A DNA stretch of 45,109 nt, from NCBI GenBank assembly GCA_034667685.1, contig JAXDQU010000039.1:1-45109 (forward strand). The letters run 5' to 3'. The position numbers and the translations under genes were made by a program. Shown here one piece after another: positions 1-45,109 of the stretch (position 1 is the first letter of the stretch; each line of letters begins with the position of its first letter). The notes under the pieces were generated by a model. That model did not search any database, had not been told where the DNA came from, and was given only the letters and a program-made list of their open reading frames with translations. The stretch comes from Thermoplasmata archaeon. Lineage in GTDB: Archaea; Thermoplasmatota; SW-10-69-26; JACQPN01; JAJPHT01.

Positions 1-39
1 CGCGGATTCCGGGATTCGCGGTGTTGGGAAAGGAGCGCC
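1..39. repeat. Partial, inverted copy of a ~73-bp palindromic interspersed repeat (family A)
   Basis: Reverse complement (GGCGCTCCTTTCCCAACACCGCGAATCCCGGAATCCGCG) matches the left half of the copy at 30138 with one mismatch, and the copy at 20983 less closely; cut by the window edge. Confidence 0.85.
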
Positions 40-81
40 CGGACACCACCCTTTTTGCGCATGGCCCGGCATCGCCGCCGC

Positions 82-1104
82 ATGGGCGTAGACCTCTCCG
101 ACGTCGTGCCGAAGACGGCGCGGAAGCTGGAGGACTTCCAGGGCAAGACCATCGCCATCGACGCCCACAACGCCATCTACCAATTCCTGAGCAGCATCCG
201 TCAGCCCGACGGCACGCCGCTGAAGGACAAGCAGGGCCGGATCACGAGCCATCTCTCGGGGCTGCTCTACCGCACCGCGAACCTCGCGGAGAGCGGCATC
301 CGGCCCGTGTACGTCTTCGACGGCAAGCCGCCCGAGCTGAAGCGCGCCACCATCGACGAGCGCATCGAGCGCAAGGAGAAGGCGCAGGCCGAGATGGAGC
401 AGGCGCTCGCGGAGGGGGACGAGGAGCGCGCGCGCACCAAGGCGCAGCAGACGAGCTATCTCTCGCACGACATGGTGGGCGAGTCCAAGGCGCTCCTCGA
501 CGCGCTGGGCATCCCGTGGGTGCAGGCGCCCGGAGAAGGCGAGGCGCAGGCCGCGCACATGGCCGCGCGCGGCGACGTGTGGGCCGCCTCGTCGCAGGAC
601 TTCGACTCGTTGTTGTTCGGCGCGCCGCGCCTCGTGCGCAACCTCGCCGTGACGGGCAAGCGCAAGCTCCCTGGCAAGAGCATCTGGGTCGACGTGGAGC
701 CCGAGCTGATCGAGCTCGAAGCGGTCCTCGGCGCGTTGGGCCTCTCGCGCCAGCAGCTCGTCGAGGCCGGCATCCTCGTGGGCACGGACTTCGACGCGGG
801 CGTCAAGGGCGTCGGGCCCAAGCGCGCGGTGAAGCTCATCAAGGACAAGGGGAACCTCACCGACGTCCTGCAGCAGCTCGAGGCCGACGTGCCCGAGGCG
901 GAGCAGATCCGCGAGATCTTCCTGAAGCCGAACGTCACGGACACCTACAGCGTCGCGTTCAAGACCGCCGACGAGGCCGCGGTGCGCGACATCCTCGTCA
1001 AGCAGCACGACTTCGGCGAGGAGCGCGTGAAGGCGACCTTTCCTCGGTACGCCAAGCTCCACGAGGCGATGAAGCAGAGAAGCCTCGACGCGTTCTTCGG
1101 CTAG
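82..1104 (+). CDS. fen: Flap endonuclease-1
   Basis: MGVDL start, IAIDAHNAIYQFLSSIRQPDGTPL, VFDGKPP, EGEAQAA, SQDFDSLLFG and GTDF motifs; C-terminal PIP box QRSLDAFF. Confidence 0.97.
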   Translation: MGVDLSDVVPKTARKLEDFQGKTIAIDAHNAIYQFLSSIRQPDGTPLKDKQGRITSHLSGLLYRTANLAESGIRPVYVFDGKPPELKRATIDERIERKEKAQAEMEQALAEGDEERARTKAQQTSYLSHDMVGESKALLDALGIPWVQAPGEGEAQAAHMAARGDVWAASSQDFDSLLFGAPRLVRNLAVTGKRKLPGKSIWVDVEPELIELEAVLGALGLSRQQLVEAGILVGTDFDAGVKGVGPKRAVKLIKDKGNLTDVLQQLEADVPEAEQIREIFLKPNVTDTYSVAFKTADEAAVRDILVKQHDFGEERVKATFPRYAKLHEAMKQRSLDAFFG

Positions 1105-1826
1105 GCCGGCGTCTCCACGTGCTTCGCCAGCCAGCGCGGCGGCGCGTAGGCCCACGAGATGGAGAGGCCCGACATCAGGCCCAGCACGAGAGGGACGGCC
1201 GCGGCGATCCCGCCGTCGCGCAGCACGATGCTCAGGCTCCACGCGACGGTGGCGAGGGCGACGAGCGCGATGCGGAGCCGGTGGCCGACGCTGGGCGCCT
1301 GCCGCAGGAGCGCGAGGTAGGTCGTGCCGCCGACGAGCGGCGGGATCACGAGGAGGAGCGCGACGGCGAAGGCGCCCATCAGCGGCGTGGCGAAGACGAG
1401 CGATGTGCGCCACGGCTGGACGTCGACGCCCACCGGCGCGCCGCGCGTGACCAGGAAGAGGAGGACCGCGTAGTACGCCGCATAGAATGCGGCGAGCGGC
1501 GCCATGAGCCTGCGCTGGCCGGTGAGCACGTACGCCAGGTAGTACATCAGCCCCCAGAGGCCGATGCAGATGGCGATGATCTGCATGTAACGCAGCGCGA
1601 CGAAGACCGCGAACGGATCGGCGCCCAGCGCCGCCATGAGGTCCTGCGAGGCGCCGGCGAGCGCGTAGACGGCGACGCCGATCCACCAGACGGCGAAGAG
1701 CAGCAGCGCGTTGCGCGCCTCCGCCTCGCCCACCCTGCGCTCCAGGAGGTTGAGCCCCGCCGCGAGGAAAAGGCCCGAGGCGACCGAAGCCGCGCATGAG
1801 CTCAGGACGAGGCTCAGGTCCGCCAC
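1101..1826 (-). CDS. Multi-pass (about 7 TM) membrane protein of unknown function
   Basis: About seven hydrophobic segments; GC3-biased codons; stop overlaps fen stop; GTG start. Confidence 0.8.
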   Translation of the reverse strand: MADLSLVLSSCAASVASGLFLAAGLNLLERRVGEAEARNALLLFAVWWIGVAVYALAGASQDLMAALGADPFAVFVALRYMQIIAICIGLWGLMYYLAYVLTGQRRLMAPLAAFYAAYYAVLLFLVTRGAPVGVDVQPWRTSLVFATPLMGAFAVALLLVIPPLVGGTTYLALLRQAPSVGHRLRIALVALATVAWSLSIVLRDGGIAAAVPLVLGLMSGLSISWAYAPPRWLAKHVETPA

Positions 1827-1885
1827 GAGCTTGCTCCCTGCCGGGCGCCCCTATTTTGGCGTGTCGCGAATCCGCCCCCGAGGCT

Positions 1886-1892
1886 TTTTATA
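1886..1892 (+). promoter_or_regulatory. Archaeal TATA box for lpdA (probably leaderless)
   Basis: TTTTATA about 27 nt upstream of ATG 1920 in otherwise GC-rich DNA. Confidence 0.6.
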
Positions 1893-1919
1893 CGGGCCTC
1901 CTGTCCCCGGCTGAGCACC

Positions 1920-3338
1920 ATGGCCACGACGATGAGCACCGAGGTCCTCGTGATCGGCGCCGGCCCCGGAGGGTACGTGGCGGCGATCCGCGCGGCGCAG
2001 CTTGGGAAGAAGGTCCTCTGCGTCGAGAAGGAGAAGCTGGGCGGCGTGTGCCTCAACGTGGGCTGCATCCCGAGCAAGGCGCTCATCCACGCCGCGAAGG
2101 AGTGGCGCGCGCTCCACGGCGAGGCCGCGGAGATCGGCATCGAGGTCACGGGCGCGCGCATCGACTTCAAGAAGACGCAGGAGTGGAAGCGCGGCGTCAC
2201 CAACGGCCTCACCAACGGCATCGGCCAGCTCTTCAAGGCCAACAAGGTCGAGCCGCTCTTCGGGACGGCGACGTTCACCGGCCCGAACGCGGTCAACGTC
2301 AAGACCGCCAATGGTGATATCACCGTCCAGTTCCAGCAGTGCATCGTGGCGACCGGCAGCCGCCCCATCCAGATCCCCGGCTTCGCCTTCGACGGCCAGA
2401 AGGTCATCGACTCGACGGGCGCGCTGGACCTTGATATCATCCCGAAGGACCTCGTCGTCATCGGCGGCGGGTTCATCGGCCTGGAGATCGGCGCCGCGTA
2501 CGCCGCGCTGGGCAGCAAGGTCACGGTCGTCGAGATGATGGACCAGCTCCTGCCCGGCCAGGACCCCGAGATCGTGAAGGTCGTCGAGCGCCGCCTCAAG
2601 AAGGACGGCGTGTCGGTCTTCACGAAGGCGAAGGCCAAGGGCTTCGACGGCAAGGACGTGACGTTCGAGGTCGACGGCAAGGAGCAGAAGGTCCCCGCCG
2701 ACAAGGTGCTCGTGGCCGTCGGCCGCCGCCCCAACACCGACGCGCTCGCGCTCGACAAGGCCGGCGTGAAGGTCGGCGAGAAGGGCCTGATCCCGATCAA
2801 CGACAAGGCGCAGACCAACGTGCCGGGCATCTACGCCATCGGTGATATCACCGCGGGCCCCGCGCTCGCCCACAAGGCCAGCAAGGAGGGGCTCGTCGCG
2901 GCCGCGCACATCGCGGGCGACAAGGGCGCCGCGCTGGACTACAAGGCGCTGCCGTGGGCCGTCTTCGTGGAGCCCGAGATCGCCACCGTGGGCCTGACCG
3001 AGGATCAGGCGCGCGCCAAGGGCTACGAGCCCGTCGTCGCCAAGTTCCCGATGGCGGCGCTGGGCCGGGCCAAGAGCACCAACGCGACCGAGGGCTTCGT
3101 GAAGGTCGTCGCCGACAGGAAGACCGACCTCCTGCTGGGCGTCCACGTCGTGGGCGCCGAGGCGAGCAACGTCATCGGCGAGGCGGCGCTCGCCATCGAG
3201 ATGGGCGCCACCGCGCGCGACCTCGCGCTGACCATCCACACGCACCCGACGTTCCCCGAAGCGCTGATGGAAGCGGCCGAGGGGATCCATGGCGCGATGA
3301 TCCACGCGGCGAACCTGCCGCCGCGCGCGCCGCGGTAG
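1920..3338 (+). CDS. lpdA: Dihydrolipoamide dehydrogenase (E3)
   Basis: GAGPGG FAD motif, GGVCLNVGCIPSK redox disulfide, GGGFIG NAD motif, HTHPTFPE active site. Confidence 0.97.
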   Translation: MATTMSTEVLVIGAGPGGYVAAIRAAQLGKKVLCVEKEKLGGVCLNVGCIPSKALIHAAKEWRALHGEAAEIGIEVTGARIDFKKTQEWKRGVTNGLTNGIGQLFKANKVEPLFGTATFTGPNAVNVKTANGDITVQFQQCIVATGSRPIQIPGFAFDGQKVIDSTGALDLDIIPKDLVVIGGGFIGLEIGAAYAALGSKVTVVEMMDQLLPGQDPEIVKVVERRLKKDGVSVFTKAKAKGFDGKDVTFEVDGKEQKVPADKVLVAVGRRPNTDALALDKAGVKVGEKGLIPINDKAQTNVPGIYAIGDITAGPALAHKASKEGLVAAAHIAGDKGAALDYKALPWAVFVEPEIATVGLTEDQARAKGYEPVVAKFPMAALGRAKSTNATEGFVKVVADRKTDLLLGVHVVGAEASNVIGEAALAIEMGATARDLALTIHTHPTFPEALMEAAEGIHGAMIHAANLPPRAPR

Positions 3339-3384
3339 GCGCAGCGTTCATGTTCCCTCCGCCCATGGAGCGCGGAGGACCGGC

Positions 3385-4017
3385 ATGACGAACCCACCCG
3401 TCCACATCTGCGGCCGCGCCGTCGAGGGAGCCAGGCACATCTGCGCGTTCGTGCACTCGCGCGACGAGGAGTACGCCATCATGGCGCCCTACGTCAAGGA
3501 GGCCACGCGGCAGAACGAGCGCGTCGTGCAGATCATCAACGAGGACCTTCGCGCGGACCACAAGGCGCGCATGGCGAAGGCCGGCGTCGACGTCGAGAAG
3601 GCGGAGGCGTCGGGCCAGCTTTCCATCCTGCGCTGGGAGGACGCGTACCTCCAGGGCGGCTACTTCGACCACGACCGGATGCTCAACATGCTCCAGACGG
3701 CGATCCGCGAGCGCAAGGAGCTGGGCTACCCGCAGATGCGCGCCATGGCGAACATGGACTGGGCCCTGCGCGGCGCCCCGGGCACCGAGCACCTGCTGGA
3801 GTACGAGGCGCGCGCCAACTTCGTGAGCCGCACGACGAACGACGTGTTCCTGTGCTTCTACGACCTCAACAAGTTCCCCGCGAGCACGGTCGTCGACGTC
3901 ATGCGCACGCACCCCGCCGTCATCATCGGCGGCGTCTACCACGAGAACCCGTACTACGTCGAGCCGGAGACGCTCCTCGAAGAGCTTGTCGCCCGGGGCA
4001 AGGCGAAGCGCGCGTGA
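3385..4017 (+). CDS. MEDS domain sensor protein
   Basis: HICAFVHS, YLQGGYFD, LLEYEA, CFYDLNKF, DVMRTHP and NPYY pattern typical of MEDS domains. Confidence 0.85.
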   Translation: MTNPPVHICGRAVEGARHICAFVHSRDEEYAIMAPYVKEATRQNERVVQIINEDLRADHKARMAKAGVDVEKAEASGQLSILRWEDAYLQGGYFDHDRMLNMLQTAIRERKELGYPQMRAMANMDWALRGAPGTEHLLEYEARANFVSRTTNDVFLCFYDLNKFPASTVVDVMRTHPAVIIGGVYHENPYYVEPETLLEELVARGKAKRA

Positions 4018-5162
4018 CGCGCAGCCTCGGCGCCGACCCGATGCTCGCGGACGTCGTCGCCTTCACCTCGCTCCCCGGCCTCTGGGTGGGGCAGAGCCTC
4101 GATCGGGTCGCGCTCAGCCTCGCGCAGTCGCTGGAGCGCACCGTCCACGCCCGCGCCGTCGCGGTGCTCCTCGTGACGGAGGCGGGCACCGTCGAGCGCC
4201 GCGCGGGAGAGTCCGTCCTGCTCGACGACGCCGTGGAGCGCTGGCGCCGCAACGAGCCCATCGAGGACGCGCTGCGCTGCGACGTGGGCCCGATGGGCGC
4301 GCGCGGCGCGATCCTCCTCCACCCGGCCTCGTACGCGCCCGAGAAGCTCCACCTGGCGCGGCTGGCCGCGAACCTCGCCGACACCGCGCTGCGCGAGGCC
4401 GCGCTGGACCACCAGGTGGCGGCCACGCGCGAGACGATCCAGCGCCTCGAGAAGGCGAGCATGCTGGGCCAGCTCGTCAGCGGCGTCGCGCACGAGCTTC
4501 GCACGCCGCTCACCTACGCGGGCAACAACCTCTACCTCCTTCAGGGGCACCTCGCGCGGCTCGACATCCCGCCGGCGAGCCGCGAGCGCATCCAGGAGAT
4601 CCTCGCGGAGGTCGCCTCCGCCCACGAGCGGATCGAGCGCACCGTCGGCACGCTCCGCCGTCTCAACGGCGCGCGCCGCGCCGTGCGGGACGAGGTGCTC
4701 CTGAAGGACGTCGTCGCGGAGGCGGCCCGGCTCTTCTCGCTCACGAGCGTGGGCGCGGTCGACGTGCGCGCCGAGTTGGACGGCGAGGACGCGACGCTCG
4801 CGGACCCGATCGAGGTCCAGCAGGTCGCGCTCAACCTCCTCCAGAACGCCCGCGACGCGAGCCCGCCCGGGGGCCGGATCCGGCTGCGGACGTGGACCGA
4901 CGCGGACGGGGCGCACCTGCTCGTGGAGGACGAGGGGCCCGGCATCCCGCCCGACGTGCGGGCCCGCATGTTCGAGCCCTTCTTCTCGACCAAGCCGCAG
5001 GGCACGGGCATCGGCCTCTCCGTCGTGCGCCGCATCGCCGAGACGCACGGCGCGTCGATCCGCGTCTCCGACCGGGCGCCCCGCGGCGCGCGCGTGGAGG
5101 TCGTGTTCCCCCTCGCGCGGGTTCCGGCCGCCGCGCCGCCCGCCGCCGCGCCCTCCGCCTAG
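4014..5162 (+). CDS. Sensor histidine kinase (HisKA + HATPase)
   Basis: AHELRTPL H-box, NLLQNA N-box, DEGPGI G1, FEPFFSTK F-box, GTGIGL G2; GTG start overlaps the MEDS stop (GTGA). Confidence 0.9.
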   Translation: MTRSLGADPMLADVVAFTSLPGLWVGQSLDRVALSLAQSLERTVHARAVAVLLVTEAGTVERRAGESVLLDDAVERWRRNEPIEDALRCDVGPMGARGAILLHPASYAPEKLHLARLAANLADTALREAALDHQVAATRETIQRLEKASMLGQLVSGVAHELRTPLTYAGNNLYLLQGHLARLDIPPASRERIQEILAEVASAHERIERTVGTLRRLNGARRAVRDEVLLKDVVAEAARLFSLTSVGAVDVRAELDGEDATLADPIEVQQVALNLLQNARDASPPGGRIRLRTWTDADGAHLLVEDEGPGIPPDVRARMFEPFFSTKPQGTGIGLSVVRRIAETHGASIRVSDRAPRGARVEVVFPLARVPAAAPPAAAPSA

Positions 5163-5220
5163 GCACCGTTCCCTCGACGTACCAGAACGCACTCACGATG
5201 CCCAGGGCAGCGCGGGGCGC

Positions 5221-5688
5221 ATGGAAGCCCTCCTCGCGGCGCCGCGCCCGGTCGCGCCGCCCGCGGTCCTCGACCTGCCGCCCGTCCTCGACACGCCCCT
5301 GGGCCAGCGCCTCGTCGAGCGCCTGGCCCGCGTGCCGGCGTTCGACTGGTGCCACTGGGGTGAGGTCCTCGCCGGCGTCCGGCTCGCCGAGGCGGCGCCC
5401 GCTCTCCGCTTCGCGCAGGAGGGCCCCACGCGCGTCCGCCTCGCGGGCGACGACGAGGCCGAGGTCTGCGTCATCGGGCTGCTGCCGGGCCAGACGCTCG
5501 CGCACGCCGCGCACGGCCAGAGCGAGGGCATCCTGCACCTTCTCGCGGGGCAGGGGCGCTGCGAGGGAAACCGGCTCTGGGGCGGCGACCAGCTCGCGAT
5601 CGCGCCCGAGCAGCGGCGCGACGTGACCAACGACGGGCCCGGCGTCCTCGTGGCGATCGCGCTCTACGCGCCGCGGCTCGGGGCGTAG
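5221..5688 (+). CDS. Cupin-fold protein
   Basis: C-terminal LLPGQ..AHAAH..SEGILHLLAGQG..GD..IAP..RDVTNDG cupin-like pattern. Confidence 0.6.
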   Translation: MEALLAAPRPVAPPAVLDLPPVLDTPLGQRLVERLARVPAFDWCHWGEVLAGVRLAEAAPALRFAQEGPTRVRLAGDDEAEVCVIGLLPGQTLAHAAHGQSEGILHLLAGQGRCEGNRLWGGDQLAIAPEQRRDVTNDGPGVLVAIALYAPRLGA

Positions 5689-6416
5689 GCCGGGAACGAG
5701 AGCACGAAGCGCGTCCCCTGGTCCGGCGCGCTCCGGCAGACCATGCTCGCGCCGTGCGCCTCGACGATGCGCCGGACGATGGCGAGGCCGAGGCCGGGCG
5801 CCCCGGGCTTGGTGGTGTAGAACTCCTCGTACATCCGCGCCTGCACGTCGGGCGTCATGCCGATGCCGTCGTCCTCGACGAGCAGCAGCACGCGGTCCGC
5901 CTCGTGGCTCGTCGCGACGCGCAGCGTCCCCTCCGGCCCGATGGCCTGCGCGCCGTTCTCCAGGATGTGGAGCGCGGCCTGCTGCACGTGGACGCGCGCC
6001 GCGCGGATCGGCGGCGTGGGCGCGAGCGCGGCCTCCAGGCGCACGGCGGGATGCGCGGCGCGGAAGAGCGCCAGCGCCTCGTCGATGGCCTCGGGCAGCG
6101 CGACCAGCTCGCGCGGCGCGTCCACGCGCGCGAAGCGCTGCAGCCCTTCGACGAGGTGCGCGATCTGCGCCATGCCGTCCTGCGCCGCGGCGAGGTGGCC
6201 CGGCAGGTCGGCAAGCTCCGCGCTCAGCGAGCCCGCGCGCTCCAGGCGGCGCGCGATCATGGCGAGGTGGTTGGCCGTGACCGAGAGTGGCGTGCGGATC
6301 TCGTGGGCGACGCCCGTCGCCAACGTCCCCAACGCCGCGGCGCGCTCGCTCTGCGCGAGCAACGCCTCCAACCGATTCGCCGCCATCCGGGCTCCGGCTA
6401 ACGTCGTGGGGCCCAT
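5664..6416 (-). CDS. Histidine kinase with little or no input domain
   Basis: AHEIRTPL, ILENG, DDGIGM, FYTTK, GLGL boxes; start uncertain (6416 or 6386). Confidence 0.85.
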   Translation of the reverse strand: MGPTTLAGARMAANRLEALLAQSERAAALGTLATGVAHEIRTPLSVTANHLAMIARRLERAGSLSAELADLPGHLAAAQDGMAQIAHLVEGLQRFARVDAPRELVALPEAIDEALALFRAAHPAVRLEAALAPTPPIRAARVHVQQAALHILENGAQAIGPEGTLRVATSHEADRVLLLVEDDGIGMTPDVQARMYEEFYTTKPGAPGLGLAIVRRIVEAHGASMVCRSAPDQGTRFVLSFPAYAPSRGA

Positions 6417-6463
6417 AGCCCTGCCGGCGCCGCCACCAACATGATGCCCGTACAGCGGGATGG

Positions 6464-6808
6464 TTGCGCGTGGGCAGCGCGCGGGCCCTGGAGTCGTGGG
6501 GGAAGCACGGCCGCTTCTCGTATCGTGGCAACGTGAAGAACGGGACACGGATCATCCTCAGCCGCGAGAAGCACGTCGTCCTCGACGCCGAGACGTGGGC
6601 GAGGCTTCTCGCGCACTTCGCGCGCCGCACCGTGCCCATCGGCCTCTCGCGCCACCCGCCGCGCGACTCGCTGGGAGGCTGGCTCCAGGGGCGCGCGCAG
6701 GGCGAGGTGCTCGCGGCCTACGCCGGACCGATCCTCGTGCGCGAGGGGTACGCGCGGAGGCTGGACGACGAGATTCGGATCGAGGCGGAGCCCGATCCTT
6801 TGGGCTAG
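6464..6808 (+). CDS. Hypothetical protein (about 114 aa)
   Basis: Protein-like composition and GC3-biased codons; start uncertain. Confidence 0.65.
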   Translation: MRVGSARALESWGKHGRFSYRGNVKNGTRIILSREKHVVLDAETWARLLAHFARRTVPIGLSRHPPRDSLGGWLQGRAQGEVLAAYAGPILVREGYARRLDDEIRIEAEPDPLG

Positions 6809-6870
6809 GGGCTCTGGACTCAGGACTCTGGGCTCCGGAGCCCAGAGTCCTGAGCCCAGAGCCCTAGCCC
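6802..6870. repeat. Near-perfect ~69-bp palindrome built of 7-mer units (family B, REP-like)
   Basis: GGGCTAGGGGCTCTGGACTCAGGACTCTGGGCTCC | GGAGCCCAGAGTCCTGAGCCCAGAGCCCTAGCCC between convergent genes. Confidence 0.85.
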
Positions 6871-6873
6871 CGA

Positions 6874-7008
6874 TCACGACCGGACGCGCCCGAGCGCGAT
6901 GCCCGCATGCGCCGCGGCCTTCTGGTGCGTGGCGACCTGGGCCTGCATGACGTGGGGCGGCGCGGCGTCGAAGACGGCGCCGCACAGGAGGCAGCGGAGG
7001 GGGCTCAT
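6874..7008 (-). CDS. 44-aa putative C2H2-type zinc-finger microprotein
   Basis: Hand translation MSPLRCLLCGAVFDAAPPHVMQAQVATHQKAAAHAGIALGRVRS; CxxCG.xF then H-x5-H; below ORF-track cutoff. Confidence 0.6.
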   Translation of the reverse strand: MSPLRCLLCGAVFDAAPPHVMQAQVATHQKAAAHAGIALGRVRS

Positions 7009-7106
7009 GCGGCGAACGGCGACCTCAGGGGTCAAGGCCTTGCGGGTCCATCCGAAGGGCCGCTTCGGAGGACAAGCGTGATGGCGGATCCGCAGGATGG
7101 CGCGTC

Positions 7107-7616
7107 GTGCACCCCAACGCCGAGACGATCCGGCGCTTCTACGCCTGCTTCGCGGCGCGCGACGCGGAGGGCATGGCGGCGTGCTACGGGACGGAGGTCG
7201 TCTTCCGGGATCCGGTGTTTGGCGAGCTACGGGGTCGGCGCGCGGGCGACATGTGGCGGATGCTCGCGGGGCGCGCCGTGGACCTGAAGGTCGACGTCTC
7301 GGGCGTGGAGGCCGACGACGCGCGAGGCAAGGCGCGCTGGGTCGCCACGTACAAGTTCGGCCCGAAGGCGCGTCCCGTCCGCAACGTCATCGACGCGCGC
7401 TTCGCGTTCCACGACGGGCTCATCGTGCGCCACGAGGACTCGTTCGACTTCTGGCGCTGGTCCGCGCAGGCGCTCGGGCCCGCCGGCTCGCTGCTGGGCT
7501 GGACGCCCATGCTCCAGGCGCGCGTGCGCCGGAACGCTCTCGGCGGTCTGGATCGGTTTCAGCGCGGGGCCGCTCAACACGAAGCCACGAAGGCACGAAG
7601 CCACCAAGGCTCCTGA
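7107..7616 (+). CDS. SnoaL-like / NTF2 family protein
   Basis: IRRFYACF..D.EGMAACY...VVFRDPVFGEL..MWRML..HEDSFDFWRW pattern. Confidence 0.85.
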   Translation: MHPNAETIRRFYACFAARDAEGMAACYGTEVVFRDPVFGELRGRRAGDMWRMLAGRAVDLKVDVSGVEADDARGKARWVATYKFGPKARPVRNVIDARFAFHDGLIVRHEDSFDFWRWSAQALGPAGSLLGWTPMLQARVRRNALGGLDRFQRGAAQHEATKARSHQGS

Positions 7617-7652
7617 GACTTCGTGCTCTTCGTGGCTTCGTGCCTTCGTGTT
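7576..7652. repeat. Inverted repeat of CACGAAG(C/G) 8-mer units (family C)
   Basis: AACACGAAGCCACGAAGGCACGAAG pairs with CTTCGTGGCTTCGTGCCTTCGTGTT with 2 mismatches; between convergent genes. Confidence 0.85.
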
Positions 7653-7666
7653 CCGGCGGCCGGGAA

Positions 7667-8848
7667 TCAAGAAAGCCGACGGCTGACGACCTTCTCCAGG
7701 ATCGCCACCGCGTCGTCGACCTGCTGCCCCGTCACGATCAACGGCGGCGCGAGGCGGAGCACGTGGTCGCCGATGGCGTTGACCAGGAGGCCCGCCGCTT
7801 CCGCGTCGACCTTCACCTGCTTGGCGATCGGCTGCTCCAGCTCGACGCCCACGAGCAGGCCCAGGCCGCGCGTCTCCTTGACGCCGGGCACGCGCGCCTT
7901 GACCTGGGTGCGCAGGTAGTCGCCCTGCACGCTGGCGTTGTCGAGCAGGCGCTCGCGCTGGAGGACGTCGAGCGTGGCGAGCCCGGCCGCGGCGCCAAGC
8001 GGGTTGCCGCCGAACGTCGAGCCGTGGTCGCCGGGGTGGAGCAGCGCGGCGGCGCGTGCGTTGAGCAGCGCGGCGCCCACCGGGAAGCCCGACGCGATGC
8101 CCTTGGCGAGCGTGGTGATGTCAGGGCGGACGCCGAAGTGCTGCGAGGCCAGGAACTTGCCCGTGCGGCCCACGCCGGTCTGCACCTCGTCGGCGACGAG
8201 CAGCGCGTCGTTCAGCATGCAGAGGCGCTGGACGGCCTGCACGAACTCGGGCTTGAGCGCGCGCACGCCGCCCTCGCCCTGCACGAATTCCAGGAACACG
8301 GCGGCGACGGGCTGGCGCGCGAACGCCATCTCCAGCGCCACGATATCATTCGCCGGGACGTGGACGATGCCCTCGGGCAGCGGGCCGAAGTCCTTCTGGT
8401 ACTTGGGCTGGCCCGTGAGCGTGACGGTCGCGGTGGTGCGGCCGTGGAAGCTCTGGTCCAGCGCGATCACGACGGCCTCGGGGTGGGCCTTGGCGTGCGC
8501 GTGGCGGCGCGCGATCTTCAGCGCGGCCTCGTTGGCCTCCGCGCCGCTGTTGCAGAAGAACGCGCGGTCGTAGCCGGTGATGGCCGTGAGCCGCTCCGCG
8601 AAGCGCATGACGTTCTCCGTGGCGTAGAGGTTGCTGACGTGCATCAGCTTCTGCGCCTGGCGCGAGATCGCCGCGACGACCTCGGGGTGCGCGTGGCCGG
8701 TGCTGCACACGGCGATGCCCGCGATGAAGTCGAGGTAGCGCTTGCCCTGCGCGTCGAAGAGATAGCACCCTTCGCCGCGGTCGATCTGGAGCGTGGGCGT
8801 GGCGTACGTCGGCGCGAGCGCGCGCTCCCAGCGCGTCTTGAGGTCCAC
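7667..8848 (-). CDS. argD: Acetylornithine aminotransferase
   Basis: NSGAEANE, SFHGRT, VQGEGG, DEVQTG, TLAKG (PLP Lys), HGSTFGGNP; in arg operon. Confidence 0.93.
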   Translation of the reverse strand: MDLKTRWERALAPTYATPTLQIDRGEGCYLFDAQGKRYLDFIAGIAVCSTGHAHPEVVAAISRQAQKLMHVSNLYATENVMRFAERLTAITGYDRAFFCNSGAEANEAALKIARRHAHAKAHPEAVVIALDQSFHGRTTATVTLTGQPKYQKDFGPLPEGIVHVPANDIVALEMAFARQPVAAVFLEFVQGEGGVRALKPEFVQAVQRLCMLNDALLVADEVQTGVGRTGKFLASQHFGVRPDITTLAKGIASGFPVGAALLNARAAALLHPGDHGSTFGGNPLGAAAGLATLDVLQRERLLDNASVQGDYLRTQVKARVPGVKETRGLGLLVGVELEQPIAKQVKVDAEAAGLLVNAIGDHVLRLAPPLIVTGQQVDDAVAILEKVVSRRLS

Positions 8849-8851
8849 GGC

Positions 8852-9625
8852 TCAGGCCTCCGTGAAGAGCGTGCCGGCGTCGTGGCCTTCGGCGAGAAGC
8901 GTGAGCCCGGGCTCGTCGAGCACGCGCACGCGGGAGACGCCGGCGGCGAGCGCGTCGAGCGCTCCGCGGATCTTGGGGATCATGCCTCCGGAAGCCACGC
9001 CGTCGTGGATGAGCGCTTCGGCTCCCGCGCGGGTCAGGACGTCGATCGGCTTGCCCGTCGCGCCGCGCACCGCGGGCACGTCGGTCAGGAGCAGCAGGTC
9101 GTGCGCCTTGAGCGCGACGGCGACGGCGCTGGCGACCTCGTCCGCGTTGCAGTTGAGCGGCCCGTGCGCGTCGACCGCGATCGGTCCCACCACGGGGGTG
9201 ACGCCGTTGAACGCGAGGTGGCGCAGCAGGTCGGCGTTGACGTCCGTGACGGTGCCGACGCGGCCGAGCTGCGCGTCCTTGACGACGCCGCGCGTCGTGG
9301 CCGCGTCGCGTCCCGAGAGCGAGACGGCGGGCGAGCCCGCGACGGTCAGCGCGTGGGCGAGCGTCTTCCCGACGTGGGCGAAGACGGGCTCCGCGATCTC
9401 CAGCGTCTTCTCGTCCGTGACGCGCAGGCCGTGGACGAAGCGCGCCTCGATGCCCGCGGCGGCGAGCGCGCTCGTGACCTGGGCCCCGCCGCCGTGGACG
9501 ACGACGAGGCGGCGCCCGGAGGCGCGCAGCGCGGAGAGGCGTTCGGCGAGGGCGGCCATGCCCGAGGGCGTCTCGATGCTGCGGCCGCCGAGCTTGACGA
9601 CGGTGAGTCCAGGGTTGTGTGCCAT
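8852..9625 (-). CDS. argB: Acetylglutamate kinase
   Basis: VVKLGG, VHGGG, GLRVTD, NCNAD, GGMIPK motifs. Confidence 0.93.
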   Translation of the reverse strand: MAHNPGLTVVKLGGRSIETPSGMAALAERLSALRASGRRLVVVHGGGAQVTSALAAAGIEARFVHGLRVTDEKTLEIAEPVFAHVGKTLAHALTVAGSPAVSLSGRDAATTRGVVKDAQLGRVGTVTDVNADLLRHLAFNGVTPVVGPIAVDAHGPLNCNADEVASAVAVALKAHDLLLLTDVPAVRGATGKPIDVLTRAGAEALIHDGVASGGMIPKIRGALDALAAGVSRVRVLDEPGLTLLAEGHDAGTLFTEA

Positions 9626-9634
9626 GATATCAGA

Positions 9635-10864
9635 TCAGGTGGTGTAGTCGGCGTTGATCTTGACGTAGTTGTAGCTGAAGTCGCAGCCCCACGCGGTGGC
9701 GCTGTGCTCGCCGTCGTGCAGGTCCACGGTGAAGACGACGTGGTCCTTGTCGACGATCCTGCGCAGGCCGTCCTTGTCGAGCGTCTCGCACGGCTCGCCC
9801 GCCTTCAGCACCCAGGCCGCGCCCGCGGCGCTCTTGACCTGGATGTCGACCTTGGCGGGATCGAACTCCGCGCCGCTGTAGCCCACCGCCGCGAGGATGC
9901 GCCCCCAGTTCGGATCGCGCCCGAAGACGGCGGTCTTGACGAGGGGGCTCTTCGTGACGCTGCGGGCCGCGAAGCGCGCGTCCTCCAGCGAGCGGGCGTT
10001 CTCGATGCGGACCTCCAGCAGCGTCGTTGCCCCTTCTCCGTCGCGCGCGATCTTCTTGGCGAGCGTCTCGCACACGAGGTGCAGCGCCTCCTTGAAGTTC
10101 TGATAGCCCTTGCCGCGCGTGATCGTCGGGTTCCCGGCCGCGCCGTTGGCGAGCACCGCGACCATGTCGTTGGTCGACGTGTCGCCGTCCACGCTGATCA
10201 TGTTGAACGTGGCGTTGGCGCACTCGCGCAGCGCGGTCTGGAGCGCGTCGGCGTCCACGGCCGCGTCGGTGACGATCCACGAGAGCATCGTCGCCATGTT
10301 GGGGTGGATCATGCCGCTGCCCTTGGCGACGCCGCCCACGCGCACGACGGTGCCGTTGACCTCGGCCTCGACGAGGACCTCCTTGGGCACGAGGTCCGTG
10401 GTCATCATGGCCTGCGCGACGTTGCCGGGCTCGGCCGCGTCCAGCGTGCCCACGCAGTTCTTGATGCCCTCGGTCACGATGTCCATGGGCAGGTGGCGGC
10501 CGATGACGCCCGTGCTCGCGACGATGACCTCCTCGGGCTTGAGGTTCAGGCACGCGGCGGCGACGCGCTGCATCTCGTAGGCGTCGCGCAGGCCCTGCTC
10601 GCCCGTGGCGGCGTTGGCGCAGCCCGCGTTGCACACGATGGCGCGCGCGTGGCCGCTCTTGACGACCTGCTCGCTGACCAGCACCGGCGCGGCGCGGACC
10701 TTGTTGAGCGTGAACACGCCCGCCGCGGTGGTGCCGGGCTGCGCGCTGTAGATGACGCTGAGGTCCTTGCGCATGCGCTTGATGCCGGCGGCGAAGCCCT
10801 GGGCCTTGAAGCCCTTCACGAGGTGGATGCCGCCCTCGATGACGCGGGGTCCGACGCTGTGCAT
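9635..10864 (-). CDS. argJ: Ornithine acetyltransferase / N-acetylglutamate synthase
   Basis: STGVIG, MTTD, KGSGMIHPNMATML autoprocessing site, DGDTSTND, DGEGAT, DPNWGR, YVKINADYTT. Confidence 0.96.
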   Translation of the reverse strand: MHSVGPRVIEGGIHLVKGFKAQGFAAGIKRMRKDLSVIYSAQPGTTAAGVFTLNKVRAAPVLVSEQVVKSGHARAIVCNAGCANAATGEQGLRDAYEMQRVAAACLNLKPEEVIVASTGVIGRHLPMDIVTEGIKNCVGTLDAAEPGNVAQAMMTTDLVPKEVLVEAEVNGTVVRVGGVAKGSGMIHPNMATMLSWIVTDAAVDADALQTALRECANATFNMISVDGDTSTNDMVAVLANGAAGNPTITRGKGYQNFKEALHLVCETLAKKIARDGEGATTLLEVRIENARSLEDARFAARSVTKSPLVKTAVFGRDPNWGRILAAVGYSGAEFDPAKVDIQVKSAAGAAWVLKAGEPCETLDKDGLRRIVDKDHVVFTVDLHDGEHSATAWGCDFSYNYVKINADYTT

Positions 10865-11862
10865 CAGGGACCACCGCCCAGGACGGGGAGGCCGAGCGCG
10901 CGCTCGAAGCCGCTCATGAGGTTCATGTTCTCGATGGCCTGGCCCGCGCCGCCCTTCACGAGGTTGTCGATCGCCGAGGTCACGACGTAGACGTTGCCGT
11001 TGACGTGCGGCTTGACGTGGCAGTAGTTGGTGTTGCGCACGTGCTTCGTGTCGGGCTCGAAGTCGACGACCTTGGCGAAGGGCTCGCCCGCGTAGGCCTT
11101 GTGATATCGTTCCGCCAGCTCGGCCGCGCTCAGGGCGGGGCCTTTCGCCGTCGCGTAGGCCGTGGCGAGGATGCCGCGGTTCATCGGGACGACGTGCGGC
11201 GTGAAGACGACGGGGACGCCCAGCGTCTCCGCGATCTCGGGCTGGTGGCGGTGCGTGCCGACCTTGTAGGCGAACGCGCTCTCGTTCTGCTCGGGGAAGT
11301 GGTGCGCCTCGCTGGGCTCCTTGCCCGCGCCGCTGATGCCGCTCACCGCGTCGACGATGACGTGGGGCTCCACGAGTCCCTGCTGCACGAGCGGCAGGAG
11401 CGCGAGCGCGCTGGCCGTGGGGTAGCAGCCCGGGTTCGCGACGAGCTTCGCGGCGGCGATGCGCGCGGCGTTGATCTCGGGCAGGCCGTAGACCGCGCCC
11501 TTGGCGACGGGCGCCGCGCCGTAGTGCTTCGCGGCCGCGCCGTCGCTGAGGCGGTGGTCGCCCGAGAGGTCGACGACCTTGACGCCCTGCGCGAGCAGGA
11601 GCGGGGCGAGGTCGCGCGCGACGCCGCTGGGGGTCGCGGTGAACACGAGGTCGAGGTCCGCCAGGTCGGCGGGCGCCATGCCCGTGAAGGTCTGCGGGAC
11701 GAGGTGCCCGAAGGTCGGGAAGCTGGAGGCCGCGGGCTTGCCGGCCTTGGAGGCGCTGGCGAGCTTGACGACCTTGGCCTGGGGGTGCGCGAGGAGGTGG
11801 CGCAGGAGCTCGGTGCCGAGGTAGCCCGTCGCGCCCACGATGCCCACACGAAGCTGGCTCAT
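10864..11862 (-). CDS. argC: N-acetyl-gamma-glutamyl-phosphate reductase
   Basis: GATGYLG, DLSGDHR, ANPGCYPT, SGISGAG, HRHQPEI, DNLVKGGAGQA. Confidence 0.96.
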   Translation of the reverse strand: MSQLRVGIVGATGYLGTELLRHLLAHPQAKVVKLASASKAGKPAASSFPTFGHLVPQTFTGMAPADLADLDLVFTATPSGVARDLAPLLLAQGVKVVDLSGDHRLSDGAAAKHYGAAPVAKGAVYGLPEINAARIAAAKLVANPGCYPTASALALLPLVQQGLVEPHVIVDAVSGISGAGKEPSEAHHFPEQNESAFAYKVGTHRHQPEIAETLGVPVVFTPHVVPMNRGILATAYATAKGPALSAAELAERYHKAYAGEPFAKVVDFEPDTKHVRNTNYCHVKPHVNGNVYVVTSAIDNLVKGGAGQAIENMNLMSGFERALGLPVLGGGP

Positions 11863-11939
11863 GTCGAGCCCACTTTACGGAGTCACGGGCTTCAGCGTGA
11901 CGACGGAATTGGCGGGTTTCTGGTCACACGTGTCCGATT

Positions 11940-12478
11940 CTAGGCAGACCAGGCGAGCTTCACGACGCCGTACGTGACGCCGTCGCTGGCGTTGAACTCG
12001 ACGCGGCGGCAGCCTTCCAGGACGGTGAAGCTCGCGAAGGCGTCCCCGACGTCGCTGGAGGCGTCGCCCTCGGAGCACACCGCCCCCGTGCCGTCGACGA
12101 GGCGCCAGTGGAAGCCCACGGTGGTGAACCAGTCCTGGTCCTGCAGCTCCAGGATCGCGACGGCGCCCGTCTGCGCCGTGGGGAACCGGAAGAACCACCC
12201 GCAGTCGTCCGCGACGCTCGTGTTCGCGAGGACGCGGCCCGCATCCCCCGAGAGGACGTCGTCGGTCGTCGGCTGCGACCAGCATCCGACTTCCGCCCTC
12301 ATGAGGAACTCGCGGTCCGGTTGGACGTACGCCTGGTGCTTGACGTAGTAGATCGTCTGGCTTCCCGCCGCGGCGTCGGCCTCCGGGGCCACGAGCGGAA
12401 GCAGGAGAAGGGGCGCGAGCAGCACGACGAGGCGGGCGGACACGGGGCGATCCAGGCCCTTGCGTCTCAAGACCATTG
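11940..12478 (-). CDS. Hypothetical secreted protein
   Basis: Signal-peptide-like LVVLLAPLLLLPLVAPEADA followed by a beta-rich domain with 4 Cys; start uncertain. Confidence 0.6.
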
Positions 12479-12537
12479 TGGCCGCGGAGTTTCCCCCCGA
12501 GGCCAATCGTCAAGTGGCGCCACTCCTTCGCCGCGCC

Positions 12538-12753
12538 GTGCGCGTGCACGCGACGCTGCATGGGTTCCCGGAGAAGGAGCGGGAGCTGGACCTCGCGGCC
12601 GGGGCCATCGCCGACGACGCGCCGCGCGCGTGCGGCATCCGCCCCGAGCTGGTCCTCGTGTTCCGCGACGAGAGGCCCATCGCCGGCGACGAGCCGCTGC
12701 GCGAGGGCGACCGCGTGCGCATCCTCCGCGTCGTGAGCGGGGGCGCCCGATGA
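12538..12753 (+). CDS. Ubiquitin-like small archaeal modifier (SAMP2/MoaD/ThiS family) ending GG-AR
   Basis: 71 aa beta-grasp pattern, VLVFRDERPI...LREGDRVRILRVVSGG-AR; resembles haloarchaeal SAMP2. Confidence 0.85.
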   Translation: MRVHATLHGFPEKERELDLAAGAIADDAPRACGIRPELVLVFRDERPIAGDEPLREGDRVRILRVVSGGAR

Positions 12754-13556
12754 GGGCGCTCCTCGCCGCGATCCTTCTGCTATCACCGCTGGCGGCGGGC
12801 GACGACGCGCTCTTCGCGCACCGGTACGTCTTCGAAGGCCGGCTCGTGGGCGCCGACGGGCTTCCGATGCCAGGCCGCCCCGTGGCGTTCACGACGGACG
12901 GCGCGGGCGGCTTCACCCACGCCTGCGGCCCGCAGCAGGACGTCACGGACGGGAACGGCGACTTCCGCTTCTGCTTCGAGCAGGGCGCGCTCGACGCGAC
13001 GAAGCACGTGGGCGTGGTCGTCGACGGCATCGCCGTGACGAAGCCGATGGACACGGCCTTCCGCCGCACCGTCGTGCTGGTGCGCGACCCGAACGGCACG
13101 GGCGTCGCGCCGCCGGCGTGGAACGAGACGTTCCGCGTCGCGGGCCGGGCGCTCCACCCGGACGAGCGCGTGGTCGAGGGCGTCACGGTGTTCAACGCGC
13201 CGCTGCCCAACGTCACGGTGAACCTCACGCTCGCCACCTCCGGCGAGAACGGCTCCGTGCTCCAGGTGAGGACGGACGAGCTGGGCGACTTCGACGCGAC
13301 GGTGCGGCTCCTCCACGGCACGCGCCCCGAGGACGTGCGGCTCACGGTCGAGGCGCTCGGCCAGCCGCGCCCCGCGGTCCTCGACCCCACGTTCCACCGC
13401 TCCACCGTCGGGCTCGCGCTCCGCCTGCCGAGCGAGCCGGCGGTGGCGCTCGATCTGCCCGGGACCGCGAGCGCGCCGCCCAGCCCGCTCCTCGTGATCG
13501 CGGCCGTGGCCGCGCTGGTCGCCACGATCGCCTGGGCGCGGCGCAAGCCCTCGTGA
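12750..13556 (+). CDS. Secreted/membrane-anchored protein with two Ig-like repeats
   Basis: ATGA overlap with upstream gene; signal peptide MRALLAAILLLSPLAA; repeats (TDGNGDF / TDELGDF; MDTAFRRT / LDPTFHRS); C-terminal TM plus RRK. Confidence 0.75.
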   Translation: MRALLAAILLLSPLAAGDDALFAHRYVFEGRLVGADGLPMPGRPVAFTTDGAGGFTHACGPQQDVTDGNGDFRFCFEQGALDATKHVGVVVDGIAVTKPMDTAFRRTVVLVRDPNGTGVAPPAWNETFRVAGRALHPDERVVEGVTVFNAPLPNVTVNLTLATSGENGSVLQVRTDELGDFDATVRLLHGTRPEDVRLTVEALGQPRPAVLDPTFHRSTVGLALRLPSEPAVALDLPGTASAPPSPLLVIAAVAALVATIAWARRKPS

Positions 13557-14269
13557 TCAGAAGAGCCGGCGCTGCGGGCCCCGCGCGCGCTGCACCGGCG
13601 CCCCGGCGCGCTCGAGAAGATCCTGGAGCGCGTCGCGTCCCGCCGGAACCAATGCTCGCCGTTGCGGCCGTGGAAGCGCACGTACGCATGGTCGGCCGCG
13701 CCCGCGACGACCGCGGGGAAGCCGGGCCCGTCGACGACCACGGCGGCGGCGTTGCGCGCGTCGAGCAGCGCCAGCGCGTCCGGCTTCAACGCGCCCGCCT
13801 CGTCGTGCCACGTGCGGTTGCGGAATTCGACGGCCACGGGGAGCGGGGCGAGCGCGTCGAGCGTGGCCGCGAGCCGATCCTGCATCTCGCGCGCGTGCGT
13901 GACCGCGGGCGAAAGCTGGAGCAGCACGGCGCCCAGGCGGCCCGCCTCGCGCAGCGGCTCCGCGACCCGCGCGCGCCACGACGCGGCCAGACGCGCGCAC
14001 GCCTCGGGAGGCGCGCCCGCCATCGCGTCGTGCGTCAGGTCCTGCGGCGCCTTGAGCGAAAGCTCGAACCCGGGCCGGTCGCGCGTGCGGGCGATCCAGC
14101 CCCGGAGCAAGGCGGGCGTCGGATCGCGGTAGAACGAGGCGTCGATCTCCAGCGCGGGAAAACGCTCCGCCAGGAAGCCGAGCCGCTCCGCGGGCGCCAG
14201 GCCCTTGGGGTAGACGACGCCCTCCCAGTCCTCGTAGCTCCAGCCCGAGGTCCCGACGAGGATCGGCAT
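13557..14269 (-). pseudogene. DUF72 (UPF0759) family gene with internal deletion/frameshift
   Basis: GTSGWSY, EIDASFY, KAPQDLTH, VEFRN, YVRFHGRN present; the expected Y.Y..EEL and FNN region is absent and the natural-looking tail DALQDLL..QRRLF* is in another frame. Confidence 0.7.
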
Positions 14270-14279
14270 CGGAACGATA

Positions 14280-14537
14280 TCAGTGGGGGATGAAGGACAT
14301 GAGGTAGAAGATGAGGAAGCCCATGGCTCCCAGGATCCCCATGCCGATGGCCGAGACGACGGCGGCCTTGCGGTATTCCTCGGGCGTGGGCTTGCGCGCC
14401 ATGCGGATGACGCGGCCGTACTTGCCCTTCCCGATGGTGGCGAGGCGCCCCTCGAGCTTCTCCTGCGCGTCCCACGCCTTGCCGACGAAGGACTCGCTCT
14501 CGGGCTTCTGCGTCGTGGGCGCGGCGGTGGCCATCAT
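14280..14537 (-). CDS. secE: Protein translocase subunit SecE (Sec61 gamma)
   Basis: YGRVIRMARKPTPEEY followed by TM ..GMGILGAMGFLIF. Confidence 0.92.
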   Translation of the reverse strand: MMATAAPTTQKPESESFVGKAWDAQEKLEGRLATIGKGKYGRVIRMARKPTPEEYRKAAVVSAIGMGILGAMGFLIFYLMSFIPH

Positions 14538-14686
14538 GGTCACTGGGCTGCCGTCAAGAAATCGTCCATCATCAACCTTTGCAACGTGGGGGCAGGAGTG
14601 CAACGCGGAGTGCCCACCTCCCGAGGTTTCAAATAGTCCCGGCGAAGTGGAGGGCCGTTTCCCTTCGGCCTAGGGAGGAAACAGCG

Positions 14687-16237
14687 TTGACCGAAGAACG
14701 CAAGTCGCTCTTGTACAAGCTGGAGCCGCTCATCAAGCGGTTCCCTGCCGTCACGAAGCCCGAGGGGCACGTGCACTTCCGAACGAAGCTGCTGTGGAGC
14801 TTTGCCTGTCTCCTGGCGTACTTCGTCCTCTCGAACGTGTTCATCTACGGCCTGGGCTCGGAGCTCGACGCCTTCGCGTCGTTCCGCGCCATCCTGGCCG
14901 GCCAATCGGGCTCGCTGGTGCACCTGGGCATCGGCCCCATCGTCACGGGGTCGATCATCATGCAGCTCTTCGTGGGCGCGAAGATCATCAAGCTCGACCT
15001 CCAGAACTCGGAGGACAAGGCGATCTACCAGGGCGCGCAGAAGATCCTCGTCATCGTCATGATCTTCGTCGAGGCGATCCCCCAGGTCTTCGGTTTCCTG
15101 GCGCCCGACAACATCGCCATCGCCAAGTTCGGCGTCTTCGGGGCGCGTAGCCTCATCGTGCTCCAGCTCGCCGTGGGCAGCTGGATCGTCTTCCTCATGG
15201 ACGAGGTCGTCTCCAAGTGGGGCCTCGGCTCGGGCATCTCGCTCTTCATCGTGGCGGGCGTCGCGCAGTCGGTCTTCACCGGCCTCATCTCGTGGATCCC
15301 GCAGACCTCGGGCAGCCCGCTCTCGATCAGCAACCCGCCCGGCGGCGTGCTTCCCAAGACGTTCTACTTCCTGACCGCCATGAGCACGCCCCAGTTCATC
15401 GGATCAGGTGGATTCGAGAAATTGTTCATCGGCGCCAATGCCAACGACCACAATACGATCGCCGCGCTGATCGCGACGCTCACCACGTTCTTCGTGGTCG
15501 TCTACGCCGAGAGCAGCCGCATCGAGCTGCCCCTCGCCCACGGCCGCGTCCGTGGCGCGCGTGGCCGCTACCCGATCCGTCTCCTCTACGCGAGCAACAT
15601 CCCGGTCATCCTGGCCGGCGCCCTGCTCGCCAACGTGAACCTCATCGGCCTCATGCTCTGGACCGGTCCCCTCCAGCACATGCCCTTCCTGGGCCACAAG
15701 ACCTGGGTGGGTGGCTACCAGGACCAGAGCACGACCGCGGTGACGGGCATCGCGTACTACTTCAGCCAGGTGAACGGCCTGAGCAATTGGCTCCTGCCGT
15801 TCATCTCGCCGGCGTACCAGGGCCTCTTCCTGCAACGCGCGGCCTGGCAGATCCTTCTGCACGTGTTCGCGTACAGCGCGTTCATGATCGGCGGCTCCAT
15901 CATCTTCGCGATCTTCTGGATCGAGACGACGAACATGGGCCCCGACCAGGTCGCCAAGCAGATCGAAGGCTCGGGCATGCAGATCCCCGGCTTCCGGCGC
16001 GACCCGCGCGTCACCGCGAAGATCCTCGAACGCTACATCCCGGTGGTGACCGTCATCGGTGGCGCCGCGGTGGGCATCCTGGCCGTCTTCGCCGACCTGA
16101 TCGGCACCCTGGGCAACGCCTCGGGCACCGGCATCCTCCTGGCCGTCGGCATCCTCCAGCGTCTGTACGAGCAGATCGCCAAGGAGCAGGCCATGGAGAT
16201 GCACCCGGTCCTCAGAGGATTCTTCGGGGAAGGCTAG
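14687..16237 (+). CDS. secY: Protein translocase subunit SecY (Sec61 alpha)
   Basis: LGIGPIVTGSIIMQL, DEVVSKWGLGSGISLFI, YPIRLLYASNIPVI, IPGFRRDP, GTGILLAV; TTG start with GGAGG upstream. Confidence 0.97.
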   Translation: MTEERKSLLYKLEPLIKRFPAVTKPEGHVHFRTKLLWSFACLLAYFVLSNVFIYGLGSELDAFASFRAILAGQSGSLVHLGIGPIVTGSIIMQLFVGAKIIKLDLQNSEDKAIYQGAQKILVIVMIFVEAIPQVFGFLAPDNIAIAKFGVFGARSLIVLQLAVGSWIVFLMDEVVSKWGLGSGISLFIVAGVAQSVFTGLISWIPQTSGSPLSISNPPGGVLPKTFYFLTAMSTPQFIGSGGFEKLFIGANANDHNTIAALIATLTTFFVVVYAESSRIELPLAHGRVRGARGRYPIRLLYASNIPVILAGALLANVNLIGLMLWTGPLQHMPFLGHKTWVGGYQDQSTTAVTGIAYYFSQVNGLSNWLLPFISPAYQGLFLQRAAWQILLHVFAYSAFMIGGSIIFAIFWIETTNMGPDQVAKQIEGSGMQIPGFRRDPRVTAKILERYIPVVTVIGGAAVGILAVFADLIGTLGNASGTGILLAVGILQRLYEQIAKEQAMEMHPVLRGFFGEG

Positions 16238-16258
16238 CCGAACCTCTCGATCCGCCGA

Positions 16259-16289
16259 GCCGGGGCGGCAGTCCCCGGCCTTCGTTTTT
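16259..16289 (+). terminator. Hairpin plus T-tract after secY
   Basis: GCCGGGG-N7-CCCCGGC then TTCGTTTTT. Confidence 0.5.
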
Positions 16290-16313
16290 CTTGGTTCTTC
16301 GGGCGGCGACCGG

Positions 16314-16408
16314 AGGTCAGGTGACCAGACACCTGGTCGCGGAGCGGCAGGTCAGGTGACTAGACACCTTCGCACCCGCCGCCCCGCGACCTGTCTAGTC
16401 ACCTGACC
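16314..16408. repeat. Two direct plus one inverted copy of AGGTCAGGTGACYAGACACCT (family D, REP-like)
   Basis: 16314-16334 and 16349-16369 direct (1 mismatch); 16392-16408 inverted. Confidence 0.85.
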
Positions 16409-16832
16409 CAACGACCTCGATCTCCTCGCCCACGAACCTCCCCTTCTCGCCATCCCACCGCGCGGAGAGGTGCCCTTCGTCAGGGGCCAGGTGCACGAGC
16501 AGGTACGACGCGCCGGGCCAGGATGCGCGCGCGGCGTCGGTCGCGGAGAGGCGCGCGGGTCCCGCGGGATGGCTGTGGTAGAAGCCGATGACCGTCAGGC
16601 CCAGCTCGTCCTCGACGTGCAGCGTGAGGCGAAGCTGCTCCTGCGGGTCGAGCTGGTACTCGCCCACCGGGCGCGGGTGCGTGTTCTTCACGGGGAAGGC
16701 GTGCACGATCTCGCGGTCGCCCTGCGCGTCCTCGCGGCCAGCGAGCAGGCCGCAGACCTCCTGCGGGGCGCCGGCGCGCGCGTGGGCGTGGACCTGCGCA
16801 AGGATGGAGGCGGGCACGCGCAGGCGGGGCAC
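16395..16832 (-). CDS. JAMM/MPN+ (M67) metallopeptidase, Mec/desampylase-like
   Basis: PQEVCGLL...GFYHSHPAGPARLSATD JAMM motif; GTG start inferred. Confidence 0.9.
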   Translation of the reverse strand: MPRLRVPASILAQVHAHARAGAPQEVCGLLAGREDAQGDREIVHAFPVKNTHPRPVGEYQLDPQEQLRLTLHVEDELGLTVIGFYHSHPAGPARLSATDAARASWPGASYLLVHLAPDEGHLSARWDGEKGRFVGEEIEVVGSGD

Positions 16833-16850
16833 GCGCGGCAGCCGGTGGCC

Positions 16851-17070
16851 GCGGCCTTGATCCTTGCGGACTCGGCAGCAAGGGATCGGTTGCATCGGCG
16901 CGGGCTTGAAGGAGCTCGGGCGCGACTGCCCGGCTGCGAGAGGCCTGCTCCAACTCCCCCTTCGCAGGCTTCACGCGCAGGTTGCGGGGCGCAAGCCCCA
17001 AGTCTCCGGTGGGCTGCGCCGCCCCCCAGTTCCCCCCGCGTCAGTCGCGGCGCAGCCCTTCCCGGGACTT
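16851..17070. ncRNA. Candidate structured non-coding RNA (family unassigned)
   Basis: Five consecutive stems including GGGGC-GCAA-GCCCC and 12-bp GGGCTGCGCCGC/GCGGCGCAGCCC; no credible ORF. Confidence 0.45.
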
Positions 17071-17114
17071 TCGAAGCGACTCCTTTTTGAGGGAACCGTC
17101 TGCATGCGGTCGAC

Positions 17115-17585
17115 GTGACGACGCGCGACGCGGATCGGTTGCGGGCGCTCAAGCGGGCGCACGCGACGGCGCCTTCGGGCCCCACGCCGCGCGTCGAGGA
17201 CTACATCGAGGTCGTCTACGAGTTGATCCTCGAGAAGGGGTACGCGCGCATCATCGACATCGGCGCGCACCTGCACGTCTCCTCGCCCACCGCGACCAAG
17301 ATGGTGCAGCGCATGGCGGAGGAGGGGCTCGTGGTCTACGAGCGCTACCGCGGCATCGCGTTGACCGAGGCGGGCACGGAGCTTGCGAAGCGCCTCCGCG
17401 AGCGGCATGGCGTGCTCACGAGCTTCCTGCGCCTGCTTGGCGTCGACGAGGCGACGTCGCACAAGACGACGGAGGGGATCGAGCACCACCTCGACGCGGC
17501 GACGCTCGCGCGCATCGCGAAGCTGGTGGAGTACGCGCAGGCCCATCCGGAGTGGTGGGACGCGCAGAAGAAGGATCAGGCGTAG
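17115..17585 (+). CDS. mntR: DtxR/MntR family metal-dependent transcriptional regulator
   Basis: VEDYIEVVYEL..KGYAR..HTH..YERYRG..LT..G..RH..L..FL..LGV..EGIEHH. Confidence 0.9.
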   Translation: MTTRDADRLRALKRAHATAPSGPTPRVEDYIEVVYELILEKGYARIIDIGAHLHVSSPTATKMVQRMAEEGLVVYERYRGIALTEAGTELAKRLRERHGVLTSFLRLLGVDEATSHKTTEGIEHHLDAATLARIAKLVEYAQAHPEWWDAQKKDQA

Positions 17586-17893
17586 AAGACGCTCGGCGCG
17601 GGCGCCGGGGGGACCGCTTCCTTCTTGGCGGGGCGGGCGCGGGCGGCGCGCTCCTTCGCGGCGCGGGCCTCCTCCTGGATGTAGGCGCGCCAGTCGTAGT
17701 TGCCCTGGATGGGGCTCGACTCGACGGTGTCGGCGTCCCCCGCCAGGTTCTGGTACTCGGCCCAGTCGCGCACGGCGTCGGAGACCTGCTCGATCGCCTT
17801 GGCGTCGAACGAGCGCGACGATTTGACGGCAACGGCTCCAGCGCGGGATTCCGGGTTCCAACGGGTGACGCCCAACGATTCCACCAAGACCAT
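17576..17893 (-). CDS. Hypothetical protein (about 105 aa)
   Basis: GC3-biased codons, protein-like composition; start uncertain. Confidence 0.55.
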   Translation of the reverse strand: MVLVESLGVTRWNPESRAGAVAVKSSRSFDAKAIEQVSDAVRDWAEYQNLAGDADTVESSPIQGNYDWRAYIQEEARAAKERAARARPAKKEAVPPAPAPSVFYA

Positions 17894-17971
17894 CGTAGCG
17901 GCAGGTGGGGAATACCTGCAACGCGAGGGCCGCACCGCGCATTTGGCAGTGGGGGTTTGCTTCAAGTATCA

Positions 17972-18886
17972 TCACGCGCGCGGACGCTCGCCTGTCGGGC
18001 CGTACAGGGCGCCGGAAAGATAGCGCTCGCCCCCGTCGGGGAAGATCGTGACGATGAGCGAGCCCGGCTCCGCGTCGGCGGCAAGCTGGAGCGCGCCGGC
18101 CAGCGCCGCGCCCGAGGAGCCGCCCACCAGGAGGCCTTCCTCGCGGGCCAGCGCGCGGGCGAGCCGCTGCGCCTCCTCGGTCGTGACGGCCAGCCGACGC
18201 CCCGCCTCCTCGGCGCGGAAGATGGGCGGCACGTGGCTCGTCGCCATGTGCTTGAGCCCCTCGATGCCGTGGAAGGGGCCGCTGGGCTCCACGGCCGCGA
18301 TCGTGATATCAGGGCGCCGCTCGCGCAGGAAGCGCGACGTGCCCATGAGCGTGCCCGAGGTGCCCAGGCCCGCGACGAAGTGTGTGACGGCGCCCCCGGC
18401 CTGCGCCCAGACCTCCGGCCCGGTCGTCTCGAAGTGCGCGCGTGGGTTGGCCGGGTTGCCGTACTGGTCCGCGTGCCAAAAGCGCGCGTCCTTGGCGAGC
18501 CGGTGCGCCTCGTCGATCGCGCCATCCTGCCCTTCCAGCGGGTCGGTCAGGTGCACGGTCGCTCCGTACGCGCGCAGGATCGCCTGCCGCTCGACGCTCG
18601 CGTTGCCCGGCATCACGAGGTGGCACTCGTAGCCGCGCGCCGCGCAGAGCATGGCGTACGCGATCCCCGTGTTTCCGCTCGTGGCGTCGAGCAGCGCCTT
18701 GCCAGGAAGGATGCCCCGCTTCTCCGCGTCCAGGATGATCGCCCGAGCCGCGCGGTCCTTCACGCTGCCGCCCGGGTTGCGCGACTCCAGCTTCGCGGCG
18801 ATGCGCACGCCCCGCGCCCGGTGCGGGTTGAGGCGCGCGATCTCGACGAGCGGCGTGTTGCCCACGAGGTCGAACAGGCTCTGCAC
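17972..18886 (-). CDS. cysM: PLP-dependent cysteine synthase (CysM-like)
   Basis: VGNTPLV, KLESRNPGGSVKDR, ATSGNTG, GLGTSGT, GGSSGA, FPDGGERYLS. Confidence 0.9.
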   Translation of the reverse strand: MQSLFDLVGNTPLVEIARLNPHRARGVRIAAKLESRNPGGSVKDRAARAIILDAEKRGILPGKALLDATSGNTGIAYAMLCAARGYECHLVMPGNASVERQAILRAYGATVHLTDPLEGQDGAIDEAHRLAKDARFWHADQYGNPANPRAHFETTGPEVWAQAGGAVTHFVAGLGTSGTLMGTSRFLRERRPDITIAAVEPSGPFHGIEGLKHMATSHVPPIFRAEEAGRRLAVTTEEAQRLARALAREEGLLVGGSSGAALAGALQLAADAEPGSLIVTIFPDGGERYLSGALYGPTGERPRA

Positions 18887-18909
18887 GCGCCTGCTGACGC
18901 GGGGCCCGG

Positions 18910-20148
18910 CTATGATGTTTCGGTCGCGGCATGCCGGGGGCGCTTGACGCCGTACTCCACGAGCAGCAGGCTCACGGCGTACCACGCCGCGCCCAGCAGG
19001 AGCCCCGCGAGTACGCTCGTGGGATACTCGGTGCCCTGCGCCATGCGCGCGGAGGAGGCCGCGGCGACGAGCACGAATCCGGCGGCCGCGACCGCGAGCG
19101 CGCGCTCCGGGCTCGTCGTGTGCGCCCAGACCAGCGAGGTCGCCACGCCCACGAGGACCAGCGAGACCGCGGCGTGCGCGCTCGGGAACTGCGCGGCGCC
19201 GGCGCCCTGCGGCACGACGTTGAACGCGGGCTGGATCGCCTCGACGAGGACGATGACGCCGCCCACGCCCAGCGCCACGAGCACGGCCTGCCAGACGTGC
19301 CGGCGCGCCAGGAGCAGCGCGATCGCGACGAGCGCGAGGACCGCGGCGACCCCGAGCCCCGTCGCCAGGTCGACCGCGCGCGCGAGCCCGGCGACCGGCG
19401 CGAAGAGCCGCGTGATATCACCTGCGTGGCGATCGAGGGGATTGTCGAGCCCGACGTCGCTGACGTGCTCCGCGAGGACGCCGAAGAGCGCGGCGGTGGC
19501 CACACCCACCATCGCGATGACGAAGTCGCCGCGCGCGAAGGCCGGCGCGAAGCGGCGCAGCACGCGGTAGAGGACGTAGATGCCCGCCACGCCCAGCGCG
19601 GTGTAGGCGAGGATGCGTCCCACGAGCCCCTCGGCGGCGATGAACGCGACGCCGAACGCGTAGCCGCCCAGCGCGTTGCCCACGCTCCAGAGCACGGCGC
19701 CCACGACGTTGTAGAGCCAGAACGTGCGCCAGCGCATCTCGCTGAGGCCCGCGAGCATCGGGCCCACGCCGCGCGCCACGAAGCTGAAGCGCACGAGCAC
19801 GAGCGCCCAGGGGCCGTGCTTCTCGAAGATGGCATTGCTCTTCGCCACGTGCTCGGGCCGGATCCGCAGCCGCGCCCCGTACTTGTCGAGGAAGGCGCGC
19901 CCGTACCGCCGCGAGATCCAGAAGCCGATCGCGTCGCCCAGGATGCCCGCGGCGAGCGCGGCCACGATGACCCACTTGACGTCGAGCAGGCCGGCCGCCG
20001 AGGCGACGCCCGCGAGGATCAGCGTCGCGTGCCCCGGAACGACGATGCCCACGAGCGGGAGCGCCTCGCAGACGCCCAGGACGAAGACGAGCGCGTAGCC
20101 GTAGCGCCCGATGAGCTCGAAGATCAGCTCGTGCGTGACGAGCGCCAT
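18910..20148 (-). CDS. DedA/VTT domain membrane protein with degenerate PAP2-like C-terminus
   Basis: E..P..G.VVPG..LILAG, GDAIGF, KHG...RF DedA motifs; FPSAHA and ARM..G..YPTSVLAG PAP2-like motifs. Confidence 0.85.
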   Translation of the reverse strand: MALVTHELIFELIGRYGYALVFVLGVCEALPLVGIVVPGHATLILAGVASAAGLLDVKWVIVAALAAGILGDAIGFWISRRYGRAFLDKYGARLRIRPEHVAKSNAIFEKHGPWALVLVRFSFVARGVGPMLAGLSEMRWRTFWLYNVVGAVLWSVGNALGGYAFGVAFIAAEGLVGRILAYTALGVAGIYVLYRVLRRFAPAFARGDFVIAMVGVATAALFGVLAEHVSDVGLDNPLDRHAGDITRLFAPVAGLARAVDLATGLGVAAVLALVAIALLLARRHVWQAVLVALGVGGVIVLVEAIQPAFNVVPQGAGAAQFPSAHAAVSLVLVGVATSLVWAHTTSPERALAVAAAGFVLVAAASSARMAQGTEYPTSVLAGLLLGAAWYAVSLLLVEYGVKRPRHAATETS

Positions 20149-20152
20149 GATC

Positions 20153-20938
20153 TCACGCCGCGCGGTGCTTGTTCAGCTCGGCGCGCAGGTCGGCTGCCGC
20201 CTTCGCCGGATCGGGCGCGTAGAGGATCGCGCGGCTGCTGTTGACGATGGCGTTGTCGCCGGTGGCGTTGGCGCCGAAGCGCATCGCGTGCTCGGGGCTG
20301 CCGCCCTGCGCGCCCACGCCCGGGATCAGGATCATCATGTCGCCGCCGGCCAATTCGCGGATGCGGCGCAGCTCGTCGGGCGCGGTCGCGCCGGCGACGA
20401 CGCCCAGGTTGCCGCGCACGTTCCACGTCCGCGCGAGCTTGACCGTGCGCTCGTAGAGCAGCTCGCCGCTGGCGAGGCGCGCGTCCTGGAGGTCCGCGGC
20501 GCCTGGGTTGCTCGTGCGCGCGAGGACGAAGCAGCCGCGCTCGGGGCGCTCGAAGAAGGGCTCGATGCTGTCGCGCCCCATGTAGGGCGCCACAGTGATC
20601 GCGTCGGCCTGCAGGATGTCGAACGCCCACTTGGCGTAGGCGCGCGCCGTGTTCCCGATGTCCGCCCGCTTGGCGTCCAGGATCACCGGCGCATAGCGCG
20701 AGGCGTGGGCGCAGACGTCCAGGAGCACGTCGTGCCCCTCGTCGCCCAGCGCCTCGTAGAACGCGCTGTTGGGCTTGTAGGCGCACACGAGGTCGCGCGT
20801 GCGGTCGACGATGTCCAGCAGGAAGTTGCGCACGTCCTCCGCGCGCGGGAGCTTGGCGGGGTCCGGGTCGAGCCCCACGCAGAGCCACGAGTCGTGGCGC
20901 TTCGCGGTCTGGTGGATGCGCTCGCGGAAGCCGGACAT
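20153..20938 (-). CDS. pyrF: Orotidine-5'-phosphate decarboxylase
   Basis: LCVGLDP, AYKPNSAFYE, ILDAKRADIGNT, RTSNPGA, LIPGVGAQGG, NSSRAI. Confidence 0.96.
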   Translation of the reverse strand: MSGFRERIHQTAKRHDSWLCVGLDPDPAKLPRAEDVRNFLLDIVDRTRDLVCAYKPNSAFYEALGDEGHDVLLDVCAHASRYAPVILDAKRADIGNTARAYAKWAFDILQADAITVAPYMGRDSIEPFFERPERGCFVLARTSNPGAADLQDARLASGELLYERTVKLARTWNVRGNLGVVAGATAPDELRRIRELAGGDMMILIPGVGAQGGSPEHAMRFGANATGDNAIVNSSRAILYAPDPAKAAADLRAELNKHRAA

Positions 20939-20982
20939 CGGGGCGCCGATCGCGCGCCCGCCGCAAAAGGATGTTTGCCGGT

Positions 20983-21055
20983 GCGATCCTTTCCTGACAC
21001 CGAGAATCCCGGAATCCGCGGATGCCTCGGATGCGCGGTGTTGGGAAGGGATCGC
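20983..21055. repeat. ~73-bp palindromic interspersed repeat (family A)
   Basis: GCGATCCTTTCCTGACACCG-AGAATCCCGGAATCCGCGGATGCCTCGGATGCG-CGGTGTTGGGAAGGGATCGC; core identical to the 30138 copy. Confidence 0.9.
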
Positions 21056-21073
21056 TCCAAGAAGAGAGATTGT

Positions 21074-21472
21074 CTACTCGTCGTCGCCGACGTTGTAGAA
21101 CTTCTTCTTGCCCATGGCTTCCATGATCATGACCTCGGCGCCGGCCGAGAGCGCGGCCTTCTCGTTCTCGCTCATGGGGAGCTCGTACTGCTCGTACGTC
21201 TCCATGTCCATGACGTTGGCGTTGTTGCCGTGCATGTTGAGGATCTGGACCTTCCTCTTGTCGATCATCGGGATCTTGCACTTCTCGGTCACGGGGGCGA
21301 CCATCGAGCGCTTGACGCCGTCGAACATGCCCACGGCCTCGATGCGCGCCTTGGACGCGCCGTGCTTGCCGGGCTTCGAGGTGGTGATGTCAAGGATCTT
21401 GCAGGGCTCCTCGTCGATGACGACGTAGCGGCCGACCTTCAACTGACGAACTTCGCCCTGTTCCGTGGACAT
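21074..21472 (-). CDS. eif5a: Translation initiation factor aIF-5A
   Basis: SKPGKHGASKAR hypusine motif; DMETYE. Confidence 0.97.
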   Translation of the reverse strand: MSTEQGEVRQLKVGRYVVIDEEPCKILDITTSKPGKHGASKARIEAVGMFDGVKRSMVAPVTEKCKIPMIDKRKVQILNMHGNNANVMDMETYEQYELPMSENEKAALSAGAEVMIMEAMGKKKFYNVGDDE

Positions 21473-21502
21473 GCCGGGATCGGCCGCCCGATTGAAGAGC
21501 CC

Positions 21503-21510
21503 CTTTATAA
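21503..21510 (-). promoter_or_regulatory. TATA box for eif5a
   Basis: TTATAAAG on the minus strand about 31 nt upstream of the ATG. Confidence 0.6.
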
Positions 21511-21546
21511 CCGTGCCGGGGGCCATCGTTCCGTGCTCGGTGCGCT

Positions 21547-21614
21547 CCAGCCACAGAGGGCACAGAGGCCGCGCTTCCGTCCTCCTCTGTGACCTCTGTG
21601 TCCTCTGTGGCTGG
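21547..21614. repeat. Inverted repeat of CACAGAGG 9-mer units (family E)
   Basis: CCAGCCACAGAGGGCACAGAGG pairs with CCTCTGTGTCCTCTGTGGCTGG with 1 mismatch. Confidence 0.85.
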
Positions 21615-21678
21615 CGGAATGCGGTCGGCGGACGGCCATCCCTAAGAGTTTACATGCCGGACCGGGGTTCGGGAAACC

Positions 21679-22437
21679 GTGGAGCGTCGCCCCGAGAAGG
21701 ACCTCGCCCTCCTGCGCGAGATGGCCGACGCCGTCGCCCGCGTCGTGAAGGAGTCCAGGCCCGAGACGTGGGGCGAGGAGCTCGGCATGGGCGCGGATGG
21801 CACGCCCACCAAGAAGGTCGACGACCTCGCCGAGCACGAGATCCTCCGCGTCCTGCGGGCCCGCAAGGCCGACAAGCTCAACCTGCTCTCCGAGGAGGCG
21901 GGCTTCGTGGACCTCAAGGGCGATCGCCTCGTCGTGGCGGACCCGATCGACGGCACCACGAACGCCGCGCGCGGCATCCCGTTCTACTGCGTGAGCCTGG
22001 CCGTGGGCCGCAAGACGCTCGCGGACGTGGACGTCGGGCTCGTGCAGAACCTGTGCACCGGCGACCGCTTCGAGGCCATCGCTGGGCGCGGCGCGACGCT
22101 CAACGGCCGCGCCATCAAGGTCCGTCCCGCGGGGAAGGACTCGCTCGTGGGCGTGGGCGCGGCGGGCGGCGTGAAGGGCAACGTGCGCTGCTTCGGCGCC
22201 TCCGCGCTGGAGATGTGCCTCGTGGCGCAGGGCGGGCTCGACGGCTATCATTACGCGCGCCCCATCCTGCGCATCATCGACGTCGCGGCCTCCACGCTCA
22301 TCGTGCGCGAGGCGGGCGGCGTCGTCGTGGACCGCGCGGGCGCCGACCTCGACCTTCAGCTTTCGCTCGTGCCGCGCTTCGGCCTGACCGCCGCGCCCAC
22401 GCGCGAGGCCGCGATGGCGCTGGGGGCGGGCAAATGA
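21679..22437 (+). CDS. Inositol monophosphatase / FBPase family phosphatase (possible NADP phosphatase)
   Basis: GADGTPT, LSEEAG, DPIDGTTN, GASALE, DVAA motifs. Confidence 0.9.
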   Translation: MERRPEKDLALLREMADAVARVVKESRPETWGEELGMGADGTPTKKVDDLAEHEILRVLRARKADKLNLLSEEAGFVDLKGDRLVVADPIDGTTNAARGIPFYCVSLAVGRKTLADVDVGLVQNLCTGDRFEAIAGRGATLNGRAIKVRPAGKDSLVGVGAAGGVKGNVRCFGASALEMCLVAQGGLDGYHYARPILRIIDVAASTLIVREAGGVVVDRAGADLDLQLSLVPRFGLTAAPTREAAMALGAGK

Positions 22438-23243
22438 AGATCGGCCTGACCGCACGTCCGGGCGACCCGCGCCGCGTCAAGGTGGCGAACCACGTCGTCC
22501 AGTTCCTGCACGACAAGGCCGACCTCGTGGTCGACGCCGACCTGGCGCCCCACCTCTCCGAGAAGGTGCACGCGGCGCCGCTCCCCGAGATGAAGGTGGA
22601 CGTCCTCGTCACCATCGGCGGCGACGGCACCATCCTCCACGCGCTCCAGAGCAACCGCGCGCCGATCTTCGGCATCAACATGGGCGAGCTTGGCTTCCTC
22701 ACGGAGATCGAGCCCATCGAGCTCACCGACGCCCTCCGGCGCGTCGTCGCGGGCGACTACTTCCTGGAGCACCGGCTGAAGATCGCCGCCTCGCTCAACG
22801 ACAAGCGCCTCCCGGACGCCACGAACGAGGTGGCGATCAAGACGAAGCGCATCGCCAAGATCCTCCAGTTCGAGGTGGGCTGGGGCGACCGCGATGTCGT
22901 GCGCCTGCGCGGCGACGGGCTCATCGTCTCGACGCCCACGGGCTCGACGTCCTACGCCATGAGCGCCGGGGGCCCCATCGTCGACCCGCGCGTCGAGTGC
23001 TTCGTCGTCGTGCCCCTGGCCGCCTTCAGCCTCAGCAGCCGCCCGATGGTGCTCCCGCCGGACACCGTGCTCCAGGTGCGCATCCTCCAGCGCGAGAAGG
23101 AGGCCGTCATCGTGCTCGACGGCCAGCAGGAGGTCGAGCTGCGCGAAGGTGACCGGCTCACGCTGTGGGCCAGCGAGGAGCGCGCGCGCTTCGTCCGCTT
23201 CAAGAGCCACTTCTACAACCGGCTGAAGAGCCGGCTCTCGTGA
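22434..23243 (+). CDS. nadK: NAD kinase
   Basis: GGDGTIL, GELGFL, NE, DGLIVSTPTGSTSYAMSAGGP; ATGA overlap with IMPase gene. Confidence 0.95.
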   Translation: MKIGLTARPGDPRRVKVANHVVQFLHDKADLVVDADLAPHLSEKVHAAPLPEMKVDVLVTIGGDGTILHALQSNRAPIFGINMGELGFLTEIEPIELTDALRRVVAGDYFLEHRLKIAASLNDKRLPDATNEVAIKTKRIAKILQFEVGWGDRDVVRLRGDGLIVSTPTGSTSYAMSAGGPIVDPRVECFVVVPLAAFSLSSRPMVLPPDTVLQVRILQREKEAVIVLDGQQEVELREGDRLTLWASEERARFVRFKSHFYNRLKSRLS

Positions 23244-23483
23244 GCGGCTCGCTCGGCCAGGCGGGGGCGTCCCACTTTCGGTCCCCCTGTCCTCAATCCC
23301 AAGCCAGGCACGCCGTTCCACGGTCCAACGGGGCGCGCGCGGCTCCCGTGCACCCTTGAGCCGCACAAGTTCGCCTTCATGACGCGCGCCCCGGCATCCC
23401 TCTCACGGTCCCCCGGTCTTCGCATCCCTCGCCGGGGGACTGTGCATCCCAATCCCCAAGAACCGGGCCGTCGCTGACGGCCC

Positions 23484-24851
23484 ATGCGTTGGCTGCCGGT
23501 GCTTCTCCTTGCCCTGCTCGCGGGCTGCGCCGCGCCCTTCTCCCCGCAGGGTCACGGCGACGTCGCCCCGGCCGCGCCCGCGTTCCTCGTGACCCGCCTC
23601 GCGACCGCGGGCACCGAGCCGACGCTGGGCGTGCTGCGCGACGGCACGATCCTCGTGGGTGGCGCCCTCGCCCCCGAGGGCGCCGCGCCCCGCCCGGAGA
23701 GCGCCGGGGGCGAGGCCGTGTACCGCTCGCGCGACGGCAGCCACACGTGGGAGGACGTGCTCACGAAGCAGGCCGGGACGCAGCCGCCCGCCGACGCGGA
23801 CCCCTGGCTCTGGGTGGACGAGCGCGCGGGGCGCGTGTTCGACGTGCCCGACGAGGTGGTCTGCGGGTGGCTCGCGTGGTCGGACGACGCGGGCGCCTCG
23901 TGGTCGTCGAACGCGCTGGCCGGGTGCGGCCTTCCGGGGCACGACCACCAGCACCTGACCACCGGCCCGCCCGCGCCGGGCGTCACGACGAGCGGCTACC
24001 CGGACGTGGTCTACTACGCCTACAACTCGCTGCGGCCGGGCGCGTCCACGCCGACGCTCAACCTCAGCAATCCGATCTTTGGGAGCGCCCCCTTCGAGGG
24101 CACGGCCGTCAGCGTCTCGCTCGATGGCGGACGCTCCTTCGGCCTGCCGGTGCTGGCGCACGCGGAGGACCCCTGCCAGAGCGGGAACGACGGCCCGGTC
24201 GCGGTCGCGGCGGACGGCACGGCCTACGTCGCCATGCCCACGTGCGAGGGGATCGACGTCGCCGTGTCGCGCGACTCGGGCGCGACGTGGACGACCACCG
24301 CCTCGCTCGACCAGCACGGCTCGCAGCTCGGCCTCGCGATGGACCCCTCGCTCGCCGTCGACCCCGCGGGCCGCGTCTGGCTCCTCTACGAAGGACGCGA
24401 CGACCTCGTCTACCTCGCGTCGAGCGCCGACGGCGGCAGGTCATGGAGCGAGCCCGTCGTCGCGAGCGCGCCGGGCGTCCGCGCGGCGGCGTTCGGGCTC
24501 GTGGCCGCCACCGGGCCGGGGCAGGTCGTGATCGCGTACCTGGGCACGCCCTCCGACCCGGCGAAGTGGCCCAGCGCCGACCCCTCCGACGCGCCGTCCG
24601 ACGCCGTCTGGACCTTGCACGTCGCCTCGCGCGGGCACGACGCGCAGGTGACGCCCGACGCGGACCCCGTGCAGCGCGGGTGCATCTGGACGCGCGGCGG
24701 CTCGAACCCGTGCCGCAACCTGGGCGACTTCATGGGGCTCGCCGTGCACGACGGGCGCGCGCTCGTGGCCTACGTGGACGGCTGCGACGCCTGCGCGAGC
24801 GCGGACCAGAGCCGCCGGCAGGACGTGATGGTCGCGGTGGAGCAGGGCTGA
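23484..24851 (+). CDS. Lipoprotein with BNR/Asp-box repeats (sialidase-like propeller)
   Basis: LLAGC lipobox; Asp-boxes SRDGSHTW, SDDAGASW, SLDGGRSF, SRDSGATW, SADGGRSW. Confidence 0.85.
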   Translation: MRWLPVLLLALLAGCAAPFSPQGHGDVAPAAPAFLVTRLATAGTEPTLGVLRDGTILVGGALAPEGAAPRPESAGGEAVYRSRDGSHTWEDVLTKQAGTQPPADADPWLWVDERAGRVFDVPDEVVCGWLAWSDDAGASWSSNALAGCGLPGHDHQHLTTGPPAPGVTTSGYPDVVYYAYNSLRPGASTPTLNLSNPIFGSAPFEGTAVSVSLDGGRSFGLPVLAHAEDPCQSGNDGPVAVAADGTAYVAMPTCEGIDVAVSRDSGATWTTTASLDQHGSQLGLAMDPSLAVDPAGRVWLLYEGRDDLVYLASSADGGRSWSEPVVASAPGVRAAAFGLVAATGPGQVVIAYLGTPSDPAKWPSADPSDAPSDAVWTLHVASRGHDAQVTPDADPVQRGCIWTRGGSNPCRNLGDFMGLAVHDGRALVAYVDGCDACASADQSRRQDVMVAVEQG

Positions 24852-25034
24852 CCGCCGGCAGCCGTGACGACCCCGCATGGTAACTCCGCACGGCGCGCAC
24901 CTGCTCTCGATCATTCGTGTGTCTTTCACGCGACGGTTCGTCGAAAAGGACGACCCGGCGCGGCCCCATGCGTGTTACGAGGCAGTCGCGCGGGGAGCGA
25001 GACGCGAGGTCTCCACGTAGGGAGAACCAACCTG

Positions 25035-25970
25035 ATGGCAACCATTCGGAGTCGAACGCTATTCGTCCTCGCGACAATCCTCCCCTTCCTCTGCGTGCCC
25101 CACGCGCAGGCCGTCGTGCCCGGCGTAGGCATCGGACCCGGCGGCCAGAGCATCTTGCTCTGCGACATCGCCGTCGCCCCGACCAAGTGCGTTGCTGCAG
25201 TCGCGGCTTCTGCGTCCGGATGCGCTGATGCGGACTTCCAATTCAGCCTTGGCGTCGTCGGCAAGGGGAAGTTCTGCTTCGCGGCCGTGGGCGGCGCTGC
25301 GGCGAGCGCCATCGTCCACATCCCTGTGGCGATCCACACCGACATCGTGACCATCCGCACACCCACGGGGACGACGACGAACGAGTGCAACGAAAAATAC
25401 ACGAACATCCTGGGCAGCAGCGGGTGCGGGACTCAAGGCGAGGCGACCGGGTGCGGTGCATCCGCGAGCGCGACCGCCGAGGGCATGAACTTCGGACCCC
25501 TGAGCACCGACACGGTGACGGCCAACACCGAGGACTGCCCGACGCCGCCCCCCACTCCTGGCCCCGGCAGCCCGCCGCCGATCTGCCCGCCCAACTTCTG
25601 CGCGCTCCACAATTGCCTTACCGACCCCATTCTCCAGGCGCGCTCCGCGGAAGACCCCAGCGAGAAGACACCCGACGTCGGCCAGACGATCAGCGACGCC
25701 GAGGGCATGGTGCGAGTCGGCAACGGCCCATGTTCCTCGGGGCAGAGCCAAGCAAGGTTCGGAGACCTCCCTCCGGAGATGCAGGCCAAGCTGAAGGACG
25801 CGCTGGCGACGGCGTTCGCTAACAAACTCGACGACGAAACGCATATGTGGCCCCATGATGTGCTCCGCGACGAGCTGCGCGCGCAACTCATGAAGAGCTT
25901 CCATGACGCAGCCTTCAGCATCTCGCCTGGGACGCTCGTTGACCATGTCCAGAGCACGGCGACTCCTTAG
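25035..25970 (+). CDS. Hypothetical secreted Cys-rich protein
   Basis: Signal peptide ending HAQA; many Cys; Pro-rich linker; atypical codon usage. Confidence 0.7.
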   Translation: MATIRSRTLFVLATILPFLCVPHAQAVVPGVGIGPGGQSILLCDIAVAPTKCVAAVAASASGCADADFQFSLGVVGKGKFCFAAVGGAAASAIVHIPVAIHTDIVTIRTPTGTTTNECNEKYTNILGSSGCGTQGEATGCGASASATAEGMNFGPLSTDTVTANTEDCPTPPPTPGPGSPPPICPPNFCALHNCLTDPILQARSAEDPSEKTPDVGQTISDAEGMVRVGNGPCSSGQSQARFGDLPPEMQAKLKDALATAFANKLDDETHMWPHDVLRDELRAQLMKSFHDAAFSISPGTLVDHVQSTATP

Positions 25971-26823
25971 CGCGCTCCTCGTCGTCCTGCTTTTGGCGGG
26001 ATGCCTGAGCGCAGCCCCCAACCCGCCGGGGTCTTCCAGCACGTCCGCCGTGGCGACTGGCGCGCAGGCAACCACGTTCAACCTGACCATGCCGACCGAT
26101 GCACGAATCTTCGGCATCGAGGCAACCGTGCTCCATCAGCACATCAACGTCACCGCGTTGCTCAAGATCGGGCCCGACACCCCCTCGGGCGTCGAGCGAA
26201 GCTGCGGCGCGATGGGCACCGGCCACTACGCAACGTGGTTCACGTACCAGAGTCGAACGCTCCTTCTTCACGCAGGCAACCAGGAAGTGCCTTCACCCCT
26301 CCACGGCGATTTTGGCGATACGATGCGCGAGTCGCTGACCCTTTCGCCGGGCAAGACGCTGCGTCTTGTCGTCGCGATCAAGGATGCGCCCAAGCTGCTC
26401 GACTCGCTCAACGCGGAGAGCCATGCGCCTTTCCGCATGGCAGACCTGGGCGCGGCCAGCCTCTCGTGCATCTGGGGCGTCGACGACATGGACGGAAGCG
26501 TGACCGCGGTGGGCGGCTACACGCACGCGCAGGACCTCTCGGCGTCTTGGACGAGCCAAAACGAGTCCGAGGTCTTCCTCGTCTACTCGGCAAGCCTCGA
26601 CTACGACATGAGCGTCACGCACGGCGGCGCGATGCTCTGGAGCGACTCGCAGACGGGCGCGACGACCGCGCGGGGCGCAGACCACATCCACAACCTGACC
26701 CTTCCCCCGGGTGAATCGCGGCTCGACGTCGCGCGCTTCGACGGCGACGGCAGCAGCAGCCTCACCGCGACGTGGCTGGGTCTGCCCGCCGGCTTCCTGG
26801 AGGAGGACGCGGTCGACCACTAG
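25945..26823 (+). CDS. Hypothetical lipoprotein
   Basis: MSRARRLLSALLVVLLLAGC lipobox; Ser/Thr linker; beta-rich; overlaps upstream gene. Confidence 0.75.
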   Translation: MSRARRLLSALLVVLLLAGCLSAAPNPPGSSSTSAVATGAQATTFNLTMPTDARIFGIEATVLHQHINVTALLKIGPDTPSGVERSCGAMGTGHYATWFTYQSRTLLLHAGNQEVPSPLHGDFGDTMRESLTLSPGKTLRLVVAIKDAPKLLDSLNAESHAPFRMADLGAASLSCIWGVDDMDGSVTAVGGYTHAQDLSASWTSQNESEVFLVYSASLDYDMSVTHGGAMLWSDSQTGATTARGADHIHNLTLPPGESRLDVARFDGDGSSSLTATWLGLPAGFLEEDAVDH

Positions 26824-26882
26824 GCCGGATGCGGCGCCGCGTCCAAGCCAACCTTTTTCAGCGTGCCCCCCAGGTCCCGCGC

Positions 26883-27374
26883 GTGGGCCTCTTCGACCGC
26901 TTCCGCCGCCGCGAGCCCGCGGAGCCTCCGAAGCCCGACGCGCTCGCGGAGGTCAAGCCCCGCGCCGTGGGCGCCGCGAGGCCCCCGCCGCGCCGCAAGG
27001 TGCACAGCATCCACGTGCAGGCCATCGACGTGATGGCGCAGATGGGGCGCGCGAACCACCCGCGCGAGTACGGCGCCGCGCTCCGGGCCGAGAAGGGCGT
27101 CATCACGGAGCTCGTCCTCGTGCCCGGCATGATCGGCGGCGGCTCGCACACGTTCCTGAACACGTGGAACCTGCCCATCGACCCGAGCCTCGTGGGCACC
27201 GTCCACAGCCATCCGAGCCCCTACCCGATCCCCAGCGACGCGGACCGCCAGTTCTTCGGTCACTTCGGGCACACGCACATCATCATCGCCTACCCGTACA
27301 ATGCCTACTCGTGGCGCGCGTACGACCTGACGTCGGAGCCCGTGAAGCTCGACGTCGTGGACGCGTGGCCCTGA
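26883..27374 (+). CDS. JAB1/MPN/Mov34 (JAMM) metalloprotease
   Basis: HPREYGAAL...GTVHSHPSPYPIPSDAD..FF JAMM motif; GTG start inferred. Confidence 0.88.
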   Translation: MGLFDRFRRREPAEPPKPDALAEVKPRAVGAARPPPRRKVHSIHVQAIDVMAQMGRANHPREYGAALRAEKGVITELVLVPGMIGGGSHTFLNTWNLPIDPSLVGTVHSHPSPYPIPSDADRQFFGHFGHTHIIIAYPYNAYSWRAYDLTSEPVKLDVVDAWP

Positions 27375-27433
27375 TGCGACAAACAACTGCGAGCGAGGCT
27401 AAGACCCCCCGCCGCGTCCTCGGGACGAAGCCC

Positions 27434-30082
27434 ATGCGCCGTCTCGCCCCGCTGCTCCTCCTCGTCGTCCTCGCCGGCGTGGCCCTCCCGCTCCTGGCGC
27501 ACGCCCAGTCGCGCTCCGCGGCCCCGCCCGCGAGCTTCTCGGCGACGTGGACCTCCGACGGGCTCGTCGTGGACGCGGAGGCCGGCGCCGAGGCCGTCTC
27601 GGGCTGGATCGTCGTGGACCACGTGGACGGCCTCTCGGGAGAGCGCCTGGTCGACGGCGCCGCGCAGGTGGACGTCCCGGCCGGCGTCACGGCGAAGGCG
27701 GTCTTCGCGGCCGTCCGGCCCGACGTGACGCACGACGTGATCCTGACGCCCGACGCGCCCGCGACGCTGCCCGGCACGTCGCTCTACGCGCCGCTGGGCG
27801 CGACGCAGGCCCTCGCGCAGGCGTCCGTGGGCCCGGCGAGCTACGCGCCCCGCGCGGTCACGCACCCGGTCTCGGCCGACGACAAGGCGTATGGGACCGA
27901 GCCCACGCGCCTCGTGTTCGACGCCTCGGGCCGCGCGGTCGCGGTCTACGCCGCCAGCGGCGCGCTCTACGCGCAGGTCTCGCGCGACGGGGGCGACTCG
28001 TGGGACGCGCCCACCACGCTCCTCGACGGGCTGGGCCAGGAGGGCGCGGTGTTCGACGCGGCCCTCACCTCCTCGGGCGTCATGGTGGCGGCGCACCGCG
28101 TCAGCGACGGCGCGGGCGACCAGCAGCCCTGGCTCCTGGCGACGCTGGACCCCGCCGACGGCGCGTGGCGCCTCTCGGGCGTCAGCGTGGCCGCGACGAG
28201 CCTCACCTGGCGCGCCGGCGTCTCCGTGCAGCGCGACGGCAGCGTGCTCCTCGCGGTCATCGCGGGTAGCGGCCCCGGCCCGGACGTGGACGTGTGGCGC
28301 TTCTCCGCGACCGGCTCCGCGAAGCTGGGCTCCCTCGCCACCGACAACCCCAACGCGCTCCGCATCATGGCCGACGGCCAGGGGCACCTCGCGCTCCTCG
28401 CCAAGTCCAACGACCTGCGGCAGTACCTCTACCGCTCCACCGACGGCGCGACGTGGCTGGGCCCCACCGCCCTCGACGCCATCCTGGCCGTGGACACCGG
28501 CGAGCAGATCCTGGGCGGCTACGCCATGCAGGAGGGCGGCACCGTGCACGCCACGATCTACGCCGTCTCGCGCTACCAGGTCGGCAACGAGTCGTTCCCG
28601 CCGGGCCAGCACTACTACGTCCGCGTCCCGTGGGGCCAGGGCGCGGTCGCCACGCCCCTCGACGGGCCCGGCCACGACGAGGACCCCGTCGCGCTCGCCG
28701 TCGAGGGGCAGCGCGTCGCCACGGCGCGCCGGCACCCCGTCCCCGATCCCAACGGCGGCGACTACCTCGTGAACGTCAACGAGGCGCAGCTCTCCACCGA
28801 CGGCGGCCAGTCGTTCAGCTCCATCCGCTACGTCGAGCGCGCGCCCGACGGCTCGTTCACGGCCATGTTCGACGCCGCGCTCGCCCTCAGCCCCGACTGG
28901 CGCCCCGTGTCGCTCTCCGTGGGCTCCGGCAGCGTGGGGCTCCAGGCCGTCGCCGTGCCGCTCTTCGACCCGCGCGACGCCGCCACGGTGAGCTACGTCG
29001 CGCCCGCGGTCACCACGCCCACCTCCTCGACGCCGCCCCCGACCACCACGCCGGCGCCGAGCACGCCGACGCCCACGACCAGCATGCCGCCCTCGACCAC
29101 GACGACCGAGCCGGCGCCCACCCCCACGACCCCGACGCCGCCCGTGGACCAGCCGCTCCCGATCGTCGGCGTGAGCCCCGGCATCGTCACGCTCGCGGCG
29201 GGCGGCTCGGCTGATATCACGGTCACGTTCTACAACGTGGGCGCCACGCAGATCGGCTCCGAGGCGCCCACGCTCACGGGCCTGCCCGCAGGCGTCCACG
29301 CGCAAGTGCAGGACGAGGGGTTCCGCGTCGTCGACGGGCGGCAATCCTACCTGTACCCCGTGAAGCTCGTCGCCGACGCCGACGCGCCCAACGCCTCGGT
29401 CGTCGCCGCCGCGCACGCGCGCTACGCCACCGATCGCCCCGCGCTCAACGCGACGTTCCACCTGCTCGTGGGCGGCGCGGCCGCCGCGATCGCGCCGCCG
29501 CCCGGCGCGCAGGGCTCGGGCTTCGCCATGCAGGTGCCCGCGGCCGCCTACGTCATGGTGGGCACCGGCGCGGCGGCAGGCGTCGTGGTCATCCTCGCGC
29601 GCACCGACGCGGGCAAGTGGATCGCCGCCGTCGCGACGCTGCCGCTCTACACGCGGCTCGTCAAGGCGGACGTCCTGGGCAACGAGGTGCGCGCCGGCAT
29701 CCACGCCTTCGCCGCCCAGCACCCCGGCGCGCGCCTCTCCGAGATCCAGCGCGGCGTGGACGTCACCACGAGCACGCTCGTCTTCCACCTGCGCGTGCTG
29801 GAGCGCGAGGGCTACCTCACGACGAGCCGCGAGTGGAGCCGCCGGCGCTACTGGGTCACGGGCAACGTCCCCGTGGCGCGGCGCGAAGGGCGCGACGTCG
29901 CCGCGACGCTCACGGGCATCCTCGCGCGCGAGCCGGGCCTCGGCCCCGCCGCCGTCGCCGCGCGCCTGGGCATCAGCCGCCAGCTCGCGCGCTATCACCT
30001 CCGCGCGCTGGAGCGCGACGGCATCGTGGTCGCGCAGGGCGAGGGCATCGCCAAGGGATACGTCGTGGTCGCGCGGCGCTAG
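27434..30082 (+). CDS. Membrane-anchored regulator: signal peptide, Asp-box ectodomain, PT linker, Ig-like domain, TM, tandem winged HTH
   Basis: MRRLAPLLLLVVLAG..AHA signal; SRDGGDSW/STDGATW/STDGGQSF; TM YVMVGTGAAAGVVVILA; HPGARLSEIQ..FHLRVLEREG and EPGL..ARLGISRQLARYHLRALERDG. Confidence 0.8.
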   Translation: MRRLAPLLLLVVLAGVALPLLAHAQSRSAAPPASFSATWTSDGLVVDAEAGAEAVSGWIVVDHVDGLSGERLVDGAAQVDVPAGVTAKAVFAAVRPDVTHDVILTPDAPATLPGTSLYAPLGATQALAQASVGPASYAPRAVTHPVSADDKAYGTEPTRLVFDASGRAVAVYAASGALYAQVSRDGGDSWDAPTTLLDGLGQEGAVFDAALTSSGVMVAAHRVSDGAGDQQPWLLATLDPADGAWRLSGVSVAATSLTWRAGVSVQRDGSVLLAVIAGSGPGPDVDVWRFSATGSAKLGSLATDNPNALRIMADGQGHLALLAKSNDLRQYLYRSTDGATWLGPTALDAILAVDTGEQILGGYAMQEGGTVHATIYAVSRYQVGNESFPPGQHYYVRVPWGQGAVATPLDGPGHDEDPVALAVEGQRVATARRHPVPDPNGGDYLVNVNEAQLSTDGGQSFSSIRYVERAPDGSFTAMFDAALALSPDWRPVSLSVGSGSVGLQAVAVPLFDPRDAATVSYVAPAVTTPTSSTPPPTTTPAPSTPTPTTSMPPSTTTTEPAPTPTTPTPPVDQPLPIVGVSPGIVTLAAGGSADITVTFYNVGATQIGSEAPTLTGLPAGVHAQVQDEGFRVVDGRQSYLYPVKLVADADAPNASVVAAAHARYATDRPALNATFHLLVGGAAAAIAPPPGAQGSGFAMQVPAAAYVMVGTGAAAGVVVILARTDAGKWIAAVATLPLYTRLVKADVLGNEVRAGIHAFAAQHPGARLSEIQRGVDVTTSTLVFHLRVLEREGYLTTSREWSRRRYWVTGNVPVARREGRDVAATLTGILAREPGLGPAAVAARLGISRQLARYHLRALERDGIVVAQGEGIAKGYVVVARR

Positions 30083-30137
30083 GGCCGTCCCTCGACGGAG
30101 GGCGAGGGCAAATTCCTGCTCCGATGTTCGTCTTCGT

Positions 30138-30212
30138 GGCGCTCCTTTCCCAACACCGAGAATCCCGGAATCCGCGGATGCCTCGGATGCGCGGTGTTGG
30201 GTAGGGAGCGCC
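30138..30212. repeat. ~73-bp palindromic interspersed repeat (family A)
   Basis: GGCGCTCCTTTCCCAACACCG-core-CGGTGTTGGGTAGGGAGCGCC; stem extends to about 30130/30220. Confidence 0.9.
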
Positions 30213-30309
30213 ACCAAGACGACCCCAGGTGGGAACTTGCCCGTGCCCTCCGGCAAGCACCCCGCAAGCCCCAAGTAGGGGCACCCCTTAGCCGCGGCCC
30301 GAGGACCGC

Positions 30310-30858
30310 ATGAGCGTCGTCATCATCACCGGCGTTCCGGGCGTCGGCAAGAGCACCGTCATCGACGCCGCCCAGAAGGCCAAGGGCTACAAGGTCGTGG
30401 TCTACGGCACGGAGATGTTCAACGTCGCCAAGGCGCGCGGCCTGGTGAAGGACCGCGACGAGATGCGGCGGCTCGACCCGTCGGTCCAGCGCGAGATCCA
30501 GGAGTCGGCGGCCCACGCCATCGCCAACATGGGCAACGTCATCGTCGACACGCACTGCACGATCAAGACGCCCAAGGGCTTCCTTCCCGGCATCCCGAAG
30601 TGGGTCGCGGAGTCGCTCAAGCCCAAGCAGATCGTCCTCGTCGAGGCCTCTCCCAAGGAGATCGTGGCGCGGCGCAACAACGATCCGACCCGCGCGCGCG
30701 ACGCGGACACGGAGGACGACATCCGGACGCACCAGGACATCAACCGCGCGGCGGCGATGACGATCGCGACGCTGACCGGCGCGACCATCGCCATCGTGAC
30801 CAACGCGGACGGCAAGGTCGACCAGACGCGCGACCAGGTCGTCAAGGCCATCGGGTGA
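30310..30858 (+). CDS. adkA: Archaeal adenylate kinase
   Basis: GVPGVGKST, YGTEM, DRDEMRRL, VDTH, GFLPG. Confidence 0.95.
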   Translation: MSVVIITGVPGVGKSTVIDAAQKAKGYKVVVYGTEMFNVAKARGLVKDRDEMRRLDPSVQREIQESAAHAIANMGNVIVDTHCTIKTPKGFLPGIPKWVAESLKPKQIVLVEASPKEIVARRNNDPTRARDADTEDDIRTHQDINRAAAMTIATLTGATIAIVTNADGKVDQTRDQVVKAIG

Positions 30859-31598
30859 ACGCGGTGGCCGACGCTCCCGCCAAGCCGCTCGTCGTGAAGG
30901 GGCGCAAGAAGCGCAGCCCGTACTCGACCGCGCTCGTGTTCCTCTCCTTCGGCCTGATCATCTTCCTCATCCTGCCCGCGGGCCAGGCGTTCCGCCTGTG
31001 GGTGGGCGGGAAGGTCGGCGTCGTGCTGGAGCCCGTCATCGGCTTCCACGACGCGTACCCGATCTTCACGATCCTCATCGCGAGCCTGATCCTCGTGGCC
31101 GCCACGACCGCCGTGCGGCACTTCCTCATCGACTGGGTGAACATGGCGCGCACGCAGGAGGCGATGCGCAACTTCCAGAAGGAGTTCAGCCAGGCGCGGA
31201 AGGACAACAACACCTACAAGATCAAGAAGCTGACCGACGCGCAGCCCGAGATCATGGAGATGCAGGCGGAGATGAGCACCGAGAACATGAAGCCCATGGC
31301 GTTCACGATGCTCATCGTCGTGCCCATCTTCGCGTGGCTCTACCTGTGGATCCCCGTCGTCGCCGCCGCGGGCCACTCCGTCATCAAGGTCCCGTGGGAC
31401 CAGATGTGGGACCTCACGCTGCGCACCGACCCGCCGGACAACCACTTCTACTTCCTCGGGTTCCTCCCGCGCTGGATCGTCCTCTACTCGCTCTTCGGCA
31501 TCCCGCTGGGCCAGATCGCGCAGCGCGCGCTCAAGCTCTGGGAGTATCGCCACCACAAGCTGGGCAAGGGCGAGCTGGTCTTCCAGGAGAAGGCATGA
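30855..31598 (+). CDS. DUF106 / EMC3-TMCO1 (Oxa1 superfamily) membrane insertase
   Basis: TM-coiled coil-MKPMAFT..IVVPIF.W..WIVLY pattern; canonical position between adk and cmk. Confidence 0.88.
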   Translation: MNAVADAPAKPLVVKGRKKRSPYSTALVFLSFGLIIFLILPAGQAFRLWVGGKVGVVLEPVIGFHDAYPIFTILIASLILVAATTAVRHFLIDWVNMARTQEAMRNFQKEFSQARKDNNTYKIKKLTDAQPEIMEMQAEMSTENMKPMAFTMLIVVPIFAWLYLWIPVVAAAGHSVIKVPWDQMWDLTLRTDPPDNHFYFLGFLPRWIVLYSLFGIPLGQIAQRALKLWEYRHHKLGKGELVFQEKA

Positions 31599-32143
31599 GC
31601 GACCCGGCGCGCCCTCCGCTGGTCGCCGTCGCGGGCCTCCCGGGCACGGGCACGACCACGCTCTGCCGCCTGCTCTCGACGCGCCTCGCGCTGCCGCACG
31701 TCTACGCGGGCCAGTTCTTCCGCCAGATGGCGAAGGAGCACGGCATGGACCTCGTGCAGTTCGGCAAGTACGCCGAGGAGCACCAGGACATCGACACGGA
31801 GCTGGACCGCCGCATGATCGAGGTCGCCCGCAAGCGCGGCTGCATCCTCGAAGGGCGCATGGCCGCCTGGCACCTCCAGAAGGCCGAGGCGGGTGGGCTG
31901 AAGGTCCTCCTCGAAGCGCCCGAGGACGTCCGCGCGACGCGCGTCGCCAACCGCGAGGGCATCCCCGACGTGAGCAGCGTGCTCCACCAGAACCGCCACC
32001 GCGAGGCGTCGGAGGCCAAGCGCTACCGCGAGTTCTACGGCTTCGACCCCAACGACCCGCGTCACTACGACCTGGTGATCGGCTCGCAGGACAAGACGCC
32101 CGACCAGATCGCGGACATGGTCGTGGCGCGGCTGTTCCCGTAG
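31595..32143 (+). CDS. cmk: Archaeal cytidylate kinase
   Basis: GLPGTGTTT, AGQFFRQMA, ILEGR, RE.SE..RY..FYG, YDLVI. Confidence 0.93.
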   Translation: MSDPARPPLVAVAGLPGTGTTTLCRLLSTRLALPHVYAGQFFRQMAKEHGMDLVQFGKYAEEHQDIDTELDRRMIEVARKRGCILEGRMAAWHLQKAEAGGLKVLLEAPEDVRATRVANREGIPDVSSVLHQNRHREASEAKRYREFYGFDPNDPRHYDLVIGSQDKTPDQIADMVVARLFP

Positions 32144-32213
32144 CGGAACGTCCTAGAGGGGGATGAAGGGGGCCGTGCGGTCGGCCCCCAATGCTCTTGC
32201 ACGTTCTCTTCGC

Positions 32214-33800
32214 TCAGTAGAAGCTTCCGTAAGAGCCGTCGTGGCCGCTCGCCCCGGCGGAGCCGTTGGACCCGACCGAGTTCCACCAGTGGCAGGTGAT
32301 CTGACCGGCCGCGCCGCCAGAGCCACCGCCGCGACCGAATCCGGGCGCGCCGACGGTGCGGGAGATCCCGCCGTTCGAGCCGTTGCCGAGCGGGCCAGAC
32401 CCGCCGACTCCACCCACGGCGTGGGCATTTCCGCCGCTCCCGCCATTGCCGCCCGCGCCGCCGTTGCCGCCGTTGCCGGTTCCGGCGCCATTGCCGCCGT
32501 TCCCGCCAACGCCGCCTTGGCCCGCGGTGTTGCCACCACCGCCGTTGCCCGTAGCCGAAGCGCCGCCGCCACCATGGCCCGTCAGGCCATTGCCGCCGTT
32601 CCCGCCCAGGCCTTCGCCGTTGCCTCCGGAGCCACCGTTGCCACCATTCTGCCCGGGGCTCCCGTTGCCGCCCGAGTCTCCACCGAACACCGTGCAGGCC
32701 CCATCGGCGCCGTTGGCTCCCGCCGCGCCATTCTGGCCTTGGCCGCCGGATCCGCCCTGCGCTTCTCCGCTGCCGCCCCAGCCGCCGTCGACGTAGCCGC
32801 TTCCACCGTTTCCTCCTTGGGCGTGGCCGAGCCCGCCCGCGCCGCCGGAGCCGCCGGTGACACAGCCGTCTTGGCCGTTGCCGCCGTATTGCGCGCCAGG
32901 GTCGGTGCCGGAGCCTCCGCTCTGGCCCACGCCCATGTTGGAGGCGCCGTTGGCGCCGGTCGCGCTGGTGGTGCCCCCGCTGTCTCCGCAGGTCGCGGGA
33001 GCGAAGCCGCCCCCACCGAGGGCGTTTGCCAGGCCGCCCAGACCGCCCTCGCCCGTCGCCGCGGCGGGCGCCCAGCCTGCGATCGCGCTCAGGGCGCGCA
33101 GAACGCCCGAGTCGCCCCCGTTCCCTCCGAGGGCGTACGCGTCTTGGCCCCGCGCGGTCGCCGAGGTCCCCGCGTGTCCGATGGCGCGCGCGATCCCCCC
33201 GGCGCCGCCGTTGCCGAGCTTGGTCGCTGCGGGAGCGCCGGAGACGGGGATCTCGAGGTTGATGTCTCCACCTCGGCCACCCGCACCACCAATGGCATGG
33301 ATGGGAACGAGATCGGCCTCACCGAAGCTCGCCGCCGCGCCACCCGCGCCCCCGTCGCCGGCCTGCACGACCGCGGTGGGGCCCACGACGAGGAGCGCGT
33401 TCGGCGTGGCCGACGTGAAAGTGATCGACCCCGCGTCCCCGCCCGGGAGGGCTTGGATGTCATGGTCTCCGTCCGCCCTGGGCGCCGCGAGGCCATCGCT
33501 CGTGACGATCGTGCCGTTGAGATAGATGCGCGCCGCATCGAGGACAAGTCCGGCTCCGGGGTCGCCGACGAGAATGCCCTCGATGCTGATCGTGTCCGCG
33601 ACCAGCGTCGTGTCGGCGAACGTGGCTCGGACACCGTTGGCGAGGTGGATGGAACGAGCCTCGATCCGTCCGGCGAGATGGCCAGCAAGATCGAGGGACG
33701 CGCCAGTCCCAGCTTGGACCGAGAGAGCTGGAACGAGGACCGTGATCATGGTAACGGCGATGGCCGCCACGAGAATCTTGCGTCGTCTGAGAAATGACAA
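32214..33800 (-). CDS. Secreted Gly-rich (PGRS-like GGx repeat) protein
   Basis: TTG start with GGAGG upstream; signal peptide RRRKILVAAIAV..SVQA; long GGNGG/GGAGG repeats with spaced Cys. Confidence 0.8.
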   Translation of the reverse strand: MSFLRRRKILVAAIAVTMITVLVPALSVQAGTGASLDLAGHLAGRIEARSIHLANGVRATFADTTLVADTISIEGILVGDPGAGLVLDAARIYLNGTIVTSDGLAAPRADGDHDIQALPGGDAGSITFTSATPNALLVVGPTAVVQAGDGGAGGAAASFGEADLVPIHAIGGAGGRGGDINLEIPVSGAPAATKLGNGGAGGIARAIGHAGTSATARGQDAYALGGNGGDSGVLRALSAIAGWAPAAATGEGGLGGLANALGGGGFAPATCGDSGGTTSATGANGASNMGVGQSGGSGTDPGAQYGGNGQDGCVTGGSGGAGGLGHAQGGNGGSGYVDGGWGGSGEAQGGSGGQGQNGAAGANGADGACTVFGGDSGGNGSPGQNGGNGGSGGNGEGLGGNGGNGLTGHGGGGASATGNGGGGNTAGQGGVGGNGGNGAGTGNGGNGGAGGNGGSGGNAHAVGGVGGSGPLGNGSNGGISRTVGAPGFGRGGGSGGAAGQITCHWWNSVGSNGSAGASGHDGSYGSFY

Positions 33801-33922
33801 CCGTTTCTGCCTCCAAGCACCCTCACGGCCTGCGGCATGCTAATCAGAAATGGTGGATCACCAAACTCGACAGTTGGGTCGTCCGCCAATCAAGTTATGT
33901 GGGGCCCTGCGACTCATCCCCT

Positions 33923-35980
33923 GTGGCGAAAGCCATCGCGCTCTCTTGTGGGATCGCTCTCCTGCTCGGCACGGCCGTCCTACCCGGCGCCTCGGCCGGC
34001 ATGACGTTCCCGAGCACGAGCCCGCTCCGCATCGGGGACGCGCTCGCGTACATCGCGCAAACCTGGGACCAGGGGGAAGGCGGCGCGCCGGCGCCTCGCA
34101 TCGCCTTCCGCCTGGACGCCGTGAGCACGGTTCTGAGCCCGGATGGGAAAGGCGTGCCGACGCTGTTCGTCACGGTCGGACGTGGCCCTTGGAGCACCCA
34201 GAACGACGCCTGGGTGCCGTCGTCGACCTCGGCGCTTCTTTTCGATCTGTCCGCGCATCGCTTCTACGGTTCGATCACGGACACCGCCGCAGGAACGCAA
34301 GTCGCCTACGAAAGGCCCTCGAACGCGTCGATCGAGTGCGTGCTGCTCTGGACCTTGGATGGCGCGCTTGGCGTCCCCGTGGCCGACGCCGGCCAACCCT
34401 GCCTGGGGCCGCATCAGGTCATCTCGACCGACGCGTGGTCTCCCTGGAACGGGCCCGGCCCTGGCCCGCGAGATCTCGTTGCGCTGGGGGACACGCATGG
34501 GAACCTGGCCTGGTCCGATCCTTCGTCGCATGTCGTGATCCAAGCCGCCTCCCGCGAAGGCACGATGACATCCGTCGAGTACCTCGCCAGCGCGTCGTCC
34601 GGCAGCGGCGAGCTCCTTTCCAGCGCGGTCCAGGATCTCCAGCCACCGAGCACGCGCGCCGCCGTCGAGATGGGCAGCTACGGGCGAGATGGCCCAACCG
34701 ACGGGGCGCAGCTTTCCTTCACCCTCGACGCCGCGCGCGCCGCGCTCCAGTCCTCAAGCATGGGTCAGCCGTTCCGGGACTACGTCTCCGCCCACCCCCA
34801 TGCGGTCCTGACGCAATTCACGTACGGCAAGGCCCCGACCTCCACGGGCTTCGTCGCAAGCTGGAAGCTCTGGTGGAGCGACCCGGAGCGCGCGGGATTC
34901 GGCGCTCGCGTCGACCAGGAGTTCCTCGCCGCGAACGGAATCTCCCCGGCGCCTCGATCGCCCTCCGCGTCGCCGCTCGACGCGCAGGAGACGTCGGCGT
35001 TTGTGCACCGGCTCGGCGATGCGGACGTCGCGCATCACGCGATCACGTTGGACAGCATGGTCCATTCGGCGCAAGAGCGCGTCCCCGCCGCCTATTCCTC
35101 GGGCACCGTCGTCGGACTCTGGTGGTCGACGTTCGTCCATGACGCGGCGGGCGATCGAAACAATGCGGCGACATCGTGGCCGGACGAGGCGTTCGACGCC
35201 TGGAGCGCGAGCGTGACCGTCGCCAGGGAGGATGCGCCGGGGGACACGATCACGACCTATTTCGATGCCGGCAGCGGTGCGGCGCGTGAGCTCGCATCGC
35301 CCACGCACGCCGCGCTCTCCTTCTCGGGACCCTCCGCATACGCAAGCGCGCCGACCTTCCGGGCCGACGTGCCTTCGTATGGATCGGAACCTGATTACTG
35401 GAAGCTCGTGGCCCCGCTCTCGGCTGTCGCGATCCTCGTAGTCGGAGCGGGCTTCCTGCTCCGCCGCGGAGCCCTGCTCGCGCTCTACAACCGGCTCGGA
35501 CCAGACCGGCTTCTGACTCAGCCGGTCCGACGAAGGATCCTCCAGGAGCTCGAAGGTGCGGGTCCCCTGAGCCTCCAGGAATTGCGGGCTCGCGCCGGCA
35601 AGTCCGAGAACACGGTCCGCCACCACACCCGGATCCTGGTGGCTCATGGCCTGGTCCGTGACGAGGAATGGCGGGGCCGTCGCGTGTATGCGGCCTCGTC
35701 CAAGCCGATCGCCGACCTCCGCTCGCGTCTGCTTCTCCGAAGCCCGGCCGCGCGCAAGCTCCTGCAAACCCTGCGCAATCGGCCGGAGGGAAGCACCATG
35801 GTCGAGCTCATGGCGGACGCGAGCGTCTCGAAGGGCGCTGCATACTACCACCTGCTCCGGATGCGGAATGCGGGCATCATCGACATCACGGGGAAGCGAG
35901 GGTCGATGGTGTTCCGCGCCCGTCCTCAATCCCGGCCCTTGCAGGGCCACTCCGAGAAGGTCGAGCAAACCTCAGGATAG
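33923..35980 (+). CDS. Membrane-anchored regulator: signal peptide, large ectodomain, TM, tandem winged HTH
   Basis: Signal ..IALLLGTAVLPGASA; TM LVAPLSAVAILVVGAGFLL; LYNRL..VRRRIL..HHTRILVAHGLV and ..VSKGAAYYHLLRMRNAGII; start uncertain. Confidence 0.78.
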   Translation: MAKAIALSCGIALLLGTAVLPGASAGMTFPSTSPLRIGDALAYIAQTWDQGEGGAPAPRIAFRLDAVSTVLSPDGKGVPTLFVTVGRGPWSTQNDAWVPSSTSALLFDLSAHRFYGSITDTAAGTQVAYERPSNASIECVLLWTLDGALGVPVADAGQPCLGPHQVISTDAWSPWNGPGPGPRDLVALGDTHGNLAWSDPSSHVVIQAASREGTMTSVEYLASASSGSGELLSSAVQDLQPPSTRAAVEMGSYGRDGPTDGAQLSFTLDAARAALQSSSMGQPFRDYVSAHPHAVLTQFTYGKAPTSTGFVASWKLWWSDPERAGFGARVDQEFLAANGISPAPRSPSASPLDAQETSAFVHRLGDADVAHHAITLDSMVHSAQERVPAAYSSGTVVGLWWSTFVHDAAGDRNNAATSWPDEAFDAWSASVTVAREDAPGDTITTYFDAGSGAARELASPTHAALSFSGPSAYASAPTFRADVPSYGSEPDYWKLVAPLSAVAILVVGAGFLLRRGALLALYNRLGPDRLLTQPVRRRILQELEGAGPLSLQELRARAGKSENTVRHHTRILVAHGLVRDEEWRGRRVYAASSKPIADLRSRLLLRSPAARKLLQTLRNRPEGSTMVELMADASVSKGAAYYHLLRMRNAGIIDITGKRGSMVFRARPQSRPLQGHSEKVEQTSG

Positions 35981-36062
35981 GCTCGATCTTCGGCGCCCTT
36001 CGAGCGCCCCGGCGCCCCCCGAAGCCCTCATGCCTGAAGCCCGCTCTGGCCGCCGCGTGACG

Positions 36063-37028
36063 ATGCTCCTGCGCGCCAAGTCCGACACGGACCCGGCCCA
36101 CGGCAAGAAGCCGGCCGCGCGCACGATCGAGGAGCACCTGCGCCTGGGCGTCGTCAACCTCGACAAGCCCGCGGGCCCCACGTCGCACCAGGTCGTGGCG
36201 TGGCTCAAGAACGTCCTGCACGTGGACAAGGCGGGCCACGGCGGCACGCTCGACCCGAACGTCACGGGCGTGCTGCCCATCGCGATCGAGGACGCGACGC
36301 GCGTCGTGCGCGCCCTGCTCGAGAGCCCGAAGGAGTACGTCTGCGTCCTGGAGACGCACCGCGAGGTCAAGCCCGAGAAGATGCGCGAGACGCTCGCGAT
36401 GTTCGTCGGGCCCATCTACCAGGTCCCTCCTCTGAAGAGCGCCGTCAAGCGCGAGCTGCGCGTGCGCGAGATCTACAGCATGGAGGTCATGGAGGTCCAG
36501 CCGCGCCTGGCGCTCTTCCGCTGCTCCTGCGAGGCGGGCACCTACATCCGCAAGCTCTGCACCGACGTGGGCACGGTGCTCGGTCCGGGCGCGCACATGC
36601 GTGAGCTGCGCCGCAGCGTCACCGGCCCCTTCCCCGAGGCCACGAGCGTCTCGCTCCACGACGTCAAGGACGCCTACGAGCACTGGAAGGAGAGCGGCGA
36701 CGAGAGTTGGCTGCGCGAGGTCATCCGCCCCGTCGAGGAATTGGTCGGCCACCTGCCGCGTGTCGTCGTCCGCGACAGCGCGGTGGACGCGCTCTGCCAC
36801 GGCGCCGACCTCGCGGTGCCCGGCCTCGTCGAGGTCCAGGACACGATGAAGGAGGGCGACCTCGCGGCCGCGTTCACGCTCAAGGGCGAGCTCGTCGCGG
36901 TGGGCCGCGCGAAGATGTCGGCCAAGGACGCCGTCGAGCGCGAGGGCGGCATCGCGCTGAAGACCGAGCGCGTCGTCATGGCGCCCGGCACCTACCCGCG
37001 CGGGTGGGGCAAGGCGAAGGCCGCCTGA
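36063..37028 (+). CDS. cbf5: H/ACA RNA-guided pseudouridine synthase Cbf5
   Basis: DKPAGPTSH, GHGGTLDP catalytic Asp, KEY, Q.PP.KSAVKR..R.R, GTYIRKLC, PUA domain; start could be 36030. Confidence 0.96.
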   Translation: MLLRAKSDTDPAHGKKPAARTIEEHLRLGVVNLDKPAGPTSHQVVAWLKNVLHVDKAGHGGTLDPNVTGVLPIAIEDATRVVRALLESPKEYVCVLETHREVKPEKMRETLAMFVGPIYQVPPLKSAVKRELRVREIYSMEVMEVQPRLALFRCSCEAGTYIRKLCTDVGTVLGPGAHMRELRRSVTGPFPEATSVSLHDVKDAYEHWKESGDESWLREVIRPVEELVGHLPRVVVRDSAVDALCHGADLAVPGLVEVQDTMKEGDLAAAFTLKGELVAVGRAKMSAKDAVEREGGIALKTERVVMAPGTYPRGWGKAKAA

Positions 37029-37066
37029 GGCGCAGGGTTTTTTCACGCGCGCGCAAACGCGCGTTC

Positions 37067-38062
37067 GTGCGAGGCGCGTGGCTCGTCCCCTGGCTGCTGC
37101 TCGTCGCCGGCTGCACCGGCGCGCCGGCCACGGCCAACCTCACCGCCACGGCGCCCGCCGCGACCTGCGTCACCTCGCACCTCAGCGTGGACCGCACCGA
37201 CCTGCACGCCGGAGAGAAGACGCAGATCGCCCTCACGCTCGTCAACTGCGGCGACGCGCCGGCGGCGCTCGGCCTCGCGCCCTGCGGCGGCCCGTCGCTG
37301 GGCATCGCCGGCTTCGGCATCCGCGGCTGGAGGTTCATCGAGGGGGACGACGTGCCGCGCCCCACCGGCAGCCCGACCGCGGGCGCGTGCCCGCCCACGC
37401 CGCTCGTCCCGGCGGGCGGCTCGCGCGTCCTGCGCTGGAGCTGGGACGGCCACGTCCGGATGCCGATCGAGCCGTGCGCGTCGGCCGATTGCCAGCCGCT
37501 CGCGCCATGGCCGGCCGGGAACGTCTCCGTCGTCCTCGACACGCAGCCGCAGCAGCTCGTCGTGGTCGCGTGGACGCCCGCGCCCCCGTGCGCGCGGCTC
37601 GGGCTGGCCGCGGACCGCGCGCGGCTCGCGCCTGGCGAGAACGCGACGCTCGACGTGACCCTGGAGAACTGCGGCGAGGACGCGATCGCGCTGGCGCACG
37701 ACGCGGGCTGCTTCGGTCCCGCCGCGCTGGAGGTCGACCTGACGCGGGGCAACCTCACGTGGACGTTCCCCGCCCCGGACCGCACGCCCTACCGCGAGAC
37801 GATGCCCATGAGCGCGGGCCACTGCATCGGCAGCATGGGCATCGCGCGCGCGGTCGTGCCGCCGGGCGGGACGTTCCGGGAGCGCTATGCGTGGAACGGC
37901 TCCGTCTCCGAGCCTGGCCTCTGCGGCGCGCCGGACGCGTACTGCGCGCGCGACCGGCCGGCCGACCCGGGGACCTACGCGCTCGTCGCGGTGGCGTGGC
38001 CCAACCAGGATTCGACGCGCGAGGCGCGCTCCGAGACGGCGCAGATCGCATGGACCGGCTAG
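37067..38062 (+). CDS. Lipoprotein with two tandem Ig-like domains
   Basis: LLVAGC lipobox; repeats DR..L..GE...I/L.LTL.NCG..A and P.GG......WDG/WNG. Confidence 0.75.
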   Translation: MRGAWLVPWLLLVAGCTGAPATANLTATAPAATCVTSHLSVDRTDLHAGEKTQIALTLVNCGDAPAALGLAPCGGPSLGIAGFGIRGWRFIEGDDVPRPTGSPTAGACPPTPLVPAGGSRVLRWSWDGHVRMPIEPCASADCQPLAPWPAGNVSVVLDTQPQQLVVVAWTPAPPCARLGLAADRARLAPGENATLDVTLENCGEDAIALAHDAGCFGPAALEVDLTRGNLTWTFPAPDRTPYRETMPMSAGHCIGSMGIARAVVPPGGTFRERYAWNGSVSEPGLCGAPDAYCARDRPADPGTYALVAVAWPNQDSTREARSETAQIAWTG

Positions 38063-38823
38063 CCCGGGGGCCCGCGCGGCGGCGGGGGCGCGCTGCTGAT
38101 ATCAAACGTCACGGAGGCCACGTTCGTCCCGATGGGCGGCGCCTCCTGCTTGGCGCGCAGGTCCTTGAGCCGGACCACCTCGACCTGCTGCCCCTGGCCC
38201 CGGAGGATCGCGAGCATGCCGTCCACGTGCCCGTCCCCCACGACGGCCACGACGCGCTGGCCCGTCTTGGCGATCTCCACGAGGGCGCGCGCCATGTGCT
38301 CGTTGCGCTCGTCGAGCAGCACGCGCTTGAGCGTGGGGAACTTCTTGCCCATCTCGGCGAAGTAGGACGCGTAGTCCTCCTGCATCTGGGCGACCTGCTT
38401 CTCGACGTTCTTGCTCGGGATGATGACGCCCAGGAAGGCGCTGCCCGCGAGGCGCATCTTCTCGCCGAAGCGCATCTCCTTGACGAGCCGCTGGAACGTG
38501 CGCTGCGCGTCCGCGTCGATGAGCGCGAGGGGGACGCCGAGCGCCTGCGCCTCGTTGGCCGCCGCGAGCATCTCGTCGCCCGCCTCGACGCCGTACTCGT
38601 TGGCGACCTTCGTCTGGAAGTCGGCGAGCATGCGGTAGACGATCGGCGCGCCCTTGCGGTCCTGGCTCTTGTTGCGCAGCGCGTGGTAGCGCGGCGGGTC
38701 GAGCTCGATGGCGACGACGTGCGGCGCCCGCTGCCGGATCTCCTGGCGCACGCGCGCGCCGATGTCGAAGACGTGGCCCGTGCCCACGAGGGTGATCTGG
38801 CCGGGGGCCGGCGTCTCGTCCAT
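38059..38823 (-). CDS. traB: TraB/GumN domain protein
   Basis: ITLVGTGHV, VAIELD..R, G.EM..A, LLDERN..MA, VAVVGDGH. Confidence 0.88.
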   Translation of the reverse strand: MDETPAPGQITLVGTGHVFDIGARVRQEIRQRAPHVVAIELDPPRYHALRNKSQDRKGAPIVYRMLADFQTKVANEYGVEAGDEMLAAANEAQALGVPLALIDADAQRTFQRLVKEMRFGEKMRLAGSAFLGVIIPSKNVEKQVAQMQEDYASYFAEMGKKFPTLKRVLLDERNEHMARALVEIAKTGQRVVAVVGDGHVDGMLAILRGQGQQVEVVRLKDLRAKQEAPPIGTNVASVTFDISSAPPPPRGPPG

Positions 38824-38927
38824 CGCGCGCGCAAGGTGGGCCCCCATCTTGGAGGTTTTGACCCATCCGGCTGCGCAGGCGCAAAGCCCTTCTCCGGCCC
38901 GCCCGCTGGCCGCGCGGGCACACCCCC

Positions 38928-39437
38928 ATGCGCACCGCGATCCTGTCCAGCGTCCTGCTCGTCGCCGCCGCGTTCGTCGGCGTCACCTTCGCCACCCCCG
39001 GCGCCTCCGCCTGCCCGCAGCCCCAGGAGGGCCCCTCGCCCTGCGACCCGACGACCTGCCTGCCGGAGTCCGTCCAGCCGGTCTGCGTCCACGGCTGCCT
39101 GCGGTACTGCCCCGAGGCGAGCGTCAGTCTCCACTGCGTCGGCACCGCGACGAACCGCGTCTGTTACGACCCGTACGACCTCTCGTGCTTCGTGGGCGTC
39201 CAGTTCTCCGTCTCCGCGGTCTCGGGCAGCGCGTGCGTCGACTGGTGCAAGCTCATCCCCTGCCCGGGCCCCGTCATCGGCTCCAGCATCGGCTCGTGCG
39301 TCACGCCCATCTCGGGCGGCGACATCGAGGAGACGTACTGCGTCCACCCCGGCGACCACGCGTGCATCATCGAGCACCGCGAGGTCACGTTCACCGGCAC
39401 GACCGACACGTGCACCCCCGTGCCCGGGCTGCCGTAG
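38928..39437 (+). CDS. Secreted disulfide-rich protein (16 Cys)
   Basis: Signal peptide ending PGASA; six-Cys N-terminal module plus two C-x2-P-x-D-x2-C-x15-C repeats. Confidence 0.8.
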   Translation: MRTAILSSVLLVAAAFVGVTFATPGASACPQPQEGPSPCDPTTCLPESVQPVCVHGCLRYCPEASVSLHCVGTATNRVCYDPYDLSCFVGVQFSVSAVSGSACVDWCKLIPCPGPVIGSSIGSCVTPISGGDIEETYCVHPGDHACIIEHREVTFTGTTDTCTPVPGLP

Positions 39438-39465
39438 ATCGGCCTGCGCCGCCTCCGGCGGGAGG

Positions 39466-39518
39466 CATCCCGAATCACGCTCTTTTCGTCCTGATTCGGG
39501 TCTTCGTGATTCGGGATG
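39466..39518. repeat. 14-bp perfect inverted repeat (family F), possible bidirectional terminator
   Basis: CATCCCGAATCACG ... CGTGATTCGGGATG with an extra TGATTCGGG copy inside; between convergent genes. Confidence 0.7.
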
Positions 39519-39541
39519 GTCTCGCGCGGAGCGCGCCCACG

Positions 39542-39916
39542 CTACTCGCGCTCCAGCACGTGCGGCCGGCTCATGCCGAGGATCGCCAGCTCGTTGCCGC
39601 TGGGGTCCCGGAAAAGATAGCACGGCCCGTCGGGCACCTCGAAGCGCCCGCCCTCGGGCGCCCACCCCTTCTTGCGCAGCTCCTTCTCGGCCTTGGCCAG
39701 GTCGGGCACGCCGAAGATCGGCAGCACGTTGGGCGCCGTGCGGTGCCCCGCGAGGACGTAGAGCGGCGGGCGCTCCGCCAGCGCGACGGCCGCGACTCGC
39801 GTGCCGAACTCCTGGAAGTCCCAGACCACGCGGGCGCCGAGGACGTCCGTGTAGTACGCGAGGTCGCGCGCGACGTCGGCGCTCGCGACGTAGAGGTATT
39901 CGAGACGGCCCAGCAT
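39542..39916 (-). CDS. VOC / glyoxalase family protein
   Basis: YLYVASADV...YYTDVLGA..F.V.DL....L..GPCYLFRDPSGNEL. Confidence 0.85.
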   Translation of the reverse strand: MLGRLEYLYVASADVARDLAYYTDVLGARVVWDFQEFGTRVAAVALAERPPLYVLAGHRTAPNVLPIFGVPDLAKAEKELRKKGWAPEGGRFEVPDGPCYLFRDPSGNELAILGMSRPHVLERE

Positions 39917-39994
39917 GTCCCGGCGAAGGCCGGCCAAGCGCTTAAGCGAGGCGCGGCGGCTGCCCGGCGCGTGTTCCGCGCGGCAAGCCGGGCG

Positions 39995-40456
39995 ATGGCG
40001 GGCTTCGGCCTGATCGCGCTCGGGCAGCTTTGCTATCTCCTGGGCGGCCTCCAGTTCGGCGGCCGTCCGTTCGACCTGCTGCTCACGCTCGTGAGCCTCC
40101 TGGCCGCCGCGTGGGCCGCGTTCCACCTCCTGCGCGCGAGCGAGGCGGCGGACGCGACGCGCGCGGTCGCGTGGGGGCTCACGGCCTTCGCAGTGGCGCA
40201 GGGCATCGACTTCCCCTCGACCGTGGGCAGCGGCGTCAACCCCTTCACGATCGGGTTCGCGCTGCTCGTGGCGGGCGCGACCGTCGCCGCCGTGGCCGCG
40301 TGGCTCCGGTCCTCCACGACGCTGCGCGTGGGGGCCGGCATCGCCGCCGCGGGCACGGCGACCTACGTCCTGGGCGGCGCGCTCGCGGGGCTCAACGTCT
40401 TCTCCATCGGCGTCGTCGCCAGCGTCGCCGGCTGGATCCTCGTCGCGCTCGCCTGA
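39995..40456 (+). CDS. Small multi-pass membrane protein
   Basis: About six short hydrophobic helices in a threefold internal repeat (PFDL / PFTIG / VFSIG). Confidence 0.7.
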   Translation: MAGFGLIALGQLCYLLGGLQFGGRPFDLLLTLVSLLAAAWAAFHLLRASEAADATRAVAWGLTAFAVAQGIDFPSTVGSGVNPFTIGFALLVAGATVAAVAAWLRSSTTLRVGAGIAAAGTATYVLGGALAGLNVFSIGVVASVAGWILVALA

Positions 40457-40464
40457 GGCGGGGC

Positions 40465-41706
40465 TCAGCCGCGGCGGCGCAGGACCAGCAGGCCCAGCGC
40501 CAGCGCGCCCAGGAGCGCCGCGGCCTCGAAGCCCGGAGTCGCCTTGCTCGGGGCGGCGGGCGTGCTCGACGCGGGCGTCGTGGCGCCGGCGTCCGTCGCG
40601 GACGTGGGCGTCGTCGTGCCCGTGCCGGCGCCCGTGCTGGCGGCCGAGACCGTGATGTCGTGGTCGCTGAAGTGCGGCACGCTCACGGCGATGCTCACGC
40701 CCTCGTCGGTGCGCGTGACGTTGACGCCGGCGCGGGCGCCGCTGAGCGCGTCGTCGAGCGTCGCGTTGGGGAGCGTCTCGTTGTCCAGGGTGACGACCAC
40801 GGTCGCGTTGGCCGGGATCGTGTCGTTGCCGAGCTGCACGAGGACGGAGCGGCCCTCGGGCGTGTCGCTGCTGACGCGGATCGTGGCGTGGCCGTGCGAG
40901 AGCGAGGTCGCGTGCGCGCTGACGCCGAGGTCGGTCGCGTCGTCCAGGGGCGAGCCGTCCGCGTCGACGGCGGAGACGACGGCGCCGACGTGGCCGTGGG
41001 CCGCCGCCGCGATGGCCGCGTGGAGGCCGGAGGCCATGAGCTTCGACTCGGTGGTGTGGTACGCGAAGAGCAGCGAGGCGTGCGGGTCGAGCGCGACCTT
41101 GATGGTGCCGTTCGAGACGCTCGTGAACGTGCCGTTGCCCGCGATCGTCAGGTGGCCGTGCGAGGTGGCGAGGTTGAGCTTCACGGTCTGGTTCGTCGTG
41201 TCGTTCGTGATGGTCACGTTGGGCGCGAGCGCGAAGGTGAGGTTCAGGCCCGCGTCCTCCGCGCGCCAGTTGAGCAGCGCGAGCGGGTTGTTGTGGACCA
41301 TGAGCGTCGCGTTGTCGCCCTCGAGGCGCAGCACGCTGCCCGTCACGCGCACGTCGTCGGTGGCGTTGAACGGCGTGGGCGTGATGGAGGCGAAGACGGG
41401 GATCGTCGCGTTGTTCGAGACGACGTCGTAGTGGGTGATGACGCCCGTGGCGTTGTCGAGGCCGAAGCTCACGAAGCGGCCCGTCGCGGTGCCGTTGGCG
41501 TAGGCGAGCTTGGCGAAGAGGCGGTGGCTCTCCGCGGCGGCGAGGCCGTGGCCGCGGGCGCTCTCCGAGAGGTTCGCCCAGGGCCCGTCGGGGTGCGTGC
41601 GGGCGGACGCGTTGCCGTCGCGGCCCGCGGGGGGCGCGGCGAGGGCGGCGAGCGACGTCGCAAGGAGCGCGACGCCGACGAGAAGGACGGTCATGGTTCG
41701 GCGCAT
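40465..41706 (-). CDS. PGF-CTERM cell-surface glycoprotein (archaeosortase substrate)
   Basis: Signal peptide; many N-x-T/S sequons; Thr-rich linker; TPGFEAAALLGALALGLLVLRRRG C-terminus. Confidence 0.9.
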   Translation of the reverse strand: MRRTMTVLLVGVALLATSLAALAAPPAGRDGNASARTHPDGPWANLSESARGHGLAAAESHRLFAKLAYANGTATGRFVSFGLDNATGVITHYDVVSNNATIPVFASITPTPFNATDDVRVTGSVLRLEGDNATLMVHNNPLALLNWRAEDAGLNLTFALAPNVTITNDTTNQTVKLNLATSHGHLTIAGNGTFTSVSNGTIKVALDPHASLLFAYHTTESKLMASGLHAAIAAAAHGHVGAVVSAVDADGSPLDDATDLGVSAHATSLSHGHATIRVSSDTPEGRSVLVQLGNDTIPANATVVVTLDNETLPNATLDDALSGARAGVNVTRTDEGVSIAVSVPHFSDHDITVSAASTGAGTGTTTPTSATDAGATTPASSTPAAPSKATPGFEAAALLGALALGLLVLRRRG

Positions 41707-41871
41707 GGTAACCAGGGCGCGACTTGGGCTTCCTCGGAAAAGGGTGCCGACCCTGCATCCGCGGTCCAGGCGAGCGCCTGCGGGCGAGCGCCGCGCGAGA
41801 CGCGAGGGCCGGGCGGCCTCCGCGCTCGCGGGCGCCACGTTGAAGAGACGGCGCGGGCGTGGCCGCGTCGC

Positions 41872-42066
41872 ATGCGCACCACGATCCTTCTCGCCGCCGC
41901 CCTGCTCTTCGCCACGACCGCCGTCGTGGTCGCCGCGCCCACCGCGATGGCCTGCCAGCCGGAGACGCCCGACTGCGGCTCCTCGGTTTGTCTCCCGGAC
42001 CCCATCCACACGTGCCTGCTGCACTGCGGCACGATCACGCTCTGCCCCTACTCGCCGAGCTCCTGA
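41872..42066 (+). CDS. 64-aa secreted six-Cys peptide, paralog of 38928-39437
   Basis: MRTTILLAAALLFATTAVVVAAPTAMA-CQPETPDCGSSVCLPDPIHTCLLHCGTITLCPYSPSS; appears only as the tail of shadow ORF 40030-42066. Confidence 0.75.
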   Translation: MRTTILLAAALLFATTAVVVAAPTAMACQPETPDCGSSVCLPDPIHTCLLHCGTITLCPYSPSS

Positions 42067-42067
42067 G

Positions 42068-43750
42068 CTATCGGTAGCTCAAGAGCGGCGCGACCTGCTT
42101 GGCGACGGCCGGGTCGTCGAGCGCCTTCGCCACGTCCTCGTCGCTGCGGAAGGGCCGCTTGAGCGAGAGCCGCACCGCGCGCTTCTTGCCCACGCCCGGC
42201 AACGCCTCGATGGCCTTCAGGTTCGCGTGGTTGATATCGAACGGGACGGCGACCCCGGTGAGGCTGCGGAAGCCGTAGTCCGTGACCGCCACGTCGACCC
42301 AGGCGTTGGCGGGGATCTCGTAGGGGATGCCCACGAGCATCGCGTACGTCCCGATGGGGCGCCCGAACGTCGTCTTGCCCTCGTGCTGCTCGGTGAAGAC
42401 GCGCCTGAGCACGGTGCCCTGGGGGAACATCGCGCGAAGGAGCGGCTGGTCGATCTCCTCGCGCACGAAGCGCTTGAAGTCGAGGAAGCGCTTCTGGTCG
42501 ACGCCCTGCGACTCCATGCCGTTCATGACGACCTTGCGGATGTTGATGCGGCGCGCCCACAGGCCGCGCGCGACGTACTCGCGCAGGAACGCCTTGTTCA
42601 GCTCGTAGGTCTCGGCGCCCTCGCCGGGCAGCCCCGCGATGAAGTTGAGGCCGGGCAGGAACGCCGGGAAGCCGTTCGCGCCGCGCAGCTTGCCGTGGCG
42701 GTTGAGGATCTCCGCGGCCTGGAGGACGATCTCGGCGTCCGCGTTGAGGTTGTTCGCCTCCTTCACCGCCGGGTCGGCGCTCTCCAGGCCGAACGCCGCG
42801 ATGTTGCCGTCCGTCATGTAGCGCACGACGAGCTTCGTCACCGCATCGGAGGCCTCCGGGTTCGCGGCGACGACGGCGGGATCCACGTTGTCGAGGTGCA
42901 GCGTGTGCAGGCCGGGCGCCGCGCCGTGGATGCCGCGCAGCAGCGCCTCGATCGCGGCGGGGTCCGGCTCCGGCGTCGGCGTCTCGCCAAGCCCCTTCGC
43001 GTGATAGCTGTAGAAGCACGCCTGGCCGCCGAGGCGGAAGTTGACGACGCCCTCGCGCGCGAGCGCCGCGACCTCGGCGACGACGTCCTCGACCGGGCGG
43101 AACGCGGGCTTCCCCTCCTTGGGCTCCAGGCAGAACGCGCAGCCGCCGTTGACGTAGCGCACGCAGCCGTGGTACGTGTCGAGCTCGGCCGTAAGCGGCT
43201 GGGGCATGTCGGGGTGGTCGCGCACCACGAACGCGCCGCGCACGCTCCAGTCGCGCCACTCGGCGAACGTGCGCTTGCGGTTCGCCTTGCCGTACCCCCC
43301 GATGATATCATGGAGGAGCGCGTCGCCGTGCAGCCGCGCGCGGTGCGTGAAGACCTTGTCGAGGTCCTCCTTGCCCGCGGGCGGAAGGCCGCCGCCGCGC
43401 CCGAAGCCGTAGAGCGCCGAGGCGCCCGCGATCATGGTCTCGCCCGGCACCAGGCGTACTACGTCCTGCGCCTCGCGCCACGACACGGGCGTCCCGCGCA
43501 GGTACTTGCCCGGCACGAGCGCGCCCGCGATCATCACGAGCAGGTCCGCGTGGCGCACGAGGTCGTTCTTCGGCGATCCGCGGCGCCACTCGTCGATCGT
43601 GAGGTAGCGCACCTCGGCCTCGGGGTCGGCGGCCTTCGCGGCGCCCGCCATGTAGCGCGCGTGCGGGCTCAGGTACGGAGGGACGCCGAAGTTGGCCGGC
43701 TCGTCGACGTAGCCGTCGAAGAGGAGAATGCGCCTCTTCAGAGGCGCCAC
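42068..43750 (-). CDS. Radical SAM protein with TRAM-like and C-terminal helix-hairpin-helix regions (COG1031-like)
   Basis: DGYVDEPANFGVPPY, GC-x7-CAFC cluster motif, AFGLESAD, LPGVGKKRA HhH; start uncertain. Confidence 0.85.
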   Translation of the reverse strand: MAPLKRRILLFDGYVDEPANFGVPPYLSPHARYMAGAAKAADPEAEVRYLTIDEWRRGSPKNDLVRHADLLVMIAGALVPGKYLRGTPVSWREAQDVVRLVPGETMIAGASALYGFGRGGGLPPAGKEDLDKVFTHRARLHGDALLHDIIGGYGKANRKRTFAEWRDWSVRGAFVVRDHPDMPQPLTAELDTYHGCVRYVNGGCAFCLEPKEGKPAFRPVEDVVAEVAALAREGVVNFRLGGQACFYSYHAKGLGETPTPEPDPAAIEALLRGIHGAAPGLHTLHLDNVDPAVVAANPEASDAVTKLVVRYMTDGNIAAFGLESADPAVKEANNLNADAEIVLQAAEILNRHGKLRGANGFPAFLPGLNFIAGLPGEGAETYELNKAFLREYVARGLWARRINIRKVVMNGMESQGVDQKRFLDFKRFVREEIDQPLLRAMFPQGTVLRRVFTEQHEGKTTFGRPIGTYAMLVGIPYEIPANAWVDVAVTDYGFRSLTGVAVPFDINHANLKAIEALPGVGKKRAVRLSLKRPFRSDEDVAKALDDPAVAKQVAPLLSYR

Positions 43751-43894
43751 CTCCTTTTCGATAGGCCGGACCGCAGTCCGGCCGTGTCGAACAAGACGAC
43801 GCGGCGCATGCCGCTCCACCAAGGCGGCTGCCTCTTCAAGGTTCCGGGGCCGCGAGCCACGCCAGCGGCGTTTCCAGGCTCGACGGCTACGGCT

Positions 43895-44116
43895 CTATTC
43901 CACGTCGAGCGCCCGCGCCTCGCCCGACTCCAGCAGCTCGTCGATGCGCCCCTGCGCGGCGTCGAGGCGGGCGCGGAGCCTGCGCGCGAGGGCGACGCCC
44001 TCCTCGAAGCGCTTCATCGCCTCGTCGAGGCCCAGCTCGCCGCCCTCGAGCTGCTGCACGATGGCGTCCAGCGCCTCGATCTCGTCCTCGAACGTCGTCT
44101 CCGCCTTCTTCGCCAT
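43895..44116 (-). CDS. xseB: Exodeoxyribonuclease VII small subunit
   Basis: FEDEIEALDAIVQQLE.GEL.LDEAMKRFEEG..L; directly after xseA. Confidence 0.92.
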   Translation of the reverse strand: MAKKAETTFEDEIEALDAIVQQLEGGELGLDEAMKRFEEGVALARRLRARLDAAQGRIDELLESGEARALDVE

Positions 44117-44117
44117 G

Positions 44118-45109
44118 CTATCGTTCCTCCACGCGCGCGGGCAGGTCGCCGTCGCGCAGCTTGACCGTGATCCGGGACCCGGGCGGCGCGTCGGCCGGGC
44201 TGCGCAGCACCTTGCCCTCGCGCGTCGCGATGGCGTAGCCGCGCCCCAGCACCGCGAGGGGCGAGAGCGCGTCGAGCCGCGCCGCGCGCTGGGCGAGCAG
44301 GTCCGCCTCGCGCCCGACGCGGGACGAGAGCGCCTTCGCCATGCGGGAGAGCGCGTCGTCCACTTCCTGCTGGAAAGCCGGCACGAGGTCCTCCAGCGCG
44401 CGGACCAGGCGCGACTCCGCCTCGCCGATCGCGTCGAGCAGCGCGCCCGCGTCCGGCGCCAGCAGCTCGGCCGCGGCGGTGGGCGTGCTCGCGCGCGCGT
44501 CGGCCGCGAAGTCGCAGAGGGTATAGTCTGTTTCGTGTCCCACCGCAGACACGATGGGGACGCGGCACGCGGCGACCGCGCGCACGAGCGTCTCCTCGTT
44601 GAACGCCCAGAGGTTCTCCAGCGCGCCCCCGCCACGCGCCACGACGATGACGTCCACGTCCGCGCGTTCGAGGCGGCGCAGCGCGGCCACGAGGCTCGCG
44701 GCGGCCTCGTCGCCCTGCACGCGCGCGTCGGCGATGAGCAGCCTCGCGGCGGGGTTGCGGCGCTTGGCCGTGCGGACGATATCACGAAGGACCGCGCCCG
44801 AGAGGCTCGTGACGACGCCGATGCGCTGCGGGAAGCGCGGCAGCGGACGCTTGCGCTCCGGCGCGAAGAGCCCCTCGGCCTCCAGCCGGCGGCGCATCTG
44901 GTCGAACGCGAGCGCGAGCGCGCCCACGCCGACCGGGCGCAGGTCGCGCACGACGACCTGCAGCTCGCTGCGCTTGGCGTACACGCCCACCGCGCCGCGC
45001 GCCAGCACCTCCATGCCCTCCTGGGGCGCGAACTTGACGCGCGCGTTCTGCTGGCGGAACATCGCCGCGTGGATCACCCCCGTCTCGTCCTTGAGGTCGA
45101 AGTACCAGT
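44118..45109 (-). CDS. xseA: Exodeoxyribonuclease VII large subunit (5' end outside window)
   Basis: YFDLKD, EGLF..RKRPLP.FP..IGVVTS..GAV.RDI, RGGG..E.LW.FN.E, SAVGHETD..D.RA.TPTAAAE, RGY. Confidence 0.95.
   Translation of the reverse strand, partial: WYFDLKDETGVIHAAMFRQQNARVKFAPQEGMEVLARGAVGVYAKRSELQVVVRDLRPVGVGALALAFDQMRRRLEAEGLFAPERKRPLPRFPQRIGVVTSLSGAVLRDIVRTAKRRNPAARLLIADARVQGDEAAASLVAALRRLERADVDVIVVARGGGALENLWAFNEETLVRAVAACRVPIVSAVGHETDYTLCDFAADARASTPTAAAELLAPDAGALLDAIGEAESRLVRALEDLVPAFQQEVDDALSRMAKALSSRVGREADLLAQRAARLDALSPLAVLGRGYAIATREGKVLRSPADAPPGSRITVKLRDGDLPARVEER

Follow-up and report, generated by a model that had tools for sequence, protein, structure and literature searches.

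The purpose and origin of hyper-abundant short DNA words such as HIP1 have been debated for three decades. The uptake sequences USS (Pasteurellaceae) and DUS (Neisseriaceae) are 9–12 bp long, are not palindromic, and rely on competence that involves the type IV pilus, ComEC and DprA. Maughan, Wilson and Redfield are said to have proposed a molecular-drive model of uptake sequences, and Findlay and Redfield reportedly treated their effect on the proteome. Chi and KOPS/SRS are polar 5- to 8-mers, skewed with replication and read by RecBCD/AddAB and FtsK/SpoIIIE; Chi is in effect a mark of 'self'. In E. coli, Vsr together with Dcm produces an excess of CCWGG and a deficit of its T-variants, which shows that sequence-specific repair can raise a cognate word and lower its near-cognates. 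To our knowledge there is no palindrome among the known uptake and Chi words, and we know of no uptake sequence in archaea.

HIP1 itself (GCGATCGC) is found in cyanobacteria. Elhai (2015, PMC4390886) gives an observed/expected ratio of 15–300 and a density of 300–2700 per Mb, and describes a model of methylation-linked biased mismatch repair with a co-distributed cognate orphan methyltransferase. According to Xu, Lawrence and Durand (2018, PMC5861425), sites are conserved between genomes above background with periodic spacing of 10–90 kb, and the proposed function is chromosome structure or organisation. Two further sources state that HIP1 raises natural transformation in a way that depends on methylation (bioRxiv 10.1101/2024.09.10.611283) and co-varies with DNA-transfer genes (PMC13756078).

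The word described here, TGATAKCA, comprises the palindrome TGATATCA and a non-palindromic twin, TGATAGCA/TGCTATCA. It occurs in one uncultured soil archaeal genus at about 50 times above chance, with proteins altered to fit it, and forms a counterpart in archaea, independent and recent, to the bacterial HIP1 and DNA-uptake words. An initial sequence-only reading of one contig had drawn the analogy with these words and knew of no archaeal description; the analogy holds, as the signal lies on both strands, is as strong in coding as in non-coding DNA and is confined to one lineage, and no report of such an iterated word in archaea was found in literature searches. HIP1 and the word described here are alike in several ways: both have an octameric palindrome with an enrichment of tens of fold (here 34–54), both occur at the DNA level in genes as well as spacers, both are restricted to a lineage and missing from related genomes, both have patterned one-letter variants, and the function of each is unexplained. 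Unlike HIP1, TGATAKCA is an AT-rich word in an archaeal host of 71% GC, is limited to one genus rather than a phylum, and includes the non-palindromic twin as an equal member. It is also about 10-fold less dense (109 per Mb, against the HIP1 range given in table 2 of Elhai's paper), no co-distributed cognate methyltransferase was found, and conservation of sites between species, seen for HIP1 in the 2018 paper, is not detectable in the small sample compared here.

The likeness to USS and DUS, known here from sequence pattern in an uncultured lineage, includes a lineage-specific short word with 'dialects', random spread, both orientations, a presence within coding DNA that is paid for in rare codons and conservative amino-acid changes, scarcity in newly acquired DNA and an expected accumulation by molecular drive. 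However, USS and DUS are about 10 times denser, and ComEC (PF03772) was matched in none of 15 genomes and DprA (PF02481) in none of the five genus genomes, with the controls giving matches in 10 and 11 of 14 reference genomes, respectively. Since archaeal uptake systems are poorly known, this absence rules out the bacterial type only. Like Chi, which is read on DNA by a motor/repair complex, TGATAKCA is an over-represented octamer occurring about once per 5–10 kb. Unlike Chi and KOPS, its main word is a palindrome, its twin shows no clustering of orientation beyond that given by gene strand (131 of 233 neighbour pairs co-oriented, 123.8±7.1 expected), and FtsK/SpoIIIE was found in none of the five genus genomes.

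Sites in the window

The window (the whole stretch of DNA analysed, 45,109 nt) contains 14 copies of GATATC; in 100 dinucleotide-preserving shuffles the count averaged 2.19 and never exceeded 6, and none reached 14. Nine are TGATATCA (shuffle mean 0.00) and the other five are CGATATCA or TGATATCG. All lie at the positions first reported, and each of the 14 carries the 5' T or 3' A that had been described. The sites are as follows; strand is assigned for the twin word only.

2315–2322, TGATATCA, in dihydrolipoamide-dehydrogenase-like gene 1920–3338 (+), read GGT GAT ATC ACC
2432–2439, TGATATCA, in the same gene, read CTT GAT ATC ATC
2843–2850, TGATATCA, in the same gene, within the 14-bp perfect palindrome CGGTGATATCACCG
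8341–8348, one-off CGATATCA (gene sense TGATATCG, AAT GAT ATC GTG), in class-III aminotransferase gene 7667–8848 (−)
9625–9632, TGATATCA, at the junction of the ArgJ-family and amino-acid-kinase genes, adjoining the ATG (TGATATCATG on the − strand)
11102–11109, one-off TGATATCG (gene sense CGATATCA), in semialdehyde-dehydrogenase (ArgC-like) gene 10864–11847 (−)
12778–12785, − strand, twin word TGATAGCA, its only copy in the window
14275–14282, one-off CGATATCA, at the edge of small called gene 14280–14543 (−)
18304–18311, TGATATCA, in PLP-dependent enzyme gene 17972–18886 (−)
19413–19420, TGATATCA, in VTT/PAP2 membrane-protein gene 18910–20148 (−)
29212–29219, TGATATCA, in gene 27434–30082 (+), which encodes 882 aa and has HTH domains at the C-terminus
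38097–38104, TGATATCA, in TraB/PrgY/GumN-family gene 38059–38847 (−)
42232–42239, one-off TGATATCG (gene sense TTC GAT ATC AAC), in radical-SAM gene 42068–43750 (−)
43303–43310, TGATATCA, in radical-SAM gene 42068–43750 (−), read CAT GAT ATC ATC
44777–44784, one-off CGATATCA (gene sense CGT GAT ATC GTC), in gene 44118–45107 (−)

The first gene, initially called lpdA, has the domain content of a dihydrolipoamide dehydrogenase, in keeping with that call. At 2315 the closest species has GGC GAC GTC TCC, so that changes from Val to Ile and from Ser to Thr went with gain of the site. At 2432 relatives have CTC GAG GAS GTG or TTC GAG ACG GTG, and this site is therefore a gain in the studied species involving several amino-acid changes. 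The Asp-Ile at 2843 is kept in all five aligned relatives, and is written GGC GAC ATC AC in the outgroup (G007) and in one congener (G003). In relatives the counterpart of 8341 is AAC GAC GTC GTC or similar, and that of 44777 is CGC GAC ATG/GTC or similar. At 42232, G001 and G004 have TTC GAC ATC AAC and G007 has TTC GAC GTC AAC; at 43303 the three have CAT GAT ATC CTT (G001), CAC GAC ATC CTC (G004) and CAC GAC CTC CTC (G007). The word is absent from the aligned position of 18304 in G003, G004 and G007, and at 11102 both G003 and G002 carry the twin-word core GCTATCA. The junction site at 9625 is the only one in the window common to congeners (G001, G003 and G004), and the outgroup lacks it. 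The outgroup carries the GC-rich form at every window site that could be aligned.

Abundance across the genome

The genome studied (G000) consists of 3,481,428 bp in 124 contigs, the longest of 167 kb. The host is archaeal, as had been supposed, with 1498 bits for the archaeal SSU model and 1086 for the bacterial model. The excess extends beyond the window: TGATATCA occurs 378 times on either strand, or 1 per 9.2 kb, against Markov expectations of 4.0, 3.1, 2.0 and 11.0 for orders 0, 1, 2 and 3, and has the highest observed/expected ratio of all 8-mers with at least 50 copies. In coding DNA there are 306 copies, against 5.13±1.86 (maximum 9) in 30 shuffles in which synonymous codons were permuted inside each of 3467 genes from the analysis's own gene caller. 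This 54-fold enrichment is not reproduced by the codon- and amino-acid-preserving shuffle, which the sequence-only reading had named as the result that could overturn it. Non-coding DNA holds 72 copies against 1.4 expected under the order-2 model (52-fold). The observation is confirmed, and the signal is stronger than first described.

By frame and location, the 378 sites divide into T-GAT-ATC-A (297), xTG-ATA-TCA (7), gene borders (44) and intergenic positions (30). The Asp-Ile frame holds 79% of sites, a preference that arises because the other frames give TGA stops; the remark that sites are not always read as Asp-Ile is correct, and such sites are rare. Occupancy is uniform along gene length, and GATATC without the T and A flanks is close to expectation genome-wide. 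The proposed extension to palindromes of 12–14 bp applies to the 14 bp at 2843 and is not general, as the bases flanking TGATATCA are unrelated between sites and show codon periodicity only. The signal acts on double-stranded DNA, not as a peptide or RNA motif.

The twin word has 329 copies (34-fold enriched) and is over-represented in three reading frames and both orientations: as xTG CTA TCA (202 against 0.53 expected), as T GAT AGC A (66 against 0.72) and as TGC TAT CA (31 against 7.6). The signal had been described as a palindrome. The family is not strictly palindromic, and the twin is the commoner of the two in two of the five species of the genus. One-off words are enriched only 1.4- to 13-fold, and two-off precursors are under-represented (CGACATCA, 0.51; GGACATCA, 0.46). 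In Asp-Ile-A contexts, T1 and T4 occur together in 297 cases, T1 only in 34, T4 only in 65 and neither in 233. All eight letters are needed together, with strong cooperativity, and the word is read whole.

Imprint on codons, proteins and gene junctions

Occupancy by the word reaches 52% in x-Asp-Ile-[A] contexts, 31% in x-Asp-Ser(AGY)-[A] and 22% in [L/V/M]-Leu-Ser; the word also fills 31 of 33 Cys-Tyr-[Q/H] contexts and 28% of TGA-N4-ATG operon junctions. The codons that it uses are rare (GAT is 8% of Asp codons, and CTA and TCA are each about 1% or less), and about half of all CTA and TCA codons are used by the word. The codon after Asp-Ile begins with A in 38% of cases, against 15–23% after 14 other dipeptides, and the frequency of the Asp-Ile-[A-codon] tripeptide is doubled by the word. 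Comparison of orthologues shows changes of Val/Leu to Ile, Ala/Ser to Thr and CGC to AGG (Arg), and CGC/CGG to CGA is also used as a synonymous route. Sites thus come about through synonymous and conservative amino-acid changes. Sequences that other constraints keep one or two letters short of the word have those letters replaced until the word is complete. This completion occurs in genes, at stop/start junctions and in spacers, and is independent and ongoing in each species of the genus. TGATAKCA thereby shows how far an iterated word can reshape a genome at the level of codons, tripeptides and operon junctions.

Relatives, turnover and acquired DNA

The five genus genomes carry 378, 210, 141, 111 and 53 copies of TGATATCA, a 7-fold range, and 329, 151, 229, 72 and 63 copies of the twin. 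The order's 10 other genomes compared carry 0–7 and 1–10, respectively, and close relatives of the same GC content lack the effect. One contig of a congener carries the title 'Proteobacteria'. The sample from one relative, the closest species, is small (400 kb): of 39 sites, 6 are common to it and the studied genome. Divergence from that species affects 36% of positions in the 8-mers at sites and 19% in the flanks. Most letters replaced at positions 1, 4, 5 and 8 changed from C to T or from G to A; 20 of 76 differences are transversions, and the process is therefore not simple deamination. Among 26 conserved Asp-Ile-A contexts, sharing is not above the level of independent gains (2 × 2 table 4/5/3/14, odds ratio 3.7, p=0.19), and so gives no positive evidence of selection conserving existing sites. 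On these comparisons the word is lineage-specific and recent, with sites that turn over fast.

Recently acquired, likely foreign DNA is poor in the word. A contig of 62–69% GC with an extra Orc1/Cdc6 gene and many ORFans (C42) has one site against 6.8 expected, a contig bearing a defence island (C118) has four against 8.8, and site density is halved among genes of the lowest GC3 quintile. In practice the word could serve as a marker of composition, both in binning and in picking out foreign DNA within metagenome-assembled genomes of the genus. The five graded species, set against ten close relatives free of the word, also form a natural experiment for measuring how sites are gained and lost and, through comparison of gene content, for locating the putative reader.

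Possible origins of the word

The preferred reading, which is plausible but falls short of probable, is that TGATAKCA is a lineage-specific 'genomic word' of one soil Thermoplasmatota genus, upheld by a putative sequence-specific DNA reader that biases the inheritance of alleles. The reader would be a protein recognizing TGATAKCA, probably a dimer whose half-site, TGAT, may have C at position 3 in one of the halves, and reading would give word-carrying alleles a transmission advantage. In the preferred version the reader would act when DNA is exchanged or repaired by recombination between cells or genome copies, with the word as a tag akin to uptake sequences, Chi or a mark of 'self'. The word would build up by molecular drive and/or weak selection, and newly acquired DNA would lack it. 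Drive, selection and biased repair predict identical sequence patterns and are not separable by present sequence data. A more specific and doubtful proposal is that, with TGATAKCA, a DNA word of the self-recognition or uptake type has been found in Archaea for the first time; it would be read by a genus-specific receptor or recombination factor during DNA exchange between wall-less soil archaeal cells, and molecular drive would have spread it in the course of the latest speciation events. If this were true, simple phylogenetic profiling across the graded species series and the ten relatives free of the word could find the responsible gene. That has not been possible so far with HIP1, which is phylum-wide and ancient, so that the gene behind it is hard to isolate.

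The initial interpretation is partly supported; two of its suggestions, a link to methylation and a nucleoid or segregation role, fare less well. The first would take the form of methylation-linked biased mismatch repair, in which the word or its core carries the mark of an orphan methyltransferase and a repair activity guided by that mark corrects mismatches in near-cognates toward the word, which would be created and kept up with no function of its own. This is unlikely, though it accounts for several observations. The great excess of the full word over one-offs and the depletion of precursors fit conversion of near-cognates, and fast turnover with no detectable extra conservation fits replenishment rather than maintenance. 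The lineage has two conserved orphan methyltransferases, one of PF01555 (N4C/N6A) and one of PF00145 (C5), and the mismatch endonuclease NucS/EndoMS is present. However, no DNA methyltransferase confined to the genus was found. Both conserved enzymes are present at 58–68% identity in relatives without the word, and in the C5 enzyme the region that recognizes the target has no replacement specific to the genus. Additional methyltransferases on C97, C103 and C118 occur in G000 only, and none of the five genus genomes has a convincing match to the Dam/M.EcoRV class (D12, PF02086). NucS is also present in the outgroup, MutS-like matches are weak (27–31 bits) in ingroup and outgroup alike, and transversions among the replaced letters also count against this reading. 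Vsr, searched in five genomes, has a clear match in G003 only, with a 22-bit sub-threshold match in G004. The depletion of CGACATCA and GGACATCA resembles the Vsr bias of E. coli, but that effect is far weaker, the direction here is toward A/T, and Vsr was not found in G000. As a separate matter, an EcoRV-type restriction-modification target (GATATC) is rejected, since the site is in excess and PF02086 has no convincing match; the EcoRV-family nuclease (PF09233) was matched in none of the five genus genomes in a search lacking a positive control.

The second suggestion, that the sites bind a nucleoid-associated, chromosome-organising or segregation protein and are selected for chromosome structure, is rather improbable. 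A palindrome of 8 bp would fit a protein that binds DNA as a dimer, the density of sites is on the scale of chromosomal interaction domains, and coding and non-coding enrichment are equal. The spacing gives no support, being Poisson-like at short range across the 124 contigs (CV 0.98; gaps below 500 bp 6.0% against 5.3% expected), and nothing points to regular placement. Such random spacing is what a tag requires and the expected outcome of drive. Site conservation between species not beyond chance and the range of copy number among congeners also speak against chromosome structure, which leaves the filling of nearly every permissive context unexplained. Taken together, no reader came to light, and no methyltransferase, competence gene, FtsK or Vsr restricted to the genus was found.

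A neutral, context-specific mutational hotspot, or a polymerase or lesion bias that ends in the word with no reader protein, is very unlikely. The prevalence of C to T and G to A replacements fits it, and an AT-rich word in a GC-rich genome lies in the direction of universal mutation bias. However, it does not accord with the cooperative dependence on all eight letters, the transversions, the multi-step synonymous routes (CGC to AGG, CGC/CGG to CGA), the fixed amino-acid changes that create the context, or the lack of effect in close relatives of equal GC content.

An origin as a by-product of coding or codon usage, a dispersed repeat, a mobile element or an assembly artefact, to which the predominance of one Asp-Ile frame might point, is already refuted by the codon-preserving shuffle, the twin in three frames and the non-coding enrichment. 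The use of rare codons, the TGA stops behind the frame preference, the unrelated flanks and the hairpin-repeat family of the genome, which is not adjacent to the word (3 of 69 loci have it within 50 bp), also speak against it. Contigs from an independent soil run are identical across sites 9625, 11102, 14275 and 18304, and these four are therefore not artefacts of a single assembly.

Enrichment of the palindrome

The window carries 14 copies of GATATC, at every position proposed by the sequence-only reading, where shuffles give a mean of 2.19 and a maximum of 6. Nine are perfect copies of the palindrome TGATATCA, for which the shuffle mean is 0.00. As had also been proposed, all 14 (14/14) bear a flanking T or A, and the sites are as follows:

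2315, 2432, 2843, 9625, 18304, 19413, 29212, 38097 and 43303: perfect TGATATCA
8341, 11102, 14275, 42232 and 44777: CGATATCA or TGATATCG

The host is archaeal, as claimed; its SSU rRNA reaches 1498 bits against the archaeal model, compared with 1086 bits against the bacterial one.

The predicted extension of the enrichment beyond the window is borne out by the rest of the genome. The assembly (G000; 3,481,428 bp in 124 contigs, 71.1% GC, the window being contig C39) contains 378 copies of TGATATCA, where Markov models of order 0-3 predict 2.0-11.0, and this is the 8-mer with the highest observed/expected ratio among words present 50 times or more. Genes were taken from a simple codon-usage caller, uncurated, which gave 3467 genes covering 86% of the DNA. 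The control named in advance as a refuting test was a shuffle preserving codons and amino acids; permuting synonymous codons inside each gene yields 5.13±1.86 copies (maximum 9 in 30 shuffles) versus 306 observed in coding sequence. The frame xxT GAT ATC Axx holds 297 sites against 5.25 expected, a forced preference because either of the other two frames would call for ATA, a very rare codon, or bring a TGA stop onto one of the strands. In the 508 kb of non-coding DNA (66% GC) there are 72 copies where 1.4 are expected, a 52-fold excess; there, words one letter off are 2.7-fold enriched and words two letters off 1.05-fold. Given this strong excess in coding and non-coding DNA alike, the enrichment is real, genome-wide and not dependent on coding.

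Shape of the word and its twin

A second word, TGATAGCA/TGCTATCA, differs from the palindrome at one position and is present in 329 copies. It is over-represented in several frames and in both orientations: 202 copies read xTG CTA TCA (Leu-Ser, two rare codons; 0.53 expected), 66 read T GAT AGC A (0.72 expected) and 31 read TGC TAT CA (7.6 expected). The doubly changed palindrome TGCTAGCA shows no enrichment, with 3 copies in the genome. This word contains CTAG, and a 400-kb sample of the closest species (G003, stretches L049-L068, 72% GC) is scarce in CTAG, with 71 copies, in keeping with how rarely TGCTAGCA is seen.

Within coding sequence the excess is 54-fold for the palindrome, 34-fold for the twin and 1.4 to 13-fold for other one-letter variants. 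Positions G2 and C7 are never replaced. The core is TGATAKC, and position 8 prefers A: summed over strands, TGATATC is followed by A, G, C and T 756, 164, 52 and 29 times, and TGATAGC by A, T, G and C 329, 130, 129 and 67 times. Outside the eight letters there is only codon periodicity. The precursors CGACATCA and GGACATCA occur half as often as expected, and the free letters T1 and T4 co-occur strongly in Asp-Ile-A contexts (both 297, T1 only 34, T4 only 65, neither 233). The idea of off-frame stops ('ambush') was rejected, TGATAACA not being enriched.

With a free position 6, or with 5 and 8 both free, the sequence GCTATCA is reached; with a free position 4 it almost never is (GCT precedes ATC-A in 7 of 765 cases). 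The same asymmetry appears in non-coding DNA, where GCTA[C/G/A]CA occurs 14, 8 and 12 times versus 145 and 84 for GC[C/G]ATCA, and GA?ATCA occurs 190 times with T versus 40 with C, 60 with G and 33 with A. A path-dependent mechanism, the first reading of this asymmetry, was dropped because the general rarity of TpA accounts for it; the advantage of the palindrome exceeds the TpA cost and the weaker advantage of the twin does not.

Filling of permissive contexts

Where the protein sequence permits, the word family TGATAKCA is often used. It occupies 52% of x-Asp-Ile-[A..], 31% of x-Asp-Ser(AGY)-[A..] and 22% of [Leu/Val/Met]-Leu-Ser(TCN) contexts, and 31 of the 33 Cys-Tyr-[Gln/His] contexts. 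Tyrosine is written TAT in 72% of 377 NGC-Tyr-CA and 95% of 60 NGA-Tyr-CA contexts versus 6% elsewhere, and CGA, which makes up 1.75% of Arg codons, encodes the Arg of 48 among 166 Arg-Tyr-[Gln/His] contexts. Ahead of ATC-A an NNT codon is favoured for Asp only (57.6% versus 7.5% elsewhere), and CTA-TCA pairs (241) take up a large share of the 592 CTA and 537 TCA codons. Proteins are affected too, since the codon after Asp-Ile starts with A in 38.1% of cases versus 15-23% after 14 other dipeptides.

Gene starts are also used. At operon junctions the spacer TATC fills 15 of 54 TGA-NNNN-ATG arrangements, and 69 of the 378 TGATATCA sites abut an ATG. Many of the latter are preceded by GG and so overlap GGTGAT, which is probably a Shine-Dalgarno-like sequence. 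Occupancy is uniform along genes; by GC3 quintile it is 39% in the lowest, 34% in the highest and 49-63% in the others.

Relatives and turnover of sites

The comparison covers 15 genomes of the order, several of them incomplete (72-100%) and, as kin, not independent samples. The genus of the window stands apart from all others, and incompleteness does not matter for this contrast, the counts differing too much. In two of the five species the twin is the commoner of the two words.

Copies of the palindrome and its twin in genomes of the order
Genome: TGATATCA; TGATAGCA in both orientations
G000 (window's genus): 378; 329
G003 (window's genus): 210; 151
G002 (window's genus): 141; 229
G001 (window's genus): 111; 72
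G004 (window's genus): 53; 63
Ten genomes of nine other genera: 0-7; 1-10

In the 400-kb sample of G003 these words come first and fourth to fifth by observed/expected, and both outrank every word except those of one local repeat family. Also over-represented in the sample is a local repeat family around CCCTGAAACCCCC.

Conservation of individual sites, which had been suggested as a check, is not apparent. Only 6 of 39 G000 sites at orthologous places in the sample are identical in G003, and these 8-mers diverge at 36% of positions, the 120 flanking bases at 19%. In the reverse comparison 16 of 24 G003 sites have an orthologue in G000, of which 6 are identical. Six of the nine perfect sites in the window have aligned relatives; only that at 9625, at the ArgJ/kinase junction, is shared, in all three aligned congeners, and the outgroup (G007) lacks the word at every aligned window site. 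The junction belongs to an arginine-biosynthesis operon at 7667-11847 (class-III aminotransferase, amino-acid kinase, ArgJ, ArgC-like). Among 26 Asp-Ile-A contexts conserved between G000 and G003, the word is present in both in 4, in G000 only in 5, in G003 only in 3 and in neither in 14 (odds ratio 3.7, p=0.19), and contexts new in G000 carry it in 12 of 21 cases. These data argue that the word is derived and was gained independently in each species; in this small sample of aligned sites there is no detectable excess conservation.

Codon-aligned gains include the double synonymous change NNC GAC ATC to NNT GAT ATC, G to T at position 1, CGC to AGG with Arg kept, and the amino-acid changes Val/Leu to Ile, Ala/Ser to Thr and Ala to Asn. 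A transition-only (deamination) model was rejected, as CGC to CGA, CTC to ATC and G to T changes occur.

G003 (contig L097), whose C5 methyltransferase shows 92% identity and which has the same word bias, was deposited as a 'Proteobacteria bacterium' MAG, and this deposit is probably a mislabelled archaeal bin. The deposits of the other congeners are titled Thermoplasmatota archaeon MAGs.

Placement along the genome

Gaps between TGATATCA sites are exponential-like (CV 0.98), with 6.0% below 500 bp where 5.3% are expected. Orientation clustering of the twin is not significant at fixed gene strand. The large contigs of G000 carry the expected numbers of words, except two. Contig C42 (62.6 kb, 62-69% GC) has 1 site against 6.8 expected; it encodes an extra Orc1/Cdc6 and a 3597-aa ORF, 6 of its 10 large ORFs have no Pfam match, and the contig is possibly an element, either integrated or extrachromosomal. 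Contig C118 (67% GC), which holds a defence-type island, has 4 sites against 8.8 expected. At ~30000-41200 (stretch L074, 2029-13171) it encodes consecutively a DUF499 protein, a 473-aa family-less ORF, a DUF1156 methyltransferase-like protein and an SNF2/NOV_C helicase; a TIR-domain gene lies near the island.

Origin of the pressure

The pressure on the word is whole-word, DNA-level, lineage-specific and ongoing, and its strength suffices to fix rare codons as well as conservative amino-acid replacements. It presumably stems from a sequence-specific reader. The favoured reading is that such a reader would bias what is inherited when DNA is exchanged or undergoes recombinational repair, the word then serving as an uptake-, Chi- or self-type tag. 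The tag reading is favoured because the pattern matches what is known of the bacterial uptake sequences USS and DUS, because likely foreign DNA lacks the word, because spacing is random, and because the closest analogue, the cyanobacterial palindrome HIP1, has recently been linked to transformation (bioRxiv 10.1101/2024.09.10.611283; PMC13756078). On these data drive, selection and biased repair are inseparable.

The main rival is methylation-linked biased repair, as set out in Elhai 2015 (PMC4390886). It is weakened here, no co-distributed methyltransferase having been found. The search for an orphan enzyme (PF02086, PF01555, PF00145 and PF02384, with protein follow-up) gave nothing specific to the genus. 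The PF01555 enzyme on contig C106 and the PF00145 C5 methyltransferase on contig C63 have orthologues across the order, word-free relatives included (58-66% and 44-92% identity, respectively), and comparison of the orthologues reveals no genus-specific target-recognition segment in either. The neighbours of these two genes offer no lead; one small ORF beside a conserved methyltransferase looks glyoxalase-type by eye, on sequence only. Three more such genes, on C97, C103 and C118, were found in no genome but G000; for C118 this refers to a weak PF02086 match, marking the gene, that is absent from the other genomes of the genus. A D12 (Dam/M.EcoRV) enzyme was not found in the genus by PF02086 profile search.

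The search for a cause covered a handful of gene families. No ComEC, DprA or FtsK was detected in the genus, and the EcoRV nuclease gave no match, nor did its positive control. A weak MutS-like match and NucS are present in ingroup and outgroup alike. Vsr is clear in G003 only, where two Vsr-family genes (contigs C8 and C27) adjoin extra C5 methyltransferase matches confined to that genome; these pairs look like typical mobile m5C modules.

A structural role of the word, of the kind discussed in Xu et al. 2018 (PMC5861425), is supported neither by spacing nor by site conservation. Of the original proposal of a genome-wide signal resembling HIP1 or uptake sequences, the whole-word, DNA-level and lineage-specific excess stands, and the links to methylation and to the nucleoid or segregation are not supported.

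The impression that nothing similar had been described in archaea agrees with full-text searches of the literature outside subscription journals and supplements, which gave, among the papers listed, no archaeal report of TGATATCA, a highly iterated palindrome or an uptake sequence; the supplementary tables of over-represented words in Elhai and in Xu lie beyond that scope and could contain further cases. The papers on highly iterated palindromes dealt with cyanobacteria, those on uptake sequences with bacteria, and those listed for TGATATCA were unrelated. One preprint mentions GATATC, solely as a methylation motif also occurring in Methanoperedens. Among iterated palindromes, the present case is archaeal, AT-rich and genus-young and has a degenerate twin word, and this combination is what is new.

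Other repeats and soil sequences

In G000 the word family ranking second in over-representation is CACAGAGG, which forms intergenic hairpins. These consist of tandem 9-bp units (CACAGAGGA-like), as at 21552-21610 in the window, and occur at 69 loci genome-wide, 255 of 257 CACAGAGG hits being intergenic. A link between the word and these hairpins was rejected, as they are not associated with TGATATCA.

Logan contigs from four soil runs were matched to positions 1-20000 of the window at 85% likeness, a level at which other organisms are mixed in. Among the variants listed (40 of 1448, from mixed organisms), none lies inside a word. Contigs from one of the independent runs (X2) are identical to the window across four sites.
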